A DNA stretch of 64,000 bases from a virus (IMGVR_UViG_3300020417_001527:21790-85789), one strand, 5' to 3'; counted from the first letter of the stretch, positions 1 to 64,000 are shown. A program made the numbers and translations. The notes: generated by a model not told the origin, from the sequence alone.

Positions 1-1
1 T

Positions 2-223
2 CGCGAACAGTTTGCTCTGTCAGAAATAGGATCTGATGAATTAAACATGCGATTGACTGACGATGGTTATCGATTTATAGCACCAGCTGGATCTGTGCTG
101 ATGTATCATCCTCGTACTCTGCACTCCACAATGCCAAACTTTTCTGATCTGCCAAGAACAGCTCTACTGATTCTGGCCATAAGACCGGATCTGTCAGAAC
201 CATTGTCGGTGTATCACACATAA
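2..223 (+). CDS. phytanoyl-CoA dioxygenase (PhyH)-like 2OG-Fe(II) oxygenase, 3' fragment (runs off window start)
   Basis: My translation of frame 2 ends ...APAGSVLMYHPRTLHSTMPNFSDLPRTALL...; matches PhyH C-terminal G-x-x-x-x-H...H-x-x-x-x-N-x-S-x-x-x-R; stop TAA 221-223. Confidence 0.7.
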   Translation, partial: REQFALSEIGSDELNMRLTDDGYRFIAPAGSVLMYHPRTLHSTMPNFSDLPRTALLILAIRPDLSEPLSVYHT

Positions 224-233
224 AGGATAGAAC

Positions 234-662
234 GTGAAAATATTAATATTTGGATTGCCTGGTTCGGGTAAAACCACACTTGCGAAACCGTTTGCTGAGT
301 TGATTGGTGGGATACATATAAATGCTGATGTTGTTCGTGCAAGTTATAATGATTGGGACTTCAGTGAACAGGGTAGAATACGCCAAGCACAAAGAATGAA
401 ACATTTAGCAGATGGTGTTGTAATGGCAGGTAAAGTGGCCGTCGCAGACTTTGTGTGTCCAACAGAACGTGCAAGACAAGAGTTTAATCCAGACTTTACT
501 GTGTGGTTGGATACTATTAAAGAAGGCAGGTTTGAAGATACTAATGCTATGTTTGAAAAGCCTGCATATAAAGTGGACTATCATGTGGCTGAATGGTTTG
601 AAGATACTCATGCACAATTGGTTCCAGTCATTGAACGCTGGATGACGAGGAATAAAAAATGA
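234..662 (+). CDS. cysC: adenylylsulfate (APS) kinase-like P-loop kinase
   Basis: GLPGSGKTT P-loop, NADVVR, DWDFSEQGRIRQAQRM and FEKP motifs of short APS kinases; GTG start. Confidence 0.75.
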   Translation: MKILIFGLPGSGKTTLAKPFAELIGGIHINADVVRASYNDWDFSEQGRIRQAQRMKHLADGVVMAGKVAVADFVCPTERARQEFNPDFTVWLDTIKEGRFEDTNAMFEKPAYKVDYHVAEWFEDTHAQLVPVIERWMTRNKK

Positions 663-829
663 AAAGTTTATTAACAATATGGCAATACGCATTGGGATCT
701 TATTCAGACGATAAGACCAAACCCTATGACAAACAGATGTTGATCATAAGAACATTTTGGGTATTATTGCACATTGCAACCTGCGTAATGATTATATTAG
801 GCAACGGACATTTGCTAGGATGGTGGTAA
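659..829 (+). CDS. small membrane protein (56 aa)
   Basis: Not in ORF track; MKSLLTIWQYALGSYSDDKTKPYDKQMLIIRTFWVLLHIATCVMIILGNGHLLGWW; ATGA overlap with upstream stop; fills the gap exactly. Confidence 0.65.
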   Translation: MKSLLTIWQYALGSYSDDKTKPYDKQMLIIRTFWVLLHIATCVMIILGNGHLLGWW

Positions 830-830
830 C

Positions 831-1136
831 ATGAAAAGAATATATAGAACTAACCGACTGGGTCGTATAAAAGAATTTATTAAAGAATCACACAGATTAT
901 CGCCCACAGCATTCTATTGTGAAATGGTAGAAACTGTGTTGCTGTTAACAGCTTCAGCAATACTTTCATTTACTATTCTAGATCCTGCAACAGAGATATT
1001 CATTCCATTATATCTAGCAGGTTCAATACTTGGTATAATTAGTACTGTAATACGCAAAGCATTCTTTGCCATTGTGCTATGTGCGTGGTTCACAGTAATG
1101 AACACCATAGCACTCGTTCAACTAGTAATATATTAA
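831..1136 (+). CDS. hypothetical membrane protein
   Basis: About three hydrophobic segments; operon context. Confidence 0.6.
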   Translation: MKRIYRTNRLGRIKEFIKESHRLSPTAFYCEMVETVLLLTASAILSFTILDPATEIFIPLYLAGSILGIISTVIRKAFFAIVLCAWFTVMNTIALVQLVIY

Positions 1137-1145
1137 AAGGTACAT

Positions 1146-1424
1146 ATGATAAAAGTATTCTTTATCGCAAAAATAAAAGATTTAAATGCAGACTATAAAA
1201 ATAGAAGCACAAGACTACGTAAAATGGCAGAAGGAATGCCAGGCTTTGTTTCAATTGAATCAGAAGAAATAGATGATGTTGAAATCACAGTTAGCACATG
1301 GCGTAGCCGAGAAGATGTAGAAGCATGGGCACAAGATGTAACACATGTAGAAGCAAAACGCAAACACCGAGAATGGTATCATTGGGTGCGTGGTATACAT
1401 GTGGAAACTGTGGATGACGAGTAG
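1146..1424 (+). CDS. antibiotic biosynthesis monooxygenase (ABM)-family protein
   Basis: MPGFVSIES...ITVSTWRSREDVEAW...H...WY pattern. Confidence 0.75.
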   Translation: MIKVFFIAKIKDLNADYKNRSTRLRKMAEGMPGFVSIESEEIDDVEITVSTWRSREDVEAWAQDVTHVEAKRKHREWYHWVRGIHVETVDDE

Positions 1425-2952
1425 ATACGATGTCACGTGGGGTTGGACTGGGCTGTCACACGATGCCTCTCTGGCTGTGTTTGTGAATGATCGTCTTGAG
1501 TTTGCTTCACATTCCGAACGTTTTTCTCAAGTAAAAAATGAACGTTTCGTTCATGCAGGTCTGATGCATGAAGCACTTCAGTATGGCGTACCAGAAGAAA
1601 TATTCTTTTATGAAACTCCATGGTTAAAGAAAACTCGGCAGGCGTATGCAGGACAATACGAATTAATCAAAAAGCCTTCACCCGACCATTTTTTAAACAT
1701 GGTGTACAATGTGATGTTGAAAGCAGGCATTTCTAAGAACTGTTTTCCTGAGCAACTGCCACGTTCTCAGCCTACTCGACATCATCTTGCTCATGCCGCC
1801 GGAGGCTACTACACATCCACATACGATCATGCAACCATTGTTGTGTTGGACTCTATAGGTGAATGGGAAACATTCACCGTATGGGAAGGCATAGACAATT
1901 CTCTGCACAAACGTTTTTCACAATCATATCCACACTCTGTGGGCATATGGTATTCTGCCATGACACAGCGTATAGGATTAAAACCACAGGAACATGAATA
2001 CATACTGATGGGCATGGCCGCAATAGGCGATCCAAAAAAATATTATTCTGAAATAAAACGAGATTTTATTGCTCGCATGCCTGATCAATCCAATCCTCGT
2101 GTGCGGTTTCGACGCAACTGTCATAGAGGCTGTAGAGATTGGCGACCTGATTTAAACACACCACAGGATTATGCCGACATTGCCGCGGCCACACAACGCA
2201 TATATGAAGAAATATTCACAGGCATACTGGAATACACTCGTACTCATTTCCCTTCACGCAACCTTGTGTTGATGGGTGGCTGTGTGTTAAATTGTGTAGC
2301 AAACAGTTTAGCGGCCAATTATTATGATGATATATGGATAATGCCCAACCCAGGTGATGCTGGTTCGGCCATTGGTTGTGTACTTGCACACAAAAAACAA
2401 AGATTAGAGTTTACTCATGCATTTCTAGGAGCGGATATACCTGGTGAATATCCCATAGAAGAAATATTGGAAGATCTGCATGAACACAAAATTACAGCGG
2501 TTGCTTCGGGCCGAGCCGAGTTTGGACCACGAGCATTAGGACATAGAAGTATCTTGGCCGATCCCCGAGGCGCCGATGTAAAAGACAGAGTTAATCGAAT
2601 TAAACAGCGTGAAGCATTTAGACCATTTGCTCCAATGATACTGGAAGAACATGCATATCGGTATTTTGATATGCCTGTAAAAACATCTCCGTATATGCAA
2701 TTTGTAGCCAAATGTAAACGGCCCAAAGAGTTTCCTGCCATCATACACTATGATAATACTTCTAGAGTGCAAACTGTGGGCAAGGAAATGGGTCCTGTTA
2801 GAACGCTGTTGGAACGTTGGTATGCAGAAACTGGTTGTCCCATGCTGTTAAATACTAGTCTTAACATAAAAGGAAAGCCTCTGGTAAACATACATCATGA
2901 TGCTGTACGCTGGAGTGCTGAATATGGGGTTGACATATGCTTGCCAAGATAG
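1390..2952 (+). CDS. O-carbamoyltransferase (NodU/CmcH/TobZ family)
   Basis: HDAS, ERFS, HHLAHAA, DSIGE, GGCVLN, PNPGDAGSAIG, EFGPRALGHRS, RPFAP, LNTSLN motifs; true start may be a few codons downstream. Confidence 0.95.
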   Translation: MVYMWKLWMTSRYDVTWGWTGLSHDASLAVFVNDRLEFASHSERFSQVKNERFVHAGLMHEALQYGVPEEIFFYETPWLKKTRQAYAGQYELIKKPSPDHFLNMVYNVMLKAGISKNCFPEQLPRSQPTRHHLAHAAGGYYTSTYDHATIVVLDSIGEWETFTVWEGIDNSLHKRFSQSYPHSVGIWYSAMTQRIGLKPQEHEYILMGMAAIGDPKKYYSEIKRDFIARMPDQSNPRVRFRRNCHRGCRDWRPDLNTPQDYADIAAATQRIYEEIFTGILEYTRTHFPSRNLVLMGGCVLNCVANSLAANYYDDIWIMPNPGDAGSAIGCVLAHKKQRLEFTHAFLGADIPGEYPIEEILEDLHEHKITAVASGRAEFGPRALGHRSILADPRGADVKDRVNRIKQREAFRPFAPMILEEHAYRYFDMPVKTSPYMQFVAKCKRPKEFPAIIHYDNTSRVQTVGKEMGPVRTLLERWYAETGCPMLLNTSLNIKGKPLVNIHHDAVRWSAEYGVDICLPR

Positions 2953-2958
2953 TAAAAT
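2930..2958 (+). promoter_or_regulatory. sigma70-type promoter TTGACA-17-TAAAAT
   Basis: TTGACA 2930-2935, TAAAAT 2953-2958, upstream of the 3071 ORF. Confidence 0.5.
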
Positions 2959-3062
2959 TATTAGAGTATTTGCCCATTATAGGGCCGCGATTGCGTAAAC
3001 AAAGACGCAGACGTGAACTGATGGAAAAGATTGCAAAACAAGATCCATTTATATATGAATAG
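2937..3062 (+). CDS. 41-aa basic microprotein ending DPFIYE
   Basis: Not in ORF track; MLAKIVKLLEYLPIIGPRLRKQRRRRELMEKIAKQDPFIYE; overlaps carbamoyltransferase end, stop abuts next RBS. Confidence 0.55.
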   Translation: MLAKIVKLLEYLPIIGPRLRKQRRRRELMEKIAKQDPFIYE

Positions 3063-3070
3063 GAGTACAG

Positions 3071-3433
3071 ATGTCACAATTTGACTGGAAACGTCCTACG
3101 TGTGCAATGCTGGGAGCATTTCAACCATGGACAGACGAACACACACGAGAGTTCGAATCAATCATTAAAAGATCCTCACAGGTGGTTGTGTGGGTACAGG
3201 AAGCAGACAAGACTGTGAAACGACCACATGATTTTATTTTTGTGAGAGATCAAATTGAACAGGCATTGAGCCAAGCTGGCTATGACAATGAAGAAGACTT
3301 TATCATTCAGCCTGTGCCTTATGTGGTAGATTTTGTTTTTACCAATGAAGGTGAATACAGAATTACCAGGCCTTTTCTGGGTCAAACACAAGAGCCTGAT
3401 GTGATAGATGCCACGGCCCAAACTGTAAATTAA
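3071..3433 (+). CDS. cytidyltransferase-like (HIGH nucleotidyltransferase) domain protein with degenerate motif
   Basis: MLGAFQPWTDEH corresponds to GRxQPxHxGH; AGGAG RBS. Confidence 0.55.
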   Translation: MSQFDWKRPTCAMLGAFQPWTDEHTREFESIIKRSSQVVVWVQEADKTVKRPHDFIFVRDQIEQALSQAGYDNEEDFIIQPVPYVVDFVFTNEGEYRITRPFLGQTQEPDVIDATAQTVN

Positions 3434-4151
3434 CTGCGTCAGCACAATCATAAAATTTTTGCAAAGTGTTTGCGAGTTCAATTCTAAATCGCAGAGCTTT
3501 TATTTCTAGATGACGAATCTCTGGCACCGAGTCCAATTCATATTCTATGGTGTCTAGATACTTCTGCATATTCTTTTTAAACATGCCCATGAAGCCAGCC
3601 TTGGACACATCCGTGTCGTAGGGCACATTATAATACTGTGAAGAGTCCCAATTTTGATAGTATGTTTTTAGATGTTCTTTGTTTTCAATCGTAACGAGTT
3701 TTAAATCAGGCAACCAATGATACACATCCAGAGTTGATTTCATCCAGGATTGTTCTTCAATCTGCATGTGTATTCGATCTTCTATTAGTCCTTGTGTGAT
3801 CAATTCAGATATGTACATCATTCTGTCAGAGCCAGGATGTGCAACCAATTTATAATTTTCAGACCATTGCATCTGTTGTGGAGCCAATATGCCTCGACGA
3901 TAAATGTCTGAACCTACCACACATGCTTTGTGCATGGTATAAAATCCTTTTATTCGGTCTAGATCTCTCCAGTCGGTGGCAATATATTGAGCGATACTTT
4001 CTGCTTCTAACCAAGCAGGATCCATGCGTCTAATATCTGCCAACTGCACATACTGATCCAGAGTAACTTCAGCCATGTAGATGGTGTTGCCTGAATTGGC
4101 GAAATAATCATCCACCACTGAATCTAATAGATTAGAATTAAAGTCTACCAC
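3363..4151 (-). CDS. hypothetical protein, ParB/Srx-like HPGSD family
   Basis: SDIYRRGILAP...AHPGSDR motif shared with 4782 and 20929 ORFs. Confidence 0.55.
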   Translation of the reverse strand: MVDFNSNLLDSVVDDYFANSGNTIYMAEVTLDQYVQLADIRRMDPAWLEAESIAQYIATDWRDLDRIKGFYTMHKACVVGSDIYRRGILAPQQMQWSENYKLVAHPGSDRMMYISELITQGLIEDRIHMQIEEQSWMKSTLDVYHWLPDLKLVTIENKEHLKTYYQNWDSSQYYNVPYDTDVSKAGFMGMFKKNMQKYLDTIEYELDSVPEIRHLEIKALRFRIELANTLQKFYDCADAVNLQFGPWHLSHQALVFDPEKAW

Positions 4152-4858
4152 TTGTCAATGCCCAGTATTGCTCTCATTTGATAGTATTGTAAATCTTGTT
4201 TGGTTTTAATATCGCACCATGGACCACCATTGGTGAAATGCAGAGCACCAGCATCTTCTCGATATTCATATTCGTCTACCAACCAATTCCAGCGTAAATC
4301 AATTGATCCTATTTCTTCGTCTTTAAGATGTAAAAACCTGTGCAGTTCTCGAGGCTCAGCTGAATTACAATACTCGGGTGTTAGTGTTCTATTACTGGGG
4401 TGGGCACAATTCCACATTATTAGACTGCTCCAGTTCTTGCGTGGAAAATTTTCCTGCACATGACCAAATGCTTTTTCTTTTATTGTGCTTTTGTAGTCGT
4501 GTTTGCAAACCATTACAGCATAACGATCGTCACGCTGTTCCCAAAGTCTAGCAACATTGTCTTGCCATAAAAAATCTCCATCACAGAATATGGCCCAGCC
4601 TTGCCAAAAACTCACAAATGGAATAAAAAATCTAGAATAAACAAAAGCAGTTGATTCATTGTCTTTCTTTTCTCGCCCATAATATGGAATGGTATTGATA
4701 CAATTTGGTTTTATTATCGCATCTTTGCAATAGTGCCTCATTGAGCTGATGCACAAATCATACATTTCTCTGTGTCGAGAATCAAAACCAACGTGAACTA
4801 TAGGGTGTGTACTTGTCGATTGGGCTCGTTGGATTGTGGATTGCATTAAAGAAAACAT
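4145..4858 (-). CDS. glycosyltransferase (GT8-like, GT-A fold)
   Basis: STAFVYSRF, FCDGDFL (DxD), KNWSS, WNWLV, LHFTNGGPW. Confidence 0.85.
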   Translation of the reverse strand: MFSLMQSTIQRAQSTSTHPIVHVGFDSRHREMYDLCISSMRHYCKDAIIKPNCINTIPYYGREKKDNESTAFVYSRFFIPFVSFWQGWAIFCDGDFLWQDNVARLWEQRDDRYAVMVCKHDYKSTIKEKAFGHVQENFPRKNWSSLIMWNCAHPSNRTLTPEYCNSAEPRELHRFLHLKDEEIGSIDLRWNWLVDEYEYREDAGALHFTNGGPWCDIKTKQDLQYYQMRAILGIDKW

Positions 4859-5708
4859 TGTTGGGTCTCCATATTCCGTATTCTTTGGTGATACATCGGT
4901 CTCCGATCATTAGAGTGTTATCATCTATCAGTTTTATATCCCACAGCATGTCAATGTCACGCCACATGCCTTCTCTGTGTATTGCATCAAAATAACTCAA
5001 ATGCCACACAGCCGTACGAAAACGATTTTCACCCCAGGTGTTTAGTTTTTTGTGATACTTGCGTATGCCGTTGAACACTGGCATGTTGTGTGGTGAACAA
5101 CCTTCACGCCACATTTCCAACCATTCATACACACAATGATGAGTAGGGTGTGTGAAATTTGGAAAACATGCTTCAATCTTTTCACGAGTATCGCATACTT
5201 CATGATCCCAGTCTCGGTAAAACTTGTAGTTTACACGAGCATAATCAATGTACACAAAAGGCACTTCGTCCAGTGGCTCAGCTAAAAATATAATAGCATA
5301 TGATTTGTCTGAACCGGGGTGACAGTTTACAGTTGGATATCCAAAGCTCAACATCTGTACAGGTGCAGTTATACAGCCCTGTTCATTGATATCTTGACTC
5401 AGCCAATAGATCTTAAATAGCTTGTATATGGCTTGTAGATCTGGATCTGCATCAGCGTGAACATGCAGAGGACCTATTCGATGAAATTCTTCTTTTTTGG
5501 ATCTATCAACCCGCAAAAAATTATCAATTATACGAGAAAAGTCATTCACAACTCGCAAACCATTCTGTGCCAAGATGTCATAGAATACTTGACTAGATAT
5601 AGAACCTCGTATATAATAAGCATTATGAGTTGAATTTGACCAGTCTACAAAGTGTTCAAGATAGGAACGTTTTTCAGCAAGATCTGTGCTTTGGTTAAAA
5701 CTACGCAT
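4782..5708 (-). CDS. hypothetical protein, ParB/Srx-like HPGSD family
   Basis: SQDINEQGCITAPV...CHPGSDK; FDAIHR near C-terminus. Confidence 0.55.
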   Translation of the reverse strand: MRSFNQSTDLAEKRSYLEHFVDWSNSTHNAYYIRGSISSQVFYDILAQNGLRVVNDFSRIIDNFLRVDRSKKEEFHRIGPLHVHADADPDLQAIYKLFKIYWLSQDINEQGCITAPVQMLSFGYPTVNCHPGSDKSYAIIFLAEPLDEVPFVYIDYARVNYKFYRDWDHEVCDTREKIEACFPNFTHPTHHCVYEWLEMWREGCSPHNMPVFNGIRKYHKKLNTWGENRFRTAVWHLSYFDAIHREGMWRDIDMLWDIKLIDDNTLMIGDRCITKEYGIWRPNNVFFNAIHNPTSPIDKYTPYSSRWF

Positions 5709-5734
5709 ATAATTAGTTATGATAGGAAAAACAC

Positions 5735-6439
5735 ATGCTAGACGTCTTTTATATCAGCTACAATGAATCGTTTGCTGATGAGAATTATGAAATGCTGAAA
5801 GTCTTTGCCCCACATGCCCAACGAGTGCATGGTGTCAAAGGCATATTTGAAGCACACAAAACAGCGGCCGAACGAGCAAAAACTTCACACTTTTATGTGG
5901 TTGATGCAGATGCAATCATTGAAGAAGAATTTAAATTTAAATTTGTACCCAACAAGTTTAAAGAAGCATATCCAAATGTGATGGAAACAGAATGTGTGTT
6001 CACATACAGATCACGCAATCCTGTCAATGATTTAATTTACGGCTATGGTGCTGTTAAACTGTTTCCCAGAGAACCTTTTCTCAAACTAACAGATTGGTCA
6101 GTGGACATGACAACATCAATTGGTTGTCCTTTTGTGCCCAAGTTCCAAATAAGTAATGTTACAGCGTTTAACACAGATCCTTTTAACACATGGAAATCAG
6201 CGTTCAGAGAATGTGTTAAACTCAGCTCAAACATTATAGATAACAATGATAACATTGACGATGAATACAGACTTAAAGTTTGGTGTGCAAGAGGTGAAAA
6301 ACGACCTTTTGGAGAATACGCTCTACTGGGAGCTCAACAAGGAGCAGACTTTGGCGAAACATATCGTGGTGACAAAGACGCACTAAAAATGATCAACGAC
6401 TTTGATTGGTTGGCAAAGAAATTTGAAGAAGCAGTATGA
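5735..6439 (+). CDS. glycosyltransferase-like protein (GT-A, DxD)
   Basis: FYVVDADA, NPVNDLIYGYGAVKL, WKSAFRECVKL. Confidence 0.65.
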   Translation: MLDVFYISYNESFADENYEMLKVFAPHAQRVHGVKGIFEAHKTAAERAKTSHFYVVDADAIIEEEFKFKFVPNKFKEAYPNVMETECVFTYRSRNPVNDLIYGYGAVKLFPREPFLKLTDWSVDMTTSIGCPFVPKFQISNVTAFNTDPFNTWKSAFRECVKLSSNIIDNNDNIDDEYRLKVWCARGEKRPFGEYALLGAQQGADFGETYRGDKDALKMINDFDWLAKKFEEAV

Positions 6440-7383
6440 CCGCAGATTGGGAAGAAACAACAGAGCTGGTAACCAGCAAGTATCATTGGGTAAACGGAAT
6501 AGATGAATATCTAAAACGTACCAAGCACCCTCTGTACAAAAAGTTTTCTGCAATTCGCAATGCAGTATTCTTTATGAATGCATACAGACAAAAAGAACTT
6601 ATACTGGACGAAATAGGCAGAGGTGATTCTCCTTATTCAGAAGAATTTGTTAATATTATCCTGCATGGCAACATACAATGGACTGAATGGTTGACACACA
6701 AGAAACTGGTCAACTACATGGCTCATTGCATAGACATAGATCTGTTTAAAATATTGAATGATTGGCATGATAGATTTGGCGGAGATGTGATCAATATCAA
6801 TGATCATTTTTCACGTGGACAAATACAGAGCAAACTGTGGATGATGGATGAGCTGGATAAAATTGTAGAAGATGGCAACATGGGCAATGTACTCATGTAC
6901 GGTGGATGGTTCAACACGTTTGCATACTTCTTGTTTGAGCGTTTTAAAATAAAACAGATATTTTCATTGGACATAGACCCAGACGTTTGGGAAGTGGCAG
7001 ACTGCTTCAATGCTAAAAAATGCTATGACGAAGCATGGACTTTCAAGGCCGCAACAGCAGATTGTAATCGTTTGCAATATAAAAATGGCAAAACCACATT
7101 TGAAGTGCCCAGGCCCAACATGAATCCTACCACAGTAGAATTTAAACCCAATCTTGTTATTAACACATCATGTGAACACATGAAAGATGATTGGTTTTAT
7201 AATCTGCCCAAAGGCATGCCTGTGTGTTTGCAAACCAATGATTATTTTGAAAACACACAACACATGAACTGTGTGCATAATTTGGATGAAGCTCGTGCAA
7301 AATATCAATTTTCAGAAGAGCTGTATGGCGGTGAATTAAAAACATATCTATATAAAAGGTACACACTAATTGGAATTGTTTGA
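6436..7383 (+). CDS. class I SAM-dependent methyltransferase-like protein
   Basis: GQIQSKLW, MYGGW, SLDIDP, VINTSCEH. Confidence 0.65.
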   Translation: MTADWEETTELVTSKYHWVNGIDEYLKRTKHPLYKKFSAIRNAVFFMNAYRQKELILDEIGRGDSPYSEEFVNIILHGNIQWTEWLTHKKLVNYMAHCIDIDLFKILNDWHDRFGGDVININDHFSRGQIQSKLWMMDELDKIVEDGNMGNVLMYGGWFNTFAYFLFERFKIKQIFSLDIDPDVWEVADCFNAKKCYDEAWTFKAATADCNRLQYKNGKTTFEVPRPNMNPTTVEFKPNLVINTSCEHMKDDWFYNLPKGMPVCLQTNDYFENTQHMNCVHNLDEARAKYQFSEELYGGELKTYLYKRYTLIGIV

Positions 7384-7975
7384 GCAACAGTTGACAGGCA
7401 GAGATGATCATCTTGCTGGCCAATCAGAAACCATGGATGATGTTGTGTATCACTATAACAGTCTAGGCTTTCGCGGTCAAGAGTTTGCAGGTGAAGTTGG
7501 CGTTGTAGGAGATTCGTTTGTGTTTGGATTGGGTGTAGCACATGCATTTCCACACATACTGTCCATGGATAACATGGGCTATCCTTCTGCTTCCAATGAC
7601 ATGATTGTAAGACATGCTATACAGTACATTCGCAACTATGCACCTGCCACAGTCGTTGTGTGCTGGACATACGGATACAGAAGAGAATGGATACGACCTG
7701 ATGGCAAAGTGTATAGATTTAAAAACATGGATATGGACACACCAGATGATTATTTTTGGTTGATGTCTGAATTACAAAATGAACCGTGGGACAATTACAA
7801 CTACTACAAGAACAAACTGTTGATTGAATCGTTTTGTGCAGTAAATAATGTAAAACTGTTACAGATAGATAATCATGTAATTGTAAATGATAAAAAGGGT
7901 GCAGACGGAAAGCACCCAGGACAAGAATGGCACAACGCAGTGGCCATAAAAGTGAGTGAGATGCTGGATGCTTAA
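7370..7975 (+). CDS. SGNH/GDSL-like protein
   Basis: YNSLGFRG, GDSFVFG block I, DGKHPG block V. Confidence 0.65.
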   Translation: MELFEQQLTGRDDHLAGQSETMDDVVYHYNSLGFRGQEFAGEVGVVGDSFVFGLGVAHAFPHILSMDNMGYPSASNDMIVRHAIQYIRNYAPATVVVCWTYGYRREWIRPDGKVYRFKNMDMDTPDDYFWLMSELQNEPWDNYNYYKNKLLIESFCAVNNVKLLQIDNHVIVNDKKGADGKHPGQEWHNAVAIKVSEMLDA

Positions 7976-8237
7976 CAATGTAACATGGGGCCGTAATGCA
8001 GGTCGAATCAACATAGAGGATCTATCCACACGTGAGTTACAGCGTGAATGTTCAAGAGCTTTGGCATCTGGAGCCATTGTGGCCACGTCTGCAAACCTAA
8101 CTAAGTACAACAAACAGGCTCCTCATAACAGTCATCTATGGTATAGAGCTGTTATAGAAGATTATGTAAAACAATACGGTGGCTTGCCAAGTCGTGCAGG
8201 TCCTGGTGTAGATGTAAAACTGATACTGGAGGAATAA
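7956..8237 (+). CDS. hypothetical protein
   Basis: Coupled ORF in + operon; likely start 7968. Confidence 0.55.
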   Translation: MRCWMLNNVTWGRNAGRINIEDLSTRELQRECSRALASGAIVATSANLTKYNKQAPHNSHLWYRAVIEDYVKQYGGLPSRAGPGVDVKLILEE

Positions 8238-8923
8238 TGAATAGAAAAATACGCAACGCACTAGAACAGTTCTGTGTAGAAACGTTTGGTGTGAAACCAG
8301 ATTACAACGCAATGGAACCAATGGTTGATGCATTAGACCGACAGGTGTTGCACAATTATTTTGGTAACACAGGTAATTGGCGGCCTGACAATAAAAATTT
8401 CAAAGCATCAGGTGAACAGTTAATAGAAAAAGTAAACGCACTTAGACCCGATTCTGTGTTGGACATAGGTTGTGGTTATAATCTACTCAAAGGTAAAATT
8501 AAAAATCTATGGGGTATAGATCCATACAACACAGAAGCTGATGAAGTTATTGATTTGATGGATATAAGATTAACCGGCACCAATGATGTGGTGTTGTGTT
8601 TAGGATCAATAAACTTTGGCGATCAAACAGAAATTGAACGCAAGGTTGCAAAAGCAGTCAGTTTGTGTAAGCCTGGCGGTTCGTTGTTTTGGAGAGTAAA
8701 TCCTGGACTTACACACAGCAGAGCTGGTGCTGAATGGGTTGACTTTTTTGAATGGAATGAAGATAAGCTACGAGAGTTAGCAATCAAAAATGATTGTGTA
8801 TGCGTTGATGTACAAGAAGATCGTTGGCGAGACGACGGAGAAGGTTTGAGATATTATGCTCAATGGAATCGGAACAGAAATACAGAAGCAGAATCCGTTT
8901 CATTACAGAATATGGGAAGGTAA
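8237..8923 (+). CDS. class I SAM-dependent methyltransferase (paralogue 1 of 4)
   Basis: VLDIGCG, GIDP, CLGSINFG, KPGG. Confidence 0.85.
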   Translation: MNRKIRNALEQFCVETFGVKPDYNAMEPMVDALDRQVLHNYFGNTGNWRPDNKNFKASGEQLIEKVNALRPDSVLDIGCGYNLLKGKIKNLWGIDPYNTEADEVIDLMDIRLTGTNDVVLCLGSINFGDQTEIERKVAKAVSLCKPGGSLFWRVNPGLTHSRAGAEWVDFFEWNEDKLRELAIKNDCVCVDVQEDRWRDDGEGLRYYAQWNRNRNTEAESVSLQNMGR

Positions 8924-10238
8924 TTTTTTACCTGAAGATTTGTATGACAAACTAGAACGTATGGTTTATGCTTACGAGCCCGAGCCAGACAGTCTGCTTA
9001 ATGCTGAAGATTATGTGTACCCAATGGGTCAAGCACATCTGTCGCCAGGACTGGATGGCTTTCGTGATCTGTGGTACATGCCTGCAAACAAACAATGGTT
9101 GTTGGATCTGCTGGATTGGCCGGCTGACCTAGATGCACAACTGGAAATTAAAATACACATTGATTCCAAAGGCTTTTATCAAAGACCACACAGAGATTTA
9201 AAAGATATTCGTTCACCTCGTGGATACGGCACTCTGCAGATATACTTTGGTTCAGATGAATTGGAAGACACAGGTGCATGGGTACTGGATGCTGATCACA
9301 ACAAAGTTAGGCAGATTCCTTTTCAACGCAACACAGCCTGGTGTTTTAAAGCCACTGATATATCGTGGCATTCAGTGGATCGAATTGAACGTGAAGTAGA
9401 CAGACGCTCCATAATGATTAATGTATTTTCAAGAACAAGAATGTCAGACACCACGCCTGTTGCTGTTACATCAGAAGTAAAACGTAATCCTGTAAAATTT
9501 AAATCGTTTAGAGATCACACTCGTATTGATTTTTGTATAACCACATACTGTCAATCAAAGTGTCCTACCTGTCCTAGAACAGATGCAGAAACACTTGAAC
9601 TTGCAAACTTCATAACATTACAACACATGCCATTTCCTGTGTGGATGGATGTGATTGACAAAGTTGATTGGTCAACAAAAACCATACAGTTTTGTGGTGA
9701 ACATGGTGATCCAATGATGCACCCTGACATAGAAAAATTTATACTGGCAGGCACAGCTCGTGCTTGGCAAGTGATGATAAACACCAATGGTGGCATACGC
9801 AAAAAAGAATGGTATCGCGAAATATACGACAAAGTTGAAGACCAGGATTATGGTGAGCTGTGCTTTACATTTGCCATTGATGGACTAACACAAGAGACCA
9901 ATGAAAAATACAGAATAGATGTTGATTTTGATCGTGCATGGGAAAACTTCTTGACTTGTGCTGAAAATCATAGTAGACTTACGTATTGGGACTTTCTTGT
10001 GTTCGAACACAACTGGCATGAACTTGAAGATGTTATACGCATTGGCAAAGAGCTGGAAGTGAACATGGACATCAAAGTCAATCGCGGCGAACATGGCTTG
10101 CTGGTCAGTGATGAAGGCAAACAGCATGTGAGAAACATACTTGGCATTGATGTTGATGCAGAAGAACAACAGATTGTGGATATACAGGATGCAAAAACAG
10201 TAGCACTATCCAATCTCATGGAGCAGAGCAAACTATGA
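8856..10238 (+). CDS. 2OG-Fe(II) oxygenase / radical SAM fusion protein
   Basis: N-half PHRD...WHSV...RRS (HxD...H, RxS); C-half CQSKCPTC, GEHGDP, NTNGG, FAIDG in one frame. Confidence 0.85.
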   Translation: MLNGIGTEIQKQNPFHYRIWEGNFLPEDLYDKLERMVYAYEPEPDSLLNAEDYVYPMGQAHLSPGLDGFRDLWYMPANKQWLLDLLDWPADLDAQLEIKIHIDSKGFYQRPHRDLKDIRSPRGYGTLQIYFGSDELEDTGAWVLDADHNKVRQIPFQRNTAWCFKATDISWHSVDRIEREVDRRSIMINVFSRTRMSDTTPVAVTSEVKRNPVKFKSFRDHTRIDFCITTYCQSKCPTCPRTDAETLELANFITLQHMPFPVWMDVIDKVDWSTKTIQFCGEHGDPMMHPDIEKFILAGTARAWQVMINTNGGIRKKEWYREIYDKVEDQDYGELCFTFAIDGLTQETNEKYRIDVDFDRAWENFLTCAENHSRLTYWDFLVFEHNWHELEDVIRIGKELEVNMDIKVNRGEHGLLVSDEGKQHVRNILGIDVDAEEQQIVDIQDAKTVALSNLMEQSKL

Positions 10239-10564
10239 AAAAGGTTATCTGTGAAGCAATGAAAGGCAAAGAAATTGATATTGATATCAATTTTAAGATG
10301 TGGCCTTGCTGTATGTATCAAAATATATTTGCAGAATTTGGCAAGACTGGAGATCCATACATAGACTCTCTGCCGGCAGATTGGAATGATACACGAGTAC
10401 ACGGCATTGACAAAATATTAAGGCACTATGCATACACAGAACATTTCAATGACAAGAGTTGGACAGATGAAAAGAAGTGTTCTCCTGTGTGCTATGAAAA
10501 ATGTGCAGAAGGCGGTGAAATGCATTTGAATCATGCACCGTTAAATTTAGATGGCAAAGATTAG
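10235..10564 (+). CDS. stand-alone SPASM/Twitch-like Fe-S domain protein
   Basis: C...WPCC...CYEKC; ATGA overlap with upstream radical SAM. Confidence 0.7.
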   Translation: MKKVICEAMKGKEIDIDINFKMWPCCMYQNIFAEFGKTGDPYIDSLPADWNDTRVHGIDKILRHYAYTEHFNDKSWTDEKKCSPVCYEKCAEGGEMHLNHAPLNLDGKD

Positions 10565-11432
10565 ATTAATGAATGTGCCTAAAAGGCAACTGGGAAAATT
10601 TAGATTTGTAGAAAAGAAAGATATCACAGATCGTTTTGTGTTGCCACAGTGGTGGCGACTGCCCGAATCAGTGAGATGGTCACACACAGCTCGTAACTAT
10701 CAAAAAAGTTATGATGCATGGACGGCCGAGTTTACATTTGATACTCGCAAATACACAGGACAATGGTTGGTAGACTACATTCAGCAACGTGATCCCAATG
10801 GGCTTGTGCTGGATGTTGGTTGTGGATCTAATCCTTACAAAGGTAAGATTAAAAATTTAGTAGGTATGGAGCCAGGCGATTGGGGCAGTAAAGATTTACA
10901 ATGGGATATTATGGGTCATATATACAAGTACGTGGAAGACAACAAATGGGATTGGCTACTTGCAATAGGTCCTCTCAATCATGGTGATACAAATGAAATT
11001 ACTGAAATGCTCACCACCATGCATGGTTGTCTTAAACCAGGTGGTAAACTAGTATGTTTGGTCAAGCCAGCCAATTGGGCTCATCTCAAAGTTGACCCAT
11101 GGAGAGAAAACAGAGGCTTGTGCTATCCGTGGATGAAAGAAAGTATTTACAGATTTGGTGCTCAACAAGATTTTGAACTTGAACTTGCTCCTGTGCTGGA
11201 TGGCACAGATCTTGGCAAACTCACAGATGAAAAATTACAAAAACTTGCTGACATTGAACCATGGGAACACACTCTAAATGGTGCACCACCAGTGGAGACT
11301 GAAGTGCAAGACGGAGACATGTACTCGCAATGGGAAGCGGTACAACGGGAAATAAAACGCAGGAAAGACACACCTGATGCACCCAGCGAAGTTATAAGAC
11401 AGCGTTGGTTTTGGATCTGGAGGAAGTTATGA
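10551..11432 (+). CDS. class I SAM-dependent methyltransferase (paralogue 2 of 4)
   Basis: VLDVGCG, IGPLNHG, LKPGG, C-terminal RWFWIWRK. Confidence 0.85.
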   Translation: MAKIRLMNVPKRQLGKFRFVEKKDITDRFVLPQWWRLPESVRWSHTARNYQKSYDAWTAEFTFDTRKYTGQWLVDYIQQRDPNGLVLDVGCGSNPYKGKIKNLVGMEPGDWGSKDLQWDIMGHIYKYVEDNKWDWLLAIGPLNHGDTNEITEMLTTMHGCLKPGGKLVCLVKPANWAHLKVDPWRENRGLCYPWMKESIYRFGAQQDFELELAPVLDGTDLGKLTDEKLQKLADIEPWEHTLNGAPPVETEVQDGDMYSQWEAVQREIKRRKDTPDAPSEVIRQRWFWIWRKL

Positions 11433-11453
11433 TTGTGTTAAGCAGAAGGAATC

Positions 11454-11831
11454 ATGAATCAACTAGTACCAGTTAAGAAAGGAGCCTTGGTTCCATATAA
11501 AAATAAAAAACCAACTGAAGTACAACCATTTTTACTAGTCGAAGAACGCAAAGTGTTCGAGACACGTGAAGAAATAAAAAGATACTTACCGGACATCTGT
11601 GGCCTAGCATTGGCTCGCAGTTGGCACGACAAAGCGTATATGCACAAATTAGAAACAGATATTTACAACACATTTAAGGAAGGCGGAGTAATACTGCCAG
11701 AAGATACACTATTACAATTTGAAAAAACAAGTGGCCAGAGAGCCAAGATTACAGTATATGAGCAATCTCCTCACAGCAACTTTAAATTAAAAGTTTGCAG
11801 TTTGAGTTTGAACATGATAGCACAAAGGTAA
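11454..11831 (+). CDS. hypothetical protein with nitrile-hydratase-leader (NHLP)-like segment
   Basis: ALARSWHDKAYMHKLETDIYNTFKEGGVILPEDTLLQF resembles the NHLP pattern A(R/K)AWxDxxF...L...G.xLP; AAGGA RBS. Confidence 0.55.
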   Translation: MNQLVPVKKGALVPYKNKKPTEVQPFLLVEERKVFETREEIKRYLPDICGLALARSWHDKAYMHKLETDIYNTFKEGGVILPEDTLLQFEKTSGQRAKITVYEQSPHSNFKLKVCSLSLNMIAQR

Positions 11832-11835
11832 AACA

Positions 11836-12006
11836 ATGTTAATTAATATATTAAAAATAGAAGCAATAGTTATAGGATTATTGATTATTTTGTATTTGAT
11901 GGCATCATTGGCATACATTGGTATGGATTTAGAAATGATGTCCACAGATTATGAAATGGAGAAAATAATGGCAGAAAGGTTGGCAGTAATTGAACCAGGA
12001 AGCTAA
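11836..12006 (+). CDS. small membrane protein (56 aa)
   Basis: Not in ORF track; MLINILKIEAIVIGLLIILYLMASLAYIGMDLEMMSTDYEMEKIMAERLAVIEPGS. Confidence 0.5.
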   Translation: MLINILKIEAIVIGLLIILYLMASLAYIGMDLEMMSTDYEMEKIMAERLAVIEPGS

Positions 12007-12937
12007 TCTAGAACAAAGCGAACAGTATATGTCTGCTTTAAGTAGCGTAAAATCCAAGTTCGATCCAGAAGAAGTAGCTGGCTGGTCACGTGATAAAAGA
12101 CTAGCACAGTTACGTGAACACTTTTCCACTGGACATTCGGATATTATAAGAACAACATCACACACAAAAACAGGCTCAGGCTTTCCAGCCGCCGAAGTAA
12201 TCAATGCAATGAATCCCGATCTGGTGCTTGATCTAGGTTGTGGATTTTCATTGTTTAAAGAACACATACAAGGGTTGATAGGTGTTGACCTACTGCCTTA
12301 CGAAGGCAGAGTTGATCTTGTTATGGATTGTGATGATGCACTAGAACTGTTTCAGGACAATAGCGTAGATGCTATTCGTTGTGTAGGTCCATTCAACTTT
12401 GGCACACAAGAAGAACAGGAAAAACTCATTGGTTTGTGTTATGACAAACTTAAACCCGGAGGTGTAGTCTGTGGACATGCTCGTCCAGGACGCAAAAGCG
12501 ATGCAACAGGATTTAATTCACGTGGTATTATTCACTATCCATGGACAAGAACTGCGGTGCATGAGTTTACTGAACTGTTTGGTTGGGAACTGTGTGACCC
12601 ACACCTAAGTGTGCCAGGCTGGGTGGAACAAAGCGATCACAAGTCACCCATCATCACAGAATGGACAGACCTACGACAGTTGAGCTGGCCACAGTTGAAA
12701 GACTACATGGTGCGTTTCAATCCAGACGATACACCCATTGATGATTTCAACAAATGGTTGGACAGAGAACATGACAACTCAGACATGTTTGATCCTCTGG
12801 AGTATCAAGAAGGACTCAAAGATGCACATGTTAAAGTGCAGAACGAATATTGGCGTAGATTAAAAGATGAACGATTTAACAGGCACATGCACGATGGTGT
12901 GAGACCTCGTTATAATTGGTGGTGGAGGAAACCCTAA
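11990..12937 (+). CDS. class I SAM-dependent methyltransferase (paralogue 3 of 4)
   Basis: VLDLGCG, GVD, CVGPFNFG, LKPGG, RYNWWWRK; true start may be the ATG near 12029. Confidence 0.85.
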   Translation: MNQEANLEQSEQYMSALSSVKSKFDPEEVAGWSRDKRLAQLREHFSTGHSDIIRTTSHTKTGSGFPAAEVINAMNPDLVLDLGCGFSLFKEHIQGLIGVDLLPYEGRVDLVMDCDDALELFQDNSVDAIRCVGPFNFGTQEEQEKLIGLCYDKLKPGGVVCGHARPGRKSDATGFNSRGIIHYPWTRTAVHEFTELFGWELCDPHLSVPGWVEQSDHKSPIITEWTDLRQLSWPQLKDYMVRFNPDDTPIDDFNKWLDREHDNSDMFDPLEYQEGLKDAHVKVQNEYWRRLKDERFNRHMHDGVRPRYNWWWRKP

Positions 12938-13158
12938 TGTACACAGTAGAATTTGAACATGACACATTTGAAATTGTGGTATTGGATGATGGTGGTTATG
13001 AAGATGATTTGCGAGTAGAAATTCAATCAGATGCAGTTTTTATTTCACAATGGAATACTGTGTTGAATGAAGAACAGAATATACGTATTTCGCCACAGAT
13101 GTGGGACGAACTGCTGTCAGCAGTTAAAAGCCCAGAAGGAGCATACATAAAAAGATGA
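12916..13158 (+). CDS. hypothetical protein
   Basis: Coupled ORF; likely start 12937. Confidence 0.55.
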   Translation: MVVEETLMYTVEFEHDTFEIVVLDDGGYEDDLRVEIQSDAVFISQWNTVLNEEQNIRISPQMWDELLSAVKSPEGAYIKR

Positions 13159-13685
13159 TAAAAGATTTTATAAGAACAGTACCAAACTATCCTGTTAAAG
13201 GCGTAAATTTTTATGACTTGAACAGTTTGTTTGCAGGACCAATGTTTAAAACTGTGATTGGTTTGTTGTTGGACAAAGCCACTGCAATGAAAACACCCAC
13301 ACACATCATTGGTGTTGAAAGCAGAGGTTTTGTGTTAGGTTCTGCTGTAGCATATGCAATGGGTCTACCTTTTGTTATGGTACGTAAAAAAGGCGCCAAG
13401 TATCCAGGTAAACTATTAAAAGAATCATACGAACTTGAATATGGTAAAGCAACTCTGGTGCTACAAGAAGGCCTGCTTGGACACACAGACAGATGTATCA
13501 TTGTGGATGATCTGGTTGCCACAGGCGGTTCATTGGGAGCAACAGCAAAGTTGATTGAACAAACAGGTGCAAAAGTATTGGGTGCATTAACTGTTATGGA
13601 TTTGAAATACATACGCAACAATGCAGATTTTGATTATCCAGTACACTCTATAGAAGAAGAATGGAACAATCCGCTTGAACAGTAA
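13155..13685 (+). CDS. apt: adenine phosphoribosyltransferase
   Basis: IRTVPNYPVKGVNFYD, ESRGF, YELEYG, VDDLVATGGS. Confidence 0.93.
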   Translation: MIKDFIRTVPNYPVKGVNFYDLNSLFAGPMFKTVIGLLLDKATAMKTPTHIIGVESRGFVLGSAVAYAMGLPFVMVRKKGAKYPGKLLKESYELEYGKATLVLQEGLLGHTDRCIIVDDLVATGGSLGATAKLIEQTGAKVLGALTVMDLKYIRNNADFDYPVHSIEEEWNNPLEQ

Positions 13686-14313
13686 CGGCATATTGAAACG
13701 TTTGAAAGAACGTTTTGAACAGCAACACGAAGTACGCAAAAGATCACTTGCGTTACACAGGACACTCAGCGGAAGAAAACTGGCAGAAGAAATAGCAGAA
13801 AGCAATCCTACGCTGGTTTTAGATCTTGGCTGTGGCAGTAACGAGTTCAAAAAGATAGTGCCAAATGTTATTGGTGTAGATGTTGCAGAGCTTCCTGAAG
13901 TAGATTTTAAAATGAGCATACAAAATTTTCACAGACGCAAGCCTTTCAAAGAACGTACTGCTGATTGGATTCTGTGCTTTGGACCTTTCAATTATGGCGG
14001 TTCAAAATGGGCCACAGAAATTGGTGAATGTATGAGTTACTACTTGGCAGAACATGGCACCATAGTGTGTCATACTCATCCTACCAACAGTGAAATAGAC
14101 TGGACAGAAGAAAACATAACTACATATGGAAAAGAATTTGGCTTTGTGACAGAAAGTGTACAGATAGGTCACACAGATATTATGACCATGTCCATGGAAG
14201 AACTGGATATTCAACAGGAAGTTGCATCACGTTCTCCTGATATTGCAATGGAATTATCGTTGGGCAAGGATCTTATAAGACCGATGGTGGTATGGCGATG
14301 GAAACACAAGTAA
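13675..14313 (+). CDS. class I SAM-dependent methyltransferase (paralogue 4 of 4)
   Basis: VLDLGCG, GVD, CFGPFNYG, C-terminal VVWRWK. Confidence 0.8.
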   Translation: MNSNGILKRLKERFEQQHEVRKRSLALHRTLSGRKLAEEIAESNPTLVLDLGCGSNEFKKIVPNVIGVDVAELPEVDFKMSIQNFHRRKPFKERTADWILCFGPFNYGGSKWATEIGECMSYYLAEHGTIVCHTHPTNSEIDWTEENITTYGKEFGFVTESVQIGHTDIMTMSMEELDIQQEVASRSPDIAMELSLGKDLIRPMVVWRWKHK

Positions 14314-14750
14314 AAGAAATTACATGGGACACCTGTAAAAAGATATGGGTACATCATCTTTGGAAGGGCAGAAAAGATATCAAAACAATGAGTAGCATGG
14401 CATCTGCCACTGAAACTGATATGGAAATTTATAAGAAATACTTTCCTTATTTCTTTGGTGCTTATGTGGATGGAAAGTTAGCAGGTGTTAATTCAGGACA
14501 TAAAACTTCAGAAACAAATTTTCGTTCTAGAGGATTATATGTGCTGGAAGAGTATCGTAGATTAAACGTTAGCACAGATATATTACAACACACAATAGAT
14601 ACTGCACGTGATATGGGCTGTACCATGTGTTGGACTTTGCCTCGTGAAACAGCATTGCCGGCCTATGAAAAGGTTGGCTTTGTAAAAATGAGTGAATGGT
14701 TTGCTACAGATACCAGTGAAAGTAACTGTTATGCAGAGGTACAATTATGA
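14292..14750 (+). CDS. GNAT-family acetyltransferase
   Basis: RGLYVLEEYRRLNVS motif A, AYEKVGF. Confidence 0.8.
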   Translation: MAMETQVKEITWDTCKKIWVHHLWKGRKDIKTMSSMASATETDMEIYKKYFPYFFGAYVDGKLAGVNSGHKTSETNFRSRGLYVLEEYRRLNVSTDILQHTIDTARDMGCTMCWTLPRETALPAYEKVGFVKMSEWFATDTSESNCYAEVQL

Positions 14751-15724
14751 GTAAAATAGATCGTAAAGAATATCAACGTTATTTTTTAGAAAAAGAATTG
14801 TTTGAACAATCAGATCAACATCAAGATTTAGACTTTGAAGATTATTATCCTGAACAACCATTGGAACCTTATTGGGATTCTCGTTGGTATGGCGGAGACA
14901 ATGAACGATACTTTTCACAGTTTGAACAAGCAGGTTGGATTGGTTGTCAAGGCATGGATTACAAATATGATCATGTCAAACAGGATCGTGTGTGGACACG
15001 TGAAGAAGTAAACTATAATTTAGACAAGCACGGATTACGTTCAAATCACAGACCATCAGCAATGAGCAATAGCACTCGCATACTACACATGGGACAATGC
15101 AACACATTTGGAATGGGTTTAGCATACAAAGACAGTCACCCTGCTCTAACTGCCGAATACACAGGAGGATCACACATCAATCTTTCTCCTTATCATTCAT
15201 TGATGACCATGTGGGAACCACTCAAACATTGGGTAGAAGAATATAAACCCACACACATTATTATCACCAATCCTCGTTTCTTTACAGAATCAGATTACAT
15301 ATATTTGCATTTGTATGAACAGAATGGACATAGAAATGATGCTGTAGAATGGCGTAAAGCACTGGCGGCCATGTATTTAGAAAACAATCGCAACTATGGT
15401 GAATTGTTTTTTGACTATGTTAACACACTCAATATACCCACAGCGTTCTACTTTGAACCCAGCAGACTGTGGAGACATCGTTGGATGAGACACATGAAGC
15501 CACGCAAAAACATGACCATCATGCGTGGAGACTTTAGTTGGGTTGTTGATCTTGCAAGGGATTGTAGACGACCTGGAATTAAATCTCAAATTAATATCGC
15601 AGAACAAATGGCTGATTGGATTGAAAATCCCAAGCCTCAATTGGGTCAATATATTAATCAAAAAGATTGGACATACAAATACCCACCAGTGGGCAAGTAT
15701 GATATAAACACTAACCTAGCTTAG
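14747..15724 (+). CDS. degenerate SGNH-like protein
   Basis: DKHGLRS, GQCNTFG (Ser missing), ARDCRRPG (His missing). Confidence 0.5.
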   Translation: MSKIDRKEYQRYFLEKELFEQSDQHQDLDFEDYYPEQPLEPYWDSRWYGGDNERYFSQFEQAGWIGCQGMDYKYDHVKQDRVWTREEVNYNLDKHGLRSNHRPSAMSNSTRILHMGQCNTFGMGLAYKDSHPALTAEYTGGSHINLSPYHSLMTMWEPLKHWVEEYKPTHIIITNPRFFTESDYIYLHLYEQNGHRNDAVEWRKALAAMYLENNRNYGELFFDYVNTLNIPTAFYFEPSRLWRHRWMRHMKPRKNMTIMRGDFSWVVDLARDCRRPGIKSQINIAEQMADWIENPKPQLGQYINQKDWTYKYPPVGKYDINTNLA

Positions 15725-16472
15725 TGGCCCAAACGTATTTTATCCACCAACCTACTGGATCAAACTGCCACCATTTTTCTTGTGTGGTATATCGCATAGG
15801 CTTTGCATGATGATTGTTATGCCAACCTTCACCTAAACTTATCAATGCTATTAACCAATTGTTGGTTGAATGATCACGTGTGCGATGGTCCTGTGAACCC
15901 CACAGATGATTTATAATAGCATTTCCTCCTATGCCAGCAATGTATCCGTACATGATAGGAAATGAAAACACGATGCCTGCCAGTACTGGATGGTAAGCAA
16001 AAGTAAAAATTAATCCATATGTGTGAATTTTAAAATAATGTTTTTGAATAAATCTTAACTGTTTGTCACGTACAACATCACGCAACATTTTTGGTCGTGC
16101 GTTGAATGTTTTATAATATCCAAAAAACAATTTGTACCATGGTGTGTCTTTGGGACAATGTGGATCATCTTCTTTGTCTGAATTTGCATGATGTATTCTG
16201 TGTACAGCAATAACATGAATAGGTGCACCAGACAATGCTAGTATTCCTAGCCACGACATTATGTTTCTACGTATAGGACCTGTTTCATAGGCTCGATGGC
16301 TCCAGTATCTGTGCCAACCTGCCCATGTGCCTACACCTATTGCAAACAGAGCCCATGCAAAACCTATCCAAAATAAATCCCATCTGTCATTGACAGAGCA
16401 CCAATAGACTGTGTATATTGTTAATGCAATATTTGTAATTAATAATGTTCTTATTTTTGAACCGTAGCTCAT
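15711..16472 (-). CDS. membrane fatty-acid (delta-9-type) desaturase
   Basis: His boxes HRYWSH, HRIHH, GEGWHNNHH; DPH. Confidence 0.92.
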   Translation of the reverse strand: MSYGSKIRTLLITNIALTIYTVYWCSVNDRWDLFWIGFAWALFAIGVGTWAGWHRYWSHRAYETGPIRRNIMSWLGILALSGAPIHVIAVHRIHHANSDKEDDPHCPKDTPWYKLFFGYYKTFNARPKMLRDVVRDKQLRFIQKHYFKIHTYGLIFTFAYHPVLAGIVFSFPIMYGYIAGIGGNAIINHLWGSQDHRTRDHSTNNWLIALISLGEGWHNNHHAKPMRYTTQEKWWQFDPVGWWIKYVWATKLG

Positions 16473-16780
16473 GCACCTGCTTCGTATTCTGATGCTGTTA
16501 CTGTTAACATGTTCATTTGTACTTTGAAATTATAACCTGCTGAAGATTCATTCAACAGTATGTTGCTCCAAACTGAATTGTTATCAATTTGTCCTTTACA
16601 ATACACGGCATTTTTTGCCTGTGCTAGTTTATATTCGATTGAATCAATCAAACTATTGTCAATTTGATTTTGAATAAAATTACGCATGTTGTTGGAAGGA
16701 TCAACATCAGCAAAATAATCATCCACTGTGTTGTAAGGACCTACTCCTAAACATTTTCTGTAATACTGTATTGCCATCAT
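16469..16780 (-). CDS. hypothetical protein
   Basis: AGGAG RBS, TAAATA motif upstream, ATGA coupling to desaturase. Confidence 0.6.
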   Translation of the reverse strand: MMAIQYYRKCLGVGPYNTVDDYFADVDPSNNMRNFIQNQIDNSLIDSIEYKLAQAKNAVYCKGQIDNNSVWSNILLNESSAGYNFKVQMNMLTVTASEYEAGA

Positions 16781-16794
16781 TGTCTCCTGTACTG

Positions 16795-16800
16795 TATTTA
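16795..16800 (-). promoter_or_regulatory. putative late-type promoter motif TAAATA
   Basis: TACTAAATAC just upstream of the 16780 ORF RBS; same hexamer at 35059, 49454 and 54490. Confidence 0.4.
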
Positions 16801-17307
16801 GTATAGCTCATTGGACCAATGTTCACTTGGTTTGGTATATTTTTGTCTGCCCTGTCCTTGTGATGGACCACGCTGTGAAAAATGATGATCCAACATCACA
16901 GCCAGCCCAGCTGGTCTAAGATCCATTTTGCTTTCTTTGTTGTATGCACTTTTACGAGCAACTTCTGTGTGACTCAACAGCATGTCCATGATAACCATGT
17001 GTGAACTTGCAGGTTTAGGCATACGGTCTAAACAATGAGCACCAAACACAGCAATACGAATTGTGTCGTTAAACTGCCAAAGATCTATTGCTTCAATGTA
17101 TGACTCTTCCAGACTGGGCATGGATTTGTCTGCTGTCATTATCACACAATCAGGATAATAAGGATAGACAGTTTTTAAAAAATGCTGTGCATGTTTGTAC
17201 TCAGGTAACAGTACAAAATTTTTACTCGGTATCGTGTATTTTGCTTTGTTCAAGTAGTTTCTTCTTTTCTTCTTGTTGTATCCATTTTTCACGGAAGTCG
17301 TATACAT
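16798..17307 (-). CDS. hypothetical protein
   Basis: ORF track; start uncertain. Confidence 0.5.
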   Translation of the reverse strand: MYTTSVKNGYNKKKRRNYLNKAKYTIPSKNFVLLPEYKHAQHFLKTVYPYYPDCVIMTADKSMPSLEESYIEAIDLWQFNDTIRIAVFGAHCLDRMPKPASSHMVIMDMLLSHTEVARKSAYNKESKMDLRPAGLAVMLDHHFSQRGPSQGQGRQKYTKPSEHWSNELY

Positions 17308-17485
17308 TGTCCGACTTTATTAAACTGATAATTGAGTTTGTCAAGTCTACTTCTCTGCTCAGCATACTGATTTTTTTGGTTAACTTGATTAACTCATCTT
17401 GATAAAATTCTAATTCTTTTTCTTTGCGTAATTTTTGTTCAATGAACTCTGATATTAATATCAGTTTTGCATCATCATCGACCAT
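17222..17485 (-). CDS. hypothetical coiled-coil protein
   Basis: ORF track; helical charged composition. Confidence 0.55.
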   Translation of the reverse strand: MVDDDAKLILISEFIEQKLRKEKELEFYQDELIKLTKKISMLSREVDLTNSIISLIKSDNVYDFREKWIQQEEKKKLLEQSKIHDTE

Positions 17486-17486
17486 A

Positions 17487-17684
17487 TTAGTTCCCTACAT
17501 CTTCGCCTAAACCTACGCATATATAACCTTTGTGATATTCGTACGAACCTGTTAAAAACATTTGTCTGCCTTCAGCCGCCATTTGGCAACTTGGTTTGTA
17601 ATCATATCTTGCTTCTTCAGTTACTGTGAATGTTCCATTTGCTTCTGCTGTAACCAACAGTAGCAACCACCATGTTTTGCCCAT
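17487..17684 (-). CDS. small hypothetical protein (hydrophobic N-terminus, two Cys)
   Basis: Similar layout to 45872 and 59359 ORFs. Confidence 0.55.
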   Translation of the reverse strand: MGKTWWLLLLVTAEANGTFTVTEEARYDYKPSCQMAAEGRQMFLTGSYEYHKGYICVGLGEDVGN

Positions 17685-17686
17685 CT

Positions 17687-19060
17687 CTACTCACACTTTA
17701 TCCCTAGTCCTCGTACCTGATTGTTCCAGGCACTCTGTGCAAATGGTCCTTTGCCTTCATAGGCACGTTTGTAATACCATTTCTCACTGCCATGCTTTTC
17801 TCTTTCGCTGTAGTCCAAACCCAAGGTGTATTCCATAACATAGTAGTCTGCCAATGGGTGTATATACCTTCTTTCATGATCTGTGCTATAGCCACGTATT
17901 CTAAATACTTTGTGATGCAGGCAACCTACATTGACCAAACAGTTTCGTTGATACTGTTTGTCTGTGCTGGTCCAGAAACCCCAACGATCCAGCGTTTCTC
18001 GTACATCATCAACAATGCGTTTCCAAGCCATTTCTGCCATTACCTCATCACGTTCAAACTGGTCACTGAAACTACTGCAATTTAGAGTTGTGGTTTTAAA
18101 ATTTTCAACATGACTACACATCATGCTGGCAATTTCTTCCGCTTTCCATTCTCCATATCTGTTTACATAGTAGCTCAGTCTTTTACCGGCTTCTCCATAA
18201 CTAATTATGTTCCCAACTTCACCGGTTATTACTGTGCCGTCTATTTTGTGTCTGTTCATGGTTTGATACTTTACCAGCCATGATGAATCGTTAAATTCAT
18301 ATTCCAATGGCGGATCATACGCAGGTGGCTTTATGTTGGCTTGTACATTTACAGGTGCAATACCTATCATTTCACCATTAAAAAGTGCATCGTGATATTC
18401 ATTGTGTTTGCCTTTTTTATGTGTTATGGTGTAAAAGTCTATGTGTTTTTGATATCCTAATTGTGCCAATGCTGAGGCAACCACAGCTGAATCTCTACCA
18501 CTGCTGAAAAGCATATTGATAGGCTGATCATAATACAATCTACGATCATAAATTTTTCTAATATTATTATCTAATAGCTCTTTGTATAGGTTGCCGTCCC
18601 ACACATAGCCTTTGGGTCGTGCAATGTCTGAGTATCTATGCTGTACACCATTGTGTACATAATGTTCTGGTTTAACTGTGAGAATATCATCATATGGTGT
18701 GTGTTCGCCTATAGCATAACAAAAACCAAACATAGAACGCTGTAATTCATACACACCATTTTTAATTCTGTAGTGTGCATCCTTCATCGGGTGTGTAGCA
18801 TCTTGCACCCACAATGACAAGTTGTGAAATATTTTTTCTGTGTCTGTGTAGAATAGTGGAGTTTCTGCTAGATGATTTACACATGCCCACCAGTTATCAT
18901 CTTCAATGTAAACAAATGCAAAGGAACCACGCAGTTCAATGGGAAACTGACCTTGGCGTAAACTTTCATATACTATACCTGGTGATAGATTTGCATCACC
19001 CCACCAATAAAAGTCTGGGTACAGTTCTTCAAATTTGTTATGTTGATTTATGAATATCAA
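17687..19060 (-). CDS. asparagine-synthetase-like ATP-dependent amide ligase
   Basis: LRGSFAFV (Ntn-like), PP-loop LFSSGRDS, ITGEVG, HPLAD, EKWYYK; no N-terminal Cys. Confidence 0.7.
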   Translation of the reverse strand: MIFINQHNKFEELYPDFYWWGDANLSPGIVYESLRQGQFPIELRGSFAFVYIEDDNWWACVNHLAETPLFYTDTEKIFHNLSLWVQDATHPMKDAHYRIKNGVYELQRSMFGFCYAIGEHTPYDDILTVKPEHYVHNGVQHRYSDIARPKGYVWDGNLYKELLDNNIRKIYDRRLYYDQPINMLFSSGRDSAVVASALAQLGYQKHIDFYTITHKKGKHNEYHDALFNGEMIGIAPVNVQANIKPPAYDPPLEYEFNDSSWLVKYQTMNRHKIDGTVITGEVGNIISYGEAGKRLSYYVNRYGEWKAEEIASMMCSHVENFKTTTLNCSSFSDQFERDEVMAEMAWKRIVDDVRETLDRWGFWTSTDKQYQRNCLVNVGCLHHKVFRIRGYSTDHERRYIHPLADYYVMEYTLGLDYSEREKHGSEKWYYKRAYEGKGPFAQSAWNNQVRGLGIKCE

Positions 19061-20204
19061 ACGTTTTATCTCCAGGCCATAATGGCAGTTGAGTACCAGG
19101 TGCTCGTTTTGGTATTTTTGAGTCAGCTGAACTTACACAACTATCACTGATGCATGGCATTGGAGTATCGAACAGATTGAAACCTGTTTCTATGTTGCCG
19201 AGCGGAACATCCGCACAACTGTAGGAACGTTTGATACTTCCGTCAGGCTCTCGGATAATAATACTACGATATCCTGCACTACATTCCCATCCTTTAAATT
19301 TGTTAAAGTTAAACGCATTGAATCTCTCTGCTTGATCCATGTACCATGTTTCACCATTGGCATCTTTGAATTCAACCTGCATGTTCCACGGAACAGATTT
19401 GTCGTCTCGTTGATCTATTTCTGTGGGAATTTGAAACTGTGGTCTTGGACGGTCACTCCAAACAGCTTTCGTGTCGGTGTAGGCTCTTTGCGGCATTCCG
19501 TTGTAGAGTCGCTTGAGCATATCCCTAGTGTATCCATCAACCACTTTTGACGCAGTCGGATCCGACTGGGGTTTAAGTGTGACGTTGATTCCTTGTTCGT
19601 GGAAGAAGAGGGCGTTGTCCCAGTCTCGTTCAAATTGGTCGGGAACCATAACCATGTTAATGGTAATCTGTACATCGTGTTCTTGACACAGGATAAGTTT
19701 GTCGGCAAACTCCTGCATCTTCTCCTTTGTGTTTACGTGTTCAACGTGTAGACTACTAGTTATGCTCGCACGATGAAGTGGTTTTACTATTTCCACATAC
19801 TGCTCAAACCATTTTAATGGCCTTGAACAGTTTGACGTCATGTGGACACTAGTATAATTAGTGTTGCTGACATCAGAAGCCAAATGCCCAAGGATGTCCA
19901 AGTATCCTGGGTGGAAAGTAGGCTCACCGCCAGATAAAGAAAAATGAAAACTGTTAAAATTATTAGCACGAGCTTGTCTTTTTATCTCATCGATCGTAGC
20001 ATTAATGAGGTGTGTGGGCCTGTGATCTTTTTTATCTGATCTGGCGTATGGCCAACAATAACTGCAACGGTAATTGCAAAAGCGACCAAGAAGCCAACTG
20101 ACAGTAAACATGTCTCTATAGAGCATCGTTCTTTGACCCACCCTAACAAGTTCGTCAAAAGGTATTTTAGTAAAGTCATAATCGCTCCATTTTAGTTCTG
20201 ACAA
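19038..20204 (-). CDS. radical SAM protein with C-terminal Twitch-like domain
   Basis: CNYRCSYC, SGGEPT; C-terminal CSAG...C...C...C. Confidence 0.92.
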   Translation of the reverse strand: MSELKWSDYDFTKIPFDELVRVGQRTMLYRDMFTVSWLLGRFCNYRCSYCWPYARSDKKDHRPTHLINATIDEIKRQARANNFNSFHFSLSGGEPTFHPGYLDILGHLASDVSNTNYTSVHMTSNCSRPLKWFEQYVEIVKPLHRASITSSLHVEHVNTKEKMQEFADKLILCQEHDVQITINMVMVPDQFERDWDNALFFHEQGINVTLKPQSDPTASKVVDGYTRDMLKRLYNGMPQRAYTDTKAVWSDRPRPQFQIPTEIDQRDDKSVPWNMQVEFKDANGETWYMDQAERFNAFNFNKFKGWECSAGYRSIIIREPDGSIKRSYSCADVPLGNIETGFNLFDTPMPCISDSCVSSADSKIPKRAPGTQLPLWPGDKTFDIHKST

Positions 20205-20215
20205 AAGTTAAACTC

Positions 20216-20947
20216 CTACTCTATATTATAACAAGAATCCCAGCACTTGTCAAGCCAGTCACGTCTTTTTGTGTAAAATTTTTCAAACACAGGCATTCGT
20301 ATTTCTCTGTAATTATCATATACAAAGTCAAAAATCTGTTTGTCTATGTCATTGTTAAACCACGAACATAAATCATATAACTCTTCTCGTTCGTCTTTGA
20401 TGATTAAATTTACAGGATCTACGGATTTCCACTTGACTTTGTGTTTATAATCCAGTATATATTGAGGAGTAGATTGAAAATAAAGTGTCCAAGCCAATGA
20501 TTCTCGTGTGCTTGGTATCAGTGATATTGGTAAAAAATCCCAACCGATATTCTGAACTTTTTCTTTAATAACTTCTACCATTGGTTCATTGTTGTTCCAA
20601 TGTGGATGACCACTCATCCACACAGAGTGATAATTGTTAAGATCTTCTATTTTTAAATTATTATTCAAAACAAAAGTAAGCAACATATTCTGTAAATAGT
20701 TTTCCAGTATAGGTCTTTCATCATTCATTGTTTTTTCAAGTATAAACTGTACAATAGTTTTGTTAGGTAAATTTATACCCGAAGCAAGATCACGTGCTTG
20801 TTTTTTAAATGTGTCCTTGCCGCCAAAGCCTAGTGTTCCCACAGATGCTCCACCGCACATATTAGAAAACAAATCTCCAGCTGATCCAGATATAAATTCT
20901 AGATATATTAAACGCTTTTTACCAACGTCTAACCAATCTCTTCCCAT
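20216..20947 (-). CDS. hypothetical protein, sulfotransferase-like Gly-loop family
   Basis: YLEFISGSAGDLF...HPHW. Confidence 0.5.
   Translation of the reverse strand: MGRDWLDVGKKRLIYLEFISGSAGDLFSNMCGGASVGTLGFGGKDTFKKQARDLASGINLPNKTIVQFILEKTMNDERPILENYLQNMLLTFVLNNNLKIEDLNNYHSVWMSGHPHWNNNEPMVEVIKEKVQNIGWDFLPISLIPSTRESLAWTLYFQSTPQYILDYKHKVKWKSVDPVNLIIKDEREELYDLCSWFNNDIDKQIFDFVYDNYREIRMPVFEKFYTKRRDWLDKCWDSCYNIE
20225..20253 (-). promoter_or_regulatory. consensus sigma70 promoter TTGACA-17-TATAAT with extended -10 TG
   Basis: Minus strand ttgaca agtgctgggattcttgt tataat, about 20 nt upstream of the 20204 start. Confidence 0.7.
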
Positions 20948-21771
20948 GAGTAAAACCTTTCTGTTGTTTCTGTTATAAAAAATATTCCTTCTGTGGCAGG
21001 TTGTAGTATATCACCCAAACGAGTATTGTTGCCACGCATACGCAATCTATGATATCTATCAAACACTCCACAGTACACACAATTTTCTGTGTTTTCTCTG
21101 CCACGCACTTGATCAAACACACCTTCATAACAGTTATACAAAGGTTTAAGTTTGCCCCATACGTCAGGATAATTGTCCCAAATGTATGACATGGGCTGAC
21201 ATTCAAATTTAAGTTGTGCATCATGTATTGCATCACCATAAAGATCAGCATACTCATCTGGTGTGGTTATTTCTCTGGTTGTATCTTCAAAGTCGCGGAA
21301 CCAGGCTGTCCTGTGAAACTTTTTGTGTGGCCATTGCACTTCGGGATCTGGAAACAGTTCATGATGAAACTCGCAATCTCTCCACAGTATAGGCACAGTA
21401 TCCAACTCTAGTATGCCAGATATAATACTGGCTTTGTCATTGGAAGGGTGTCTTACTTGTCCAGCTGACCAATGCCAATGAGCATGTACAGGAGTTAACA
21501 AACCATTCCTATTAATTGAGTCTGTGATAATTTTTGCTTTGTGTATAAAGAATTCATCGCACCCACCAGATCGTTCTTCGGCCTCTTCGGCTGTGATGTT
21601 TTGCCAATCATCACGTTTGCGTATGTCACGTATACGCATACATATTTCATTGCCTTTGTCAAAAAACTTTTTAAAAAATTCAATAGGCACATCAACCACA
21701 ATGTCTCTGTGATAATCTTTTTTGATATCAAAGTAATGTTCTAATTCCTGTTTAGGTGTGCGTTCCGGCAT
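20929..21771 (-). CDS. hypothetical protein, ParB/Srx-like HP(G/S)xD family
   Basis: DSINRNGLLTPV...RHPSNDK; FDRYHR. Confidence 0.55.
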   Translation of the reverse strand: MPERTPKQELEHYFDIKKDYHRDIVVDVPIEFFKKFFDKGNEICMRIRDIRKRDDWQNITAEEAEERSGGCDEFFIHKAKIITDSINRNGLLTPVHAHWHWSAGQVRHPSNDKASIISGILELDTVPILWRDCEFHHELFPDPEVQWPHKKFHRTAWFRDFEDTTREITTPDEYADLYGDAIHDAQLKFECQPMSYIWDNYPDVWGKLKPLYNCYEGVFDQVRGRENTENCVYCGVFDRYHRLRMRGNNTRLGDILQPATEGIFFITETTERFYSWEEIG

Positions 21772-22783
21772 AGTCTACTGTGGCTCCTATTAAATCTATT
21801 ACAGTTTGTTCTGACAGTTGATTTGCTTTATCCTCTGCAAAATATAAATCAACGAGTGTTTCAAACACTTCATACTCGTGTGGTTGTATTGATAAAAAGT
21901 CACACACATCTTGATATGTGCCTTCATAGTCTTTGTCACGTAACATTGCAAGTAAATCTATTTTAAGTTCTGGCACTGGCAAAGGTATTGTGTATTTGTT
22001 TATTTGTTCATCTGCTATTTCAGATTGCCATTTATCCATCATGGTTGTCATGGTTGCATCTATATTGAATTTCATTGAAGCATGTGTGATTGCAATAACC
22101 AATTTATACCATGTCCATGGTTTACCCATATATTCTAACAGAGCAAGACAGCGTTCTTTATCCATGTCACTATGCTGTTTGACTTTTTTTGCAAATTTGT
22201 TTTCAAACTCATCCATGTAATCTTCGTGTGTGTTGTATTCATGAAACCAAATCTTTTTTATTATATTAGAAACAAACTGTGGCCAAGTGTCTGCATCTTT
22301 GGTATTCAAACAGGTAATCACTCGAAAACTTTTAAATTGCTGTGGCCACATGTGTACTTCGCACCATGCTTCGTGTGATCGTGTGATGGTTTGTGTTGTA
22401 CGATAGCGTTGTAATTTTTCTCTCAGTGTGTGTTCACGACTGGCTTCAATGGCATTAGCAATCGCTTTTTTATAGTATGCTTCTGATCCATCATAGTCAT
22501 CTGTGTTCCAATAATCATTTCTGTATTGATTGCTAACTTTTGCAACAAGATCAGAATTAATACGCCAACGATTCTGTTTGTTTACTTTTTTGGCTCGCAT
22601 GTCTGTGTTAAGATCTGCTAGATCTTCATGTGTTGCAAGGAAACCAGCAAACCATTCACCACCTGTACCTGCTGTGTAATTTACAACTATTTGATCTTGA
22701 TCAACATGATGTTCAGTCCAACGCCAGAAGTCTGAATTATCATCTTTGAATTCTGTCAAGAGAGATTTCATTGATATTGACAT
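21752..22783 (-). CDS. hypothetical protein, sulfotransferase-like Gly-loop family
   Basis: VVNYTAGTGGEWFAGFL...RSH...VCDFLSI. Confidence 0.5.
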   Translation of the reverse strand: MSISMKSLLTEFKDDNSDFWRWTEHHVDQDQIVVNYTAGTGGEWFAGFLATHEDLADLNTDMRAKKVNKQNRWRINSDLVAKVSNQYRNDYWNTDDYDGSEAYYKKAIANAIEASREHTLREKLQRYRTTQTITRSHEAWCEVHMWPQQFKSFRVITCLNTKDADTWPQFVSNIIKKIWFHEYNTHEDYMDEFENKFAKKVKQHSDMDKERCLALLEYMGKPWTWYKLVIAITHASMKFNIDATMTTMMDKWQSEIADEQINKYTIPLPVPELKIDLLAMLRDKDYEGTYQDVCDFLSIQPHEYEVFETLVDLYFAEDKANQLSEQTVIDLIGATVDYAGTHT

Positions 22784-23294
22784 TTGAAGGTGCCTCTACT
22801 ATCCATTTTACATAACTGGCCGCATCGGGTATGCTCATGCATTTGCGTCCAGGGTGTTTGTCTTCATTGTTTTCTAGTGTGCCAAAACTGATAAGGCTAA
22901 CACGTGGCACAGTTTTTTCACTCCACACACTCTGTAATGCCAGTGATTGACAGTAGCTCTGCAGAGCTTTCTTTTCCTGTTGGTATATCCACGAGCTACC
23001 TTTGGTAACTCTGTCCACAGTACTGCCAATACACACAATATGTAGTGATTTTCCTGCCGTTTCTGCCAACTTCCATACTAGTTCTAGTAGTAGTGATTGG
23101 CGAAAGTGCCATAATGCACTATTATTAATAAAAACATCGTACTCAATGGCCTTTTTTGCTACTGCTTCCATATTCATTCTAGTTTCTAAGTCGCAACCAC
23201 TGTCACGACTGACAAAGTCAGCTTTAGGAAACACAGATGCAAGTCCTTTAGCCAATCCCTCTTTGGGATTGCCTGTGATAAAAATTGATTTCAT
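22740..23294 (-). CDS. short-chain dehydrogenase/reductase (SDR)
   Basis: FITGNPKEGLAK, FINNSA, IGS, YQQEK (YxxxK). Confidence 0.8.
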   Translation of the reverse strand: MKSIFITGNPKEGLAKGLASVFPKADFVSRDSGCDLETRMNMEAVAKKAIEYDVFINNSALWHFRQSLLLELVWKLAETAGKSLHIVCIGSTVDRVTKGSSWIYQQEKKALQSYCQSLALQSVWSEKTVPRVSLISFGTLENNEDKHPGRKCMSIPDAASYVKWIVEAPSNVNINEISLDRIQR

Positions 23295-24463
23295 ATATAA
23301 TCCTTGAATTCTGGCACAACATTAAGTATATTTTCTTTTCTGCTTTGGTCCAAAGTATGCGTGTACCTAACATACTCTGGCCAGCGATCACTCCAGTCTT
23401 CAGCCCACATATAATCTATGGTACTGTCCAGCTTTTCAACGCTGTAATTTTCCAAACGTTCAGTGGCCAACTGTTTAAGTTCTGGTGGCAACACTCTGAT
23501 GTTTAGATATTCTGGATGATTCAGTATATTCAGGTAAACAAATTTATCAAATTGTTGTACCCAATCAAACCATGTGTTTAAATGTAATATATTGTTTATC
23601 TGTACAGTGGTGTGTATTTGAACTCTCACACTTTTCATGTCTAGGAAACGTTTTAGATTTTTATCTACCAACTTCCAATTTGTAGGATAGCGTATGTAAC
23701 GATTTAAATCTCCATATGCGTCTATAGAACAGTTTAGTTTAACAGTTTTAAATCGATCCCAATAATCAATCATACGCTGTGGAATGTTTGTAAGGTTGGT
23801 GTTGTATTTTAAAATAATGTTTTCATTCAGCCCACGCTCAATGAGGTAATCAAACAGTTTGTACTGAGCTGTTGCAAGTGTGGGTTCACCACCTGTGAGG
23901 TAAACTTCTTCTATTGTGTCTGCAACATCAATTAAATTTTCCCAAGTCTTAGGTTTGTTGGGCCATGTCATTGTGTCTGTGTCCAAACGCTGTAGTTCTT
24001 CTTCGGGCAGAGGATCTTCAACCATGTTCCACTCATCTATCCATTGATTACTGGCGTATGGATTACACATTCTACATTTTAGATTACACAGGTTGCCCAA
24101 ACGTAGGTCAATGTACTGTGCTTTTGGTTCTGGTGTAATATCAGAATAGTCAGAATCAGCATTGTACCAACCTTCATTCCATGATTGCCTTGCTGATTTT
24201 ACTCCTGCGTCTTCTTCTCTAAAACAGCGTTCGCACATTTCAGGACGTTCTCCATTCAAAAACTGCTGACGTATTGTGGTCATTGTTTTGGAGTTCCATG
24301 CTTCACGTATGTCATGTTTGTGCAATTTGTATTTGCCACCATCTGGGTGTTCTAATCCGTTTTTGCCCGGAGTTGAATTACAACAGACACGCAGAGTGCC
24401 CGCGGCATTTGTGGCCACGTGCATCCAAGGTAACACACAGAATGTTTTGCTGGGCATGTTCAT
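23291..24463 (-). CDS. radical SAM protein with N-terminal Twitch/SPASM-like domain
   Basis: FCVLPW...VCC...CERC then CNLKCRMC, GGEP, SIDA. Confidence 0.93.
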   Translation of the reverse strand: MNMPSKTFCVLPWMHVATNAAGTLRVCCNSTPGKNGLEHPDGGKYKLHKHDIREAWNSKTMTTIRQQFLNGERPEMCERCFREEDAGVKSARQSWNEGWYNADSDYSDITPEPKAQYIDLRLGNLCNLKCRMCNPYASNQWIDEWNMVEDPLPEEELQRLDTDTMTWPNKPKTWENLIDVADTIEEVYLTGGEPTLATAQYKLFDYLIERGLNENIILKYNTNLTNIPQRMIDYWDRFKTVKLNCSIDAYGDLNRYIRYPTNWKLVDKNLKRFLDMKSVRVQIHTTVQINNILHLNTWFDWVQQFDKFVYLNILNHPEYLNIRVLPPELKQLATERLENYSVEKLDSTIDYMWAEDWSDRWPEYVRYTHTLDQSRKENILNVVPEFKDYI

Positions 24464-25431
24464 ATAAAGTTCCTGTAGTCAGTTCCGTGTATGCTGTCTA
24501 ATATTTCACTTTGTTCTATCAACTGTTGTTTTAATTCTTCGTCTTCTAGTGCCGTTGGTCGCATAAATGCAGGGTTTATCACAGGCGTAGACACAGAATG
24601 TTCAAGTCTGTGCAGAGTGCACCAGCGTGTCACATCATCGATGTTGTTCCTGTTAAACACCATTGGCAATATACTCACAAACAAATGTGTATTGGCAGGT
24701 TTGCGTTTATTGAATTGTAACACATTCTGTTGTGTGGTCAACCAACTTGATCCTGCACGTATAAATTCATATCTACTTCCTATTGCATCAATGCTGACAT
24801 TAACTGTAACAGATTTAAACTTTTTAAACAGACTGTTCCATGCTGTTATGTCATGAGATCCATTTGTAATAATTTCTAGCGTAACTGCTGGTGCTATATC
24901 TTCTTCTATGAGTGTTTCAATTATGCGTTTTACTTGAGGTATCATAAAAGGTTCACCACCAGTGAACTTTACTGTTCGAGCATCATACATCAACTCAGTG
25001 AACGATTCAGCTTCTTTGGCCCAGCGTGTGTCATGTTTGTGAGTGTAGTATTCTGCCAATTCCTGTTCGCCAACGTTGCGAACAATGTTTGCCCATGTAC
25101 TAGAGCTGGTTTGGTTACACATTCTACAAGCAAAATTACAGGTGTTGTTTATTTTCAAATCCCAAAAATTTATGCCATCTGCATGTTCTAGTATTTTATT
25201 GTAATGTGTTCTCAAACTTGCTCCGGTTTGTTGTTCTGATATTCTACATTCTTCACATTCATCTAGCCAAGAAGTCTTACTTTGTTCACACCATTCTGCA
25301 TGTCGTGTTTGCCAATCATCTTTCCAATATAGATTTGCTGTTCCTTCTTTAACATTAAATGCACAACATGGCCTCACAGCACCTGTGGGTCCAATGGTAA
25401 CACCATGTTTAAATATCAAGCATTCCGCCAC
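24460..25431 (-). CDS. radical SAM protein with N-terminal Twitch/SPASM-like domain
   Basis: C...RPCC...CEEC then CNFACRMC, GGEP, TNGS. Confidence 0.92.
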   Translation of the reverse strand: MAECLIFKHGVTIGPTGAVRPCCAFNVKEGTANLYWKDDWQTRHAEWCEQSKTSWLDECEECRISEQQTGASLRTHYNKILEHADGINFWDLKINNTCNFACRMCNQTSSSTWANIVRNVGEQELAEYYTHKHDTRWAKEAESFTELMYDARTVKFTGGEPFMIPQVKRIIETLIEEDIAPAVTLEIITNGSHDITAWNSLFKKFKSVTVNVSIDAIGSRYEFIRAGSSWLTTQQNVLQFNKRKPANTHLFVSILPMVFNRNNIDDVTRWCTLHRLEHSVSTPVINPAFMRPTALEDEELKQQLIEQSEILDSIHGTDYRNFI

Positions 25432-26164
25432 GTCTTTTATAACTTTCTACACATCTATCTTTGAAGTAATCACCCATGCCGCCATCCACAATCATGTGTA
25501 TGCGTGGAGTATCACTGCGATTCCAAACAGCATGATTATAGTGTGTATTGATTTTCATTATAGCACCAGGTTCAAATGGCATGGTACCCCAGTTTTCCAT
25601 AACCAATGCACAACCGTCTGGATTGTTTACAGCAATGTTTGTAGCACCAAAACCTTGTCTGTCTTTGTCTGAGTGTGGTCCAATCCAACCACCAGGCAGT
25701 AGTATCATAAAACGTACACGAGTATAATCTTCATAGCGTAAATGGTTTTCCATAAAGTCCACAGTCTTTGGACAAAATTTTGCAATGTCTGTCCAATGTG
25801 AATCTGTTTCTTCATAGTCATCGGGTAACCCGTAATCATCTGCACAGTTGGTGTGTACAGAACTGATGCCATGTATACACAAACTCATCCATCCAGCAGA
25901 TTGTGGACGATGATATGTAAAGCAGGCTGTGTCTAGTAGGTGCATGGCTTCAGCAAGTATACCTTCGTGATCCATTTCAATGTCATCAACACGTAGCCAT
26001 GGATTGGTACAATGATCCAACATCAAATCGTTGTCTTCTGGATCGTTTACCAGCAAAGGATCGTATGTATGTTCTTTGCTGAGAGATTCGTTTTTCTCAA
26101 AAAACTCTTGTGTGTAATCATTTGCTTCCACATTTTGTGGAATGCTGTAACCTTCTAACCACAT
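25409..26164 (-). CDS. aspartyl/asparaginyl beta-hydroxylase-like 2OG-Fe(II) oxygenase
   Basis: RVRFMILLPGGWIGPHSD...HAVWNRSDTPRIHMIVDG. Confidence 0.85.
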   Translation of the reverse strand: MWLEGYSIPQNVEANDYTQEFFEKNESLSKEHTYDPLLVNDPEDNDLMLDHCTNPWLRVDDIEMDHEGILAEAMHLLDTACFTYHRPQSAGWMSLCIHGISSVHTNCADDYGLPDDYEETDSHWTDIAKFCPKTVDFMENHLRYEDYTRVRFMILLPGGWIGPHSDKDRQGFGATNIAVNNPDGCALVMENWGTMPFEPGAIMKINTHYNHAVWNRSDTPRIHMIVDGGMGDYFKDRCVESYKRRGGMLDI

Positions 26165-27363
26165 TATTCGCTCCCTATAATTTCTTCTAGTGTATTTAAA
26201 ACTTCTTCACTTGTATCATTCAATGGATACTCTGTGAGTATTGCCTGTTTAATTGTATTACGAGTAAAATCTAATGCAAATCTTTTGCCTGTTTCTGGAT
26301 TCATACCTGTGTTTACTAGAAATACATTTGAATTGTGTTGTTCAACTTTTTCCATGAGCATATCGCTGTACTCTTTTACTTTACGTGGCATGAATGGTGA
26401 TCCATAACAGGGTGAAAGTGTGCGTTGTATTTCTGTTACTCCATGTTCGGTGCCAGGCATTGTGCTTGTGTATCCTGTTTCAAAAAATCTACGTACTGCA
26501 TTGCCGGATATTCTACTGATAGCAGGAAACACACCTTCAGCATCCATGGTTAAAAAGAATATGTTATCTGCATGTGAGAAGTTACTGCGTTTGTGATACG
26601 CATTTTCAACACAGCTGATAGGATAACTCAGTCTTGCGTTGGCGGCCTCTGGATTTTCTTCTACCAGTGTTCCTCTTTGTCTTGCTACTTCGACTGCATT
26701 AAAAATAGTTGGATGTGTCTCAGGTGTTAAGCCTTCGCTTTTTGCATAGCAACCTGTTTCAATCATTCTAATACCCATGTTGCTCCAACAAACTTCATCA
26801 TCTGATATCAGTTTATAATCTGGATCACTTGATAATGTAGTTTTGCCTGTGCCTGATAATCCAAACATTAGGTTTGTGGTTTTACGATATGTAAATGCTC
26901 CGCAATGCATTGGAAGTCTATCATACTTTGGCAGTATAAAACTTATAATACCAAACACACCTTTTTTAATTTCTCCTAAAAATGTTGTACCTGCAATTAA
27001 CAATAGTTTCTTGTCAAGGTGAACATATATTTTAGGCTCCATATCAATTGATGTGTTGTGCCATATTGTCCAATCACCTTCTTGATCTTCTGCTGTAACT
27101 TTAAACATGTTCCACACAAATTGTTTGTGTCTTTCGTCATTGGTGTGTAGTGTAAAATTAGTACCCACAGTTTCAAAATTCATAGGCTCTAAATAATTTG
27201 TTTGTTGTTGTAGGAGATGATAAAAATCATCAAAGTCTGCTTCAAGTCCTATTTTGTTAAACTTGGGTCTTGATAAATCTAAGTCTTTGGCTTGTTCACC
27301 AAAAAAGAATTTGTTTTCTGGTGAGCGACCGGTTGGGTGAGTGGTTATGTTTATGTTGGGCAT
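26164..27363 (-). CDS. pckA: phosphoenolpyruvate carboxykinase (ATP), compact form
   Basis: TGRSP, GEIKKG, MHC, FGLSGTGKTTLS, DDE, GCYAK, CYGSPF, LVNTG. Confidence 0.9.
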   Translation of the reverse strand: MPNINITTHPTGRSPENKFFFGEQAKDLDLSRPKFNKIGLEADFDDFYHLLQQQTNYLEPMNFETVGTNFTLHTNDERHKQFVWNMFKVTAEDQEGDWTIWHNTSIDMEPKIYVHLDKKLLLIAGTTFLGEIKKGVFGIISFILPKYDRLPMHCGAFTYRKTTNLMFGLSGTGKTTLSSDPDYKLISDDEVCWSNMGIRMIETGCYAKSEGLTPETHPTIFNAVEVARQRGTLVEENPEAANARLSYPISCVENAYHKRSNFSHADNIFFLTMDAEGVFPAISRISGNAVRRFFETGYTSTMPGTEHGVTEIQRTLSPCYGSPFMPRKVKEYSDMLMEKVEQHNSNVFLVNTGMNPETGKRFALDFTRNTIKQAILTEYPLNDTSEEVLNTLEEIIGSE

Positions 27364-28886
27364 TATTCTTCCTCAGTTGCTACATTTACTCTGGCACTTT
27401 CAATGCTAGTTACTCGTTGAAATAGCTGATTGTCAGCCACGTCAGTTCCTTCGTAAAAATTATTTGGATTCTTTTTGCGTAGACCTGTGATTAAATCTAC
27501 AAAACTTTTTTCCAAATTGATACCACAGCGTATAATATTAGGCAGATAACTGTAAAGGTTACTTGCATAAAATAGTGTGGTTTTGTCTTCTGGCACATGT
27601 TCTAATATTTGATCAACATCATAAACCATGTCCAGTTGTATAAATTTAAATTTGCATTCAGTGGTTACTCTGTTCCAAAAGTCTAACCATGAATCAAACC
27701 CTCCGCATATCTCATACAGTAGATTCATGCGTTCGGGTATTTGATGTCCGTTGTGTGCATGATAGCCATTCTTTTCACACCATTCAATGGCTACACGTTC
27801 ATAGTCCCTGCCGTCCCAGTTTTCAACCAAATACTGTTTCAGTTCCACAGACGGACCACTTATATCATACCACGTGACTTCGGTGCCTTTTTCCCAACCA
27901 TGGTGGAACATGTGATGCAACAATTTCCAACCTGCGGCCACGCCCACATAGTTGTTAAATTTAATATGGCTGGTTTCTCTAGCACAGTACCAATTGGTAT
28001 TTGAAACTTCTGTGTTGATCAAATATATAAAATTTTCATAGCTCTGAAACACATAGTTTTGTAACCATATGGCATCTTCATCCACATGTGGTTCTACTTC
28101 GTCCCATGTTTTTTTGCCTATCAATAAATCCTCAAGGTGCTTACTGCCTTCTTCAGGATATACGCTGACCTTGTTACAGCGTAATTCGTCTGGCAAGTTC
28201 CACACACGATATCTATTGTTCAGTGATTTTACAATCAATACATTGCCTGGTTGATTAACAAACTCTACTTCATTTTCATTTAACAAACCTGGCAAGCCAT
28301 CAACATAGGTTGGCGTGTAGTGGTCATGCATGTGTTCTTCTGAAGGTTTATAGTTTGCACACGCATCATTGCTCCATTCTTGATCAAGATCTGGCCAACC
28401 AATTTCTTTCCAAGATTGTAAATTCATTATCAAACATTGATGATGCCAATGTGGATAATCATATTGTTCTATTGTGTCACGCCAACTGGTAACTGCTTCA
28501 CGTCCTTTTTTGTTTTTATTAATTTTTCTATCCAGTAGAATATGTCCTGCCACAGCCCATGGCTCTTCGTGTTTGTTCCATTTGTCTATCGTTTCCAGCA
28601 AAGCCATGTTCCACTTTTCATCTGTGGGCCAACAGCCATCATACCAAATAACTGCATAACGTTTGCCTATGTCATACATGTGTTTCATCCAGTAACGATC
28701 GTGTGATACATTTAACTCTATAAAGTCACCACGCATTGAATTTTGTGCTTCAATGATTTGTATTTGATTCAGTTTTGTTTTCAGCATTGGCCATGATGCT
28801 GTGAGTCTGCTGTCTCTGATAAACACATTCACAATAGGCCAAGAGCTGTCTCTGTTGTAGTAGATATAGGTTTGATTAGTTAGCAT
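27363..28886 (-). CDS. large hypothetical protein (507 aa), possibly two-domain
   Basis: Long coupled ORF; C-half VGVAAG...WYDIS...LFYASN has a Rossmann-like pattern. Confidence 0.6.
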   Translation of the reverse strand: MLTNQTYIYYNRDSSWPIVNVFIRDSRLTASWPMLKTKLNQIQIIEAQNSMRGDFIELNVSHDRYWMKHMYDIGKRYAVIWYDGCWPTDEKWNMALLETIDKWNKHEEPWAVAGHILLDRKINKNKKGREAVTSWRDTIEQYDYPHWHHQCLIMNLQSWKEIGWPDLDQEWSNDACANYKPSEEHMHDHYTPTYVDGLPGLLNENEVEFVNQPGNVLIVKSLNNRYRVWNLPDELRCNKVSVYPEEGSKHLEDLLIGKKTWDEVEPHVDEDAIWLQNYVFQSYENFIYLINTEVSNTNWYCARETSHIKFNNYVGVAAGWKLLHHMFHHGWEKGTEVTWYDISGPSVELKQYLVENWDGRDYERVAIEWCEKNGYHAHNGHQIPERMNLLYEICGGFDSWLDFWNRVTTECKFKFIQLDMVYDVDQILEHVPEDKTTLFYASNLYSYLPNIIRCGINLEKSFVDLITGLRKKNPNNFYEGTDVADNQLFQRVTSIESARVNVATEEE

Positions 28887-29577
28887 GTATATTCCATTGT
28901 CTAATATAAGGTTTCAAAATATTGTTAAAAAACTTTTCTGCTCCCTTTTCGTTTGGGTGCAATTCATCTTGTTGCATGTCATCTCCATTGGATTTTACCC
29001 AATCCACATAGCCAAAATCTGTGTAGATGACACCAAACTGATCAAAACGATCTGTAATTTTTGTCCATATATCATCAGGCACAGCACCAGTCCAGCCTCT
29101 AAACACAATAACTTGACATTGCAAAGCACACAAACAGATCAATGCAACAACATTTTCTAATGTAGCATTGAAACTTGTTACAAGATTTTCATGAACTTGC
29201 CCACCCCAACCGGATACAATTTTTGTATCAGTGAACATAGCAGGAGATTCTAATGTAAATTTTTGTTTATCAGGAAACATAGATTTAACCAATTGGAAAT
29301 ATTTTTCATCTGCTAATACTTCTAGTCGTTGCCAACCACTGAGTTGCCAAATCACATATGTGTTATCCAAGCCTTGATTAATTATATGTCTGTTCAATTG
29401 ATGTGCATTAACTGTGTTGCCTCTGCCACCCTTGGCAAAGTGTATGTGGTTTGATCCAGGAAGTAATTTATCTTTGTCGTAGCCTTTATAAAAAAGTTCT
29501 TCCCACAACAATTCATACGACCACCTTGGCCAAGTCTGTATAGGAGATAAACTACAACCTAGTGTGACCAGTTTCAT
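28876..29577 (-). CDS. SGNH-like protein
   Basis: LGCS, GRGN, WQLSGWQR, DELHP. Confidence 0.6.
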   Translation of the reverse strand: MKLVTLGCSLSPIQTWPRWSYELLWEELFYKGYDKDKLLPGSNHIHFAKGGRGNTVNAHQLNRHIINQGLDNTYVIWQLSGWQRLEVLADEKYFQLVKSMFPDKQKFTLESPAMFTDTKIVSGWGGQVHENLVTSFNATLENVVALICLCALQCQVIVFRGWTGAVPDDIWTKITDRFDQFGVIYTDFGYVDWVKSNGDDMQQDELHPNEKGAEKFFNNILKPYIRQWNIHAN

Positions 29578-30752
29578 AGATATTTCTCCAGTAAACCTTC
29601 AAAGGTGTCTGCGTCTTTGTATCTTGTTTCTAATGCTTGTGCATAAGGCACAGTTTTTTTATTCCATAGTTTTGTTTGATCATTGCTGTCCAAGTATTTT
29701 ACAATATGATCAAATCTACCATCTGCTTTTAATTTGTTTTGTATTGCTGATCTAATTGGTTCTGGGTAGACACCAATGTTCAAGTACTTGGGTGTTTGCA
29801 ACATGTATGCTCCGATGTGAAACCAGTCAATACCCATACCTTCAAAGTAATTGTAAAATTCTGGTAACTGAAAACAATTAAATGCTTGTACTGTTAGCCC
29901 TAATCCCAAACTCACATTTACAGGCGAAGCATACAACGTTCTAATATTACTTACCACATCTTCAAACTCGGCTCCTGTGCGTATGTAATTGTACACATCA
30001 TGCACACCATCAACAGATATTTTTACTTGCACATGTCTAAACTGACGCCATAGTTCTATTAGATCATGTTTCTTAAATTGTAGATGTGTAAGATTTGATG
30101 CATAACGTAATTGTATTTTGTGTCTGCGATGCTTGGGTATGCTGTTTAACAGCGTATAATGTTCTTCGTTAATAATTGGTTCACCACCTGAAAACTGTAG
30201 CCTATCAACATCTTCCCAAAGCTCTGGATCGTTTTGCAAATACTCATACAGTTCTAATGGGCGTAGCAGTCTAGTTTCATGTTGAAATTCATTGTCCTCG
30301 GGTGAAAACTTGCGTATAATATCCAAGTCGTGTGTACGTTTGTATGAGCTTTCAGTACTGCACATTTTACACTTTAAGTTGCAAAAGTTTGAAACTTTAC
30401 TTTCAATCCACATAGGTGCTGTTTCAACAGTACCATCTTCAAACGCTACAATTTTATCTGCGTAGTCGTCCCAAAAGTCACGTTCGTTTATTTCTCTGTT
30501 GCTTTCTATTCCGTTGGCTTCGTTGTGCCAACACACATGACATGCAGGGTGTTGTTCGCCACGCATGAGTGCCGTGCGTAATTCTTTGTACTTTGTACCA
30601 TTCCATGTTTCACGCAGATTACCAGCATTCATTATGCTTTCTTGTGCTTCACAGCAAGGCACAACATCTCCACCAGCACTGGTATAGATATGCATCCAGG
30701 GTAATATACACATGGTAGGACCTTTGGTGATCATAATTTTAACAATCTCCAA
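29574..30752 (-). CDS. radical SAM protein with N-terminal Twitch/SPASM-like domain
   Basis: CILPW...PCC...CHVC then CNLKCKMC, GGEP, SVDG. Confidence 0.93.
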   Translation of the reverse strand: MEIVKIMITKGPTMCILPWMHIYTSAGGDVVPCCEAQESIMNAGNLRETWNGTKYKELRTALMRGEQHPACHVCWHNEANGIESNREINERDFWDDYADKIVAFEDGTVETAPMWIESKVSNFCNLKCKMCSTESSYKRTHDLDIIRKFSPEDNEFQHETRLLRPLELYEYLQNDPELWEDVDRLQFSGGEPIINEEHYTLLNSIPKHRRHKIQLRYASNLTHLQFKKHDLIELWRQFRHVQVKISVDGVHDVYNYIRTGAEFEDVVSNIRTLYASPVNVSLGLGLTVQAFNCFQLPEFYNYFEGMGIDWFHIGAYMLQTPKYLNIGVYPEPIRSAIQNKLKADGRFDHIVKYLDSNDQTKLWNKKTVPYAQALETRYKDADTFEGLLEKYL

Positions 30753-31951
30753 AGCCTATCAAACGTGTTAACATCATCGCCGCGAATCTTTGCAAGTCGA
30801 TCTATGTCTTTGCGTAATTCTTCTACACCTATATTGCTACCAGTACGTTTGCACATTTTTTTAACTTTTTTATAATACTTTTCAAACTTGTGTGCTTTAG
30901 GATGATACTGCATAAACTGATTGTCCAGAGTATATTCTATTCTATCTTTGACCCAGTCTGGATACATTGCAATACCAAGATGCTTTGGTTCAAATACTGT
31001 TTGCAACATAACATTGATATTGTAACGACCTTTAAAATAATGCACCACATCATAGATGTAAAGCACATTAAGTATGCCAACTGTGGTAGCCAGTTGCAGA
31101 TTAACATTTGTATCTTTGGCAAGTTTGTGCCACTTTAAAAATATTTGTTCTGTTTTAATCCAGTCAGCACCTTTGCGTAGATATTCAAACTGTTCATCTA
31201 GTGCATCTATAGATAAACTTATGTCCACCTGTTTAAATTTAAGCAGAGCAGACTCATCCATTTTGTTAGGATAAAATGTACAGTTGGTAAAAATTTCTAG
31301 TGCAATTTGTTTTGCATAACCACTTAGTGCTAAACGTTTTATTAGATTTAAAAACTGTCGATGCAGGAATGGCTCACCACCTGTAACTTTCATAAACTTG
31401 ATGTTTTTAAAAATTTCAATATCTAGGTTATCTAAATCAAATTCATCTATGTATTTGCTTCTCACAGTCATGCCCATTTCTTTAGCATCACTGTCCCATT
31501 TGTTGCTCCAATCAGAATCACAGGTAACACAACGTAGATTACATAACCTACCCACAACAATTTCCATGCCAGCAAATTCTATATCGTCATTGTCCCACAG
31601 TTCAAAACTTTCATGACGCATGGAAAAGTTGCCATTCTTTTCATCTTCATAACACTTCCAACAACCAGGCACATATTCATTGCTCAACATTTTTGCACGA
31701 ATGTCAGTGAACAGTTTGTCAAAGTTTTGTATTTTACCTTTGTCTTCTTTGGCTAAAAAGTTATGATTAAAACGACAGCAGGGCATCGCAGGATCGTTTG
31801 GAGTCACCTGGGCATGTTTAAATGGATATCTGCAAAAGAAACGACCGTGTTTGCTATTCAAACTTTTTGTGTTTCTTGTAGTACTTGATATGTTTTCTGA
31901 TGTTAATGCGGTTGTAGGTTCCATCTCTGCTGTATTCGTCCCAGGCGTCAT
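30731..31951 (-). CDS. radical SAM protein with N-terminal Twitch/SPASM-like domain
   Basis: CRYPF...PCC...CWKC then CNLRCVTC, GGEP; true start probably near 31860. Confidence 0.9.
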   Translation of the reverse strand: MTPGTNTAEMEPTTALTSENISSTTRNTKSLNSKHGRFFCRYPFKHAQVTPNDPAMPCCRFNHNFLAKEDKGKIQNFDKLFTDIRAKMLSNEYVPGCWKCYEDEKNGNFSMRHESFELWDNDDIEFAGMEIVVGRLCNLRCVTCDSDWSNKWDSDAKEMGMTVRSKYIDEFDLDNLDIEIFKNIKFMKVTGGEPFLHRQFLNLIKRLALSGYAKQIALEIFTNCTFYPNKMDESALLKFKQVDISLSIDALDEQFEYLRKGADWIKTEQIFLKWHKLAKDTNVNLQLATTVGILNVLYIYDVVHYFKGRYNINVMLQTVFEPKHLGIAMYPDWVKDRIEYTLDNQFMQYHPKAHKFEKYYKKVKKMCKRTGSNIGVEELRKDIDRLAKIRGDDVNTFDRLWRLLKL

Positions 31952-32765
31952 CGCCCTTGGCTATGTGTACAGTTTTACTTCTTTCAAGTCCAAACTGTTT
32001 GCATACTGCATCTGCATGTTTGCTGTATACATTAGGAATAGTGTCAGGAGAAAAGTTTCTAATTAATTCTAACGCTATGCTTGTATTTAGATGTATGCCA
32101 TGATGCCATTCTGTTTGCAAGTGTAAACTGCTATAATCTTCTCTGGTAAACACCATGCCTGCTCGCCAATTACCACTGCTTAAACTTTTGGTTGTGCTGA
32201 ATGCTACTGCACGAATTGGATCGTGTCCAAATTTAACTTCAATGTCTTCGCAACAACCAAACCATGCACAATCTACATATATTGGTATGCTTTTTTCGTA
32301 GCATTGTTCTATGAGCCATTTCCAATACGGGTGCTTGTCACCATGTCCTGAGAATGGTGTGCTGATTATAACAGCATCACCTTTGCGTAGATTTTCATTT
32401 TCAATGTATTGTGTATGATCCCATTTGTATGCTACATCTCTGTGATAAGGATATTCTCCTTTAAAAACACGAATACGCTGACCCCGACTGGTACACATAA
32501 AGTGCCACCAATCAAAGGCCTGCGTGGTACCCAAACTTATTACTCTATGTGGATAGAGATCTATATCCAACCCTCTAAATGAGTTGAGTTTACTGCTACC
32601 TATCCATTCTGGAAATTCTAGCAAAAATGCGTCCTGAGATTTCGGAAGGTCGGAGGCGTCTATACGGCTCCAAAAACCTGAGTCCTGTAGGTAATCAAAG
32701 TAAGGATTGTGCCAAATTGAATTGGCACTCTTTTCAAAGTTTGGGGTAGTCATAGTATTTCTCAT
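31854..32765 (-). CDS. PLP-dependent (fold type I) aminotransferase-like enzyme
   Basis: VIISTPFS, IYVDCAW, FSTTKSL (Schiff-base Lys), WRAG. Confidence 0.7.
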   Translation of the reverse strand: MRNTMTTPNFEKSANSIWHNPYFDYLQDSGFWSRIDASDLPKSQDAFLLEFPEWIGSSKLNSFRGLDIDLYPHRVISLGTTQAFDWWHFMCTSRGQRIRVFKGEYPYHRDVAYKWDHTQYIENENLRKGDAVIISTPFSGHGDKHPYWKWLIEQCYEKSIPIYVDCAWFGCCEDIEVKFGHDPIRAVAFSTTKSLSSGNWRAGMVFTREDYSSLHLQTEWHHGIHLNTSIALELIRNFSPDTIPNVYSKHADAVCKQFGLERSKTVHIAKGDDAWDEYSRDGTYNRINIRKHIKYYKKHKKFE

Positions 32766-33990
32766 GCCATGGTTTTAGTGCTGGTACAAGATCAAAATAG
32801 TTAGTATCTCTTATCCTGTCTAAATCTCCCATGTATTTCAAGAAGTGTTTGAATCGTTTCATTCTTTCTTCTTCTGTGAACTTTGGTGTTTGTAAACTTT
32901 TAATAACATTATGGATGCCTGAGTTGTACTCACCGCCTGCACGATATTCCAATGTCTGTGGAATAAGCTGTACTTTAGAAAGTGCATCTTGTTTTATATC
33001 CTTGGGCAATACATCAATGTCCAAATACCTAGGCGACACCACTGTGTTACTGAAACTGAACTCGACACCATAATCTAAATATGGTTTTAACCAACGCCAT
33101 GTGTCCAGTAGAGTCATAACGTTGGCACTCATAGTAGTTATCGCAAAACAAATTCGTAGATTTGGAATGTCTAAAAATGTTTTAACATTCTCTTCTAGAT
33201 CTTCTGCTGTGTATTTGCCACCACGTAGAATACTGTACATTTCACCTGCACCTTCAATGCTGATGTACAGTTGTATTTCTTTAAAGTGTGGAAACAGTTC
33301 TAAAAATTCTGGATCCAACACAGTTGCATTGGTGCTGATATCTAGCGTGATATTTTGTGATGTTTTGTTGTTGACAAATTGCTGTAGGAGGTGTAGGTTG
33401 TGTTTTTCATAAAGAGGCTCACCACCACGAAGAGCAACAAACCTAAGATTCCTAAAGTGATCAGGGTTGGCAAAAAGATTATCAATGCAAGATACGTCCA
33501 GCCTGCCCCATGGTGCTGTTTTGCTACGCCAGTCTCTGTGTTGTAATTTTTTCTCATCTTTTATCCATGCTGTACTTACCTCACCTGAACAATGCACACA
33601 CTTTAAATTACACACATTGCTGGTTGTAAAGTCCAAGTATACAATGTCAGGATCATCTTCTAGTGTTACTGGTCGCTGTTTTAGTTCGTGTGGAAATATA
33701 TCCCAAAAATAATGTCGTCTGCTTTTACCAACCAACTGTTCTTTTTTCATGCAGGTTTCACAGAACTTGTTGTAGCGTCTTTTGATTATGTCTGTGCGTA
33801 AATCTCGTGCTACATCACTGTGCCAAAGTTCCTGTAACGTGTTCTCATATAGACTGCCGTAAAAGCCTTTGAAATGCATGTCGCTGTTGATACGACCATC
33901 AGGATGTACTGTTAGACAATTCCAAGGTGCTAAACATAAAGGATTTGGAGCATCATAAAAGTTGTTATAGATAAGACTCACAGTTACCAT
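32734..33990 (-). CDS. radical SAM protein with N-terminal Twitch/SPASM-like domain
   Basis: CLAPW...DG...CETC then CNLKCVHC, GGEP, STNAT. Confidence 0.92.
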   Translation of the reverse strand: MVTVSLIYNNFYDAPNPLCLAPWNCLTVHPDGRINSDMHFKGFYGSLYENTLQELWHSDVARDLRTDIIKRRYNKFCETCMKKEQLVGKSRRHYFWDIFPHELKQRPVTLEDDPDIVYLDFTTSNVCNLKCVHCSGEVSTAWIKDEKKLQHRDWRSKTAPWGRLDVSCIDNLFANPDHFRNLRFVALRGGEPLYEKHNLHLLQQFVNNKTSQNITLDISTNATVLDPEFLELFPHFKEIQLYISIEGAGEMYSILRGGKYTAEDLEENVKTFLDIPNLRICFAITTMSANVMTLLDTWRWLKPYLDYGVEFSFSNTVVSPRYLDIDVLPKDIKQDALSKVQLIPQTLEYRAGGEYNSGIHNVIKSLQTPKFTEEERMKRFKHFLKYMGDLDRIRDTNYFDLVPALKPWHEKYYDYPKL

Positions 33991-35023
33991 CTCGTACCCA
34001 GTCGCTGGTTAAACAATGAATGCCACCATCCCAAAAGTATTGGTGCCTCCATTTCCAGTAAACTGTATCTATGCCACGTTTTTCTATAGCAGTACGAGCC
34101 TTTTTATCATCACCTGTTACAATAACAGTCTTTTCGTCAATGCTTAGTACATTGACGTCAAAAACGCTTTCGTCAGCATAACCAACCCAATGTGAAAGCC
34201 ATTTGCTGACGTATTCTCTGTGGAACCTACGCTTTCGTGTATTTAAAAAATCTTCAGGCATATCGTGTGTATCTTCTATTTCAATGATATCCCAACTTTT
34301 AAGTTCATCAGGTATCCAATCACGATTCCAAGTCATTAACACACCTGGTTTAAGCAATGCAATTTTTCCATCTATGTGTCCGCCAACTCTAACATCTATG
34401 AACTTGGTGTTAGGATACAATCTTTTTGTTATACGTTCAATCCAAGCTCTGCCATAGTTTGTGCCTTTGCCTCGTTCATCATGTCTTTGATATGGCTGTG
34501 AACACAATATCACATCACCTAACTTGATCATGTTGGCGGCATGATATATCAACTTTAAGTCTTGTTCAAAGTCTATGTATTTTTGTCCTGTGTTAACCAT
34601 CACACCTGGCATACTGATCCAATCTCCTCCAATGAGCCAATTGGTTGTGTTTTCTCTATAATAGGCCATGTTTTCAAAGTAACGATTATCAGATCCTGTA
34701 AACATTTCAAACATTGTTTCTCCATATGGAAACAGCGTGTCACGTGGCATCAGTGGATGATTAGGATATCCACATTTCATCCAAGGCAAGTTAACTTGTT
34801 CTTCACCATTGATAGTAAATATGTTATCAGGACGAGTTACCATTACGTCAGCTGATTCAAGAATGCCCACAAGTGTTTGTAGGTCTTCTTCAGTTTCTTC
34901 AAATATTTGTCGCATAGATTCTCGCTGTTCGCGATTGCCATGCCAGTCAAATGTTTCTGGAGGATATGCTCTACCGAGCATTATTTGTTGTAGTGGCTGA
35001 AATTCAGTCCATGCATTTATCAT
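33965..35023 (-). CDS. amidinotransferase (pentein family; glycine/inosamine-phosphate amidinotransferase-like)
   Basis: EFQPL, MPRD, HIDG, FDVNVLSI, GGIHCLT catalytic Cys. Confidence 0.88.
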   Translation of the reverse strand: MINAWTEFQPLQQIMLGRAYPPETFDWHGNREQRESMRQIFEETEEDLQTLVGILESADVMVTRPDNIFTINGEEQVNLPWMKCGYPNHPLMPRDTLFPYGETMFEMFTGSDNRYFENMAYYRENTTNWLIGGDWISMPGVMVNTGQKYIDFEQDLKLIYHAANMIKLGDVILCSQPYQRHDERGKGTNYGRAWIERITKRLYPNTKFIDVRVGGHIDGKIALLKPGVLMTWNRDWIPDELKSWDIIEIEDTHDMPEDFLNTRKRRFHREYVSKWLSHWVGYADESVFDVNVLSIDEKTVIVTGDDKKARTAIEKRGIDTVYWKWRHQYFWDGGIHCLTSDWVRDGNCESYL

Positions 35024-35070
35024 TCTTGGTTAGACTCCTTGTATGATAATTATATATGTATTTAACGGAG
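35024..35070. promoter_or_regulatory. compact divergent promoter/RBS region
   Basis: Minus-strand TAAATA (35059-35064) and AAGGAG; plus-strand ATAATTA and GGAG. Confidence 0.45.
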
Positions 35071-35907
35071 ATGTCAATGCTAAAAACACAAATTGCAATA
35101 GATCCAGAAGCAAGATGCTCAAACAAACTGGATTATCATTACTATGGTCCAAATGATAACATCTATGATACCATGTATGAAGCATTTGAATCAGGTGAAC
35201 CTGTAATCATAGACGGTCACACAGTAGATGGTATTGACATGGACTATTATAGTAATTTACCTGAGTGGTACACAGACAAGAATGCTTGGGTGAAGCCATG
35301 GTATCTGTCAGATCTAAAACGTGAACCCATGCCTGCTAGTACCAAAGATATGGGATTAGACGGAGAAGAGTTTTTAAAACGACATAGAAAAGATCAAAAG
35401 CATTGGGACGCATTTTTTGATCAATGTTTTCCAAAATACACAGTAAATGCTCGTATGCTTTCGCACAGATACAATCAACTGGTGCAAAACAATCTGCACT
35501 TGGATTTGCCAGATGAAGAACACACAGGCAACGACCATCAAATACGCATGTTTCTAAATTTGGATCGTAAAAAGCCACGCATACTTGCATTCAGTTACAG
35601 CGTAGAACAGTATTTTAGATTGTACTATGATGAAAAAAGTCTTGACCAATTGGATAAAACCAACTATCATTCTTTTATAAAAGAACTGCGTGACAGATGT
35701 ATTTGGAACGAAGACAAATGGGATCAGTTTCATTTGCCACGCCATTACATTACGTTTCCTCCTGGCTCTATGTGGTTTTTTAATGCACAATGGATTTCAC
35801 ATCAAATTATATTTGGTAACAAACTGCAATGCTACGAAGCTGATATAGAAGTAGACAGTCTACAGTTTCCAGAACTAGGTGTGCCTAACAGAATTGCACA
35901 GCTATGA
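35056..35907 (+). CDS. Kdo hydroxylase (KdoO)-like Fe(II)/2OG oxygenase
   Basis: LHLD, IRMFLNLD...PR, FPPGSMWF...SHQIIFG resemble KdoO-family motifs. Confidence 0.65.
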   Translation: MYLTEMSMLKTQIAIDPEARCSNKLDYHYYGPNDNIYDTMYEAFESGEPVIIDGHTVDGIDMDYYSNLPEWYTDKNAWVKPWYLSDLKREPMPASTKDMGLDGEEFLKRHRKDQKHWDAFFDQCFPKYTVNARMLSHRYNQLVQNNLHLDLPDEEHTGNDHQIRMFLNLDRKKPRILAFSYSVEQYFRLYYDEKSLDQLDKTNYHSFIKELRDRCIWNEDKWDQFHLPRHYITFPPGSMWFFNAQWISHQIIFGNKLQCYEADIEVDSLQFPELGVPNRIAQL

Positions 35908-36614
35908 TTTGGATTGTTTCTAAATCTGGCATGTCTGCACAATTTTTAGAAGCATGTATCAATAATGTAGATTTATGTTCAGACCAAAAGCATTATGATT
36001 TAATCCAAACACCATGTAAATTTGGATATTTTTTAGAACTTAATCACGATTGGGGAGGTACCTATGTGCCTTTAAAAAGGACAACCCAAGAAGCATGGAA
36101 CGATGAATGGTATGATGGATTTAGTCGTGCAAAAAGTATTGCTGAAAGCAAAGGACACAATGCTCTGTTTACACACAGGCATGATAAAGAACTTATTCAA
36201 TGGATGAAGGAAGCAGGAGACTCAGTAATTGTACTGCGACATGTAAATCATTTGCCACTGTGGATTTGTCGTGAATCTGTGCTAGATGAAAAGTATGAAA
36301 AGACTGTGGGCTACTTCTTACAAAAATTAAAAAGTCGTCTTATAGAATTAGATACAATGCCTGATCACATCAGCGAACAACCATATCTAGATCAGAACGA
36401 TTTTTTAACACTTGCTACCAGACAGTTACAAAAATTAGCACCCTGTATGGATATTGAACTTTTTAGACACAACTTGAATTACTATGTGCCAGCAAATTTA
36501 AAAGGCATTACAAAATGGGATATGATGACAGAAATAATAATCAAATATCATTCAAGTAATCCATTAATTGCATGGGGTTATGATGATTTAATCAACACTG
36601 ATCTCACTTTTTAA
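35904..36614 (+). CDS. hypothetical protein (possible sulfotransferase-like Gly-loop family)
   Basis: IWIVSKSGMSAQFL...FTHRH; ATGA coupling. Confidence 0.5.
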   Translation: MIWIVSKSGMSAQFLEACINNVDLCSDQKHYDLIQTPCKFGYFLELNHDWGGTYVPLKRTTQEAWNDEWYDGFSRAKSIAESKGHNALFTHRHDKELIQWMKEAGDSVIVLRHVNHLPLWICRESVLDEKYEKTVGYFLQKLKSRLIELDTMPDHISEQPYLDQNDFLTLATRQLQKLAPCMDIELFRHNLNYYVPANLKGITKWDMMTEIIIKYHSSNPLIAWGYDDLINTDLTF

Positions 36615-37832
36615 TCTTGCAAATTCAGGCGACACTTTCATAACATCATCATCTCTAAATTTATCATGCACTTCTGTAACACGCACATAGTCACGCATGT
36701 GACTTTCATTGTATATGTGTTTAGGATCTTCTGCAAAGTTTACACAATCCATTAGAGCTTCTTGCCAGGTTTCAAAGTGTTCGCTGTTGCCTATTTTGTG
36801 TAACAGCTTTTCTATTTTACGCTTTTGTTCTTTCTTTAACCAATCAGGTGCATGTTGCATACTGTAGTAGGCTGGCTCAATGAGTTGGTTACTGCTGAGT
36901 CCTATACCACGCTTCTGTGTTATTTGATAGTCATGTAAAAACTCAAAGAAGTCAGGCAGGTGTAGTGCGTTTGTAATTTGATTAACAGTGGTTACACGCA
37001 CCTTAATACGTTTGCCTGCTTTGGTACTTGCAAAGTCCATTAACTTGGTAAAGTTTTTCCAAACTGAATCCCAGTTGCTTGGAGGACGCAGATAATCATT
37101 CATAGCACCCATGCCTTCAAGTGAACAGTTTACCACAACACGTTTGAACTGTCCTAGTTGTTCTAGCCAACGATCCTGCATGTTTGTGATGTTTGTATAA
37201 AATGACAGTTCAATATTTTTTGCATAATCGTTTGCTGTGCAATAGTCCAACAGACGAAACATATCTGGAAAGACTGTGGGCTCACCACCAATCATTTTTA
37301 TTTCACGAGCATGTGGTATCATGGGTTCAAATGTGTTCCAATCAATGCCCGGTTGTAGCAGAGCTTCTTTTTTGTTGTCAGTTACACGTTCCCAGTCTTC
37401 ATGCTGTACAGGTGCACCATACTTTTCTTTTATTTTTGCACGTTCGACGCTAACCAAATGTGATGCATCTTTGTTGCACATTTGACAATGTAGGTTGCAC
37501 ATGTTACCCAAACGAAAGTCAAACTGCACAGGACTGGATACATTTTCATCTAGTGTTGCTGTGTAGTCTTGCCATTTTTGATTTTCCCATTGTCTACTCG
37601 ATCCAATACCATTGCGTTCCAAGTGTTGACATTCTGAGCATTCAGGCCTCCACTTGCCAGCCAACATGTCTTTGCGAACCTCTTTCATGTAATCAGAGTT
37701 CCATATTTGTTCCATGCTTAGATGATTTTGGTTTAATTCTTCAGCAGGTTCTTTGGCCATACAACAAAGTCTATAACGCCCATGGTTATAGGTGCTGTAC
37801 TGCACAAAAGGTAATGCACAGTAACCACTCAT
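36588..37832 (-). CDS. radical SAM protein with N-terminal Twitch/SPASM-like domain
   Basis: CALPF...LCC...CSEC then CNLHCQMC, GGEP, SLEG. Confidence 0.93.
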   Translation of the reverse strand: MSGYCALPFVQYSTYNHGRYRLCCMAKEPAEELNQNHLSMEQIWNSDYMKEVRKDMLAGKWRPECSECQHLERNGIGSSRQWENQKWQDYTATLDENVSSPVQFDFRLGNMCNLHCQMCNKDASHLVSVERAKIKEKYGAPVQHEDWERVTDNKKEALLQPGIDWNTFEPMIPHAREIKMIGGEPTVFPDMFRLLDYCTANDYAKNIELSFYTNITNMQDRWLEQLGQFKRVVVNCSLEGMGAMNDYLRPPSNWDSVWKNFTKLMDFASTKAGKRIKVRVTTVNQITNALHLPDFFEFLHDYQITQKRGIGLSSNQLIEPAYYSMQHAPDWLKKEQKRKIEKLLHKIGNSEHFETWQEALMDCVNFAEDPKHIYNESHMRDYVRVTEVHDKFRDDDVMKVSPEFARLKSEISVD

Positions 37833-38848
37833 CGATGTTTCCTTGTACGCATGTCAGTGGCATTCATACAGCGTGGCTGTTCACAGATGTAAGGCTCAGT
37901 GGGCCAATTTAGTTTATCCAATTGATCCAATCTACCTATCTTATCTGGGTGTGACCAATTGGCCTGTGGACACCATGATCCTGCTGTAATTTCTTTGAAC
38001 TGATTAATAAAAATTTTATCTATACCTATGTAACATTTCATGCCTGTAAAAACATTATGATTTTGATTTATGTTTCTGTTTGCATGTAGTAGTTCTTCTT
38101 TGCCATCGCTGTATGTAATTATGTGTGGCACACCTATACGCTTTGGTTTGGCTCTAGGCAATGTCCATTCAGAATTATATGTGTTAAACAGAGCATAAGT
38201 TTGTAATATGTGTTCCTGTTCTTCTGTGTAAGGATAACTTTTAGCACCAAATTCAATTCGCATACGCTTGAGGCTCACTGGATAACCATTGCTGTTACTG
38301 GCTAATAATTCAGCACATGCAATAGACTTATCCCAAAGCTCGGGCAGTATAGCAACCAGCACATTTAGTTCATTTACGCCTGGTTTATAGAATGTGTGTG
38401 CTACATCTAGTAGGTGTTCTGGGTCGCACGATTCAATATGCACACTTAGATTAACTGTGTCAATTAGATCTCCGTAACGTTCCCACCAACGCACGGTGCG
38501 TGATCCATTTGTAATTACGCTGATTAAATTTTCTGTATTGTGTTTTTTGATGGCTTGCAAAAACTTATTAAAGTTTGGCATCACAGTTGGCTCACCTCCA
38601 CTCAACACATACTGTATGGGTCGCTGAAAATGATTGTGCATTGCATCCAGTATTTCCAACCATTTGTCTTCTGTGGGCCATGGTTGTTTGCCGTCATGCA
38701 ACGGAGGAGGACAATATGAACAAGCATAGTTACAGGTTGTACCCATGCTCCAATCTACAAGTGCAATATTCTTCTGTGGTACAATGCTGACAATATCAGG
38801 CAAATTGTTCTGCAAATGCATCAAATTTGTCTCCACACTTCTGAGCAC
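37829..38848 (-). CDS. radical SAM protein with C-terminal Twitch-like domain
   Basis: CNYACSYC, SGGEPT, TNGSR; C-terminal CYIG...C...C...C; paralogue of 19038. Confidence 0.92.
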   Translation of the reverse strand: MLRSVETNLMHLQNNLPDIVSIVPQKNIALVDWSMGTTCNYACSYCPPPLHDGKQPWPTEDKWLEILDAMHNHFQRPIQYVLSGGEPTVMPNFNKFLQAIKKHNTENLISVITNGSRTVRWWERYGDLIDTVNLSVHIESCDPEHLLDVAHTFYKPGVNELNVLVAILPELWDKSIACAELLASNSNGYPVSLKRMRIEFGAKSYPYTEEQEHILQTYALFNTYNSEWTLPRAKPKRIGVPHIITYSDGKEELLHANRNINQNHNVFTGMKCYIGIDKIFINQFKEITAGSWCPQANWSHPDKIGRLDQLDKLNWPTEPYICEQPRCMNATDMRTRKHR

Positions 38849-39893
38849 ACACTCCTAGTTTACCAGATTTAATACTGTCTTTGTTCCAACTGTTTTTTAT
38901 ACTACCAAGTATACCACTTTCAAAAACTGTTTCTAGTCCGTGTACTTTACAATCAATGACATCTTTGCCACCTACACCATCTATGTGATCCCAAATTTGT
39001 TCTACTTTAGGATCCAACTGCCACCATTTGTACATGCGTCCTGCTGTCCAACAGCAAGGCAACAGCAATCCTTCTGCTGTGATATAGATGTTCTTTTCTT
39101 CTGCTACCTTGCATTTAATTTTACATGAATCGTAATAATCCATCATTGAACCAAATTGATTTTTAATTTCTTCTTCTTTGGCAAGTGCTTTGTTTTGATA
39201 TGCTTCATTTTTTGGTTTTGCCAGAGTTGCAGTATCTTCGCCTTTTCTGTTCTGTGCTTGATGTGTTTCTTTGCCTGTGTTTTTTGCTGTACTAAAAAAC
39301 CTGCCAGTTTTCTTTGCTCTAAACTTTTCAAAACCCCAAGCCATTGCCATGCCTTCTGCGTCTTCCACTTGATGTTCATTGTAGTCAAATATGATGTAAT
39401 CCCATCTAGCTCTACCACCTGCATCTATAAAACTTGTAAATGAACGCTCTACAATATCCCAACGCACATTCTGTCTGTACATGTGATTTGTGTCTTCAAG
39501 TCCATCCAATGAGAATATAACTGCACCCATACGACCATAAACTCGTGCAAGTTCACGCCACCAATCTGGATCTTTTGCTCCGCCGTTTGTGTTCATGCTC
39601 AGCCAAATTTTAGGATTGTGTTGTCTAAAGTATTCAAATATTTCTAGTGTGTCACGTGCCACAATAGGATCACCCAAGTTGCCACACATATACATTGTAT
39701 TAAGTTGTTGTATAAATTTTGGTTCAAATATTGCTTTAGCATCATCTAGTGTAAGTTCAGCATTTGTGATATGTCGATTGTCGCGACCGCCATTTTCATT
39801 GCGATCACACATAGGGCAAGCCGCCTGGCACCTTTGTGTAACTTCCAAATGTACCATTTTAATATCGTTGTAGCTATACACTTTGTTTACCAA
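38796..39893 (-). CDS. radical SAM/SPASM-like protein
   Basis: CQAACPMC, GNLGDP, NTNGG, LPCCW...CAQKC. Confidence 0.93.
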   Translation of the reverse strand: MVNKVYSYNDIKMVHLEVTQRCQAACPMCDRNENGGRDNRHITNAELTLDDAKAIFEPKFIQQLNTMYMCGNLGDPIVARDTLEIFEYFRQHNPKIWLSMNTNGGAKDPDWWRELARVYGRMGAVIFSLDGLEDTNHMYRQNVRWDIVERSFTSFIDAGGRARWDYIIFDYNEHQVEDAEGMAMAWGFEKFRAKKTGRFFSTAKNTGKETHQAQNRKGEDTATLAKPKNEAYQNKALAKEEEIKNQFGSMMDYYDSCKIKCKVAEEKNIYITAEGLLLPCCWTAGRMYKWWQLDPKVEQIWDHIDGVGGKDVIDCKVHGLETVFESGILGSIKNSWNKDSIKSGKLGVCAQKCGDKFDAFAEQFA

Positions 39894-41379
39894 GCAACCT
39901 TTCTATAATTGCACTTTCATGTTTTTGTGTTTTGTTGTTAAACTGATCTACACTTATGATGCTGGGCTCATCATCCATCAACACAGCCATTTCTGGAAAT
40001 GTTTTACAGAAGTCTAAGTTTCTAGTTTTATCAATGAGTCGTATGTATTCTCTAAACTGTGGCATACGTCTGCTCCAGTCTTCACTTTTCATAAAATTGA
40101 TCATGCCACGCATACGTTCTATGCCGTGACTTGCATTCATAAAATCGTCCTTGGTTACTTTCCCTCGGTACCAACTTGGTATTCCTAATTCCCAATTTTC
40201 TTCCCACCATGTATAAAACTTTTCATACTTGATTTCTGTTTGCTGTTTGAACCATAATGGCAATGTCTTTACATTCAAAGGAGCAGGCCAATAAACAAAA
40301 TGTGTGTTCACACTTCCTGCTGAAAAAGGCCACATGTTTACTTTTGTAAAGCCTTGTTGCAGTTTCCATTTGAAAAAATCTGGCAGATAATATATGTTCA
40401 ATGCATTAACGGCACAGGCCAGAGTTACTTCAACATTGTCTGTGGTTTCGTTGTTAAGTTTCCATATCTGTCTAACTTGATGATTCCAATCGCTGGGGTA
40501 ACGTATGTAATCATTCATTGCACCTATGCTGTCTAAACTGTAATGAAAACGCACCAGTTTAAAATGACTCCACAGTTCAAACAAATCATCACGCCATTCA
40601 ACAGCATTTGAATTGTAACGCAGTTCTAAATTAGGTGCATGTCCACTTTCAATTATTTTTTCTAATATTGTGTAGTGTTCATCCATCACAGTTGATTCAC
40701 CACCAGCAAAATAAAGTTGTAGCATGTTTGGTATCTGTTTCCAAAACTGCTCCCAAAACTTGTCATTGCTTTTGTGCCAATTGTAACTGGCGTTAAAGTT
40801 TTTACCTTTGTTTTCCCAATTCCATATTTCTTTAAGTTCAGGATCTTTCAGTTGTGGATACATTTTGTTCCACTCTTTGACCCAACCTGATGAATCATGT
40901 GGTGAACACATAACACAGGCAAGTTGACATTTAGTACCCATACGCAAATCTATGTAACGCAGTTTGGTTGGTATGCTACCATCTGTTTCTGTTTCTTTGA
41001 GCATTTCATCAATATCAATGCGTTTGCTCCAATAGTTTGTTTCCCATTGGCGTTTGCTGTGATGTCCTGCATCTTCTTCTTTGTAGCACTTCATACAGGA
41101 AGGAGGTCGCTGTCCTTTCAACATCATCTGTCGTGTGCCACGCATGTACGAATTGTTCCACGAACTTTCAAGGTCAGAGTTGTTTAAATTGGCTGGTATA
41201 CCCTCCTCTGTACGCAGTACACCCACCTGTCCTCCAAACTCTTTGTCGTTGGTTACACCAACACTACTGGCGTTTGCTGTACAGCATACACGCATAGCAC
41301 CGTCAGGACGAGTGCTTAAATGTATCCATGGCAACACACAAAATGTATCGCTGGGTGGTGTAAAACGTTTCTTGGTCAT
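39874..41379 (-). CDS. radical SAM protein with N-terminal Twitch/SPASM-like domain
   Basis: FCVLPW...VCC...CMKC then CQLACVMC, AGGES. Confidence 0.93.
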   Translation of the reverse strand: MTKKRFTPPSDTFCVLPWIHLSTRPDGAMRVCCTANASSVGVTNDKEFGGQVGVLRTEEGIPANLNNSDLESSWNNSYMRGTRQMMLKGQRPPSCMKCYKEEDAGHHSKRQWETNYWSKRIDIDEMLKETETDGSIPTKLRYIDLRMGTKCQLACVMCSPHDSSGWVKEWNKMYPQLKDPELKEIWNWENKGKNFNASYNWHKSNDKFWEQFWKQIPNMLQLYFAGGESTVMDEHYTILEKIIESGHAPNLELRYNSNAVEWRDDLFELWSHFKLVRFHYSLDSIGAMNDYIRYPSDWNHQVRQIWKLNNETTDNVEVTLACAVNALNIYYLPDFFKWKLQQGFTKVNMWPFSAGSVNTHFVYWPAPLNVKTLPLWFKQQTEIKYEKFYTWWEENWELGIPSWYRGKVTKDDFMNASHGIERMRGMINFMKSEDWSRRMPQFREYIRLIDKTRNLDFCKTFPEMAVLMDDEPSIISVDQFNNKTQKHESAIIERLLGKQSV

Positions 41380-41387
41380 ACTATTAT

Positions 41388-41681
41388 TTACTGATTCATT
41401 TTCTCTACACGCATTGACTTACTGCAATTTTCAACACACAATGGAGGTGGTGTAGTGTTCCAATTATCTGTGTTCCAATGCTCTGTGAAAGGTTTGCTTT
41501 TTAATATAGCAGTCAATTTGTGTTTGTTAATATCATTCCAATCGCTGGGCAGATTATCTATGTAGTCGTCTCCTGTACAGCCAAATCTATTTGCGGCCGC
41601 ACTATAAAAACAGCAAGGCCATACACGACCTTCTGTGTCTAATTTTATTTCTTTTTCACGCAGAGCTAGACAATCAATCAT
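41388..41681 (-). CDS. stand-alone SPASM/Twitch-like Fe-S domain protein
   Basis: C...GRVWPCC...CVENC; GDDYIDNLPSDWND near-identical to the 10235 ORF. Confidence 0.72.
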   Translation of the reverse strand: MIDCLALREKEIKLDTEGRVWPCCFYSAAANRFGCTGDDYIDNLPSDWNDINKHKLTAILKSKPFTEHWNTDNWNTTPPPLCVENCSKSMRVEKMNQ

Positions 41682-42364
41682 TGCAATATGCTCCGTGCTT
41701 GTTCTATCATATCGTTTGCCTTTGATATATTTGCATCAGCAATCAATCCATATTCTCTATCTTGGAATTTAAAATCAATGCCTATGTTATACTGTTTAGC
41801 AATTCTGGCCGCTTCTGGTATCTGTTGCCAGTTCCAATCAAATATAAGAAAGTCCCATGAACAACCTCCTTCATGACAATGTTGTGCAAATGTTATCATG
41901 TTATCCATTGCACGTTCAAAGTTAACTCGCTTTCTGTACAGATCATTTACTTCTGCTGTGGTTCCATCTATAGAAAAAACCAAGTGTCCAAACGGATCTA
42001 ATGTTTCTGCTAGTTTAACATAGAAGTCTTTGTTTCGCAAGCCTCCATTTGTGTGAACAAGAACTGTGTTTTCCTGTCTGTGTCTAACATAACGAATAAT
42101 ATCAAATATCTGTGGGTGCATCATTGGATCGCCAAATTCACCACACAATTTTATTTTGTAATCTTTGCCATGTGGAATATTATTTTTGATCCATCGTATA
42201 ACAGTTTCAAATGGAACATGTTCCATGCTCAGCAGTTCACAAGTTTTAAAAGGAGTTTTGAAAAAATCTTCAAATCTACCACAGCTCGGACAACCGGCTT
42301 GGCATTGATTTGTTATGTAAACATCTAATACTTTTAGTTGTTCACGCCAGTCAATATTAGACAT
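41678..42364 (-). CDS. radical SAM protein (core domain only)
   Basis: CQAGCPSC, GEFGDPMMHP, HTNGG, FSIDG. Confidence 0.9.
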   Translation of the reverse strand: MSNIDWREQLKVLDVYITNQCQAGCPSCGRFEDFFKTPFKTCELLSMEHVPFETVIRWIKNNIPHGKDYKIKLCGEFGDPMMHPQIFDIIRYVRHRQENTVLVHTNGGLRNKDFYVKLAETLDPFGHLVFSIDGTTAEVNDLYRKRVNFERAMDNMITFAQHCHEGGCSWDFLIFDWNWQQIPEAARIAKQYNIGIDFKFQDREYGLIADANISKANDMIEQARSILQ

Positions 42365-43085
42365 AAACTTCTTTGTCTGGACTTCCCATTTTAATAACTT
42401 TCAGTGATTTTTCTGTAACATCACCGGTTATTTGTAATGCTGGCCGTTTACGCCAACTGCCATTCCATGTAGCATGTGGTAGTGTACTCCATTCCCATAC
42501 AAGGAATTCACCTGCTCGCCAATGTGTATGGTAGTAAGTGCCAAACATAAAAAGTTGTCCAGGCTCCCAATCTTCTAAAAATACAAAGAATCTTGCTTTG
42601 TGTAATGCATGTTTAAAATCAGGATTATCAACCACACGTTCTTTGCTGGGTATTCCAGGCAAATTATCTATATGATTGGGCAGTTGATCTGACACCAATT
42701 GATCGTTAAACTTCCATGTCCTGTTATCTCCCAGTCCAAAGTGTTCTGCCATAGCAACCAGTTTTGGAAATTGTTCTCTGTTGTCTTTGTCAAAATGTCT
42801 TTTGTGAAACATGGGTGCATCTGGTTTGCCACCTTCTGCTAACATAGGAGCATCTTCTTCTGCATGATACACTCCGTCTACTGTGCCTGCTTTATTGGCG
42901 GCATGTCCATAACCTTGTTTGTTATACGGAGCCGCGGAAACACCCAGTTCACGCATTGCATCTATTTCGTCTTGCCAATCGCCCACAAACCTGCCTAACA
43001 CTTTCATGTATTCGCCAGGTTGATCTTTACGCCATTTGTCAAAATGCCAATCAGGAAAAGGCTTGTTTTCTATTGTTATTTCCAT
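42357..43085 (-). CDS. 2OG-Fe(II) oxygenase-like protein
   Basis: NHID...FVFLEDWEPGQ...PHATWN...RPALQITG. Confidence 0.65.
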   Translation of the reverse strand: MEITIENKPFPDWHFDKWRKDQPGEYMKVLGRFVGDWQDEIDAMRELGVSAAPYNKQGYGHAANKAGTVDGVYHAEEDAPMLAEGGKPDAPMFHKRHFDKDNREQFPKLVAMAEHFGLGDNRTWKFNDQLVSDQLPNHIDNLPGIPSKERVVDNPDFKHALHKARFFVFLEDWEPGQLFMFGTYYHTHWRAGEFLVWEWSTLPHATWNGSWRKRPALQITGDVTEKSLKVIKMGSPDKEVYV

Positions 43086-43732
43086 TATGTAATCCGTTGA
43101 TATGTGATGTAAACGTCATTCCATTTACCATTATTACTGTACTTATCTGCATTAAAATTAGGTAACTCTGTGAAACTGTTCACATCACTTGCAGGTTTCC
43201 ATGCCATATTGTTGCGTATGGCAAAGTCTAACATGTATGCATTTTCATATCTGATACGTTCATGCATGGTGTTATAATCTTTGTATCCTGGTCTATAATC
43301 AGGCCAGTGATCTTCTGTGAAGTCCATAACTTCGCACCACCAAGCAAAACTCTTTTGTGGTTCTCTGTACACTAAAAAAATAAAATCGCTAGAAAAGTTT
43401 TCTGCGATCCAGTCTAAATTATAATGTCTAAGTAGGAAATGGTTTTTAATAATTCTAGTGCCAGTGCCTGTGAATACAGAACGGATATCTTTTTGTATTT
43501 GCTCTGTGCCTAGTTTTTGTAGTTCCATCCAATGCTCCCCACAACCCATTCCTGGTCCCCAATAAGCACCAGAGTGTCCATTTAATGGATTGTGAGGGTT
43601 TGCATTTTTATGGAAAAATCTTCGGTCGTCATTTTCATCTGTTCGATCCACATTGTCACAAGCATTAACCAGTAACCTGTGTATTCCGCTCCATCGACTG
43701 CCAGGTACTCCTGCGAACCAAAGATTATTCAT
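43085..43732 (-). CDS. sulfotransferase-like hypothetical protein
   Basis: WFAGVPGSRWSG, IIKNH, LVYREP resemble sulfotransferase 5'PSB, KxH and RDP elements. Confidence 0.5.
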   Translation of the reverse strand: MNNLWFAGVPGSRWSGIHRLLVNACDNVDRTDENDDRRFFHKNANPHNPLNGHSGAYWGPGMGCGEHWMELQKLGTEQIQKDIRSVFTGTGTRIIKNHFLLRHYNLDWIAENFSSDFIFLVYREPQKSFAWWCEVMDFTEDHWPDYRPGYKDYNTMHERIRYENAYMLDFAIRNNMAWKPASDVNSFTELPNFNADKYSNNGKWNDVYITYQRIT

Positions 43733-44802
43733 TACTCTAACAGTTCAGGTTTGAACACACCTTCTGTGCCAATAGTAAATTGTGTTACTTTTAGCAGATT
43801 TTTTAGAGTATCTTCGTTGATCAAAGTAAACAACATATCCACATGAGCTTGTGCTTCTGCTCCTGTGAGTGTTGGATATTTGCCAACTTTTTTGTTAATA
43901 ATTTTCATGCTGTCTTTGTCATTTAACATGTCAGCAATAGCATCAATTATTACCTGTTTACGTGGATGATCTCGTGGTATCCAAATTGCTTTTTGCAATC
44001 CGTCTCTCCAACTTTTAAGAAGTTTGTATGCATCATAAAAGTCACCATATGGATAAACATCATGTGTTAGCATGAATTTGTCTTCCAATAGTGTGCCTGG
44101 AAAGTTTGGATCATCTTCATGTTCACCTGTGGAAGCATTTAGAATACCATGTGAGAACCAGTATTCACCTGTGCCGTCCTCCATCATTTCTTTGTACTTC
44201 TTTTTGGTTTTGATTGGATTATCACGTGATGCATTCAGTTCACCATTCATAAATGCAATCCGTCTATCGCTACCGCCATATCCTGGAATCCATACAACTT
44301 TGTCTTTGAAACAAGCCAGATATTCATCCACACTCATTTCTGTGCCACAAGTGAGCAGAGTAACAGCCATTGCTTCTGATACTGTGCCTGACCCAGATGC
44401 CATGATTGGTGTATCTTTGGTTGGATCAAATGACTTCCATTTGGTAACAATAATGTTTAGATTTTGAATTAGAATTGGTTCAAGGTTTCTATAATCAAAT
44501 CCTTTTAGATCAACCTGTAGAAAACTTTCAGCATTACCACCATGTGTAATTTGTAACACATGATCATCAGCTTTGTTTAGTGTAACATAGTCTTTGAGTG
44601 CTTTTCTATCACTTTCACCTGTTACAAACTCTAGTACAATTTGATCATCTGCTGGTAGAAATTTATTGATTTCTGTAGCAATTAAATTTGCCCATGTACC
44701 AGTTCCTCCGGTGGGCTTTTGTGGAACTACAACATTGAAATCAGCATGTGCCGTAGTTGCCAAAGTTAGAGCCGTGATCGCTCCGAGTAGTAGTTTTTTC
44801 AT
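43732..44802 (-). CDS. tctC: tripartite tricarboxylate transporter substrate-binding protein (TctC/Bug-like)
   Basis: Signal peptide MKKLLLGAITALTLATTAHA then VVPQKPTGGTG; IPGYGG; start at 44802 with AAGGA RBS. Confidence 0.7.
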   Translation of the reverse strand: MKKLLLGAITALTLATTAHADFNVVVPQKPTGGTGTWANLIATEINKFLPADDQIVLEFVTGESDRKALKDYVTLNKADDHVLQITHGGNAESFLQVDLKGFDYRNLEPILIQNLNIIVTKWKSFDPTKDTPIMASGSGTVSEAMAVTLLTCGTEMSVDEYLACFKDKVVWIPGYGGSDRRIAFMNGELNASRDNPIKTKKKYKEMMEDGTGEYWFSHGILNASTGEHEDDPNFPGTLLEDKFMLTHDVYPYGDFYDAYKLLKSWRDGLQKAIWIPRDHPRKQVIIDAIADMLNDKDSMKIINKKVGKYPTLTGAEAQAHVDMLFTLINEDTLKNLLKVTQFTIGTEGVFKPELLE

Positions 44803-44812
44803 AACATTTCCT

Positions 44813-45868
44813 TTAATTTCTAGGTTTTGCTTTTTGGCCTGTTGCTTTATATACCTGAGCAATAATGCTTGTGGTTGCTGGTTCGACCAATGCACTATTT
44901 ACTCCGGCCCAAACAGCCATTGCAAGATCTCCATGGAACCATTCGTAGTCACCCATGTCAGCCTTTAGTTTATTTAATTCTTCTTCATTGCTGAAGGCTT
45001 GAGCAATAGTTTCCTGCATCTGATTCTTGTATGGAGATTCACAAATAACAATCAATGAATCCAAAAGATGTGATGCATTCGCGGCCGTTCGCATGGCTGA
45101 ATAAAATTCACCCTGTGGCCATTCACCCCAACGTTTTACAAATAAATGTTCAAACATAGGACCTCTTTGCACAGTATTTGGATCAGGAGCAATACCATCC
45201 ATGGTTTGTACACCCCAATTGAATAGTGGCTTGAAGCCTCCACGTGGACCTTCAATTTTGCCCATAAGTGTATCTTCTTTCAGCACACGACTGCCAGGAG
45301 CTCTACTGAAATCCAATTCACCATTTAAGATACCCAAACGTCTGTCTGGACCTTTCATGCCTGAGATAGCATTAATACCATCAGGACCAATATAATTTAA
45401 ATATTCCTCTGTGGCTCTCCACGGACCAAGTGCCAACAGCACAAGACCCATCACATCAGGAGTTGCTTTACCATGAATAGCAATATTGCCTGTGGTAAAA
45501 GTCAATGGATCAACGTCATTGTGTGTATACACCACACTTGAATGATTGTTGATCAGTAACGGACAATAGTTTTTAAAATCATGTTTTGCCCATTTAGGAT
45601 TCACCATGTATTCAGTGGCATATTCTGAACTGGTTGACAGTATGGTTGGATCATTTACATTTTCCAAATACTCATCAACTGCTTTACGACCGCCAGAACC
45701 ATTTACGTGCAGTACATCTACAGGATTGGTTGTCACAGTACTCAACATTTTTGCAATGTTGATGTTCCATTGTCCGGTGGCCCCTCCAGCACCTCCGTGT
45801 GTGTAAATTTTATAATCAGCATGAGCTGGAGATACTAACAGAGTTAGTGCAATCAGTAGTCTTTTCAT
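44813..45868 (-). CDS. second, divergent TctC/Bug-like substrate-binding protein
   Basis: Signal peptide ending PAHA, GGAGGATG, NGSGG, LNGELD; paralogous to the 43732 ORF. Confidence 0.6.
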   Translation of the reverse strand: MKRLLIALTLLVSPAHADYKIYTHGGAGGATGQWNINIAKMLSTVTTNPVDVLHVNGSGGRKAVDEYLENVNDPTILSTSSEYATEYMVNPKWAKHDFKNYCPLLINNHSSVVYTHNDVDPLTFTTGNIAIHGKATPDVMGLVLLALGPWRATEEYLNYIGPDGINAISGMKGPDRRLGILNGELDFSRAPGSRVLKEDTLMGKIEGPRGGFKPLFNWGVQTMDGIAPDPNTVQRGPMFEHLFVKRWGEWPQGEFYSAMRTAANASHLLDSLIVICESPYKNQMQETIAQAFSNEEELNKLKADMGDYEWFHGDLAMAVWAGVNSALVEPATTSIIAQVYKATGQKAKPRN

Positions 45869-45871
45869 AGT

Positions 45872-46054
45872 TTACCTTTCTTCTACTTGTATAATTGATG
45901 GTTTACACCAGGCAGAGTAACGTCCTGCCAATCTATCACTTTCGCGATTAATCATTTTGGCATACCAACTGCATTTCTGCATGTTAGGATACTCAATTTG
46001 ACCTTCTGTTTCTTGTCCATTCATTAGCATTAATATGAAAACCAATTTATCCAA
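45872..46054 (-). CDS. small hypothetical protein (two Cys)
   Basis: YPNMQKC...AWCKP; similar layout to 17487 and 59359. Confidence 0.55.
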   Translation of the reverse strand: MDKLVFILMLMNGQETEGQIEYPNMQKCSWYAKMINRESDRLAGRYSAWCKPSIIQVEER

Positions 46055-46705
46055 TTATAATGTCCTTAATGCCTCTAATGGATTGTTTGATTGATAGACA
46101 GGTCTGCCTACCACCACGTAATCAGCACCATGAGTAAATGCTTTTTCTCTAGTTGCAATACGTTTTTGATCATCACCTGATTGACCCCATGGTCTTATAC
46201 CAGGTGTTACTATTAATTTATCTTTGTAATTGTGTCGTATAATTTTAACTTCTTCTGGCGAACATATCACACCATCTGCTCCAAATCTAAATGCAAGTTC
46301 GGCTCTGCGTTCCACAATGTGTTGAATATCACCATCCACAACTAAATTCATATTCAAATCATTTCTGTTTAAACTGGTTAAAACTGTAACAGCCAGTATC
46401 TTTACATCACCTTTTACTTTACTTGCCGCCTCAACAATGTGTGGATCGCCCATTACAGTTAGAAACTTAACACCCATATCAGCAACATTGCGAACTGCAT
46501 CTTGCACAGTATTGCCAATGTCATACAGTTTTAAATCTAAAAACACATTTTTATATCGTGCTAGATTTCGTACTGCATCAAATCCATTTTGTGTTACAAA
46601 ATTAAGTCCTGTTTTGTACCATTGATGATTATCAAGTTTTTCAATTAAATTTAGATTATCTTTCAATGTAGGCATATCCAATGCCACTATTGTTTTATCA
46701 TGCAT
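46055..46705 (-). CDS. pyrF: orotidine-5'-phosphate decarboxylase
   Basis: IVALD, DLKLYDIGNTV, VTVLTS, VTPGIR, DQKR, VVGRP. Confidence 0.95.
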   Translation of the reverse strand: MHDKTIVALDMPTLKDNLNLIEKLDNHQWYKTGLNFVTQNGFDAVRNLARYKNVFLDLKLYDIGNTVQDAVRNVADMGVKFLTVMGDPHIVEAASKVKGDVKILAVTVLTSLNRNDLNMNLVVDGDIQHIVERRAELAFRFGADGVICSPEEVKIIRHNYKDKLIVTPGIRPWGQSGDDQKRIATREKAFTHGADYVVVGRPVYQSNNPLEALRTL

Positions 46706-48200
46706 AATTTATACTCGATTTGTTTCTAATGCCATAAACGGCAATAGCAATTATTACTATCATTATACCCATAAAAGTTGGATCTGTCAACAGTTTTTCG
46801 TATCTTCCTGTCTTTATATACAGAGCATACGTGGCACTTGATTTATCCTCAATTTTTTCACTCAGTATAAATGCAAGTAACAGAGCAGGTCTACTGAATT
46901 TAAGTCTTTTACAGGCATATCCAATACAACTCAACACAATCAAACACATCATGTCTTCCATGCCCCAGACCCATTTCCATTTGTACCATTCTGGATTGTT
47001 CACACTCAATGCACTTAGAATTGTGATTATAAACAATGGAATCATATAGTAACGAGCAGGAATGTACAGTAACATGGCCAAATAACGAATAGCAATCAAA
47101 CACAGAATACCTGTTGCAATTACTCCTACAAAATATCCTATTGCGACTGCTGATAAAAACTCTTCGTTTTCCAATATACTTCTGTCGCCCACGTCATAGC
47201 CCAGCCACATCCATAGACCCATTATAATCATTGCCCACTTACCACCAGGAACACCCAACAGTATTGTAGGCACAATAGCACCTGCCTTACCGGCATTGTT
47301 AACACCTTCTGGTGCAATAACACCCACAATGTTACCTTCGCCATATGGAGTGCCATCACCTTTGCTTTTCCTTGATGCAATGCCATAACACAGCCAGTCT
47401 GCAGAACCACCTCCATAGCCAGGAAGCAATCCATGAAACATTCCAACTGCTCCGCCAAACATGTTCCAACGCCAAAATTTAATACTGTCTACCATGCCTT
47501 GCCATACCTGTAACCATAGATTTTCTTTTTCTACTCTATAAACTTTATAGTTTAGACGTACTGCTTCAATGATTTCTGGGATTGCAAATATACCTGCGGC
47601 CACTAGTACAACACTTAAACCGTCTTCTAAATAATCAAAACCAAATGTGTATCGTGTGGTACCAAACGGATCATCACCTATCATACCAAACCATATACCC
47701 AATGCAATGGCAAACACAGTTCTAACATAATGTCGGTTTGTAATAAAGATAACCATGGCAAAACTCAGCATCAGTATTGCAAGATATCTTGGTGTAGTGA
47801 TATAAGGCACCAATGCTTTGTAATAATCCATAAACAGGAACACAGGCAATCCCCACAACAAACCTTGTAGTGTGCTGGTACTGATCGCGGCCGATAAAGC
47901 ATAAGCACCTTTGCCTTTTCGTGCAAGTGGGTATCCATCAACCATGGTGGCCGCAGAACTTTGAGCACCAGGTATGCCCATAAGCACAGAAGCAAAACTG
48001 TCGCCAGTGACACAACTCATAACGACTGCCATGCTAAATGCCACAAAGGCTAAACTGTTATCTTGGAAAAAAGGAGTGCCTGCAAATATAAAAAGAGTAA
48101 GTAGTGCTTTTCCAGGTCCACTTGCTGGTATTAATCCAACGAGTAATCCATAGAAAACACCACCTACTATTATTGCCAAAACTACTGGATCAAACGGCAT
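46698..48200 (-). CDS. tctA: tripartite tricarboxylate transporter permease (TctA family)
   Basis: Multi-TM; GIPG...ATMVDGYPLARKG, G(L/V)PG repeats, APEGVNNA. Confidence 0.9.
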   Translation of the reverse strand: MPFDPVVLAIIVGGVFYGLLVGLIPASGPGKALLTLFIFAGTPFFQDNSLAFVAFSMAVVMSCVTGDSFASVLMGIPGAQSSAATMVDGYPLARKGKGAYALSAAISTSTLQGLLWGLPVFLFMDYYKALVPYITTPRYLAILMLSFAMVIFITNRHYVRTVFAIALGIWFGMIGDDPFGTTRYTFGFDYLEDGLSVVLVAAGIFAIPEIIEAVRLNYKVYRVEKENLWLQVWQGMVDSIKFWRWNMFGGAVGMFHGLLPGYGGGSADWLCYGIASRKSKGDGTPYGEGNIVGVIAPEGVNNAGKAGAIVPTILLGVPGGKWAMIIMGLWMWLGYDVGDRSILENEEFLSAVAIGYFVGVIATGILCLIAIRYLAMLLYIPARYYMIPLFIITILSALSVNNPEWYKWKWVWGMEDMMCLIVLSCIGYACKRLKFSRPALLLAFILSEKIEDKSSATYALYIKTGRYEKLLTDPTFMGIMIVIIAIAVYGIRNKSSINYA

Positions 48201-48496
48201 TACTTGCCCTCTGTGAAGTGACCTTTAAACAAATTACGAATCTGCTTTTCAACATTAACTCTAATCTTCTCGTAATCTAATACAACCTGCATATCATCAA
48301 TGTCGTCTTCCTTGCTAACACTTTTTAGGAGTTCATTTGTACTCTTAATATGTTTAATGTCTTTTTGCTGAAGGACAAGATTTTTTCCGCTTACCAGTTG
48401 TAGTTTTATATTGACAATATACTCAATAGGAATCTCGTGCATTTGAACTTCATTTACGATCTGTTCAAATGATCTATCCGTTTTCTTGATGGCCAT
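48200..48496 (-). CDS. hypothetical protein
   Basis: ORF track; TAATG coupling. Confidence 0.6.
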   Translation of the reverse strand: MAIKKTDRSFEQIVNEVQMHEIPIEYIVNIKLQLVSGKNLVLQQKDIKHIKSTNELLKSVSKEDDIDDMQVVLDYEKIRVNVEKQIRNLFKGHFTEGK

Positions 48497-48498
48497 TT

Positions 48499-49167
48499 TT
48501 AGCTGGCCGATTTTTTAGGACGACCGCGAGTCGGTTTAAGGCTAGGATCCATTTCATAAGCCTGAGCTTTTAAACTCTCAGCTTCTGCTTCATACCCTTT
48601 TGCTTGGGCGAGCATGTTGGCCGCCAATGCACTATCATCTAATGCACCGTCTGTGGGTGCTGATGCTTGTGGAATTGGTGGTGTTGGATTAGCCAACTGG
48701 TCAACGTTTTCTGTTGTAATTCTTCGTTGAGCTTCTGGATTATCTTGAACTGTGGCAGGACCTGCTACATCAAGACCTTGCTTTTTAGGTAGGGCATTGT
48801 CTTTGTCGCCTGTCTGTTCAATGATTAATTTATTAAGTTCATCTAACTTAATTACTGTGGTTGAATTAGGCTTCATATCAACATTACTAGTTGGAACCTT
48901 TCTAAGCCAACCTGCCTGATGAGCAAATGCTAGAATGTTTTGACCATTGGTAAAAACTGTCCTGTCTGCTACTTCCCACAAGTTGCCTGTGGCTTGAGCC
49001 TGATCTCCATCAACCATTCTGATGATATCATCATGTGCCCATTCTGGTAAACTTTCAGTTTCAATTATCAAAGCACTTTCTCTATCATCTGGTAGCTGTC
49101 GCATCATGACCACACACCTTGTACCGGTGTTAGCCAATGCTCCTACATGTTTTGTATTAACTGCCAT
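48499..49167 (-). CDS. hypothetical phage protein
   Basis: ORF track; basic C-terminal RGRPKK. Confidence 0.65.
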   Translation of the reverse strand: MAVNTKHVGALANTGTRCVVMMRQLPDDRESALIIETESLPEWAHDDIIRMVDGDQAQATGNLWEVADRTVFTNGQNILAFAHQAGWLRKVPTSNVDMKPNSTTVIKLDELNKLIIEQTGDKDNALPKKQGLDVAGPATVQDNPEAQRRITTENVDQLANPTPPIPQASAPTDGALDDSALAANMLAQAKGYEAEAESLKAQAYEMDPSLKPTRGRPKKSAS

Positions 49168-49426
49168 CTTTTACTTCTCCTTCGGCTTGTTCTTGAGCCG
49201 CCTTAGATGCCTCTTGTTGCTGTCTAACTTGTTCAACAAAAGCATTAATTCTGTCATAAACTTGACCAACTTGACTCATTTCTGCGCCTTTAAATGCACC
49301 CCTTTGTACTGCAACGTCAAGTGCTTGTACAGTGGCCTGCAAATCTTGAACATTGAGTGCAACATTGTTGCCTTCAATTTCTTCCGGTGTTGGTGGTACC
49401 GGAGTATTTTTATCTTCTTTTGCCAT
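49157..49426 (-). CDS. hypothetical phage protein
   Basis: AGGAG RBS; TAAATA motif upstream. Confidence 0.65.
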   Translation of the reverse strand: MAKEDKNTPVPPTPEEIEGNNVALNVQDLQATVQALDVAVQRGAFKGAEMSQVGQVYDRINAFVEQVRQQQEASKAAQEQAEGEVKDGS

Positions 49427-49453
49427 GGTTACTCCTATTGTGTCAGCATAGTA

Positions 49454-49459
49454 TATTTA
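49454..49459 (-). promoter_or_regulatory. putative late-type promoter motif TAAATA
   Basis: ATAACTAAATA in the intergenic gap before 49426. Confidence 0.45.
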
Positions 49460-49481
49460 GTTATATACGTATATAATGAAC

Positions 49482-49802
49482 CTAAACGTCTTGGCTTAAC
49501 TTTTTCATTGCTAAAATTTGCATGAATTGGTCCTTATCTTGAGGACTAGCAAACCAAATTCTGTGAATGTATTCTTGTACATTGGGTTCTGTAGGGTGTT
49601 CGTAACCCTCTTTTGCATGAACTTCTTCAATGTAATAGTAATTACTTATATTGATTTCATTCATGATTTGTTGATCAAAACCTTCGCTTTGAACAATAAC
49701 TCTATTTTGCATTAATTTAAACCAAAGCTCTGTGCCAGCAAGACTAGTTACATCTTCTTCGCTGAGAGCAAAACCTTGTTCGTCAACTCTTTTTATTTTC
49801 AT
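49482..49802 (-). CDS. hypothetical protein
   Basis: ORF track; ATGA coupling. Confidence 0.6.
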   Translation of the reverse strand: MKIKRVDEQGFALSEEDVTSLAGTELWFKLMQNRVIVQSEGFDQQIMNEINISNYYYIEEVHAKEGYEHPTEPNVQEYIHRIWFASPQDKDQFMQILAMKKLSQDV

Positions 49803-51202
49803 GCGGCCTCATCTTCAAAATGCACAGTTCTGCCAAACGGTGCTTCTAGTGTTTTATCATAATGACTGTGGATAACAAACAATGTATCACAGTAATTAGG
49901 ATCTCCCCATTCACCAAATGGCATACCATCTGTGAACATAATCAACTGTTGAGGCTCAATATCATTTTCTTTCATGTATTTCCAATTGGACATGAAGTCT
50001 GTGCCTCCACCACCAAGCAATTCATACTCAGTAATTTCTCTGCCGTCATCACTTGTAAATTCATCATAGCCATACACTTCTGTATCGAATGTCCAAATTC
50101 TCAACTTGTATTGTGCGAACTGTTGCATCATGCCATGTATTTCACTGATAAACATCATGCCCTGTTTGTTGGTAATACTACCACTCATGTCCATACAAAT
50201 ACAAACGTCAATTTCTTGATCTCTTTCCATACCAGGCATAATAGCATCTGAGTGCCAACCTCTTCGTGTGGGCCTCATGAATGTGTAATTGTTTCTTACA
50301 CATGATTCAATGTTTGCATTTACCAATTCCTGCCACTTCAGTTTAGGTGCAGTCATTTGATCAATCATTCGCTTGATACCAGCTGGTACATCTCCAGCAC
50401 CTGCGTTCTGAGCCGCATTTATCATTGCTTCTTTTATTTCATTAGCAATCTGTTGTTTCTCTTCTTTGCTGAGCTTAGGCTTGCCTTTACCGGGCTTGTC
50501 ACCTTTGCCGTCACCTTCTTCTTCGCCTCCAGAACCTTCTTTAACTTCAATGTTACCATCTTCATCAATCATGATGTGTACATCAAGTGTTTGCAATTCT
50601 GGTGGAAGTTCACCTTTGTCTTTCAATTCTTTGAGATGATTGTAAACTTCAAAACTGTTCCAACCTTCATACTGGTAATCTAATAAACCAACTGCTGGCA
50701 TTTCACCAACACCTGTTTTTACAAGATCCATGTTAATAATATAATCTGCGGCAATATTAAACAGCCTTTTGTCATCATAATCTGCCATGGGCGTCATGTG
50801 ATCATAAACACAATGCATCACTTCATGTGCAACCACAAAAGTAATTTCTGCCTGTGTCAACACTTTGAAGAAGTGTGGATTGTAGAACATGCTACGACCG
50901 TCTGTGGCGGCAGTAGGACACCATGCATCTGTGATCTCAACCAGTGTTAATCGTATAGCCAGTTGAGCAAAAAACGGATGTTTAAAAAGCATCTGCACTC
51001 TGGCACGAATAACTTTTTCTCTGATATCATTGCGTTCTGCATCTGTTAGTTCAGCATCATAGTCCACGTTTTTATACTTGGCCATGACTGCTTCTCGCAT
51101 CTTATCTTCTTTGGTGTGTGCATCTTTCATATCTGAACCCATAGCTTGATCAAATATCTGTCCTTGCATTTCTGCTTCTTCTTGTGCTACACTTTTTCCC
51201 AT
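49799..51202 (-). CDS. metallopeptidase-like (HExxH) + VWA domain protein (DUF2201-like)
   Basis: TAATDG, HEVMH, DMSGS MIDAS, GGGGTDF, FTDG. Confidence 0.88.
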   Translation of the reverse strand: MGKSVAQEEAEMQGQIFDQAMGSDMKDAHTKEDKMREAVMAKYKNVDYDAELTDAERNDIREKVIRARVQMLFKHPFFAQLAIRLTLVEITDAWCPTAATDGRSMFYNPHFFKVLTQAEITFVVAHEVMHCVYDHMTPMADYDDKRLFNIAADYIINMDLVKTGVGEMPAVGLLDYQYEGWNSFEVYNHLKELKDKGELPPELQTLDVHIMIDEDGNIEVKEGSGGEEEGDGKGDKPGKGKPKLSKEEKQQIANEIKEAMINAAQNAGAGDVPAGIKRMIDQMTAPKLKWQELVNANIESCVRNNYTFMRPTRRGWHSDAIMPGMERDQEIDVCICMDMSGSITNKQGMMFISEIHGMMQQFAQYKLRIWTFDTEVYGYDEFTSDDGREITEYELLGGGGTDFMSNWKYMKENDIEPQQLIMFTDGMPFGEWGDPNYCDTLFVIHSHYDKTLEAPFGRTVHFEDEAA

Positions 51203-51228
51203 AATCTCTCTTTCCTATGTTATACTTA

Positions 51229-51260
51229 TATAGTATGACATCTTGCTTCTTTTGTCAACC
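51229..51260 (-). promoter_or_regulatory. sigma70-type promoter TTGACA-17-TACTAT with 17-bp shared element
   Basis: -35 at 51253-51258, -10 at 51230-51235; CAAGATGTCATACTATA identical to 52776-52792. Confidence 0.65.
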
Positions 51261-51650
51261 ATTAAAATGTGTTAATTTAAAAAAAGCTCTAATTTGTTCA
51301 TCATGTATATAAACGTGAGCTTCATTCAGTTCCATTCGCCCTGTGTACTGTTCTTGTTCCTGTGTGTAAACTTCGTAATCTAATCTGCTGACATTGTTTT
51401 TTGCAAACCATTGGTGCCATTGTCGGAGTAGATCATGTTTGCCAGTAACATTTTTAAACACCAATGGTTTGACATTCTTTTTCCATTCATCTTTGTATAA
51501 TGCAATTTCTAATGCTTCTGGAATAGTTTTCCAGTTGTCACGCCAGGCATCTCCGTAAAGACGCCTGACCACTCTTTCCCTTAATTGGGTTTTATTCATC
51601 ATCAGTTCCAAGGATGAGTTTACCATATCTCTTGAAAAACTCAGGAGCAT
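51255..51650 (-). CDS. hypothetical protein
   Basis: ORF track; true start likely near 51602. Confidence 0.55.
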   Translation of the reverse strand: MLLSFSRDMVNSSLELMMNKTQLRERVVRRLYGDAWRDNWKTIPEALEIALYKDEWKKNVKPLVFKNVTGKHDLLRQWHQWFAKNNVSRLDYEVYTQEQEQYTGRMELNEAHVYIHDEQIRAFFKLTHFNG

Positions 51651-52749
51651 GTTTGTTCTTCTTTGGGTGAACAGGTAATTTGTAAGTGTTCAACATCACC
51701 CTACCACTAGCAAGAACCAATTCAGTTTCAAAGTTCTTCATCATAAAAGCAAGAACATTATCCATTGCTTTGGTAAAAGTTTCTTCTTTACCATTACGTT
51801 CAGTAGTTTCAAGAAGCTCTTTCAACTCGTATGCAATCGAAGTTGACAAAGAATACTTTGCACTAACATCAGTATCTGATGCAACTTCAGTAACCTTACC
51901 TGATATAATATCAGTTGGGTTAGGCATTTTAGCACTCATCTTCATGTGAGTGTTGAACTTAAGAGCAAGTCCTTCACCAACATAAGCACTCACCATGTCA
52001 ATGATATCATTGTCTGTAAAGTCAGTATCTTCGATACCTTCAAGGTTATCGCTCACAAACTCCCAAGTTCTAGGAGTAGCAAAGCCTCGTGAACTTGAAG
52101 TAGGATCGAAGGTGTACAAGTCTTGCTTGTGACAAGTAAGATAACCAACCACATCAGGATGAATAGGAGTTGGTCTCTTTGTACCAACCTTCACTGCCCA
52201 ATCCAACCATGGAAGAAATTCACACTTCAATTCAAAGTGTCCAAAACGATTCTCCAACGGCTTAGGCATTCTGTAAGAAACACCTTTGTCTGTTTCTCTG
52301 TTACCGGCCGCGATAACAACCACATTGTCAGGCAGTTTGTACTGTCCAACTCGTCTGTTAAGCACTAGCTGATAACTTGCGGCCTGTACTGCTGGTACAG
52401 CCTGGTTAAATTCATCTAAGAACAGTACGACAGTATCATACTGTTTAGCAACTTCTTCTGAAGGAAGATCAACTGGATCAGCCCAATCCATCTTTCCTGA
52501 TTCTTTGTTATAATAAGGAACACCACGAATATCTGTGGGTTCAACTAAACCTAATCGCATGTCAAACATACATGCTTTACCAAGATCACCACTATCGACA
52601 ATCTGTTCAATAAGCATAGATTTACCAATACCTGGTCCACCCCATACAAACAGTGGTCGTTTCAGTTTAAAAGCACGTAACACCTGCTTCTTCAACTGTA
52701 CAGTATTAACTGTTCTGCGATCTTCTATCATTGTTGCTGGCATATTCAA
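51592..52749 (-). CDS. MoxR-like AAA+ ATPase
   Basis: WGGPGIGKS Walker A, LFLDEFN Walker B, AAGNR, NRF, TPRTW. Confidence 0.9.
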   Translation of the reverse strand: MNMPATMIEDRRTVNTVQLKKQVLRAFKLKRPLFVWGGPGIGKSMLIEQIVDSGDLGKACMFDMRLGLVEPTDIRGVPYYNKESGKMDWADPVDLPSEEVAKQYDTVVLFLDEFNQAVPAVQAASYQLVLNRRVGQYKLPDNVVVIAAGNRETDKGVSYRMPKPLENRFGHFELKCEFLPWLDWAVKVGTKRPTPIHPDVVGYLTCHKQDLYTFDPTSSSRGFATPRTWEFVSDNLEGIEDTDFTDNDIIDMVSAYVGEGLALKFNTHMKMSAKMPNPTDIISGKVTEVASDTDVSAKYSLSTSIAYELKELLETTERNGKEETFTKAMDNVLAFMMKNFETELVLASGRVMLNTYKLPVHPKKNKHAPEFFKRYGKLILGTDDE

Positions 52750-52775
52750 CTCCTATTTTTTTCTACCTACACTAT

Positions 52776-52807
52776 TATAGTATGACATCTTGGTATAAAG
52801 GTCAACC
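52776..52807 (-). promoter_or_regulatory. sigma70-type promoter TTGACC-17-TACTAT with 17-bp shared element
   Basis: -35 at 52800-52805, -10 at 52777-52782; AGGAG RBS downstream. Confidence 0.65.
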
Positions 52808-52824
52808 TTTTTATGCATCTTTTT

Positions 52825-53856
52825 TTAAAAAAATTGTGTTTTTCTTCTGTTTCCATGTCCACCACATTCAACTACACACCTACTGATATAAAGATTGTGT
52901 TCTGTGTTCCAACTATCTGCTAATACTTCTTTATAATACTCGTGATCTAATATTTTGTCAATTGAATTGTGTTTCAAATTGTTCCAATCTGTGCCGTACA
53001 AGGCTTCTAATTCAAGCAGTTTTGCACGACCTTCTGCTTCTCTTATGCTGTCATGATACATATCTCCAAACCAACAACAGGGCCATAATCGTTGATCGTG
53101 TGACACATATGCTTGTCTTTGATGTATCAGTCTACAGTTTATGTCGTCAAATTTAACAGTTTTTAGATTGGACATATTGTTATATACTTGGTGTTTTTTC
53201 CGTGCTTCTGTGTGCAAATTTGAAGTGGTTACTTGGTATGTTTCAGTTGTGTTTTTTCGTTTTACAGTTGTGGTCCACGGCACATAGTTACGAGCAGATC
53301 GACGCAGTCTAAATTCAAAATTAAGTTTTTGTGCCAAAGTTCGTGCATTGTCAATGTCGTGTGCATTGTGATCAAACTCTATGTATTGCCATCTAGCTCT
53401 ACCACCTGTAGATGCATATGCTGTCATGTTGTTCAACAGTTTTTGCCAATCTACATTAACACGATACATATGATTTGTATCTGTATAGCCGTCTACATTG
53501 AATACTATGCATAATCTTTGTTCATATGATTCACTCAGTTTGCCCATGGTATTCCAAAATGATTCAGTTTGCATTCCGCCATTGGTATCCAAATAAACTT
53601 GATCAGCATTATTTTCTAATAGATATTCACAGATAGGCAGTATGTCACGAGCCATGCCTGGATCACCATACACACCTGAAAATCCAAAATGACGTTCATT
53701 GATAACTTCTGGAGGAAATATGTGTTTAAATTCTTCTAGTGTGATTTCCAACATATCAAGATCAGGATGTGTGTCGCCATCTAGTGTTCGCGAACAACCT
53801 GGGCAACGAGCATTGCATTTAGAAGTGATTTCTATTTCAAACTGTACTGGTAACAT
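52825..53856 (-). CDS. radical SAM/SPASM-like protein
   Basis: CNARCPGC, GVYGDP, DTNGG, WPCCW...CVVEC; paralogue of 38796. Confidence 0.92.
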   Translation of the reverse strand: MLPVQFEIEITSKCNARCPGCSRTLDGDTHPDLDMLEITLEEFKHIFPPEVINERHFGFSGVYGDPGMARDILPICEYLLENNADQVYLDTNGGMQTESFWNTMGKLSESYEQRLCIVFNVDGYTDTNHMYRVNVDWQKLLNNMTAYASTGGRARWQYIEFDHNAHDIDNARTLAQKLNFEFRLRRSARNYVPWTTTVKRKNTTETYQVTTSNLHTEARKKHQVYNNMSNLKTVKFDDINCRLIHQRQAYVSHDQRLWPCCWFGDMYHDSIREAEGRAKLLELEALYGTDWNNLKHNSIDKILDHEYYKEVLADSWNTEHNLYISRCVVECGGHGNRRKTQFF

Positions 53857-53859
53857 TTT

Positions 53860-54201
53860 TTATTCCGCAAAAATATTTAACCAAGTATCAGCATCACCAT
53901 ACATTTTTAACCAAACTGATGCTTCTTCTTCAAACAGAATCAAATGTTTTTTTGTAATATACCAAGGCCAATTCATTGCTCGATCTAAACGAATAAGTGT
54001 GCCAGCACGTTTGGTCCAATCTTGTTCTACTTTGAACTCATAACTTTTGTAATGTTTTTCTAAAAACATCAGCCCTGTGCTTTTCAAACGAAGGCTTTTG
54101 CCATAAAATATTTGGAGGGGATTGAATTTTTCTACTGCTTCTTTTTTTGCGTCAGTTAGAATTTTTTCACGTAAGATCTGTTTCCTGGATGATTTGTCCA
54201 T
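53860..54201 (-). CDS. hypothetical phage protein
   Basis: ORF track. Confidence 0.6.
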
Positions 54202-54466
54202 CTGTTAGCATGACAACAGTAAAAGATTTTGTCGTAAACTTTTTGTTGAGTCTTTCTGCTAGATTAAAAGCATGACCACTGTTACTAAAGCTGACTTTTT
54301 TATATTTGGGTCCTGGATAATCTGCGGCATAATTGCTAACACGTAGGTTAATTGGTTTGCCTTCATAGTAGACTGCATAAATGGCATTTGCCTTTAGTAT
54401 TTGTTCACTCTTAAAAGTCTTCTTGTCTACGTGTTCTAGTATTAATTCTGGTTTAGGTCTCGCCAT
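54167..54466 (-). CDS. hypothetical phage protein
   Basis: AGGA RBS; GATAAATA motif upstream. Confidence 0.65.
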
Positions 54467-54489
54467 TGTCGTATCCTGTATTATAACAG

Positions 54490-54495
54490 TATTTA
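54490..54495 (-). promoter_or_regulatory. putative late-type promoter motif TAAATA
   Basis: GATAAATAC in the intergenic gap before 54466. Confidence 0.45.
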
Positions 54496-54524
54496 TCGAC
54501 TCAACAAGTTTTAGTGGTGTTTAA

Positions 54525-54917
54525 TTATTCTGATGGAACAATATCTTTTAATGCTGGACCTGTGTATGGCGTAAAGTTATTTCCGGAACCTAACAGACAC
54601 ATCATTCCGTCTGGCATTCTAGCAAACATACTAAAATGTCCTGTATCTTGGTTAACCATAGCCCACAGTTGTGTCCATACTGGTTGACTCTGTGTTGGAT
54701 GTGGACCCATATTAACAAGAAGTTGTCCATAAAATAAAGGTTCTTGTTTTAATGCGGCCGCGGCCTGCCAGCCAAAATCTTGCGGTTTGCAAAATCCGTT
54801 TATTGCAAGATACATATTAATTTGTGGTGAAGGTAATGTTGGTTCTGGTGGTGATTCTTTAGCAAAAGTCACAGAGGTCCACAACGTGGCTAATAACACG
54901 ATAATCGTCAGTCTCAT
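54525..54917 (-). CDS. hypothetical exported protein
   Basis: Signal-peptide-like N-terminus; GAGGAG RBS. Confidence 0.6.
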   Translation of the reverse strand: MRLTIIVLLATLWTSVTFAKESPPEPTLPSPQINMYLAINGFCKPQDFGWQAAAALKQEPLFYGQLLVNMGPHPTQSQPVWTQLWAMVNQDTGHFSMFARMPDGMMCLLGSGNNFTPYTGPALKDIVPSE

Positions 54918-54929
54918 GTTTATACTCCT

Positions 54930-55910
54930 CTAATATGATGCACCTAAATATTTGCTATGATCGGAGGCTTTGTCACTTAACCTTTGTAGGTTCCATTTGC
55001 CACAAAAACGCAAAAAGTGTAACCCAATCTGTCCCTTGGGCAAAGTATTTACCTTGTTTGTGATTGTTTCATCTAGTACTGCTTTGATATCATCTGGCTG
55101 TGCAGTTAAATCAATCAGAGTTTTGTTTCGTTGATAATCTTCCAGCACTCTGTGTTCTACATCTTCATGATCCACCCAACGTTGCAACATGAAGTTATTC
55201 CATGTAAAACCTTTGCTTTCTCTATCTGCATAGGCTTCCATCATTCCTATTTTGTTTTTTGTGCCTTTCTTTCTAGCACCAGGATATGCTGAAAAAATGT
55301 TATCAGAAGAATCACCTCTGATACACTTTTCAAATAGCAAATATTGTGGATCACCTATTTGCTTTTGTTCACCTGTTTTCTTATCCATTACAGGTTTATT
55401 CTTATCATCAAATACACCATCTATTGTGATGTGTTGATTCATTATTCCATTGTACTGCGACACATTATCATTAATCAATTGATAAAAGTCAGAGTCTGAA
55501 CTGATAATGACATGTTTATGATCTGGATGGTTTTGTATAAATCTTGCAATAAAATCATCTGCTTCGCATTGTTCGTGTTGTAATATTGTGCAGTTGCTTT
55601 TCTTTTCTAAGTAATCGTACAGTTCATCAAAGGCTTCCCAAAATGCTTCATCTTCTTCTTTTTCTTTGGGTGTGCGAGCATCAGCAACCACTTTGCGATT
55701 TCTTTTGTAAGGCTCATACACATCTTTACGCCATGAACGACCTTCCAAACAAAACACCACATGTGAACCATCAAAGTCATTCCATGCTTTGTTTATTGAG
55801 TTAAACATAATGTGCATGGCCATACCAATTTTTGTGTCAATGCTATCGCCACGTACCACGTGCCTAGCACGGAAAAACATGTTAGCCGTATCTACTAAAA
55901 TATATGTCAC
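54930..55910 (-). CDS. rnh: T4 RNase H-like 5'-3' exonuclease
   Basis: LVD, WRK..Y..YKRNR, EADD, SSDSDFYQL, GDSSDNI, NKTLIDL. Confidence 0.9.
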   Translation of the reverse strand: MTYILVDTANMFFRARHVVRGDSIDTKIGMAMHIMFNSINKAWNDFDGSHVVFCLEGRSWRKDVYEPYKRNRKVVADARTPKEKEEDEAFWEAFDELYDYLEKKSNCTILQHEQCEADDFIARFIQNHPDHKHVIISSDSDFYQLINDNVSQYNGIMNQHITIDGVFDDKNKPVMDKKTGEQKQIGDPQYLLFEKCIRGDSSDNIFSAYPGARKKGTKNKIGMMEAYADRESKGFTWNNFMLQRWVDHEDVEHRVLEDYQRNKTLIDLTAQPDDIKAVLDETITNKVNTLPKGQIGLHFLRFCGKWNLQRLSDKASDHSKYLGASY

Positions 55911-56562
55911 TCTTGTACCTCTTTATCAGTTCATCATTCTTTGCAGTATACTCATTAATCATTTTAACATATTTGTCCAAATTGTCAACCTGTATGCCCA
56001 CCTGTGTGCATATTCGTTGCAGACTTTCTTCCACGGCATCATAAAACAAATCATGGTATTCAAGATACACATGCGGAATTTGCCATTCTCTAAATTCATC
56101 TCTTACCCAAAGATACGAACGTCTACTCTGTTTTCGCCATTTGTGTGCATGATAATCGTCTGTTCTATCTGGCAAAGTTTTGCCTTCCCACTCACCATTT
56201 TTGATTGCACCCAAACTTATTGTGTAATATGGATCACGTGAATTTATAACAATAAATGTAGATTTGTGTCTAACACCATACAGTAGAAACTCACCCCATT
56301 CTTTTTGACTGAGTTGTGGATGATTTTTCCAGTCTAACCATAAATGATTATGACTCATAAATCTATTATTTCGGGATCTATATTCGTTCTTTTCAGTAAC
56401 TTCGTGTTGCATAGGGATATTGAACATATCTGCTAACATCTGCATCATGAAGTTACCACCTGCTCCACCTGGATATATTATGTGTATCCGAGCAGGATTA
56501 ACCCTTGCGGGTTTCATGTCTAGTTGTTCAGTTACTTGGGGGAGCACCTTGTTCTTGTTCAA
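55882..56562 (-). CDS. hypothetical protein, sulfotransferase-like Gly-loop family
   Basis: IIYPGGAGGNFM...SHNH...RDP...LEYHDL. Confidence 0.55.
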   Translation of the reverse strand: MNKNKVLPQVTEQLDMKPARVNPARIHIIYPGGAGGNFMMQMLADMFNIPMQHEVTEKNEYRSRNNRFMSHNHLWLDWKNHPQLSQKEWGEFLLYGVRHKSTFIVINSRDPYYTISLGAIKNGEWEGKTLPDRTDDYHAHKWRKQSRRSYLWVRDEFREWQIPHVYLEYHDLFYDAVEESLQRICTQVGIQVDNLDKYVKMINEYTAKNDELIKRYKSDIYFSRYG

Positions 56563-56857
56563 ATGCTACACTCCTACACAAATCATTGAACCAAAGATTA
56601 ACCACATCTTCTGGTGTGCTTCCTGAATAACCTGCTTCACGTAATTGTTGCACAAATAGGTCATTCCAATCCAATTCAAAATACCCACCTTTGGTTGGGT
56701 CATCTTCTTGAAAGCCAATTTTGATTACTTTTATATAAGGTGCTTTGATTTCATCAGCAACCTTTTTGTCTTTTGTACTTTTACGTTTCGCAAAGTATTT
56801 CTTTACATCATCTACTATTTTCATTCCGGATCCGTTTCTAGTCCACAATGTGGACAT
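56528..56857 (-). CDS. hypothetical phage protein
   Basis: GYFELDWN...WFNDLCR; start likely near 56824. Confidence 0.6.
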   Translation of the reverse strand: MSTLWTRNGSGMKIVDDVKKYFAKRKSTKDKKVADEIKAPYIKVIKIGFQEDDPTKGGYFELDWNDLFVQQLREAGYSGSTPEDVVNLWFNDLCRSVAFEQEQGAPPSN

Positions 56858-57060
56858 GTTTGTTTGCCTGGTATAATATCAAAGGCTGTGTGCAACATAG
56901 AAATATTTTCTGCCGTTGTTGCACAATGAGGGCATGTCATCTTTTTTGGCTTCCATGCATCTGTGGTTGCATAGCTGAACCAATTTTTACAGTTACCACA
57001 ATTGAAGTGCCAGATGATTTCACAACTAGCACTCATTATGGTGTGTTTGATTTCCGTCAA
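56821..57060 (-). CDS. small Zn-ribbon protein
   Basis: CGNC, CPHC, CPHC. Confidence 0.6.
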   Translation of the reverse strand: MTEIKHTIMSASCEIIWHFNCGNCKNWFSYATTDAWKPKKMTCPHCATTAENISMLHTAFDIIPGKQTCPHCGLETDPE

Positions 57061-57467
57061 GTACGATTACCTCTTAATGCAAAATACATTCCGCCTACCC
57101 ATAAAAATACATGCAAGTTATCATACCAAACAACGTCCCAAAAACTTTCAGGTTCACCAATCCATATCACACCTGTCATAATACTTGCTACAGTAATACC
57201 TGAAAATCTTGTCAATACATCTGCATATTCACGTAACCAAAACCAACCGGCCAATAATCCGCCTATCAGTAATCCAATACCAGCACCTAATTCACCGTAT
57301 GCTACTACCCACCAAACCAAATATGTTAAACCAAATGATTCAGCAGTTTCTACATCAACGGGTAATTTGTCCAAACCCTGTTGAATAAAAACAATGGCCA
57401 CTGGTATCCTGAGCAACCAGTGAGACATACAGAATTCAGGTATGTTTGCTACAATCTTTTTGAACAT
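57057..57467 (-). CDS. DoxX-family membrane protein
   Basis: LLRIPVAIVFIQQGLDK, GELGAGIGLLIG. Confidence 0.8.
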   Translation of the reverse strand: MFKKIVANIPEFCMSHWLLRIPVAIVFIQQGLDKLPVDVETAESFGLTYLVWWVVAYGELGAGIGLLIGGLLAGWFWLREYADVLTRFSGITVASIMTGVIWIGEPESFWDVVWYDNLHVFLWVGGMYFALRGNRT

Positions 57468-57536
57468 TAAAATCCTCTTTTTCTTATTTCTTCTATATTA
57501 ATTGGTGCCTTCATAGCTTTATCCAATTGACTGTTA

Positions 57537-58436
57537 CTATGTACCCCAGGCGTTTCCAAAGAGGCTGATGTGTAATCTTGGCGTGAACCTCCAGCCTTTT
57601 TCCATACATATCTCTGCCACTTCTTTAACGTTGAGGTTATACTCTTCAGACCTACCACCCAATGGCATAAGATATACAGGGCATTCGATGCCTGCTTGGC
57701 GATACTCGTCAACAGCTCTGCCAGCCTCGTCAATATCTGTACGATCAGCAACAACAAATTTGAGATAAAGATCGCTGTTTTGTACGCCGTAGTAATCAGC
57801 AACGACATCAGGCTTGATAGCAGTATCCCAAGGTTCTCCAGAAACGGAGAGTTTAGGCGAACATGAAAATGTCCATGTAATTCTTTCGTGATTGTCGAGA
57901 TAGTCTCTGAAATTATCATGTAATAATTGAGTACTGTTTGTTTCAAACGTAACATTTTTTAAATCTTTCATACGTGGATGTTCAAATAGTTCAATGTACA
58001 GTCGTTGCCACGCCAACAACGGTTCACCGCCAGTCATTATTAAGTGTATGTCCTGGCCATTATCCTGTGTCCATTTGCCTTCTGGCAATAGACTGACTAA
58101 ATGATCAACAACCTCATTTACGTCTTTCAGCATATTAAAATGTTTAAATTCAGGATAGATACTTGCATATGTATCGCATCCTGTGTGTATAATTGGCAAA
58201 TCTTCAAATCTATTTGTTGTTTCGTGTACTCTGTCGTCTAACAATCCTTGTACTTCTTGATTATGTATGATTCCTTCTTTTTGCTTTACATCTCGCATCG
58301 ATTCAGATCTATCCAAACCAAAATTCATACAGCGAAAGTTACAACCGAAAGTACGTAGGAATACACTAGGCACACCTACAAATTTGCCTTCACCTTGTAC
58401 TGAATAAAATGCTTCGCTATATCTAAGTTTTTTCAT
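57537..58436 (-). CDS. queE: 7-carboxy-7-deazaguanine synthase (radical SAM)
   Basis: EAFYSVQGEG, GVPSVFLRTFGCNFRC...CDT, TGGEP, ETN, SPKL, PRLH. Confidence 0.92.
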   Translation of the reverse strand: MKKLRYSEAFYSVQGEGKFVGVPSVFLRTFGCNFRCMNFGLDRSESMRDVKQKEGIIHNQEVQGLLDDRVHETTNRFEDLPIIHTGCDTYASIYPEFKHFNMLKDVNEVVDHLVSLLPEGKWTQDNGQDIHLIMTGGEPLLAWQRLYIELFEHPRMKDLKNVTFETNSTQLLHDNFRDYLDNHERITWTFSCSPKLSVSGEPWDTAIKPDVVADYYGVQNSDLYLKFVVADRTDIDEAGRAVDEYRQAGIECPVYLMPLGGRSEEYNLNVKEVAEICMEKGWRFTPRLHISLFGNAWGT

Positions 58437-58591
58437 AGTTCTTCTGCAATTCCTAATACTTCTGCAATCACAAGTAACCCACCAGCCAATATAATATTAC
58501 CATATATCAATGATGCACCTGCAACAATACGTATACCACTCTTTACTAAACTAATATAAAAATGTTTCTTACTTGGATCTTTTGGTTCCAT
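58433..58591 (-). CDS. small membrane protein (52 aa)
   Basis: Not in ORF track; MEPKDPSKKHFYISLVKSGIRIVAGASLIYGNIILAGGLLVIAEVLGIAEEL; TAATG and ATGA coupling at the two ends. Confidence 0.7.
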   Translation of the reverse strand: MEPKDPSKKHFYISLVKSGIRIVAGASLIYGNIILAGGLLVIAEVLGIAEEL

Positions 58592-59358
58592 TATACTCTA
58601 TCCTTATTTAATTGTTTGTTTGTCGCCTTTACTTGTTCTAGTATACTATGTTTAAAGAAGTTTGTCAATGCTTCAATGTCTTTGGGAAAACAATGTCCTG
58701 TGTATCCTAATCCGCCTTCATCGTTGGGCACTATCATGTGACTTGCACCGATATTTTTCATTCTTGAAAGTGTCATGCTCAAGTCGTTGTAATTAAAATT
58801 TTCCATGTTACGAGTTCTTTTAAACAGTTCATGAAAAAACGCAACCTTTGTGGCCAACCATGCATTGTGTGTATATTTGATCATTGAAGCAGTTTCTCTA
58901 CTGCACTTGGTTACAGGACAATTTAAAGGTGCAAACAATTCTGCCCATTCATCTGCATCTCGACTGTTGTTGTCATGATGTCCTATCACCAGAACTTCGG
59001 AGTTTTCAAAGTCTTGTTTGGCATGTCTTGCTCTTAAAAACTCAGGCGATACACAAACCTGTACAGGATAATTGTTTATTAGATCAGGAGTAACTGTGCT
59101 TTTTAACAGTATCTTGTGTCGGTAATCCATTGCATGATCTGACAATATTTCTTTTACTGCACTATCATCACATGTACCATCTTCCTGCATTGGTGTAGGT
59201 ACTGCAATAATAACATGTGTACACTCCATGAGAGCTTCTTCTTTATCTGTCATTGGATAAAGTTTTGGATCAATTCTGTAAACTGTGTGTTCTTGTGATT
59301 CTAACCAGTCAGCTACAGTACCGCCAACATAACCACAACCAAATACTGCAATTTTCAT
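58591..59358 (-). CDS. ugd: UDP-glucose/GDP-mannose dehydrogenase family protein (short form)
   Basis: GCGYVG, VPTP, KST, PEFL, K...N, GHCFPKD. Confidence 0.85.
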   Translation of the reverse strand: MKIAVFGCGYVGGTVADWLESQEHTVYRIDPKLYPMTDKEEALMECTHVIIAVPTPMQEDGTCDDSAVKEILSDHAMDYRHKILLKSTVTPDLINNYPVQVCVSPEFLRARHAKQDFENSEVLVIGHHDNNSRDADEWAELFAPLNCPVTKCSRETASMIKYTHNAWLATKVAFFHELFKRTRNMENFNYNDLSMTLSRMKNIGASHMIVPNDEGGLGYTGHCFPKDIEALTNFFKHSILEQVKATNKQLNKDRV

Positions 59359-59577
59359 CTATTTCTCTATTGTAACTTTTTCTGTAGGAGTTGGAATACA
59401 ATATGCAACTCCATTAAACTTAGGTACGTTCATCAATGCATGATTTACATTGTGAGCCGCTTCTGCACATTTGTAATAATCAAAGTAAACCATTTTTCTG
59501 CTGGCTTCTAAGTCAGTTCCGTTTTGATCTTCTATAACGAGTGTCCACAGTAGGACCATACCCCAGAGGGTTTTCAC
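59359..59577 (-). CDS. small hypothetical protein (hydrophobic N-terminus, two Cys)
   Basis: YYKCAEAA...AYCIP. Confidence 0.55.
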   Translation of the reverse strand: MKTLWGMVLLWTLVIEDQNGTDLEASRKMVYFDYYKCAEAAHNVNHALMNVPKFNGVAYCIPTPTEKVTIEK

Positions 59578-59804
59578 TCATTGTTCTCAAGATGGTTAAA
59601 CAGGTCTGCAAAACCACTTCGCATTACACTATATTCACCTATGTATTCTTCCATAAAGTGTTCAATTTCTGCGATTTGGTCTTTTGTTAAATCTAAAACA
59701 TCTTCAATTTCATAGTGTTCACGTACCTGTTCACTTACTCGATCAAAAATATCGTTTTCAATTTGTTCTTCATGTTTGTGTATTCTATGCCATTCAAATG
59801 CCAT
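59574..59804 (-). CDS. hypothetical protein
   Basis: AAGGAGG RBS. Confidence 0.65.
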   Translation of the reverse strand: MAFEWHRIHKHEEQIENDIFDRVSEQVREHYEIEDVLDLTKDQIAEIEHFMEEYIGEYSVMRSGFADLFNHLENNE

Positions 59805-59815
59805 ATCTTCCTCCT

Positions 59816-59887
59816 TTAATCGTAGCCTCTTTCAGCCACTTTGTCGTCATCTTCATCATCTGCAGGTTCAGGTTTTTCCTTGTCCAT
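59816..59887 (-). CDS. possible 23-aa acidic micropeptide
   Basis: MDKEKPEPADDEDDDKVAERGYD; AAGGAG 6 nt upstream. Confidence 0.4.
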   Translation of the reverse strand: MDKEKPEPADDEDDDKVAERGYD

Positions 59888-60236
59888 CTGTATCTCCTTT
59901 AGTATAGTTTATCATTTTTCTATACAGTTTTTGATACAATCGTTGTCCGTCGTAGTATACCTGTGGAGGTGTCTTATCTCCAAGTTCGAGCTGTTGGTTA
60001 ATGTCGTCATAATGCGAGATTGCATTGTTGATAACTGTCCATTTAGCCCATGCACGTTTACAATGCCCTTCACCGAAAAAGCCGTCAATAAACCAACAGA
60101 TGTTTGATAAACCCTGTTTCCTGCGTTCGTAATTCCTTGCACTAACTGTTTGATTGTTTTCTCCTCCAAACAATGTGTTAAAAAATATACTGGTCGCTAT
60201 TCCTAAACGACCAAAATAGTCAGTAATCCCAGACAT
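59868..60236 (-). CDS. hypothetical phage protein
   Basis: MSGITDYFGRLGIATSIFFNTLFGGENNQTVSAR...HC; start trimmed from the 60383 ORF. Confidence 0.6.
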   Translation of the reverse strand: MSGITDYFGRLGIATSIFFNTLFGGENNQTVSARNYERRKQGLSNICWFIDGFFGEGHCKRAWAKWTVINNAISHYDDINQQLELGDKTPPQVYYDGQRLYQKLYRKMINYTKGDTDGQGKT

Positions 60237-60864
60237 TAAAATCCAAAGATTTACCTGTTGTATCACCACCTTCGTTATCCAAAAACTCGCCTTTATAGGA
60301 AACATCATTAATGATTGTATCCCCGTTTGGCATTTCACATAAATCAAAATTGAGTAGTTTAATATCAAATTCTTCATCGTCACCTAATTCTATTGTTGCA
60401 AAATAAAAACCACCCTTTTCAACACTCATACCATAAAATACATAGTTGTGTCCATCTTTTGTAGCATGATCATCCAAGTCTAAAATACTTTCATCAACTT
60501 CAATGTCTTGCTCTGTGATTAATTGTTTGACATCGCCATCCCATACATCTGCCACATGCTCTGCCATATAATCATCACTTTCAACTTCACATATTTCTAG
60601 ATTTGCTGAACTGAGTTCACAGCCATTGCTATGCTCAATATCATCTAGATCATACCAATCACAATCAAATTGTGCTTCTTCTGGAATCTTATCATTGAAT
60701 TCTTCTTGATCCCAAAAGTATTCATTAAGAGCACCTGAATGATCTTCGAAGACTTTTTCTACTTCTTCTTCGTTGCTCCAAAACTCATATTGTTCTTTGG
60801 TGATTTTGCCGTAAACACTTTCACCACCATAACCACTGATACGTACAGTATAATATCTAGCCAT
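60220..60864 (-). CDS. acidic hypothetical protein
   Basis: ORF track. Confidence 0.65.
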   Translation of the reverse strand: MARYYTVRISGYGGESVYGKITKEQYEFWSNEEEVEKVFEDHSGALNEYFWDQEEFNDKIPEEAQFDCDWYDLDDIEHSNGCELSSANLEICEVESDDYMAEHVADVWDGDVKQLITEQDIEVDESILDLDDHATKDGHNYVFYGMSVEKGGFYFATIELGDDEEFDIKLLNFDLCEMPNGDTIINDVSYKGEFLDNEGGDTTGKSLDFNVWDY

Positions 60865-60867
60865 TTG

Positions 60868-61401
60868 CTACTCCCATGGATATACCAGCCAAACTGGTTT
60901 TTCCGTTTTGTTAACTTCGTCGACATAAAAGTCTACGTCTTGCGTACTTCCAAGATTGTTTGTTAGTACTGCAAACCTAACATTCTGATGCCATACATGT
61001 TTCCAACGTTCATTGCGTGGTTCACAGTTGTTTTCCCAATCCTGTTTAATCCACTCAAACGTTGCACCAGAATCATTTATATCATCCACAATCAGTATGT
61101 TCTTTGCTTTATCTGTATTCCATTTAATGCCATCTGATCGTTCATCATAACCTAGTGCATCTTGTGCCATACATTTGTTGCTTTCAGCAGTATAACCTTC
61201 TGAAACATCACGCAAACGAACATCTAATGCGTACATTGGAATTGTTAATCTATTGCTTAAAATTATTGCTGGAGTTAGTCCTCCACGTGTTAAGCCTACT
61301 ATATAGTCCGGTTTCCACGGTGATTTATAGAGTTGATATACAAGATCTTGTACTTGATCTTCAAGGTCTTGCCAGCTATAGTATTTCTTTTTTACTGCCA
61401 T
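60868..61401 (-). CDS. type I phosphoribosyltransferase (xanthine/hypoxanthine-guanine PRT-like)
   Basis: SW, VGLTRGG, VDDINDSGAT, WLVYPWE. Confidence 0.85.
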   Translation of the reverse strand: MAVKKKYYSWQDLEDQVQDLVYQLYKSPWKPDYIVGLTRGGLTPAIILSNRLTIPMYALDVRLRDVSEGYTAESNKCMAQDALGYDERSDGIKWNTDKAKNILIVDDINDSGATFEWIKQDWENNCEPRNERWKHVWHQNVRFAVLTNNLGSTQDVDFYVDEVNKTEKPVWLVYPWE

Positions 61402-61430
61402 ATTATACGCCTAGTTATTGATTTCCTTTT

Positions 61431-61458
61431 ATTATATACATTTTTAAGCACTTGTCAA
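61431..61458 (-). promoter_or_regulatory. sigma70-type promoter TTGACA-16-TATAAT
   Basis: Minus strand ttgaca agtgcttaaaaatgta tataat upstream of the PRT gene. Confidence 0.6.
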
Positions 61459-61461
61459 TAC

Positions 61462-62670
61462 TTATTTGAATGGATCTTGAAGTGTGATAGTTTCATCTCT
61501 ATCAGGACCTGTAGAAATTTGTATCACTGGCACTCCAACTAATTCTTCTATTCTTTTTATATAATTCTTAGCTTCTTTGGGTAACAGTTCGTGGTCTGTT
61601 ATACCATATGTGCTTGTCATCCAACCTTTGTGTTCTTCATAACCTTCTCCGTTATAAATTTTAATTGTTCCAAGCTCATCTAGTACATCTATTTTTGTTA
61701 ATGCTATTCCTGTTACACCATTTAACATACAGGTCTTTTTAACCAATGGTGCATCAAACCAACCACAACGTCTGCCTCTACCAGTTACTGTGCCTTTTTC
61801 TTTACCCACAGTTGCAAGGTGTTCTCCAACTTCATCAAACAATTCAGTTTCCATTGGTCCTTCACCAACACGAGTTGTGTATGCTTTTGTAATTCCCAGC
61901 ACGTTTGGTATTTTATTGTGTGGCACACCTGTGCCAATACTGGCCATTCCTGCCAATGTGTTTGAACTTGTTACATAAGGATATGTTCCCCAATCAACAT
62001 CTAGCATGGAACCTTGGGCACCTTCAAACAAAATCTGTTTGTTTTCAGACATTAGTTCATGCATGTGTTCCCAAACAGGCCCAATGTATGGAACAATGTC
62101 TTTGGCAATATCACTTATCTGTTCAAATAACCAATCTTCTTGTACAGGATAATTTCTTAATTTGTTATGATGCTGAAGTGCTATTTTAAGTCTTGCTCTG
62201 AGATGATCTAAATCTTTGAGATCACCTGTTCTAATTGCACGTCTACCCACTTTATCTTCGTATGCTGGACCTATGCCTCTGCCAGTTGTGCCTATTTTAT
62301 TGGTACCAGCTTGTTCTTCTCTGTCTTGATCTAATTCTCTGTGATACTGTAGTATCAACGGAATGTTATCAGCAATCATTAATCTATCGCCAATTTTAAT
62401 ACCCATTGACTCTACCAATCTTATTTCATCCAGCAGTTTCCATGGATCCAACACAACACCATTGCCAATGATTGCTGTCTTATCTGATCTAATTATACCA
62501 GAAGGCAACAGAGAAAGTTTATAGGTTTGGTTGCTTATTTTAATTGTGTGTCCTGCATTATGGCCGCCTTGAAACCTTACAATAGTGTCAGCCTGTTCGG
62601 ATAGTATGTCAACAAATTTGCCTTTGCCTTCATCTCCCCATTGTGTTCCGACTACTACTAGGTTTGCCAT
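61462..62670 (-). CDS. purA: adenylosuccinate synthetase
   Basis: QWGDEGKG, GGHNAGHT, GTTGRGIGP, EGAQG, TTRVGEGP, TGRGRRCGW. Confidence 0.96.
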   Translation of the reverse strand: MANLVVVGTQWGDEGKGKFVDILSEQADTIVRFQGGHNAGHTIKISNQTYKLSLLPSGIIRSDKTAIIGNGVVLDPWKLLDEIRLVESMGIKIGDRLMIADNIPLILQYHRELDQDREEQAGTNKIGTTGRGIGPAYEDKVGRRAIRTGDLKDLDHLRARLKIALQHHNKLRNYPVQEDWLFEQISDIAKDIVPYIGPVWEHMHELMSENKQILFEGAQGSMLDVDWGTYPYVTSSNTLAGMASIGTGVPHNKIPNVLGITKAYTTRVGEGPMETELFDEVGEHLATVGKEKGTVTGRGRRCGWFDAPLVKKTCMLNGVTGIALTKIDVLDELGTIKIYNGEGYEEHKGWMTSTYGITDHELLPKEAKNYIKRIEELVGVPVIQISTGPDRDETITLQDPFK

Positions 62671-62671
62671 A

Positions 62672-63532
62672 TCAATAACTCTGTGCTAGACGCCATTTCA
62701 AGTATGCCAAACTTTCAATGGGTTCATATTTTGCTGGTTCTTGTGTTAAGTTTTCTACCATTGTACCTGGTTTAGGATCTACAAAGTGTGGCATGCTCCA
62801 ACGTTCTTGATCTATATGTGTATTTACGACACGATGTTTTGTGCTTTTGAAATAGTCGTTGGTCCATCTTTGCAGTAAATCACCAATGTTGCAAACCACA
62901 CCATTGTCAGCATAAGGTACAGGATGCCAATCACCACTAATGTCTTGTACTTCAAGTCCTGGTACATCATTGATTTGCCACAGTAGAGTGATAGTTCCGT
63001 AATCGCTATGTTCACCAATTCGCATTTGTTTCTTTTCAATTTCTCCTGTGTATGCAGGATAATGAATAACTCTTGTTGTGCTATAGTTTTCTCTATGACA
63101 ACGTGTAAGTGGCATGTCTGCTCTGTTTAATATTCTATCAAACATCATCATAATTTTAATTGTTAATCTATCTGCTATATCCACAGTTGCTCTAGCAGTG
63201 GTTTTAAAACCTTCAATGTCAGGCCACAAATGGTCGCCCATTCTGTCATTGTTATAGTTAAAACTTTCTTTCAAATCTTTTGGAGCAGTAGGATCAACAT
63301 TTTCTGCACCCATAACTGAATAACCTAAATTTGTGTCGCTTTCATATGGATACTTTAGTTTGGTTTCTTGATCAAGTTCAAAAAACTGTTTCATTGTATC
63401 AAACCACAAATTATATGTGCGTTGTTCTTGTTCATTGAAATGATTAGTAAAAACTGCAAATCCTATTGAAGTGTATGCTTCTTCTATTTCTTTGAGAGCT
63501 GTGTCTGATTTTAAATCTATTACTGGAATCAT
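62672..63532 (-). CDS. isopenicillin-N-synthase-like 2OG-Fe(II) oxygenase
   Basis: IPVIDL, HSDYGTITLL, NIGDLLQRWTND, HRV, RWS. Confidence 0.9.
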   Translation of the reverse strand: MIPVIDLKSDTALKEIEEAYTSIGFAVFTNHFNEQEQRTYNLWFDTMKQFFELDQETKLKYPYESDTNLGYSVMGAENVDPTAPKDLKESFNYNNDRMGDHLWPDIEGFKTTARATVDIADRLTIKIMMMFDRILNRADMPLTRCHRENYSTTRVIHYPAYTGEIEKKQMRIGEHSDYGTITLLWQINDVPGLEVQDISGDWHPVPYADNGVVCNIGDLLQRWTNDYFKSTKHRVVNTHIDQERWSMPHFVDPKPGTMVENLTQEPAKYEPIESLAYLKWRLAQSY

Positions 63533-63702
63533 TTTTCTTCCAATTTTATTATTCTGTTTTCAAGTTCATTGATCTTATCAGCCATTCGTTGCATCTCATG
63601 TCGCATTGAATCACCAGTTGAGGACATAAAGCCTTCACGTTTTCTAGACGTAAAATCTAATCTAAGTCCAGCATCTGGATCTGTAGCTTTATCATAAACC
63701 AT
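63529..63702 (-). CDS. small hypothetical coiled-coil protein
   Basis: Start trimmed to ATG 63702 from the 63765 ORF; ATGA coupling. Confidence 0.5.
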   Translation of the reverse strand: MVYDKATDPDAGLRLDFTSRKREGFMSSTGDSMRHEMQRMADKINELENRIIKLEEK

Positions 63703-64000
63703 ATTGCCACTCCTTGTATCTGTGTGCTTTGAAACACGAGTTTTGTCTGCCTGTAATAAATTCATTCAATGGTGCAGGATACTCTGCAAAGTCAGGAATA
63801 ACATATTCCCAAACAGTATCTCCTTCTGGTGTGACTTCAAACAGTCTGCCAAATGCACTTTCGCAAATAAATGTGTTGCCATTCCACAGTCTTTGCACAC
63901 TACCCATGTAAGGTGAAAAGAAACTAGGAGGCATGTTGTCTACATAACTCCAAACACATTCTTTACTTGCTAGATCAAACTCTACAATTCTACTGTGATG
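63692..64000 (-). CDS. arylsulfate sulfotransferase (ASST)-like beta-propeller, 3' fragment (runs off window end)
   Basis: HSRIVEFD...VWEY...FFSPYMGSVQRLWNGNTFICE...GRLFEVTPEGDTVWEY; frame open to position 64000. Confidence 0.75.
   Translation of the reverse strand, partial: HHSRIVEFDLASKECVWSYVDNMPPSFFSPYMGSVQRLWNGNTFICESAFGRLFEVTPEGDTVWEYVIPDFAEYPAPLNEFITGRQNSCFKAHRYKEWQYGL

Follow-up and report, generated by a model that had tools for sequence, protein, structure and literature searches.

The stretch of viral DNA analysed here (64,000 nucleotides, the window) belongs to a tailoring island that extends over at least 64 kb. The radical SAM genes of its source record comprise three old families and one B12-dependent enzyme. 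The function that we consider most likely for this island, with a probability of roughly one half, is to tailor a sugar-like scaffold in successive radical steps. The original prediction of an undescribed, virus-encoded modification pathway was sustained for the viral origin, the island, the enzyme types and the synteny, but not for the novelty, the virus-specificity, the glycosyltransferases or a peptide substrate.

Radical SAM genes of the island

Thirteen radical SAM genes with a CxxxCxxC motif had been predicted, and we found every frame (starting at 8856, 19038, 23291, 24460, 29574, 30731, 32734, 36588, 37829, 38796, 39874, 41678 and 52825), each with one motif and a match to PF04055. The mean number of proteins with such a motif in 500 residue shuffles of the window's 81 proteins was 0.15 and the maximum was 3. 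Ten of the 13 PF04055 matches exceeded the gathering score of 29.5 bits. Those below it were 8856 (27.3 bits), 39874 (23.0 bits) and 52825 (22.4 bits); 39874 was rescued by its 410.7-bit match to NF033640, while 8856 is clearly homologous to 41678 and 52825 to 38796. The queE gene that had been left out of the count lies at 57537-58436. The array is bigger than first claimed, with the upstream 21.8 kb of the record contributing seven more genes, which gives 20 intact radical SAM genes in the 85.8-kb virus record: 12 N_Twi enzymes (family A), 3 viperin/MoaA-like (family B), 4 SPASM-like (family C) and 1 B12-dependent. These assignments bear out the proposed twitch/SPASM types. Across the whole record, 67 of 90 same-strand gene pairs overlap, so the long coupled operons are real. 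As had been described, the island matches a biosynthetic cluster in size, and the contig carries neither a PKS nor an NRPS.

The 12 N_Twi genes, 7 of them in the window, scored 185-411 bits against NF033640 (cut-off 170 bits), an uncharacterised NCBIfam family with a BtrN-like twitch domain N-terminal to the core. We found neither a characterised member nor a paper naming the family in the literature, and its catalogue entry is silent on arrays and on phages. An N-terminal four-cysteine domain is followed by CxxxCxxC and GGE; this domain aligns with the BtrN twitch domain (E = 3.7e-7), with C9, C77 and C80 invariant and C27 nearly so. A fold search gave generic radical SAM matches only (viperin, anSME, SkfB, BlsE). 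The 12 paralogues formed 11 separate lineages in a tree, 5 of them in clades with Bdellovibrionota orthologues (support 97-100). The paralogues are old, divergent and each conserved, compatible with the distinct steps that had been proposed. Since each forms a separate conserved lineage, the N_Twi and other paralogues would most likely perform different steps and not be redundant copies.

All N_Twi genes in the window are on the minus strand. Those grouping with Bdellovibrionota orthologues are 23291..24463 (390 aa, NF033640 399.5 bits; 45-48% identity; AF2 model with pLDDT 72.8), 29574..30752 (392 aa, 300.9 bits; 37-39% identity, clade support 100, and 85% identity in the related phage G001), 30731..31951 (406 aa, 238.7 bits), 32734..33990 (418 aa, 252.7 bits; 32-36% identity) and 39874..41379 (501 aa; 55-58% identity, clade support 99). 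The others are the short form 24460..25431 (323 aa, NF033640 185.5 and PF04055 44.7 bits) and 36588..37832 (414 aa, 306.5 bits; 82% identity in G001).

Family B is represented on the minus strand by 19038..20204 (388 aa, PF04055 57.1 bits) and 37829..38848 (339 aa, 56.4 bits). The former carries the family motif CN[YF]xC[ST]YC close to its N-terminus; its best NCBIfam matches, viperin and MoaA, are both far under cut-offs, and it is 60-65% identical to Bdellovibrionota genes, with no match in isolated phages. Family B co-occurs with N_Twi in 29 cellular loci.

Two of the four family C enzymes are split into two genes. The plus-strand gene 8856..10238 (460 aa; 36% identity to 41678) fuses a 2OG-oxygenase-like domain (2OG-FeII_Oxy_3, E = 1e-4, residues 104-189) to a radical SAM core (PF04055, residues 228-395), both matches being under cut-off; in the related phage G002 the 2OG part stands as its own 193-aa gene. 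Its small Cys-rich SPASM-like partner (10235..10564, plus strand, 109 aa) corresponds to residues 239-335 of the unsplit enzyme 52825 and is 42% identical to 41388..41681 (minus strand, 97 aa; PF13186 23.1 bits, cut-off 21.5). The latter is the SPASM-like partner of the split core 41678..42364 (minus strand, 228 aa, PF04055 38.4 bits), a split that is kept in G001; the predicted complex of the two had an ipSAE of 0.91, against 0.00 for the best control. The unsplit 38796..39893 (minus strand, 365 aa, CQxxCPxC, PF04055 36.9 bits) is present in 12 loci, with 44-48% identity in Bdellovibrionota and a distant match to radical SAM genes of phage CP220. Beyond the main operon, the unsplit 52825..53856 (minus strand, 343 aa) is 28% identical to 38796 over 355 aa (E = 2e-45).

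Accessory enzymes and cellular cassettes

The accessory enzymes that had been listed were recovered in part: amidino-, carbamoyl- and acetyltransferases, a PLP enzyme, an amide ligase and 2OG oxygenases are present, while all methyltransferase matches in the window are under Pfam cut-offs and no SDR was found inside it. In place of several glycosyltransferases, the sole candidate was a borderline GT8-like gene (4145..4858, minus strand, 237 aa; PF01501 24.2 bits, cut-off 24.3); GT2, nucleotidyltransferase and Wzx/Wzy genes were not found in the phage fragments. Nucleotide-sugar genes lie upstream of the window (two epimerase/dehydratases, a DegT aminotransferase, a sugar C-methyltransferase and a UGDH-like gene). 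For about one third of the island genes, no family could be detected.

In phages and cells alike, the radical SAM genes are accompanied by an amidinotransferase and a PLP enzyme. The amidinotransferase (33965..35023, minus strand, 352 aa) matched HsvA (E = 7e-24), StrB1 (8e-13), AGAT and SxtG in the PDB and is 42-44% identical to Bdellovibrionota proteins and 25% to CP220 gp086. The PLP enzyme (31854..32765, minus strand, 303 aa) is a short fold-type I protein of the class I/II aminotransferase-like type, modelled by AF2 with a pLDDT of 94.5; its top 50 Foldseek matches were PLP enzymes throughout, D165 and K193 are invariant in 28 sequences, and it occurs in 11 cellular loci.

Further minus-strand genes encode an AspH/LpxO-type 2OG oxygenase (25409..26164, 251 aa, PF05118 E = 4.6e-14) with orthologues within Bdellovibrionota loci, an asparagine-synthase-like amide ligase (17687..19060, 457 aa, PF00733 E = 5.6e-7; 56% identity in G002), and a conserved partner of the AspH-like gene (27363..28886, 507 aa) that had no match in Pfam or PDB searches, is 79% identical in G001 and is elsewhere fused to AspH or N_Twi units. 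The plus strand carries a NodU/CmcH-type carbamoyltransferase (1390..2952, 520 aa, PF16861 E = 1.3e-51, PF02543 E = 3.9e-33) with homologues in 7 cellular loci, a GNAT acetyltransferase (14292..14750, PF00583 E = 2.5e-10) and a weak KdoO-like oxygenase match (35056..35907, 283 aa, PF11004 E = 0.0019, below cut-off) with an orthologue in locus L024. Another 2OG oxygenase was confirmed at 62672-63532. Two uncharacterised plus-strand families common to Bdellovibrionota span 5735..7383: one with a conserved D-x-D (5735-6439), without a significant hhalign match to GT2 and GT-A proteins, and one with a Rossmann methyltransferase-like motif (6436-7383).

Chromosomes of Bdellovibrionota (predatory Bdellovibrio-type bacteria) contain 11-20 N_Twi genes apiece, with orthologues of five of the phage paralogues, of the amidinotransferase and of the PLP enzyme. 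Their cassettes often adjoin GT2 glycosyltransferases, the commonest non-radical-SAM neighbours in the cellular loci (25 members, 15 loci). The same cassette sits on Mb-scale chromosomes and is not virus-specific, contrary to its description as virus-encoded.

Proposed substrate and product

BtrN is a 2-deoxy-scyllo-inosamine dehydrogenase and, with DesII, AprD4 and BlsE, provides a precedent for such radical chemistry on sugars and cyclitols. The N-terminal-twitch enzymes would use a 5'-deoxyadenosyl radical to abstract hydrogen at an unactivated C-H of a small, polar, hydroxyl-rich scaffold (a sugar, nucleotide sugar, cyclitol or sugar residue of a glycan), with the auxiliary four-cysteine cluster as a putative electron sink; this could yield a ketone, epimerisation, dehydration or C-C/C-methyl chemistry. 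The PLP enzyme may then add an amine at the keto position, the amidinotransferase would turn it into a guanidino group, and the carbamoyl-, acetyl- and methyltransferases, the Asn-synthase-like ligase and the 2OG hydroxylases could complete the decoration. As in aminocyclitol pathways, an aminotransferase and an amidinotransferase go together with the radical SAM enzymes, and the auxiliary-cluster domain is homologous to that of BtrN, but it precedes the core here and follows it in BtrN. Sequence identity to BtrN, DesII, AprD4 and BlsE is low and no equivalog model matched, and the chemistry is putative. Several features speak against this reading: in structure searches the amidinotransferase comes closest to HsvA, which does not act on sugars; the PLP enzyme resembles class I/II amino-acid aminotransferases, not DegT sugar aminotransferases; the fold matches of the N_Twi enzymes are generic; the phage fragments have hardly any glycosyltransferase; and many island genes lack a family. 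The tail-fibre and baseplate adjacency in relatives, the upstream nucleotide-sugar genes and the cellular GT2 neighbours point to an amino/guanidino sugar with extensive modifications as the most likely product, borne by a glycoconjugate on the surface of the virion or the infected cell.

Alternatively, the same chemistry could make a free aminoglycoside-, aminocyclitol- or guanidino-type small molecule, unattached to a macromolecule and serving as inhibitor, signal or osmolyte during infection or predation. The combination of twitch radical SAM enzymes, aminotransferase, amidinotransferase and carbamoyltransferase mirrors the logic of such natural products, as do the BtrN alignment and the StrB1 and SxtG matches. 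The amino-acid type of the PLP enzyme, the near-absence of glycosyltransferases from the phage fragments and an MFS transporter that recurs in some cellular loci also favour it. We nevertheless consider this unlikely, as no scaffold-forming enzyme (cyclase, NRPS, PKS) was found and no exporter in the phage island, GT2 genes lead the list of cellular neighbours, and the island adjoins tail-fibre genes in related phages and CP220.

A peptide or protein substrate, whether in RiPP maturation or in editing of virion or host proteins, had also been suggested. SPASM/twitch enzymes frequently act on peptides, with anSME, SkfB and SuiB among the fold and sequence matches, and AspH-type hydroxylases and GT2 enzymes are able to act on proteins and to glycosylate peptides, respectively. 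This option is quite unlikely given that no precursor peptide was found, a comparison of 62 cellular with 4 phage loci gave no conserved small ORF, all RiPP equivalogs scored under cut-off and the twitch domain makes up the N-terminus, so that there is no RRE domain. A proposed NHLP-like gene (11454-11831) was supported by neither NCBIfam nor the PDB, and G002 lacks it.

We see a slim chance that the product is a modified nucleotide or nucleoside, such as a hypermodified phage DNA base. The window holds a QueE-like gene, two phosphoribosyltransferases, purA and pyrF, UGDH-like genes are present, and there is similarity of family B to viperin and MoaA and, weakly, of family C to BlsE, all three of which act on nucleotides or nucleosides. 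However, these similarities are all far under family cut-offs, TGT/DpdA was not found in five related records, the nucleotide genes are not part of the conserved cassette and are of a kind that large phages commonly carry as auxiliary genes, and the cassette adjoins GT2 genes in Bdellovibrionota chromosomes.

Viral source and related phage modules

The predicted viral origin is supported: the contig is an IMG/VR virus record and, by the virion genes of its relatives, probably represents part of the genome of an uncultured marine jumbo myovirus of the PA5oct/Atu_ph07 type. CheckV completeness is 25%, implying a genome of about 340 kb. The expected co-occurrence was seen in four IMG/VR relatives, which keep arrays of 7-14 matches apiece in shared gene order. 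In relatives the island adjoins a baseplate wedge (E = 1e-293), hub/lysozyme and tail fibres, and in G002 and G004 it lies beside the tail-fibre and baseplate block; this adjacency is not visible for the present contig because the record ends within the array. Phage backbone genes on the minus strand include a DUF2201 metallopeptidase/VWA protein with an AAA ATPase (49799..52749; orthologues in G001 and G004), the ATPase being 44% identical to that of PA5oct-type jumbo phages, and a 5'-3' exonuclease (54930..55910, PF02739 E = 4e-22; 83% identity in G001, 61% in G004). A misfiling of cellular DNA, such as a Bdellovibrionota island, as viral is extremely improbable: the cassette does occur on chromosomes, and capsid, terminase and portal genes were not found on the record or its four relatives, but G001 and G004 show synteny for the AAA/VWA pair, the exonuclease and further backbone genes, the ATPase is nearest to PA5oct-type phages, G004 and G002 bear jumbo-phage-type baseplate, tail fibres, SbcCD and a giant virion protein, and no tRNA, rRNA or housekeeping flanks were found.

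The pathway is also not undescribed, as NF033640 was already catalogued and phage radical SAM modules were published in 2010 (PMC2853527) and 2020 (PMC7029224). The virulent Campylobacter myoviruses CP220 and CPt10 carry 11-12 radical SAM genes, including a module of five with an amidinotransferase directly after baseplate genes, of unknown function (Timms et al. 2010, PMC2853527). In CP220, two genes with a nucleotide-diphospho-sugar-transferase fold and a PAP2 phosphatase stand beside the radical SAM genes, next to the baseplate genes. Its amidinotransferase is homologous to ours (25% identity, E = 5e-21) and its radical SAM genes find their matches in families B and C, but it has no N_Twi member, its module spans about 10 kb compared with at least 64 kb here, it comes from the chicken gut and not the open sea, and it belongs to Eucampyvirinae, not to PA5oct/Atu_ph07-like jumbo phages.

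The host recognition cluster of pelagimyophages and cyanomyophages is a variable, large island by tail-fibre and giant structural genes, and radical SAM cassettes were noted in such tail-fibre-adjacent islands (Zaragoza-Solas et al. 2020, PMC7029224) but left unanalysed. Glycosyltransferases are prominent in that cluster and nearly missing here, and the phages studied here are not T4-like pelagimyophages, judged by structural genes. The islands of G002 and G004 occupy the same position.

Composition of the radical SAM array

The original prediction placed 13 CxxxCxxC frames in the window, in addition to queE, and we recovered all of them, each with one motif (8856, 19038, 23291, 24460, 29574, 30731, 32734, 36588, 37829, 38796, 39874, 41678 and 52825; genes are named by their start positions in the window). 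By chance, the motif occurred in a mean of 0.15 proteins and a maximum of 3 in 500 residue shuffles of the window's 81 proteins. All 13 frames matched PF04055, 10 of them above the Pfam gathering cut-off of 29.5 bits. Of the three below it, 39874 was kept as radical SAM because it exceeded the cut-off of the NF033640 model, and 8856 and 52825 because of their homology to family C members. The tight gene packing was also borne out: across the record, adjacent genes on the same strand overlap in 67 of 90 cases. The record has 85,789 bases, of which 21790-85789 form the window, and the 21.8 kb upstream contain 7 further radical SAM genes, 6 of them consecutive. The record therefore encodes 20 radical SAM enzymes, more than first predicted, and its start falls inside the array. 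All-against-all comparison sorted the 20 genes into family A (12 genes, of which 7 lie in the window), family B (3 genes), family C (4 genes) and one B12-binding enzyme of 725 aa encoded upstream of the window. The queE gene that the original prediction had set apart corresponds to 57537-58436, which shows the N-terminal signature of QueE; its PDB matches are weak and all to QueE, and a long insert separates the second cluster cysteine from the third. A search for TGT/DpdA genes in the record and four related virus fragments gave no match.

All 12 family A proteins scored 185.5-410.7 bits on NF033640 over the whole protein, and the curated cut-off of 170 bits was exceeded in none of 14 control genomes. 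In this family, hereafter N_Twi, a Cys-rich domain precedes the radical SAM core. Alignment of the 12 proteins revealed invariant C9, C77 and C80 and a near-invariant C27, followed by C126/C130/C133 and GGE. N-terminal profile positions 11-87 aligned with the twitch domain at the C-terminus of BtrN (E = 3.7e-7), and Pfam assigned SPASM to residues 9-80 of an N_Twi protein. Judged by sequence, the auxiliary-cluster domain of N_Twi is real and sits at the opposite end of the protein, with the twitch domain C-terminal in BtrN and N-terminal to the core in N_Twi. We found no characterised NF033640 member among NCBIfam names, in the PDB or in the literature, and no paper on such arrays in a literature search covering N-terminal twitch domains, Bdellovibrio paralogues and huge phages. 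The family comprises 8,567 clusters (50% identity, E of 1e-30 or better), with thousands of members in ocean metagenomes, and contigs of 195-236 kb hold close homologues (57-82% identity). Tandem double N_Twi fusions are frequent among database proteins, many of them (P0232 among the examples) about 800 aa long. One database protein of 1,413 aa consists of a 27363-type domain and two N_Twi units, which ties the 27363 protein to radical SAM enzymes.

Peptides were among the substrates considered in the original prediction, and several tests bear on a role of the array in peptide maturation. With RiPP-maturase equivalog models the best scores were 15-48 bits, against cut-offs of 265-650. No small ORF that could encode a precursor peptide was conserved across the loci, a test that short, variable precursors could escape. 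We found no RRE domain, and the N-terminus of N_Twi is occupied by the twitch domain. An NHLP-leader-like reading of 11454-11831 (125 aa) was rejected, as it had no NCBIfam or PDB support and other genes are in its place in the related fragment G002.

Family B proteins carry CN[YF]xC[ST]YC close to the N-terminus and, among named families, come nearest to viperin and MoaA; family C proteins carry CQxxCPxC and come nearest to the tungsten-cofactor maturase, spiro-SPASM and BlsE, all with scores far under the cut-offs. Two family C enzymes are unsplit (38796 and 52825). In the other two, a core gene is followed by a small Cys-rich gene (8856 by 10235, and 41678 by 41388). The small genes share 42% identity and correspond to residues 239-335 of the unsplit enzymes, and the split is kept in the related fragment G001, which has a tandem double core. 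The predicted complex of 41678 and 41388 had an ipSAE of 0.91 (best control, 0.00), passing a mark that 51 of 78 solved complexes attained, compared with 2 of 108 mismatched pairs; the runs shared no fewer than 83% of contacts, and the partner pLDDT was at least 84. This pass may reflect a resemblance of the model to solved fused enzymes, as the two proteins are halves of a known architecture. The frame 8856-10238 combines a 2OG-oxygenase-like domain and a radical SAM core. 2OG oxygenases require oxygen, and the radical SAM core is oxygen-sensitive. In G002, the 2OG part is a standalone gene of 193 aa, 50% identical, with no radical SAM part after it.

Phage relatives and viral origin

Searching with a family A protein, we found four further IMG/VR records with 7-14 N_Twi matches each, so that the predicted array recurs in relatives. 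G001 shows synteny with the window between about 20 kb and 56 kb (40-87% identity), and G004 has backbone genes in common with it. The original prediction had looked to terminase and capsid genes for the viral origin of the contig. Capsid, terminase and portal genes were not found on the record and the four relatives, which are all fragments (10-25% complete according to CheckV). Terminase_6C and Gp23 were not found in the five fragments, a weak test because the records are incomplete and the Gp23 search also matched none of the control genomes. The viral origin was accepted on other grounds. The window encodes a backbone of a DUF2201/VWA protein, an AAA ATPase with best matches in PA5oct-type jumbo phages (44% identity) and a 5'-3' exonuclease. 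Beside its radical SAM block, G004 encodes tail-fibre proteins, a 4,948-aa frame, a baseplate wedge protein (phrog_10646, E = 1e-293), a hub/lysozyme protein and SbcCD; the nearest counterparts of the wedge and of the giant protein are in the SCTP-2, Atu_ph07, Phosso, PA5oct and Rak2-type jumbo myoviruses (25-38% identity). Given these backbone genes, the baseplate and tail genes of the relatives and the synteny, we consider it very improbable that the contig is cellular DNA.

The giant proteins adjoining the island are encoded in single frames, at 56876-68920 in G002 (4,014 aa) and at 56170-71016 in G004 (4,948 aa) (L009/L010 and L013/L014), and are distant kin of structural proteins in the virions of jumbo phages of the PA5oct and Phosso types. 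Of the words sampled from a 10-kb piece, 59-99% were present in each of sixteen marine DNA runs, which came from several studies, indicating that the phage is widespread in seawater. Contigs of 150-395 nt from RNA libraries of three studies covered parts of the island at 90-99% identity and were not counted as expression, DNA carry-over being possible. Three contigs binned as Crocinitomicaceae (L018), Neisseriaceae (L034) and Gammaproteobacteria MED685 (L070) are syntenic with these phages, L070 including the tail and giant-protein block. From their gene order they look like phage DNA mis-binned in public MAGs, and the phage-like contigs from Crocinitomicaceae, Gammaproteobacteria and Neisseriaceae MAGs were left out as evidence of host or cellular spread.

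Precedents in phages and counterparts in Bdellovibrionota

Arrays of radical SAM genes have a precedent in the Campylobacter phages CP220 and CPt10, which encode 11 and 12 radical SAM proteins and carry an exchangeable module, described as 'highly unusual', of five radical SAM genes and a putative glycine amidinotransferase (Timms et al. 2010, PMC2853527). The record has an amidinotransferase at 33965-35023 that matches HsvA (E = 7.1e-24 over residues 20-352), StrB1 (7.7e-13), AGAT and SxtG; by similarity over its full length to enzymes of known structure, it belongs with the L-arginine amidinotransferases. It is homologous to the CP220 enzyme (25% identity, 96% query coverage, E = 5e-21). The radical SAM genes of CP220 match families B and C (E = 1e-5 to 1e-14) and not N_Twi. 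The CP220 module comes after baseplate genes and is followed by two genes with a nucleotide-diphospho-sugar-transferase fold and a PAP2 phosphatase gene. In CP220, G002 and G004 the island lies next to tail or baseplate genes; the present record breaks off inside the array. The host recognition cluster of pelagimyophages and cyanomyophages also adjoins tail fibres, contains cassettes of GT8, UDP-glucose dehydrogenase and radical SAM genes, and was proposed to alter the host O-chain (Zaragoza-Solas et al. 2020, PMC7029224). G002 and G004 share with this cluster the island position, which separates the giant structural gene or tail fibres from the remaining structural module, but not the T4-like phage type, their baseplate and giant proteins being nearest to those of jumbo phages. 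Isolated phages in the collection had no close N_Twi homologue (best, 23% identity) and no family B homologue. Overall, we view the locus as a phage tailoring island, probably tail-adjacent, that combines radical SAM with amidinotransferase genes and is distinctive in the number of its radical SAM genes and the dominance of an unstudied family. Its 20 enzymes on one phage fragment are far above the 11-12 of the isolated phages CP220 and CPt10.

We also found N_Twi arrays in cellular genomes. A first genome-contig search with a single-protein query gave no match; a search of one genome per species identified 65 loci, most of them in Bdellovibrionota MAGs and some on contigs as long as 0.9-3 Mb. 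Five Bdellovibrionota genomes encode 11-20 N_Twi proteins each, some of them arrayed with up to about 13 genes in 30 kb, and at least one N_Twi gene is present in 26 of 121 sampled Bdellovibrionota genomes. Orthologues of family B occur in 29 of the cellular loci and of family C in 12, and the loci also hold orthologues of the 303-aa protein 31854, the amidinotransferase, the AspH-type oxygenase and the carbamoyltransferase. Their commonest neighbour other than radical SAM genes is a GT2 glycosyltransferase. For 39874 and 19038, identity between phage and cellular orthologues reaches 55-65%. A FastTree phylogeny of 87 N_Twi proteins requires 11 label changes for the 12 paralogues of the record; five of these paralogues (23291, 29574, 30731, 32734 and 39874) fall into clades shared with Bdellovibrionota sequences (support, 97-100), and only one pair resembles a within-phage duplication. 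We conclude from this pattern that the paralogues are distinct enzymes of long standing that travelled together. The candidate virus-encoded modification pathway of the original prediction was supported in part: it is viral and conserved and has the scale of a biosynthetic cluster, but it is not specific to viruses, being present on Bdellovibrionota chromosomes, and has published precedent. That abundant giant phages of the sea share a cassette with predatory bacteria suggests that the pathway is widespread. Its conserved core of three N_Twi enzymes, the PLP enzyme, the amidinotransferase and family B and C enzymes forms a defined, testable unit for enzymology.

Partner enzymes and likely product

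The PLP enzyme of the core, encoded at 31854-32765, had no Pfam match. Its model (pLDDT 94.5) identified it as fold-type I, with all top Foldseek matches being of PLP aminotransferase type (probability 1.0); the Schiff-base lysine K193 and the pyridine-binding aspartate D165 are invariant in 28 sequences, and at 303 aa the protein is below the typical member length. Other enzymes in the window are an AspH/LpxO-type oxygenase, a KdoO-like oxygenase, an Asn-synthase-like ligase, a carbamoyltransferase and a GNAT protein. The mix of enzymes originally described was thus found in part: the amidino-, carbamoyl- and acetyltransferases, the PLP enzyme, the ligase and the oxygenases are present, whereas methyltransferase matches in the window are weak and glycosyltransferases are nearly absent. 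Upstream of the window lie genes for two NAD-dependent epimerase/dehydratases, a DegT/EryC1 sugar aminotransferase, a sugar C-methyltransferase and a UGDH-like protein. A GT-A reading of the 5735 family was rejected, as hhalign comparisons with a GT2 protein and CP220 gp088 were not significant (probability about 1%), although it was the D-x-D stretches that aligned. PDB sequence searches with 21752, 27363, 43732, 5735 and 6436 returned nothing usable.

Tailoring of a sugar-like scaffold is the best-supported reading of this gene content. Radical C-H activation on the scaffold would come first, transamination and then amidination could follow, and carbamoylation, acylation, methylation and hydroxylation would come last, in line with the logic by which aminocyclitols and amino sugars are made. 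The product would probably end up on a surface glycoconjugate. The weak points of this reading are that the phage fragments have almost no glycosyltransferases, that the PLP enzyme resembles those of the amino-acid type, and that a fold search with an N_Twi model was uninformative, giving generic radical SAM matches only and not separating peptide from sugar enzymes. We give a chance of roughly one in four to the more specific proposal that the N_Twi enzymes form a chain of undescribed radical reactions building a hyper-modified amino or guanidino sugar or cyclitol, shared by giant phages and Bdellovibrionota as an 'invader' tool to edit or mark the envelope or to silence the prey. The pathway would be common to both because giant phages and predatory Bdellovibrionota alike must take over Gram-negative cells. 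If true, the approximately 8,600 family clusters would represent a large unexplored branch of radical SAM chemistry. Editing of surface glycans would have a bearing on phage host range and the exclusion of competing phages at sea. Were a free compound made instead, it would add a new class of natural products encoded by viruses.

The island and its surroundings contain several other metabolic genes. A PEP carboxykinase gene (26164-27363; PF01293, E = 5e-91), at 399 aa shorter than usual, lies in the middle of a radical SAM operon and is missing there in G001. An OMP decarboxylase and a TctA tricarboxylate transporter subunit are encoded at 46055-48200, with a 43% identical TctA homologue in G001. 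Adenylosuccinate synthetase (61462-62670; PF00709, 514 bits) adjoins a phosphoribosyltransferase and a 2OG oxygenase. A gene of the fatty acid desaturase family (15711-16472; PF00487, E = 8e-13) has a 64% identical counterpart in G002 and a 25% match in G004, and 234-662 encodes a small P-loop kinase whose N-terminus resembles APS kinase (PF01583, E = 1e-7).
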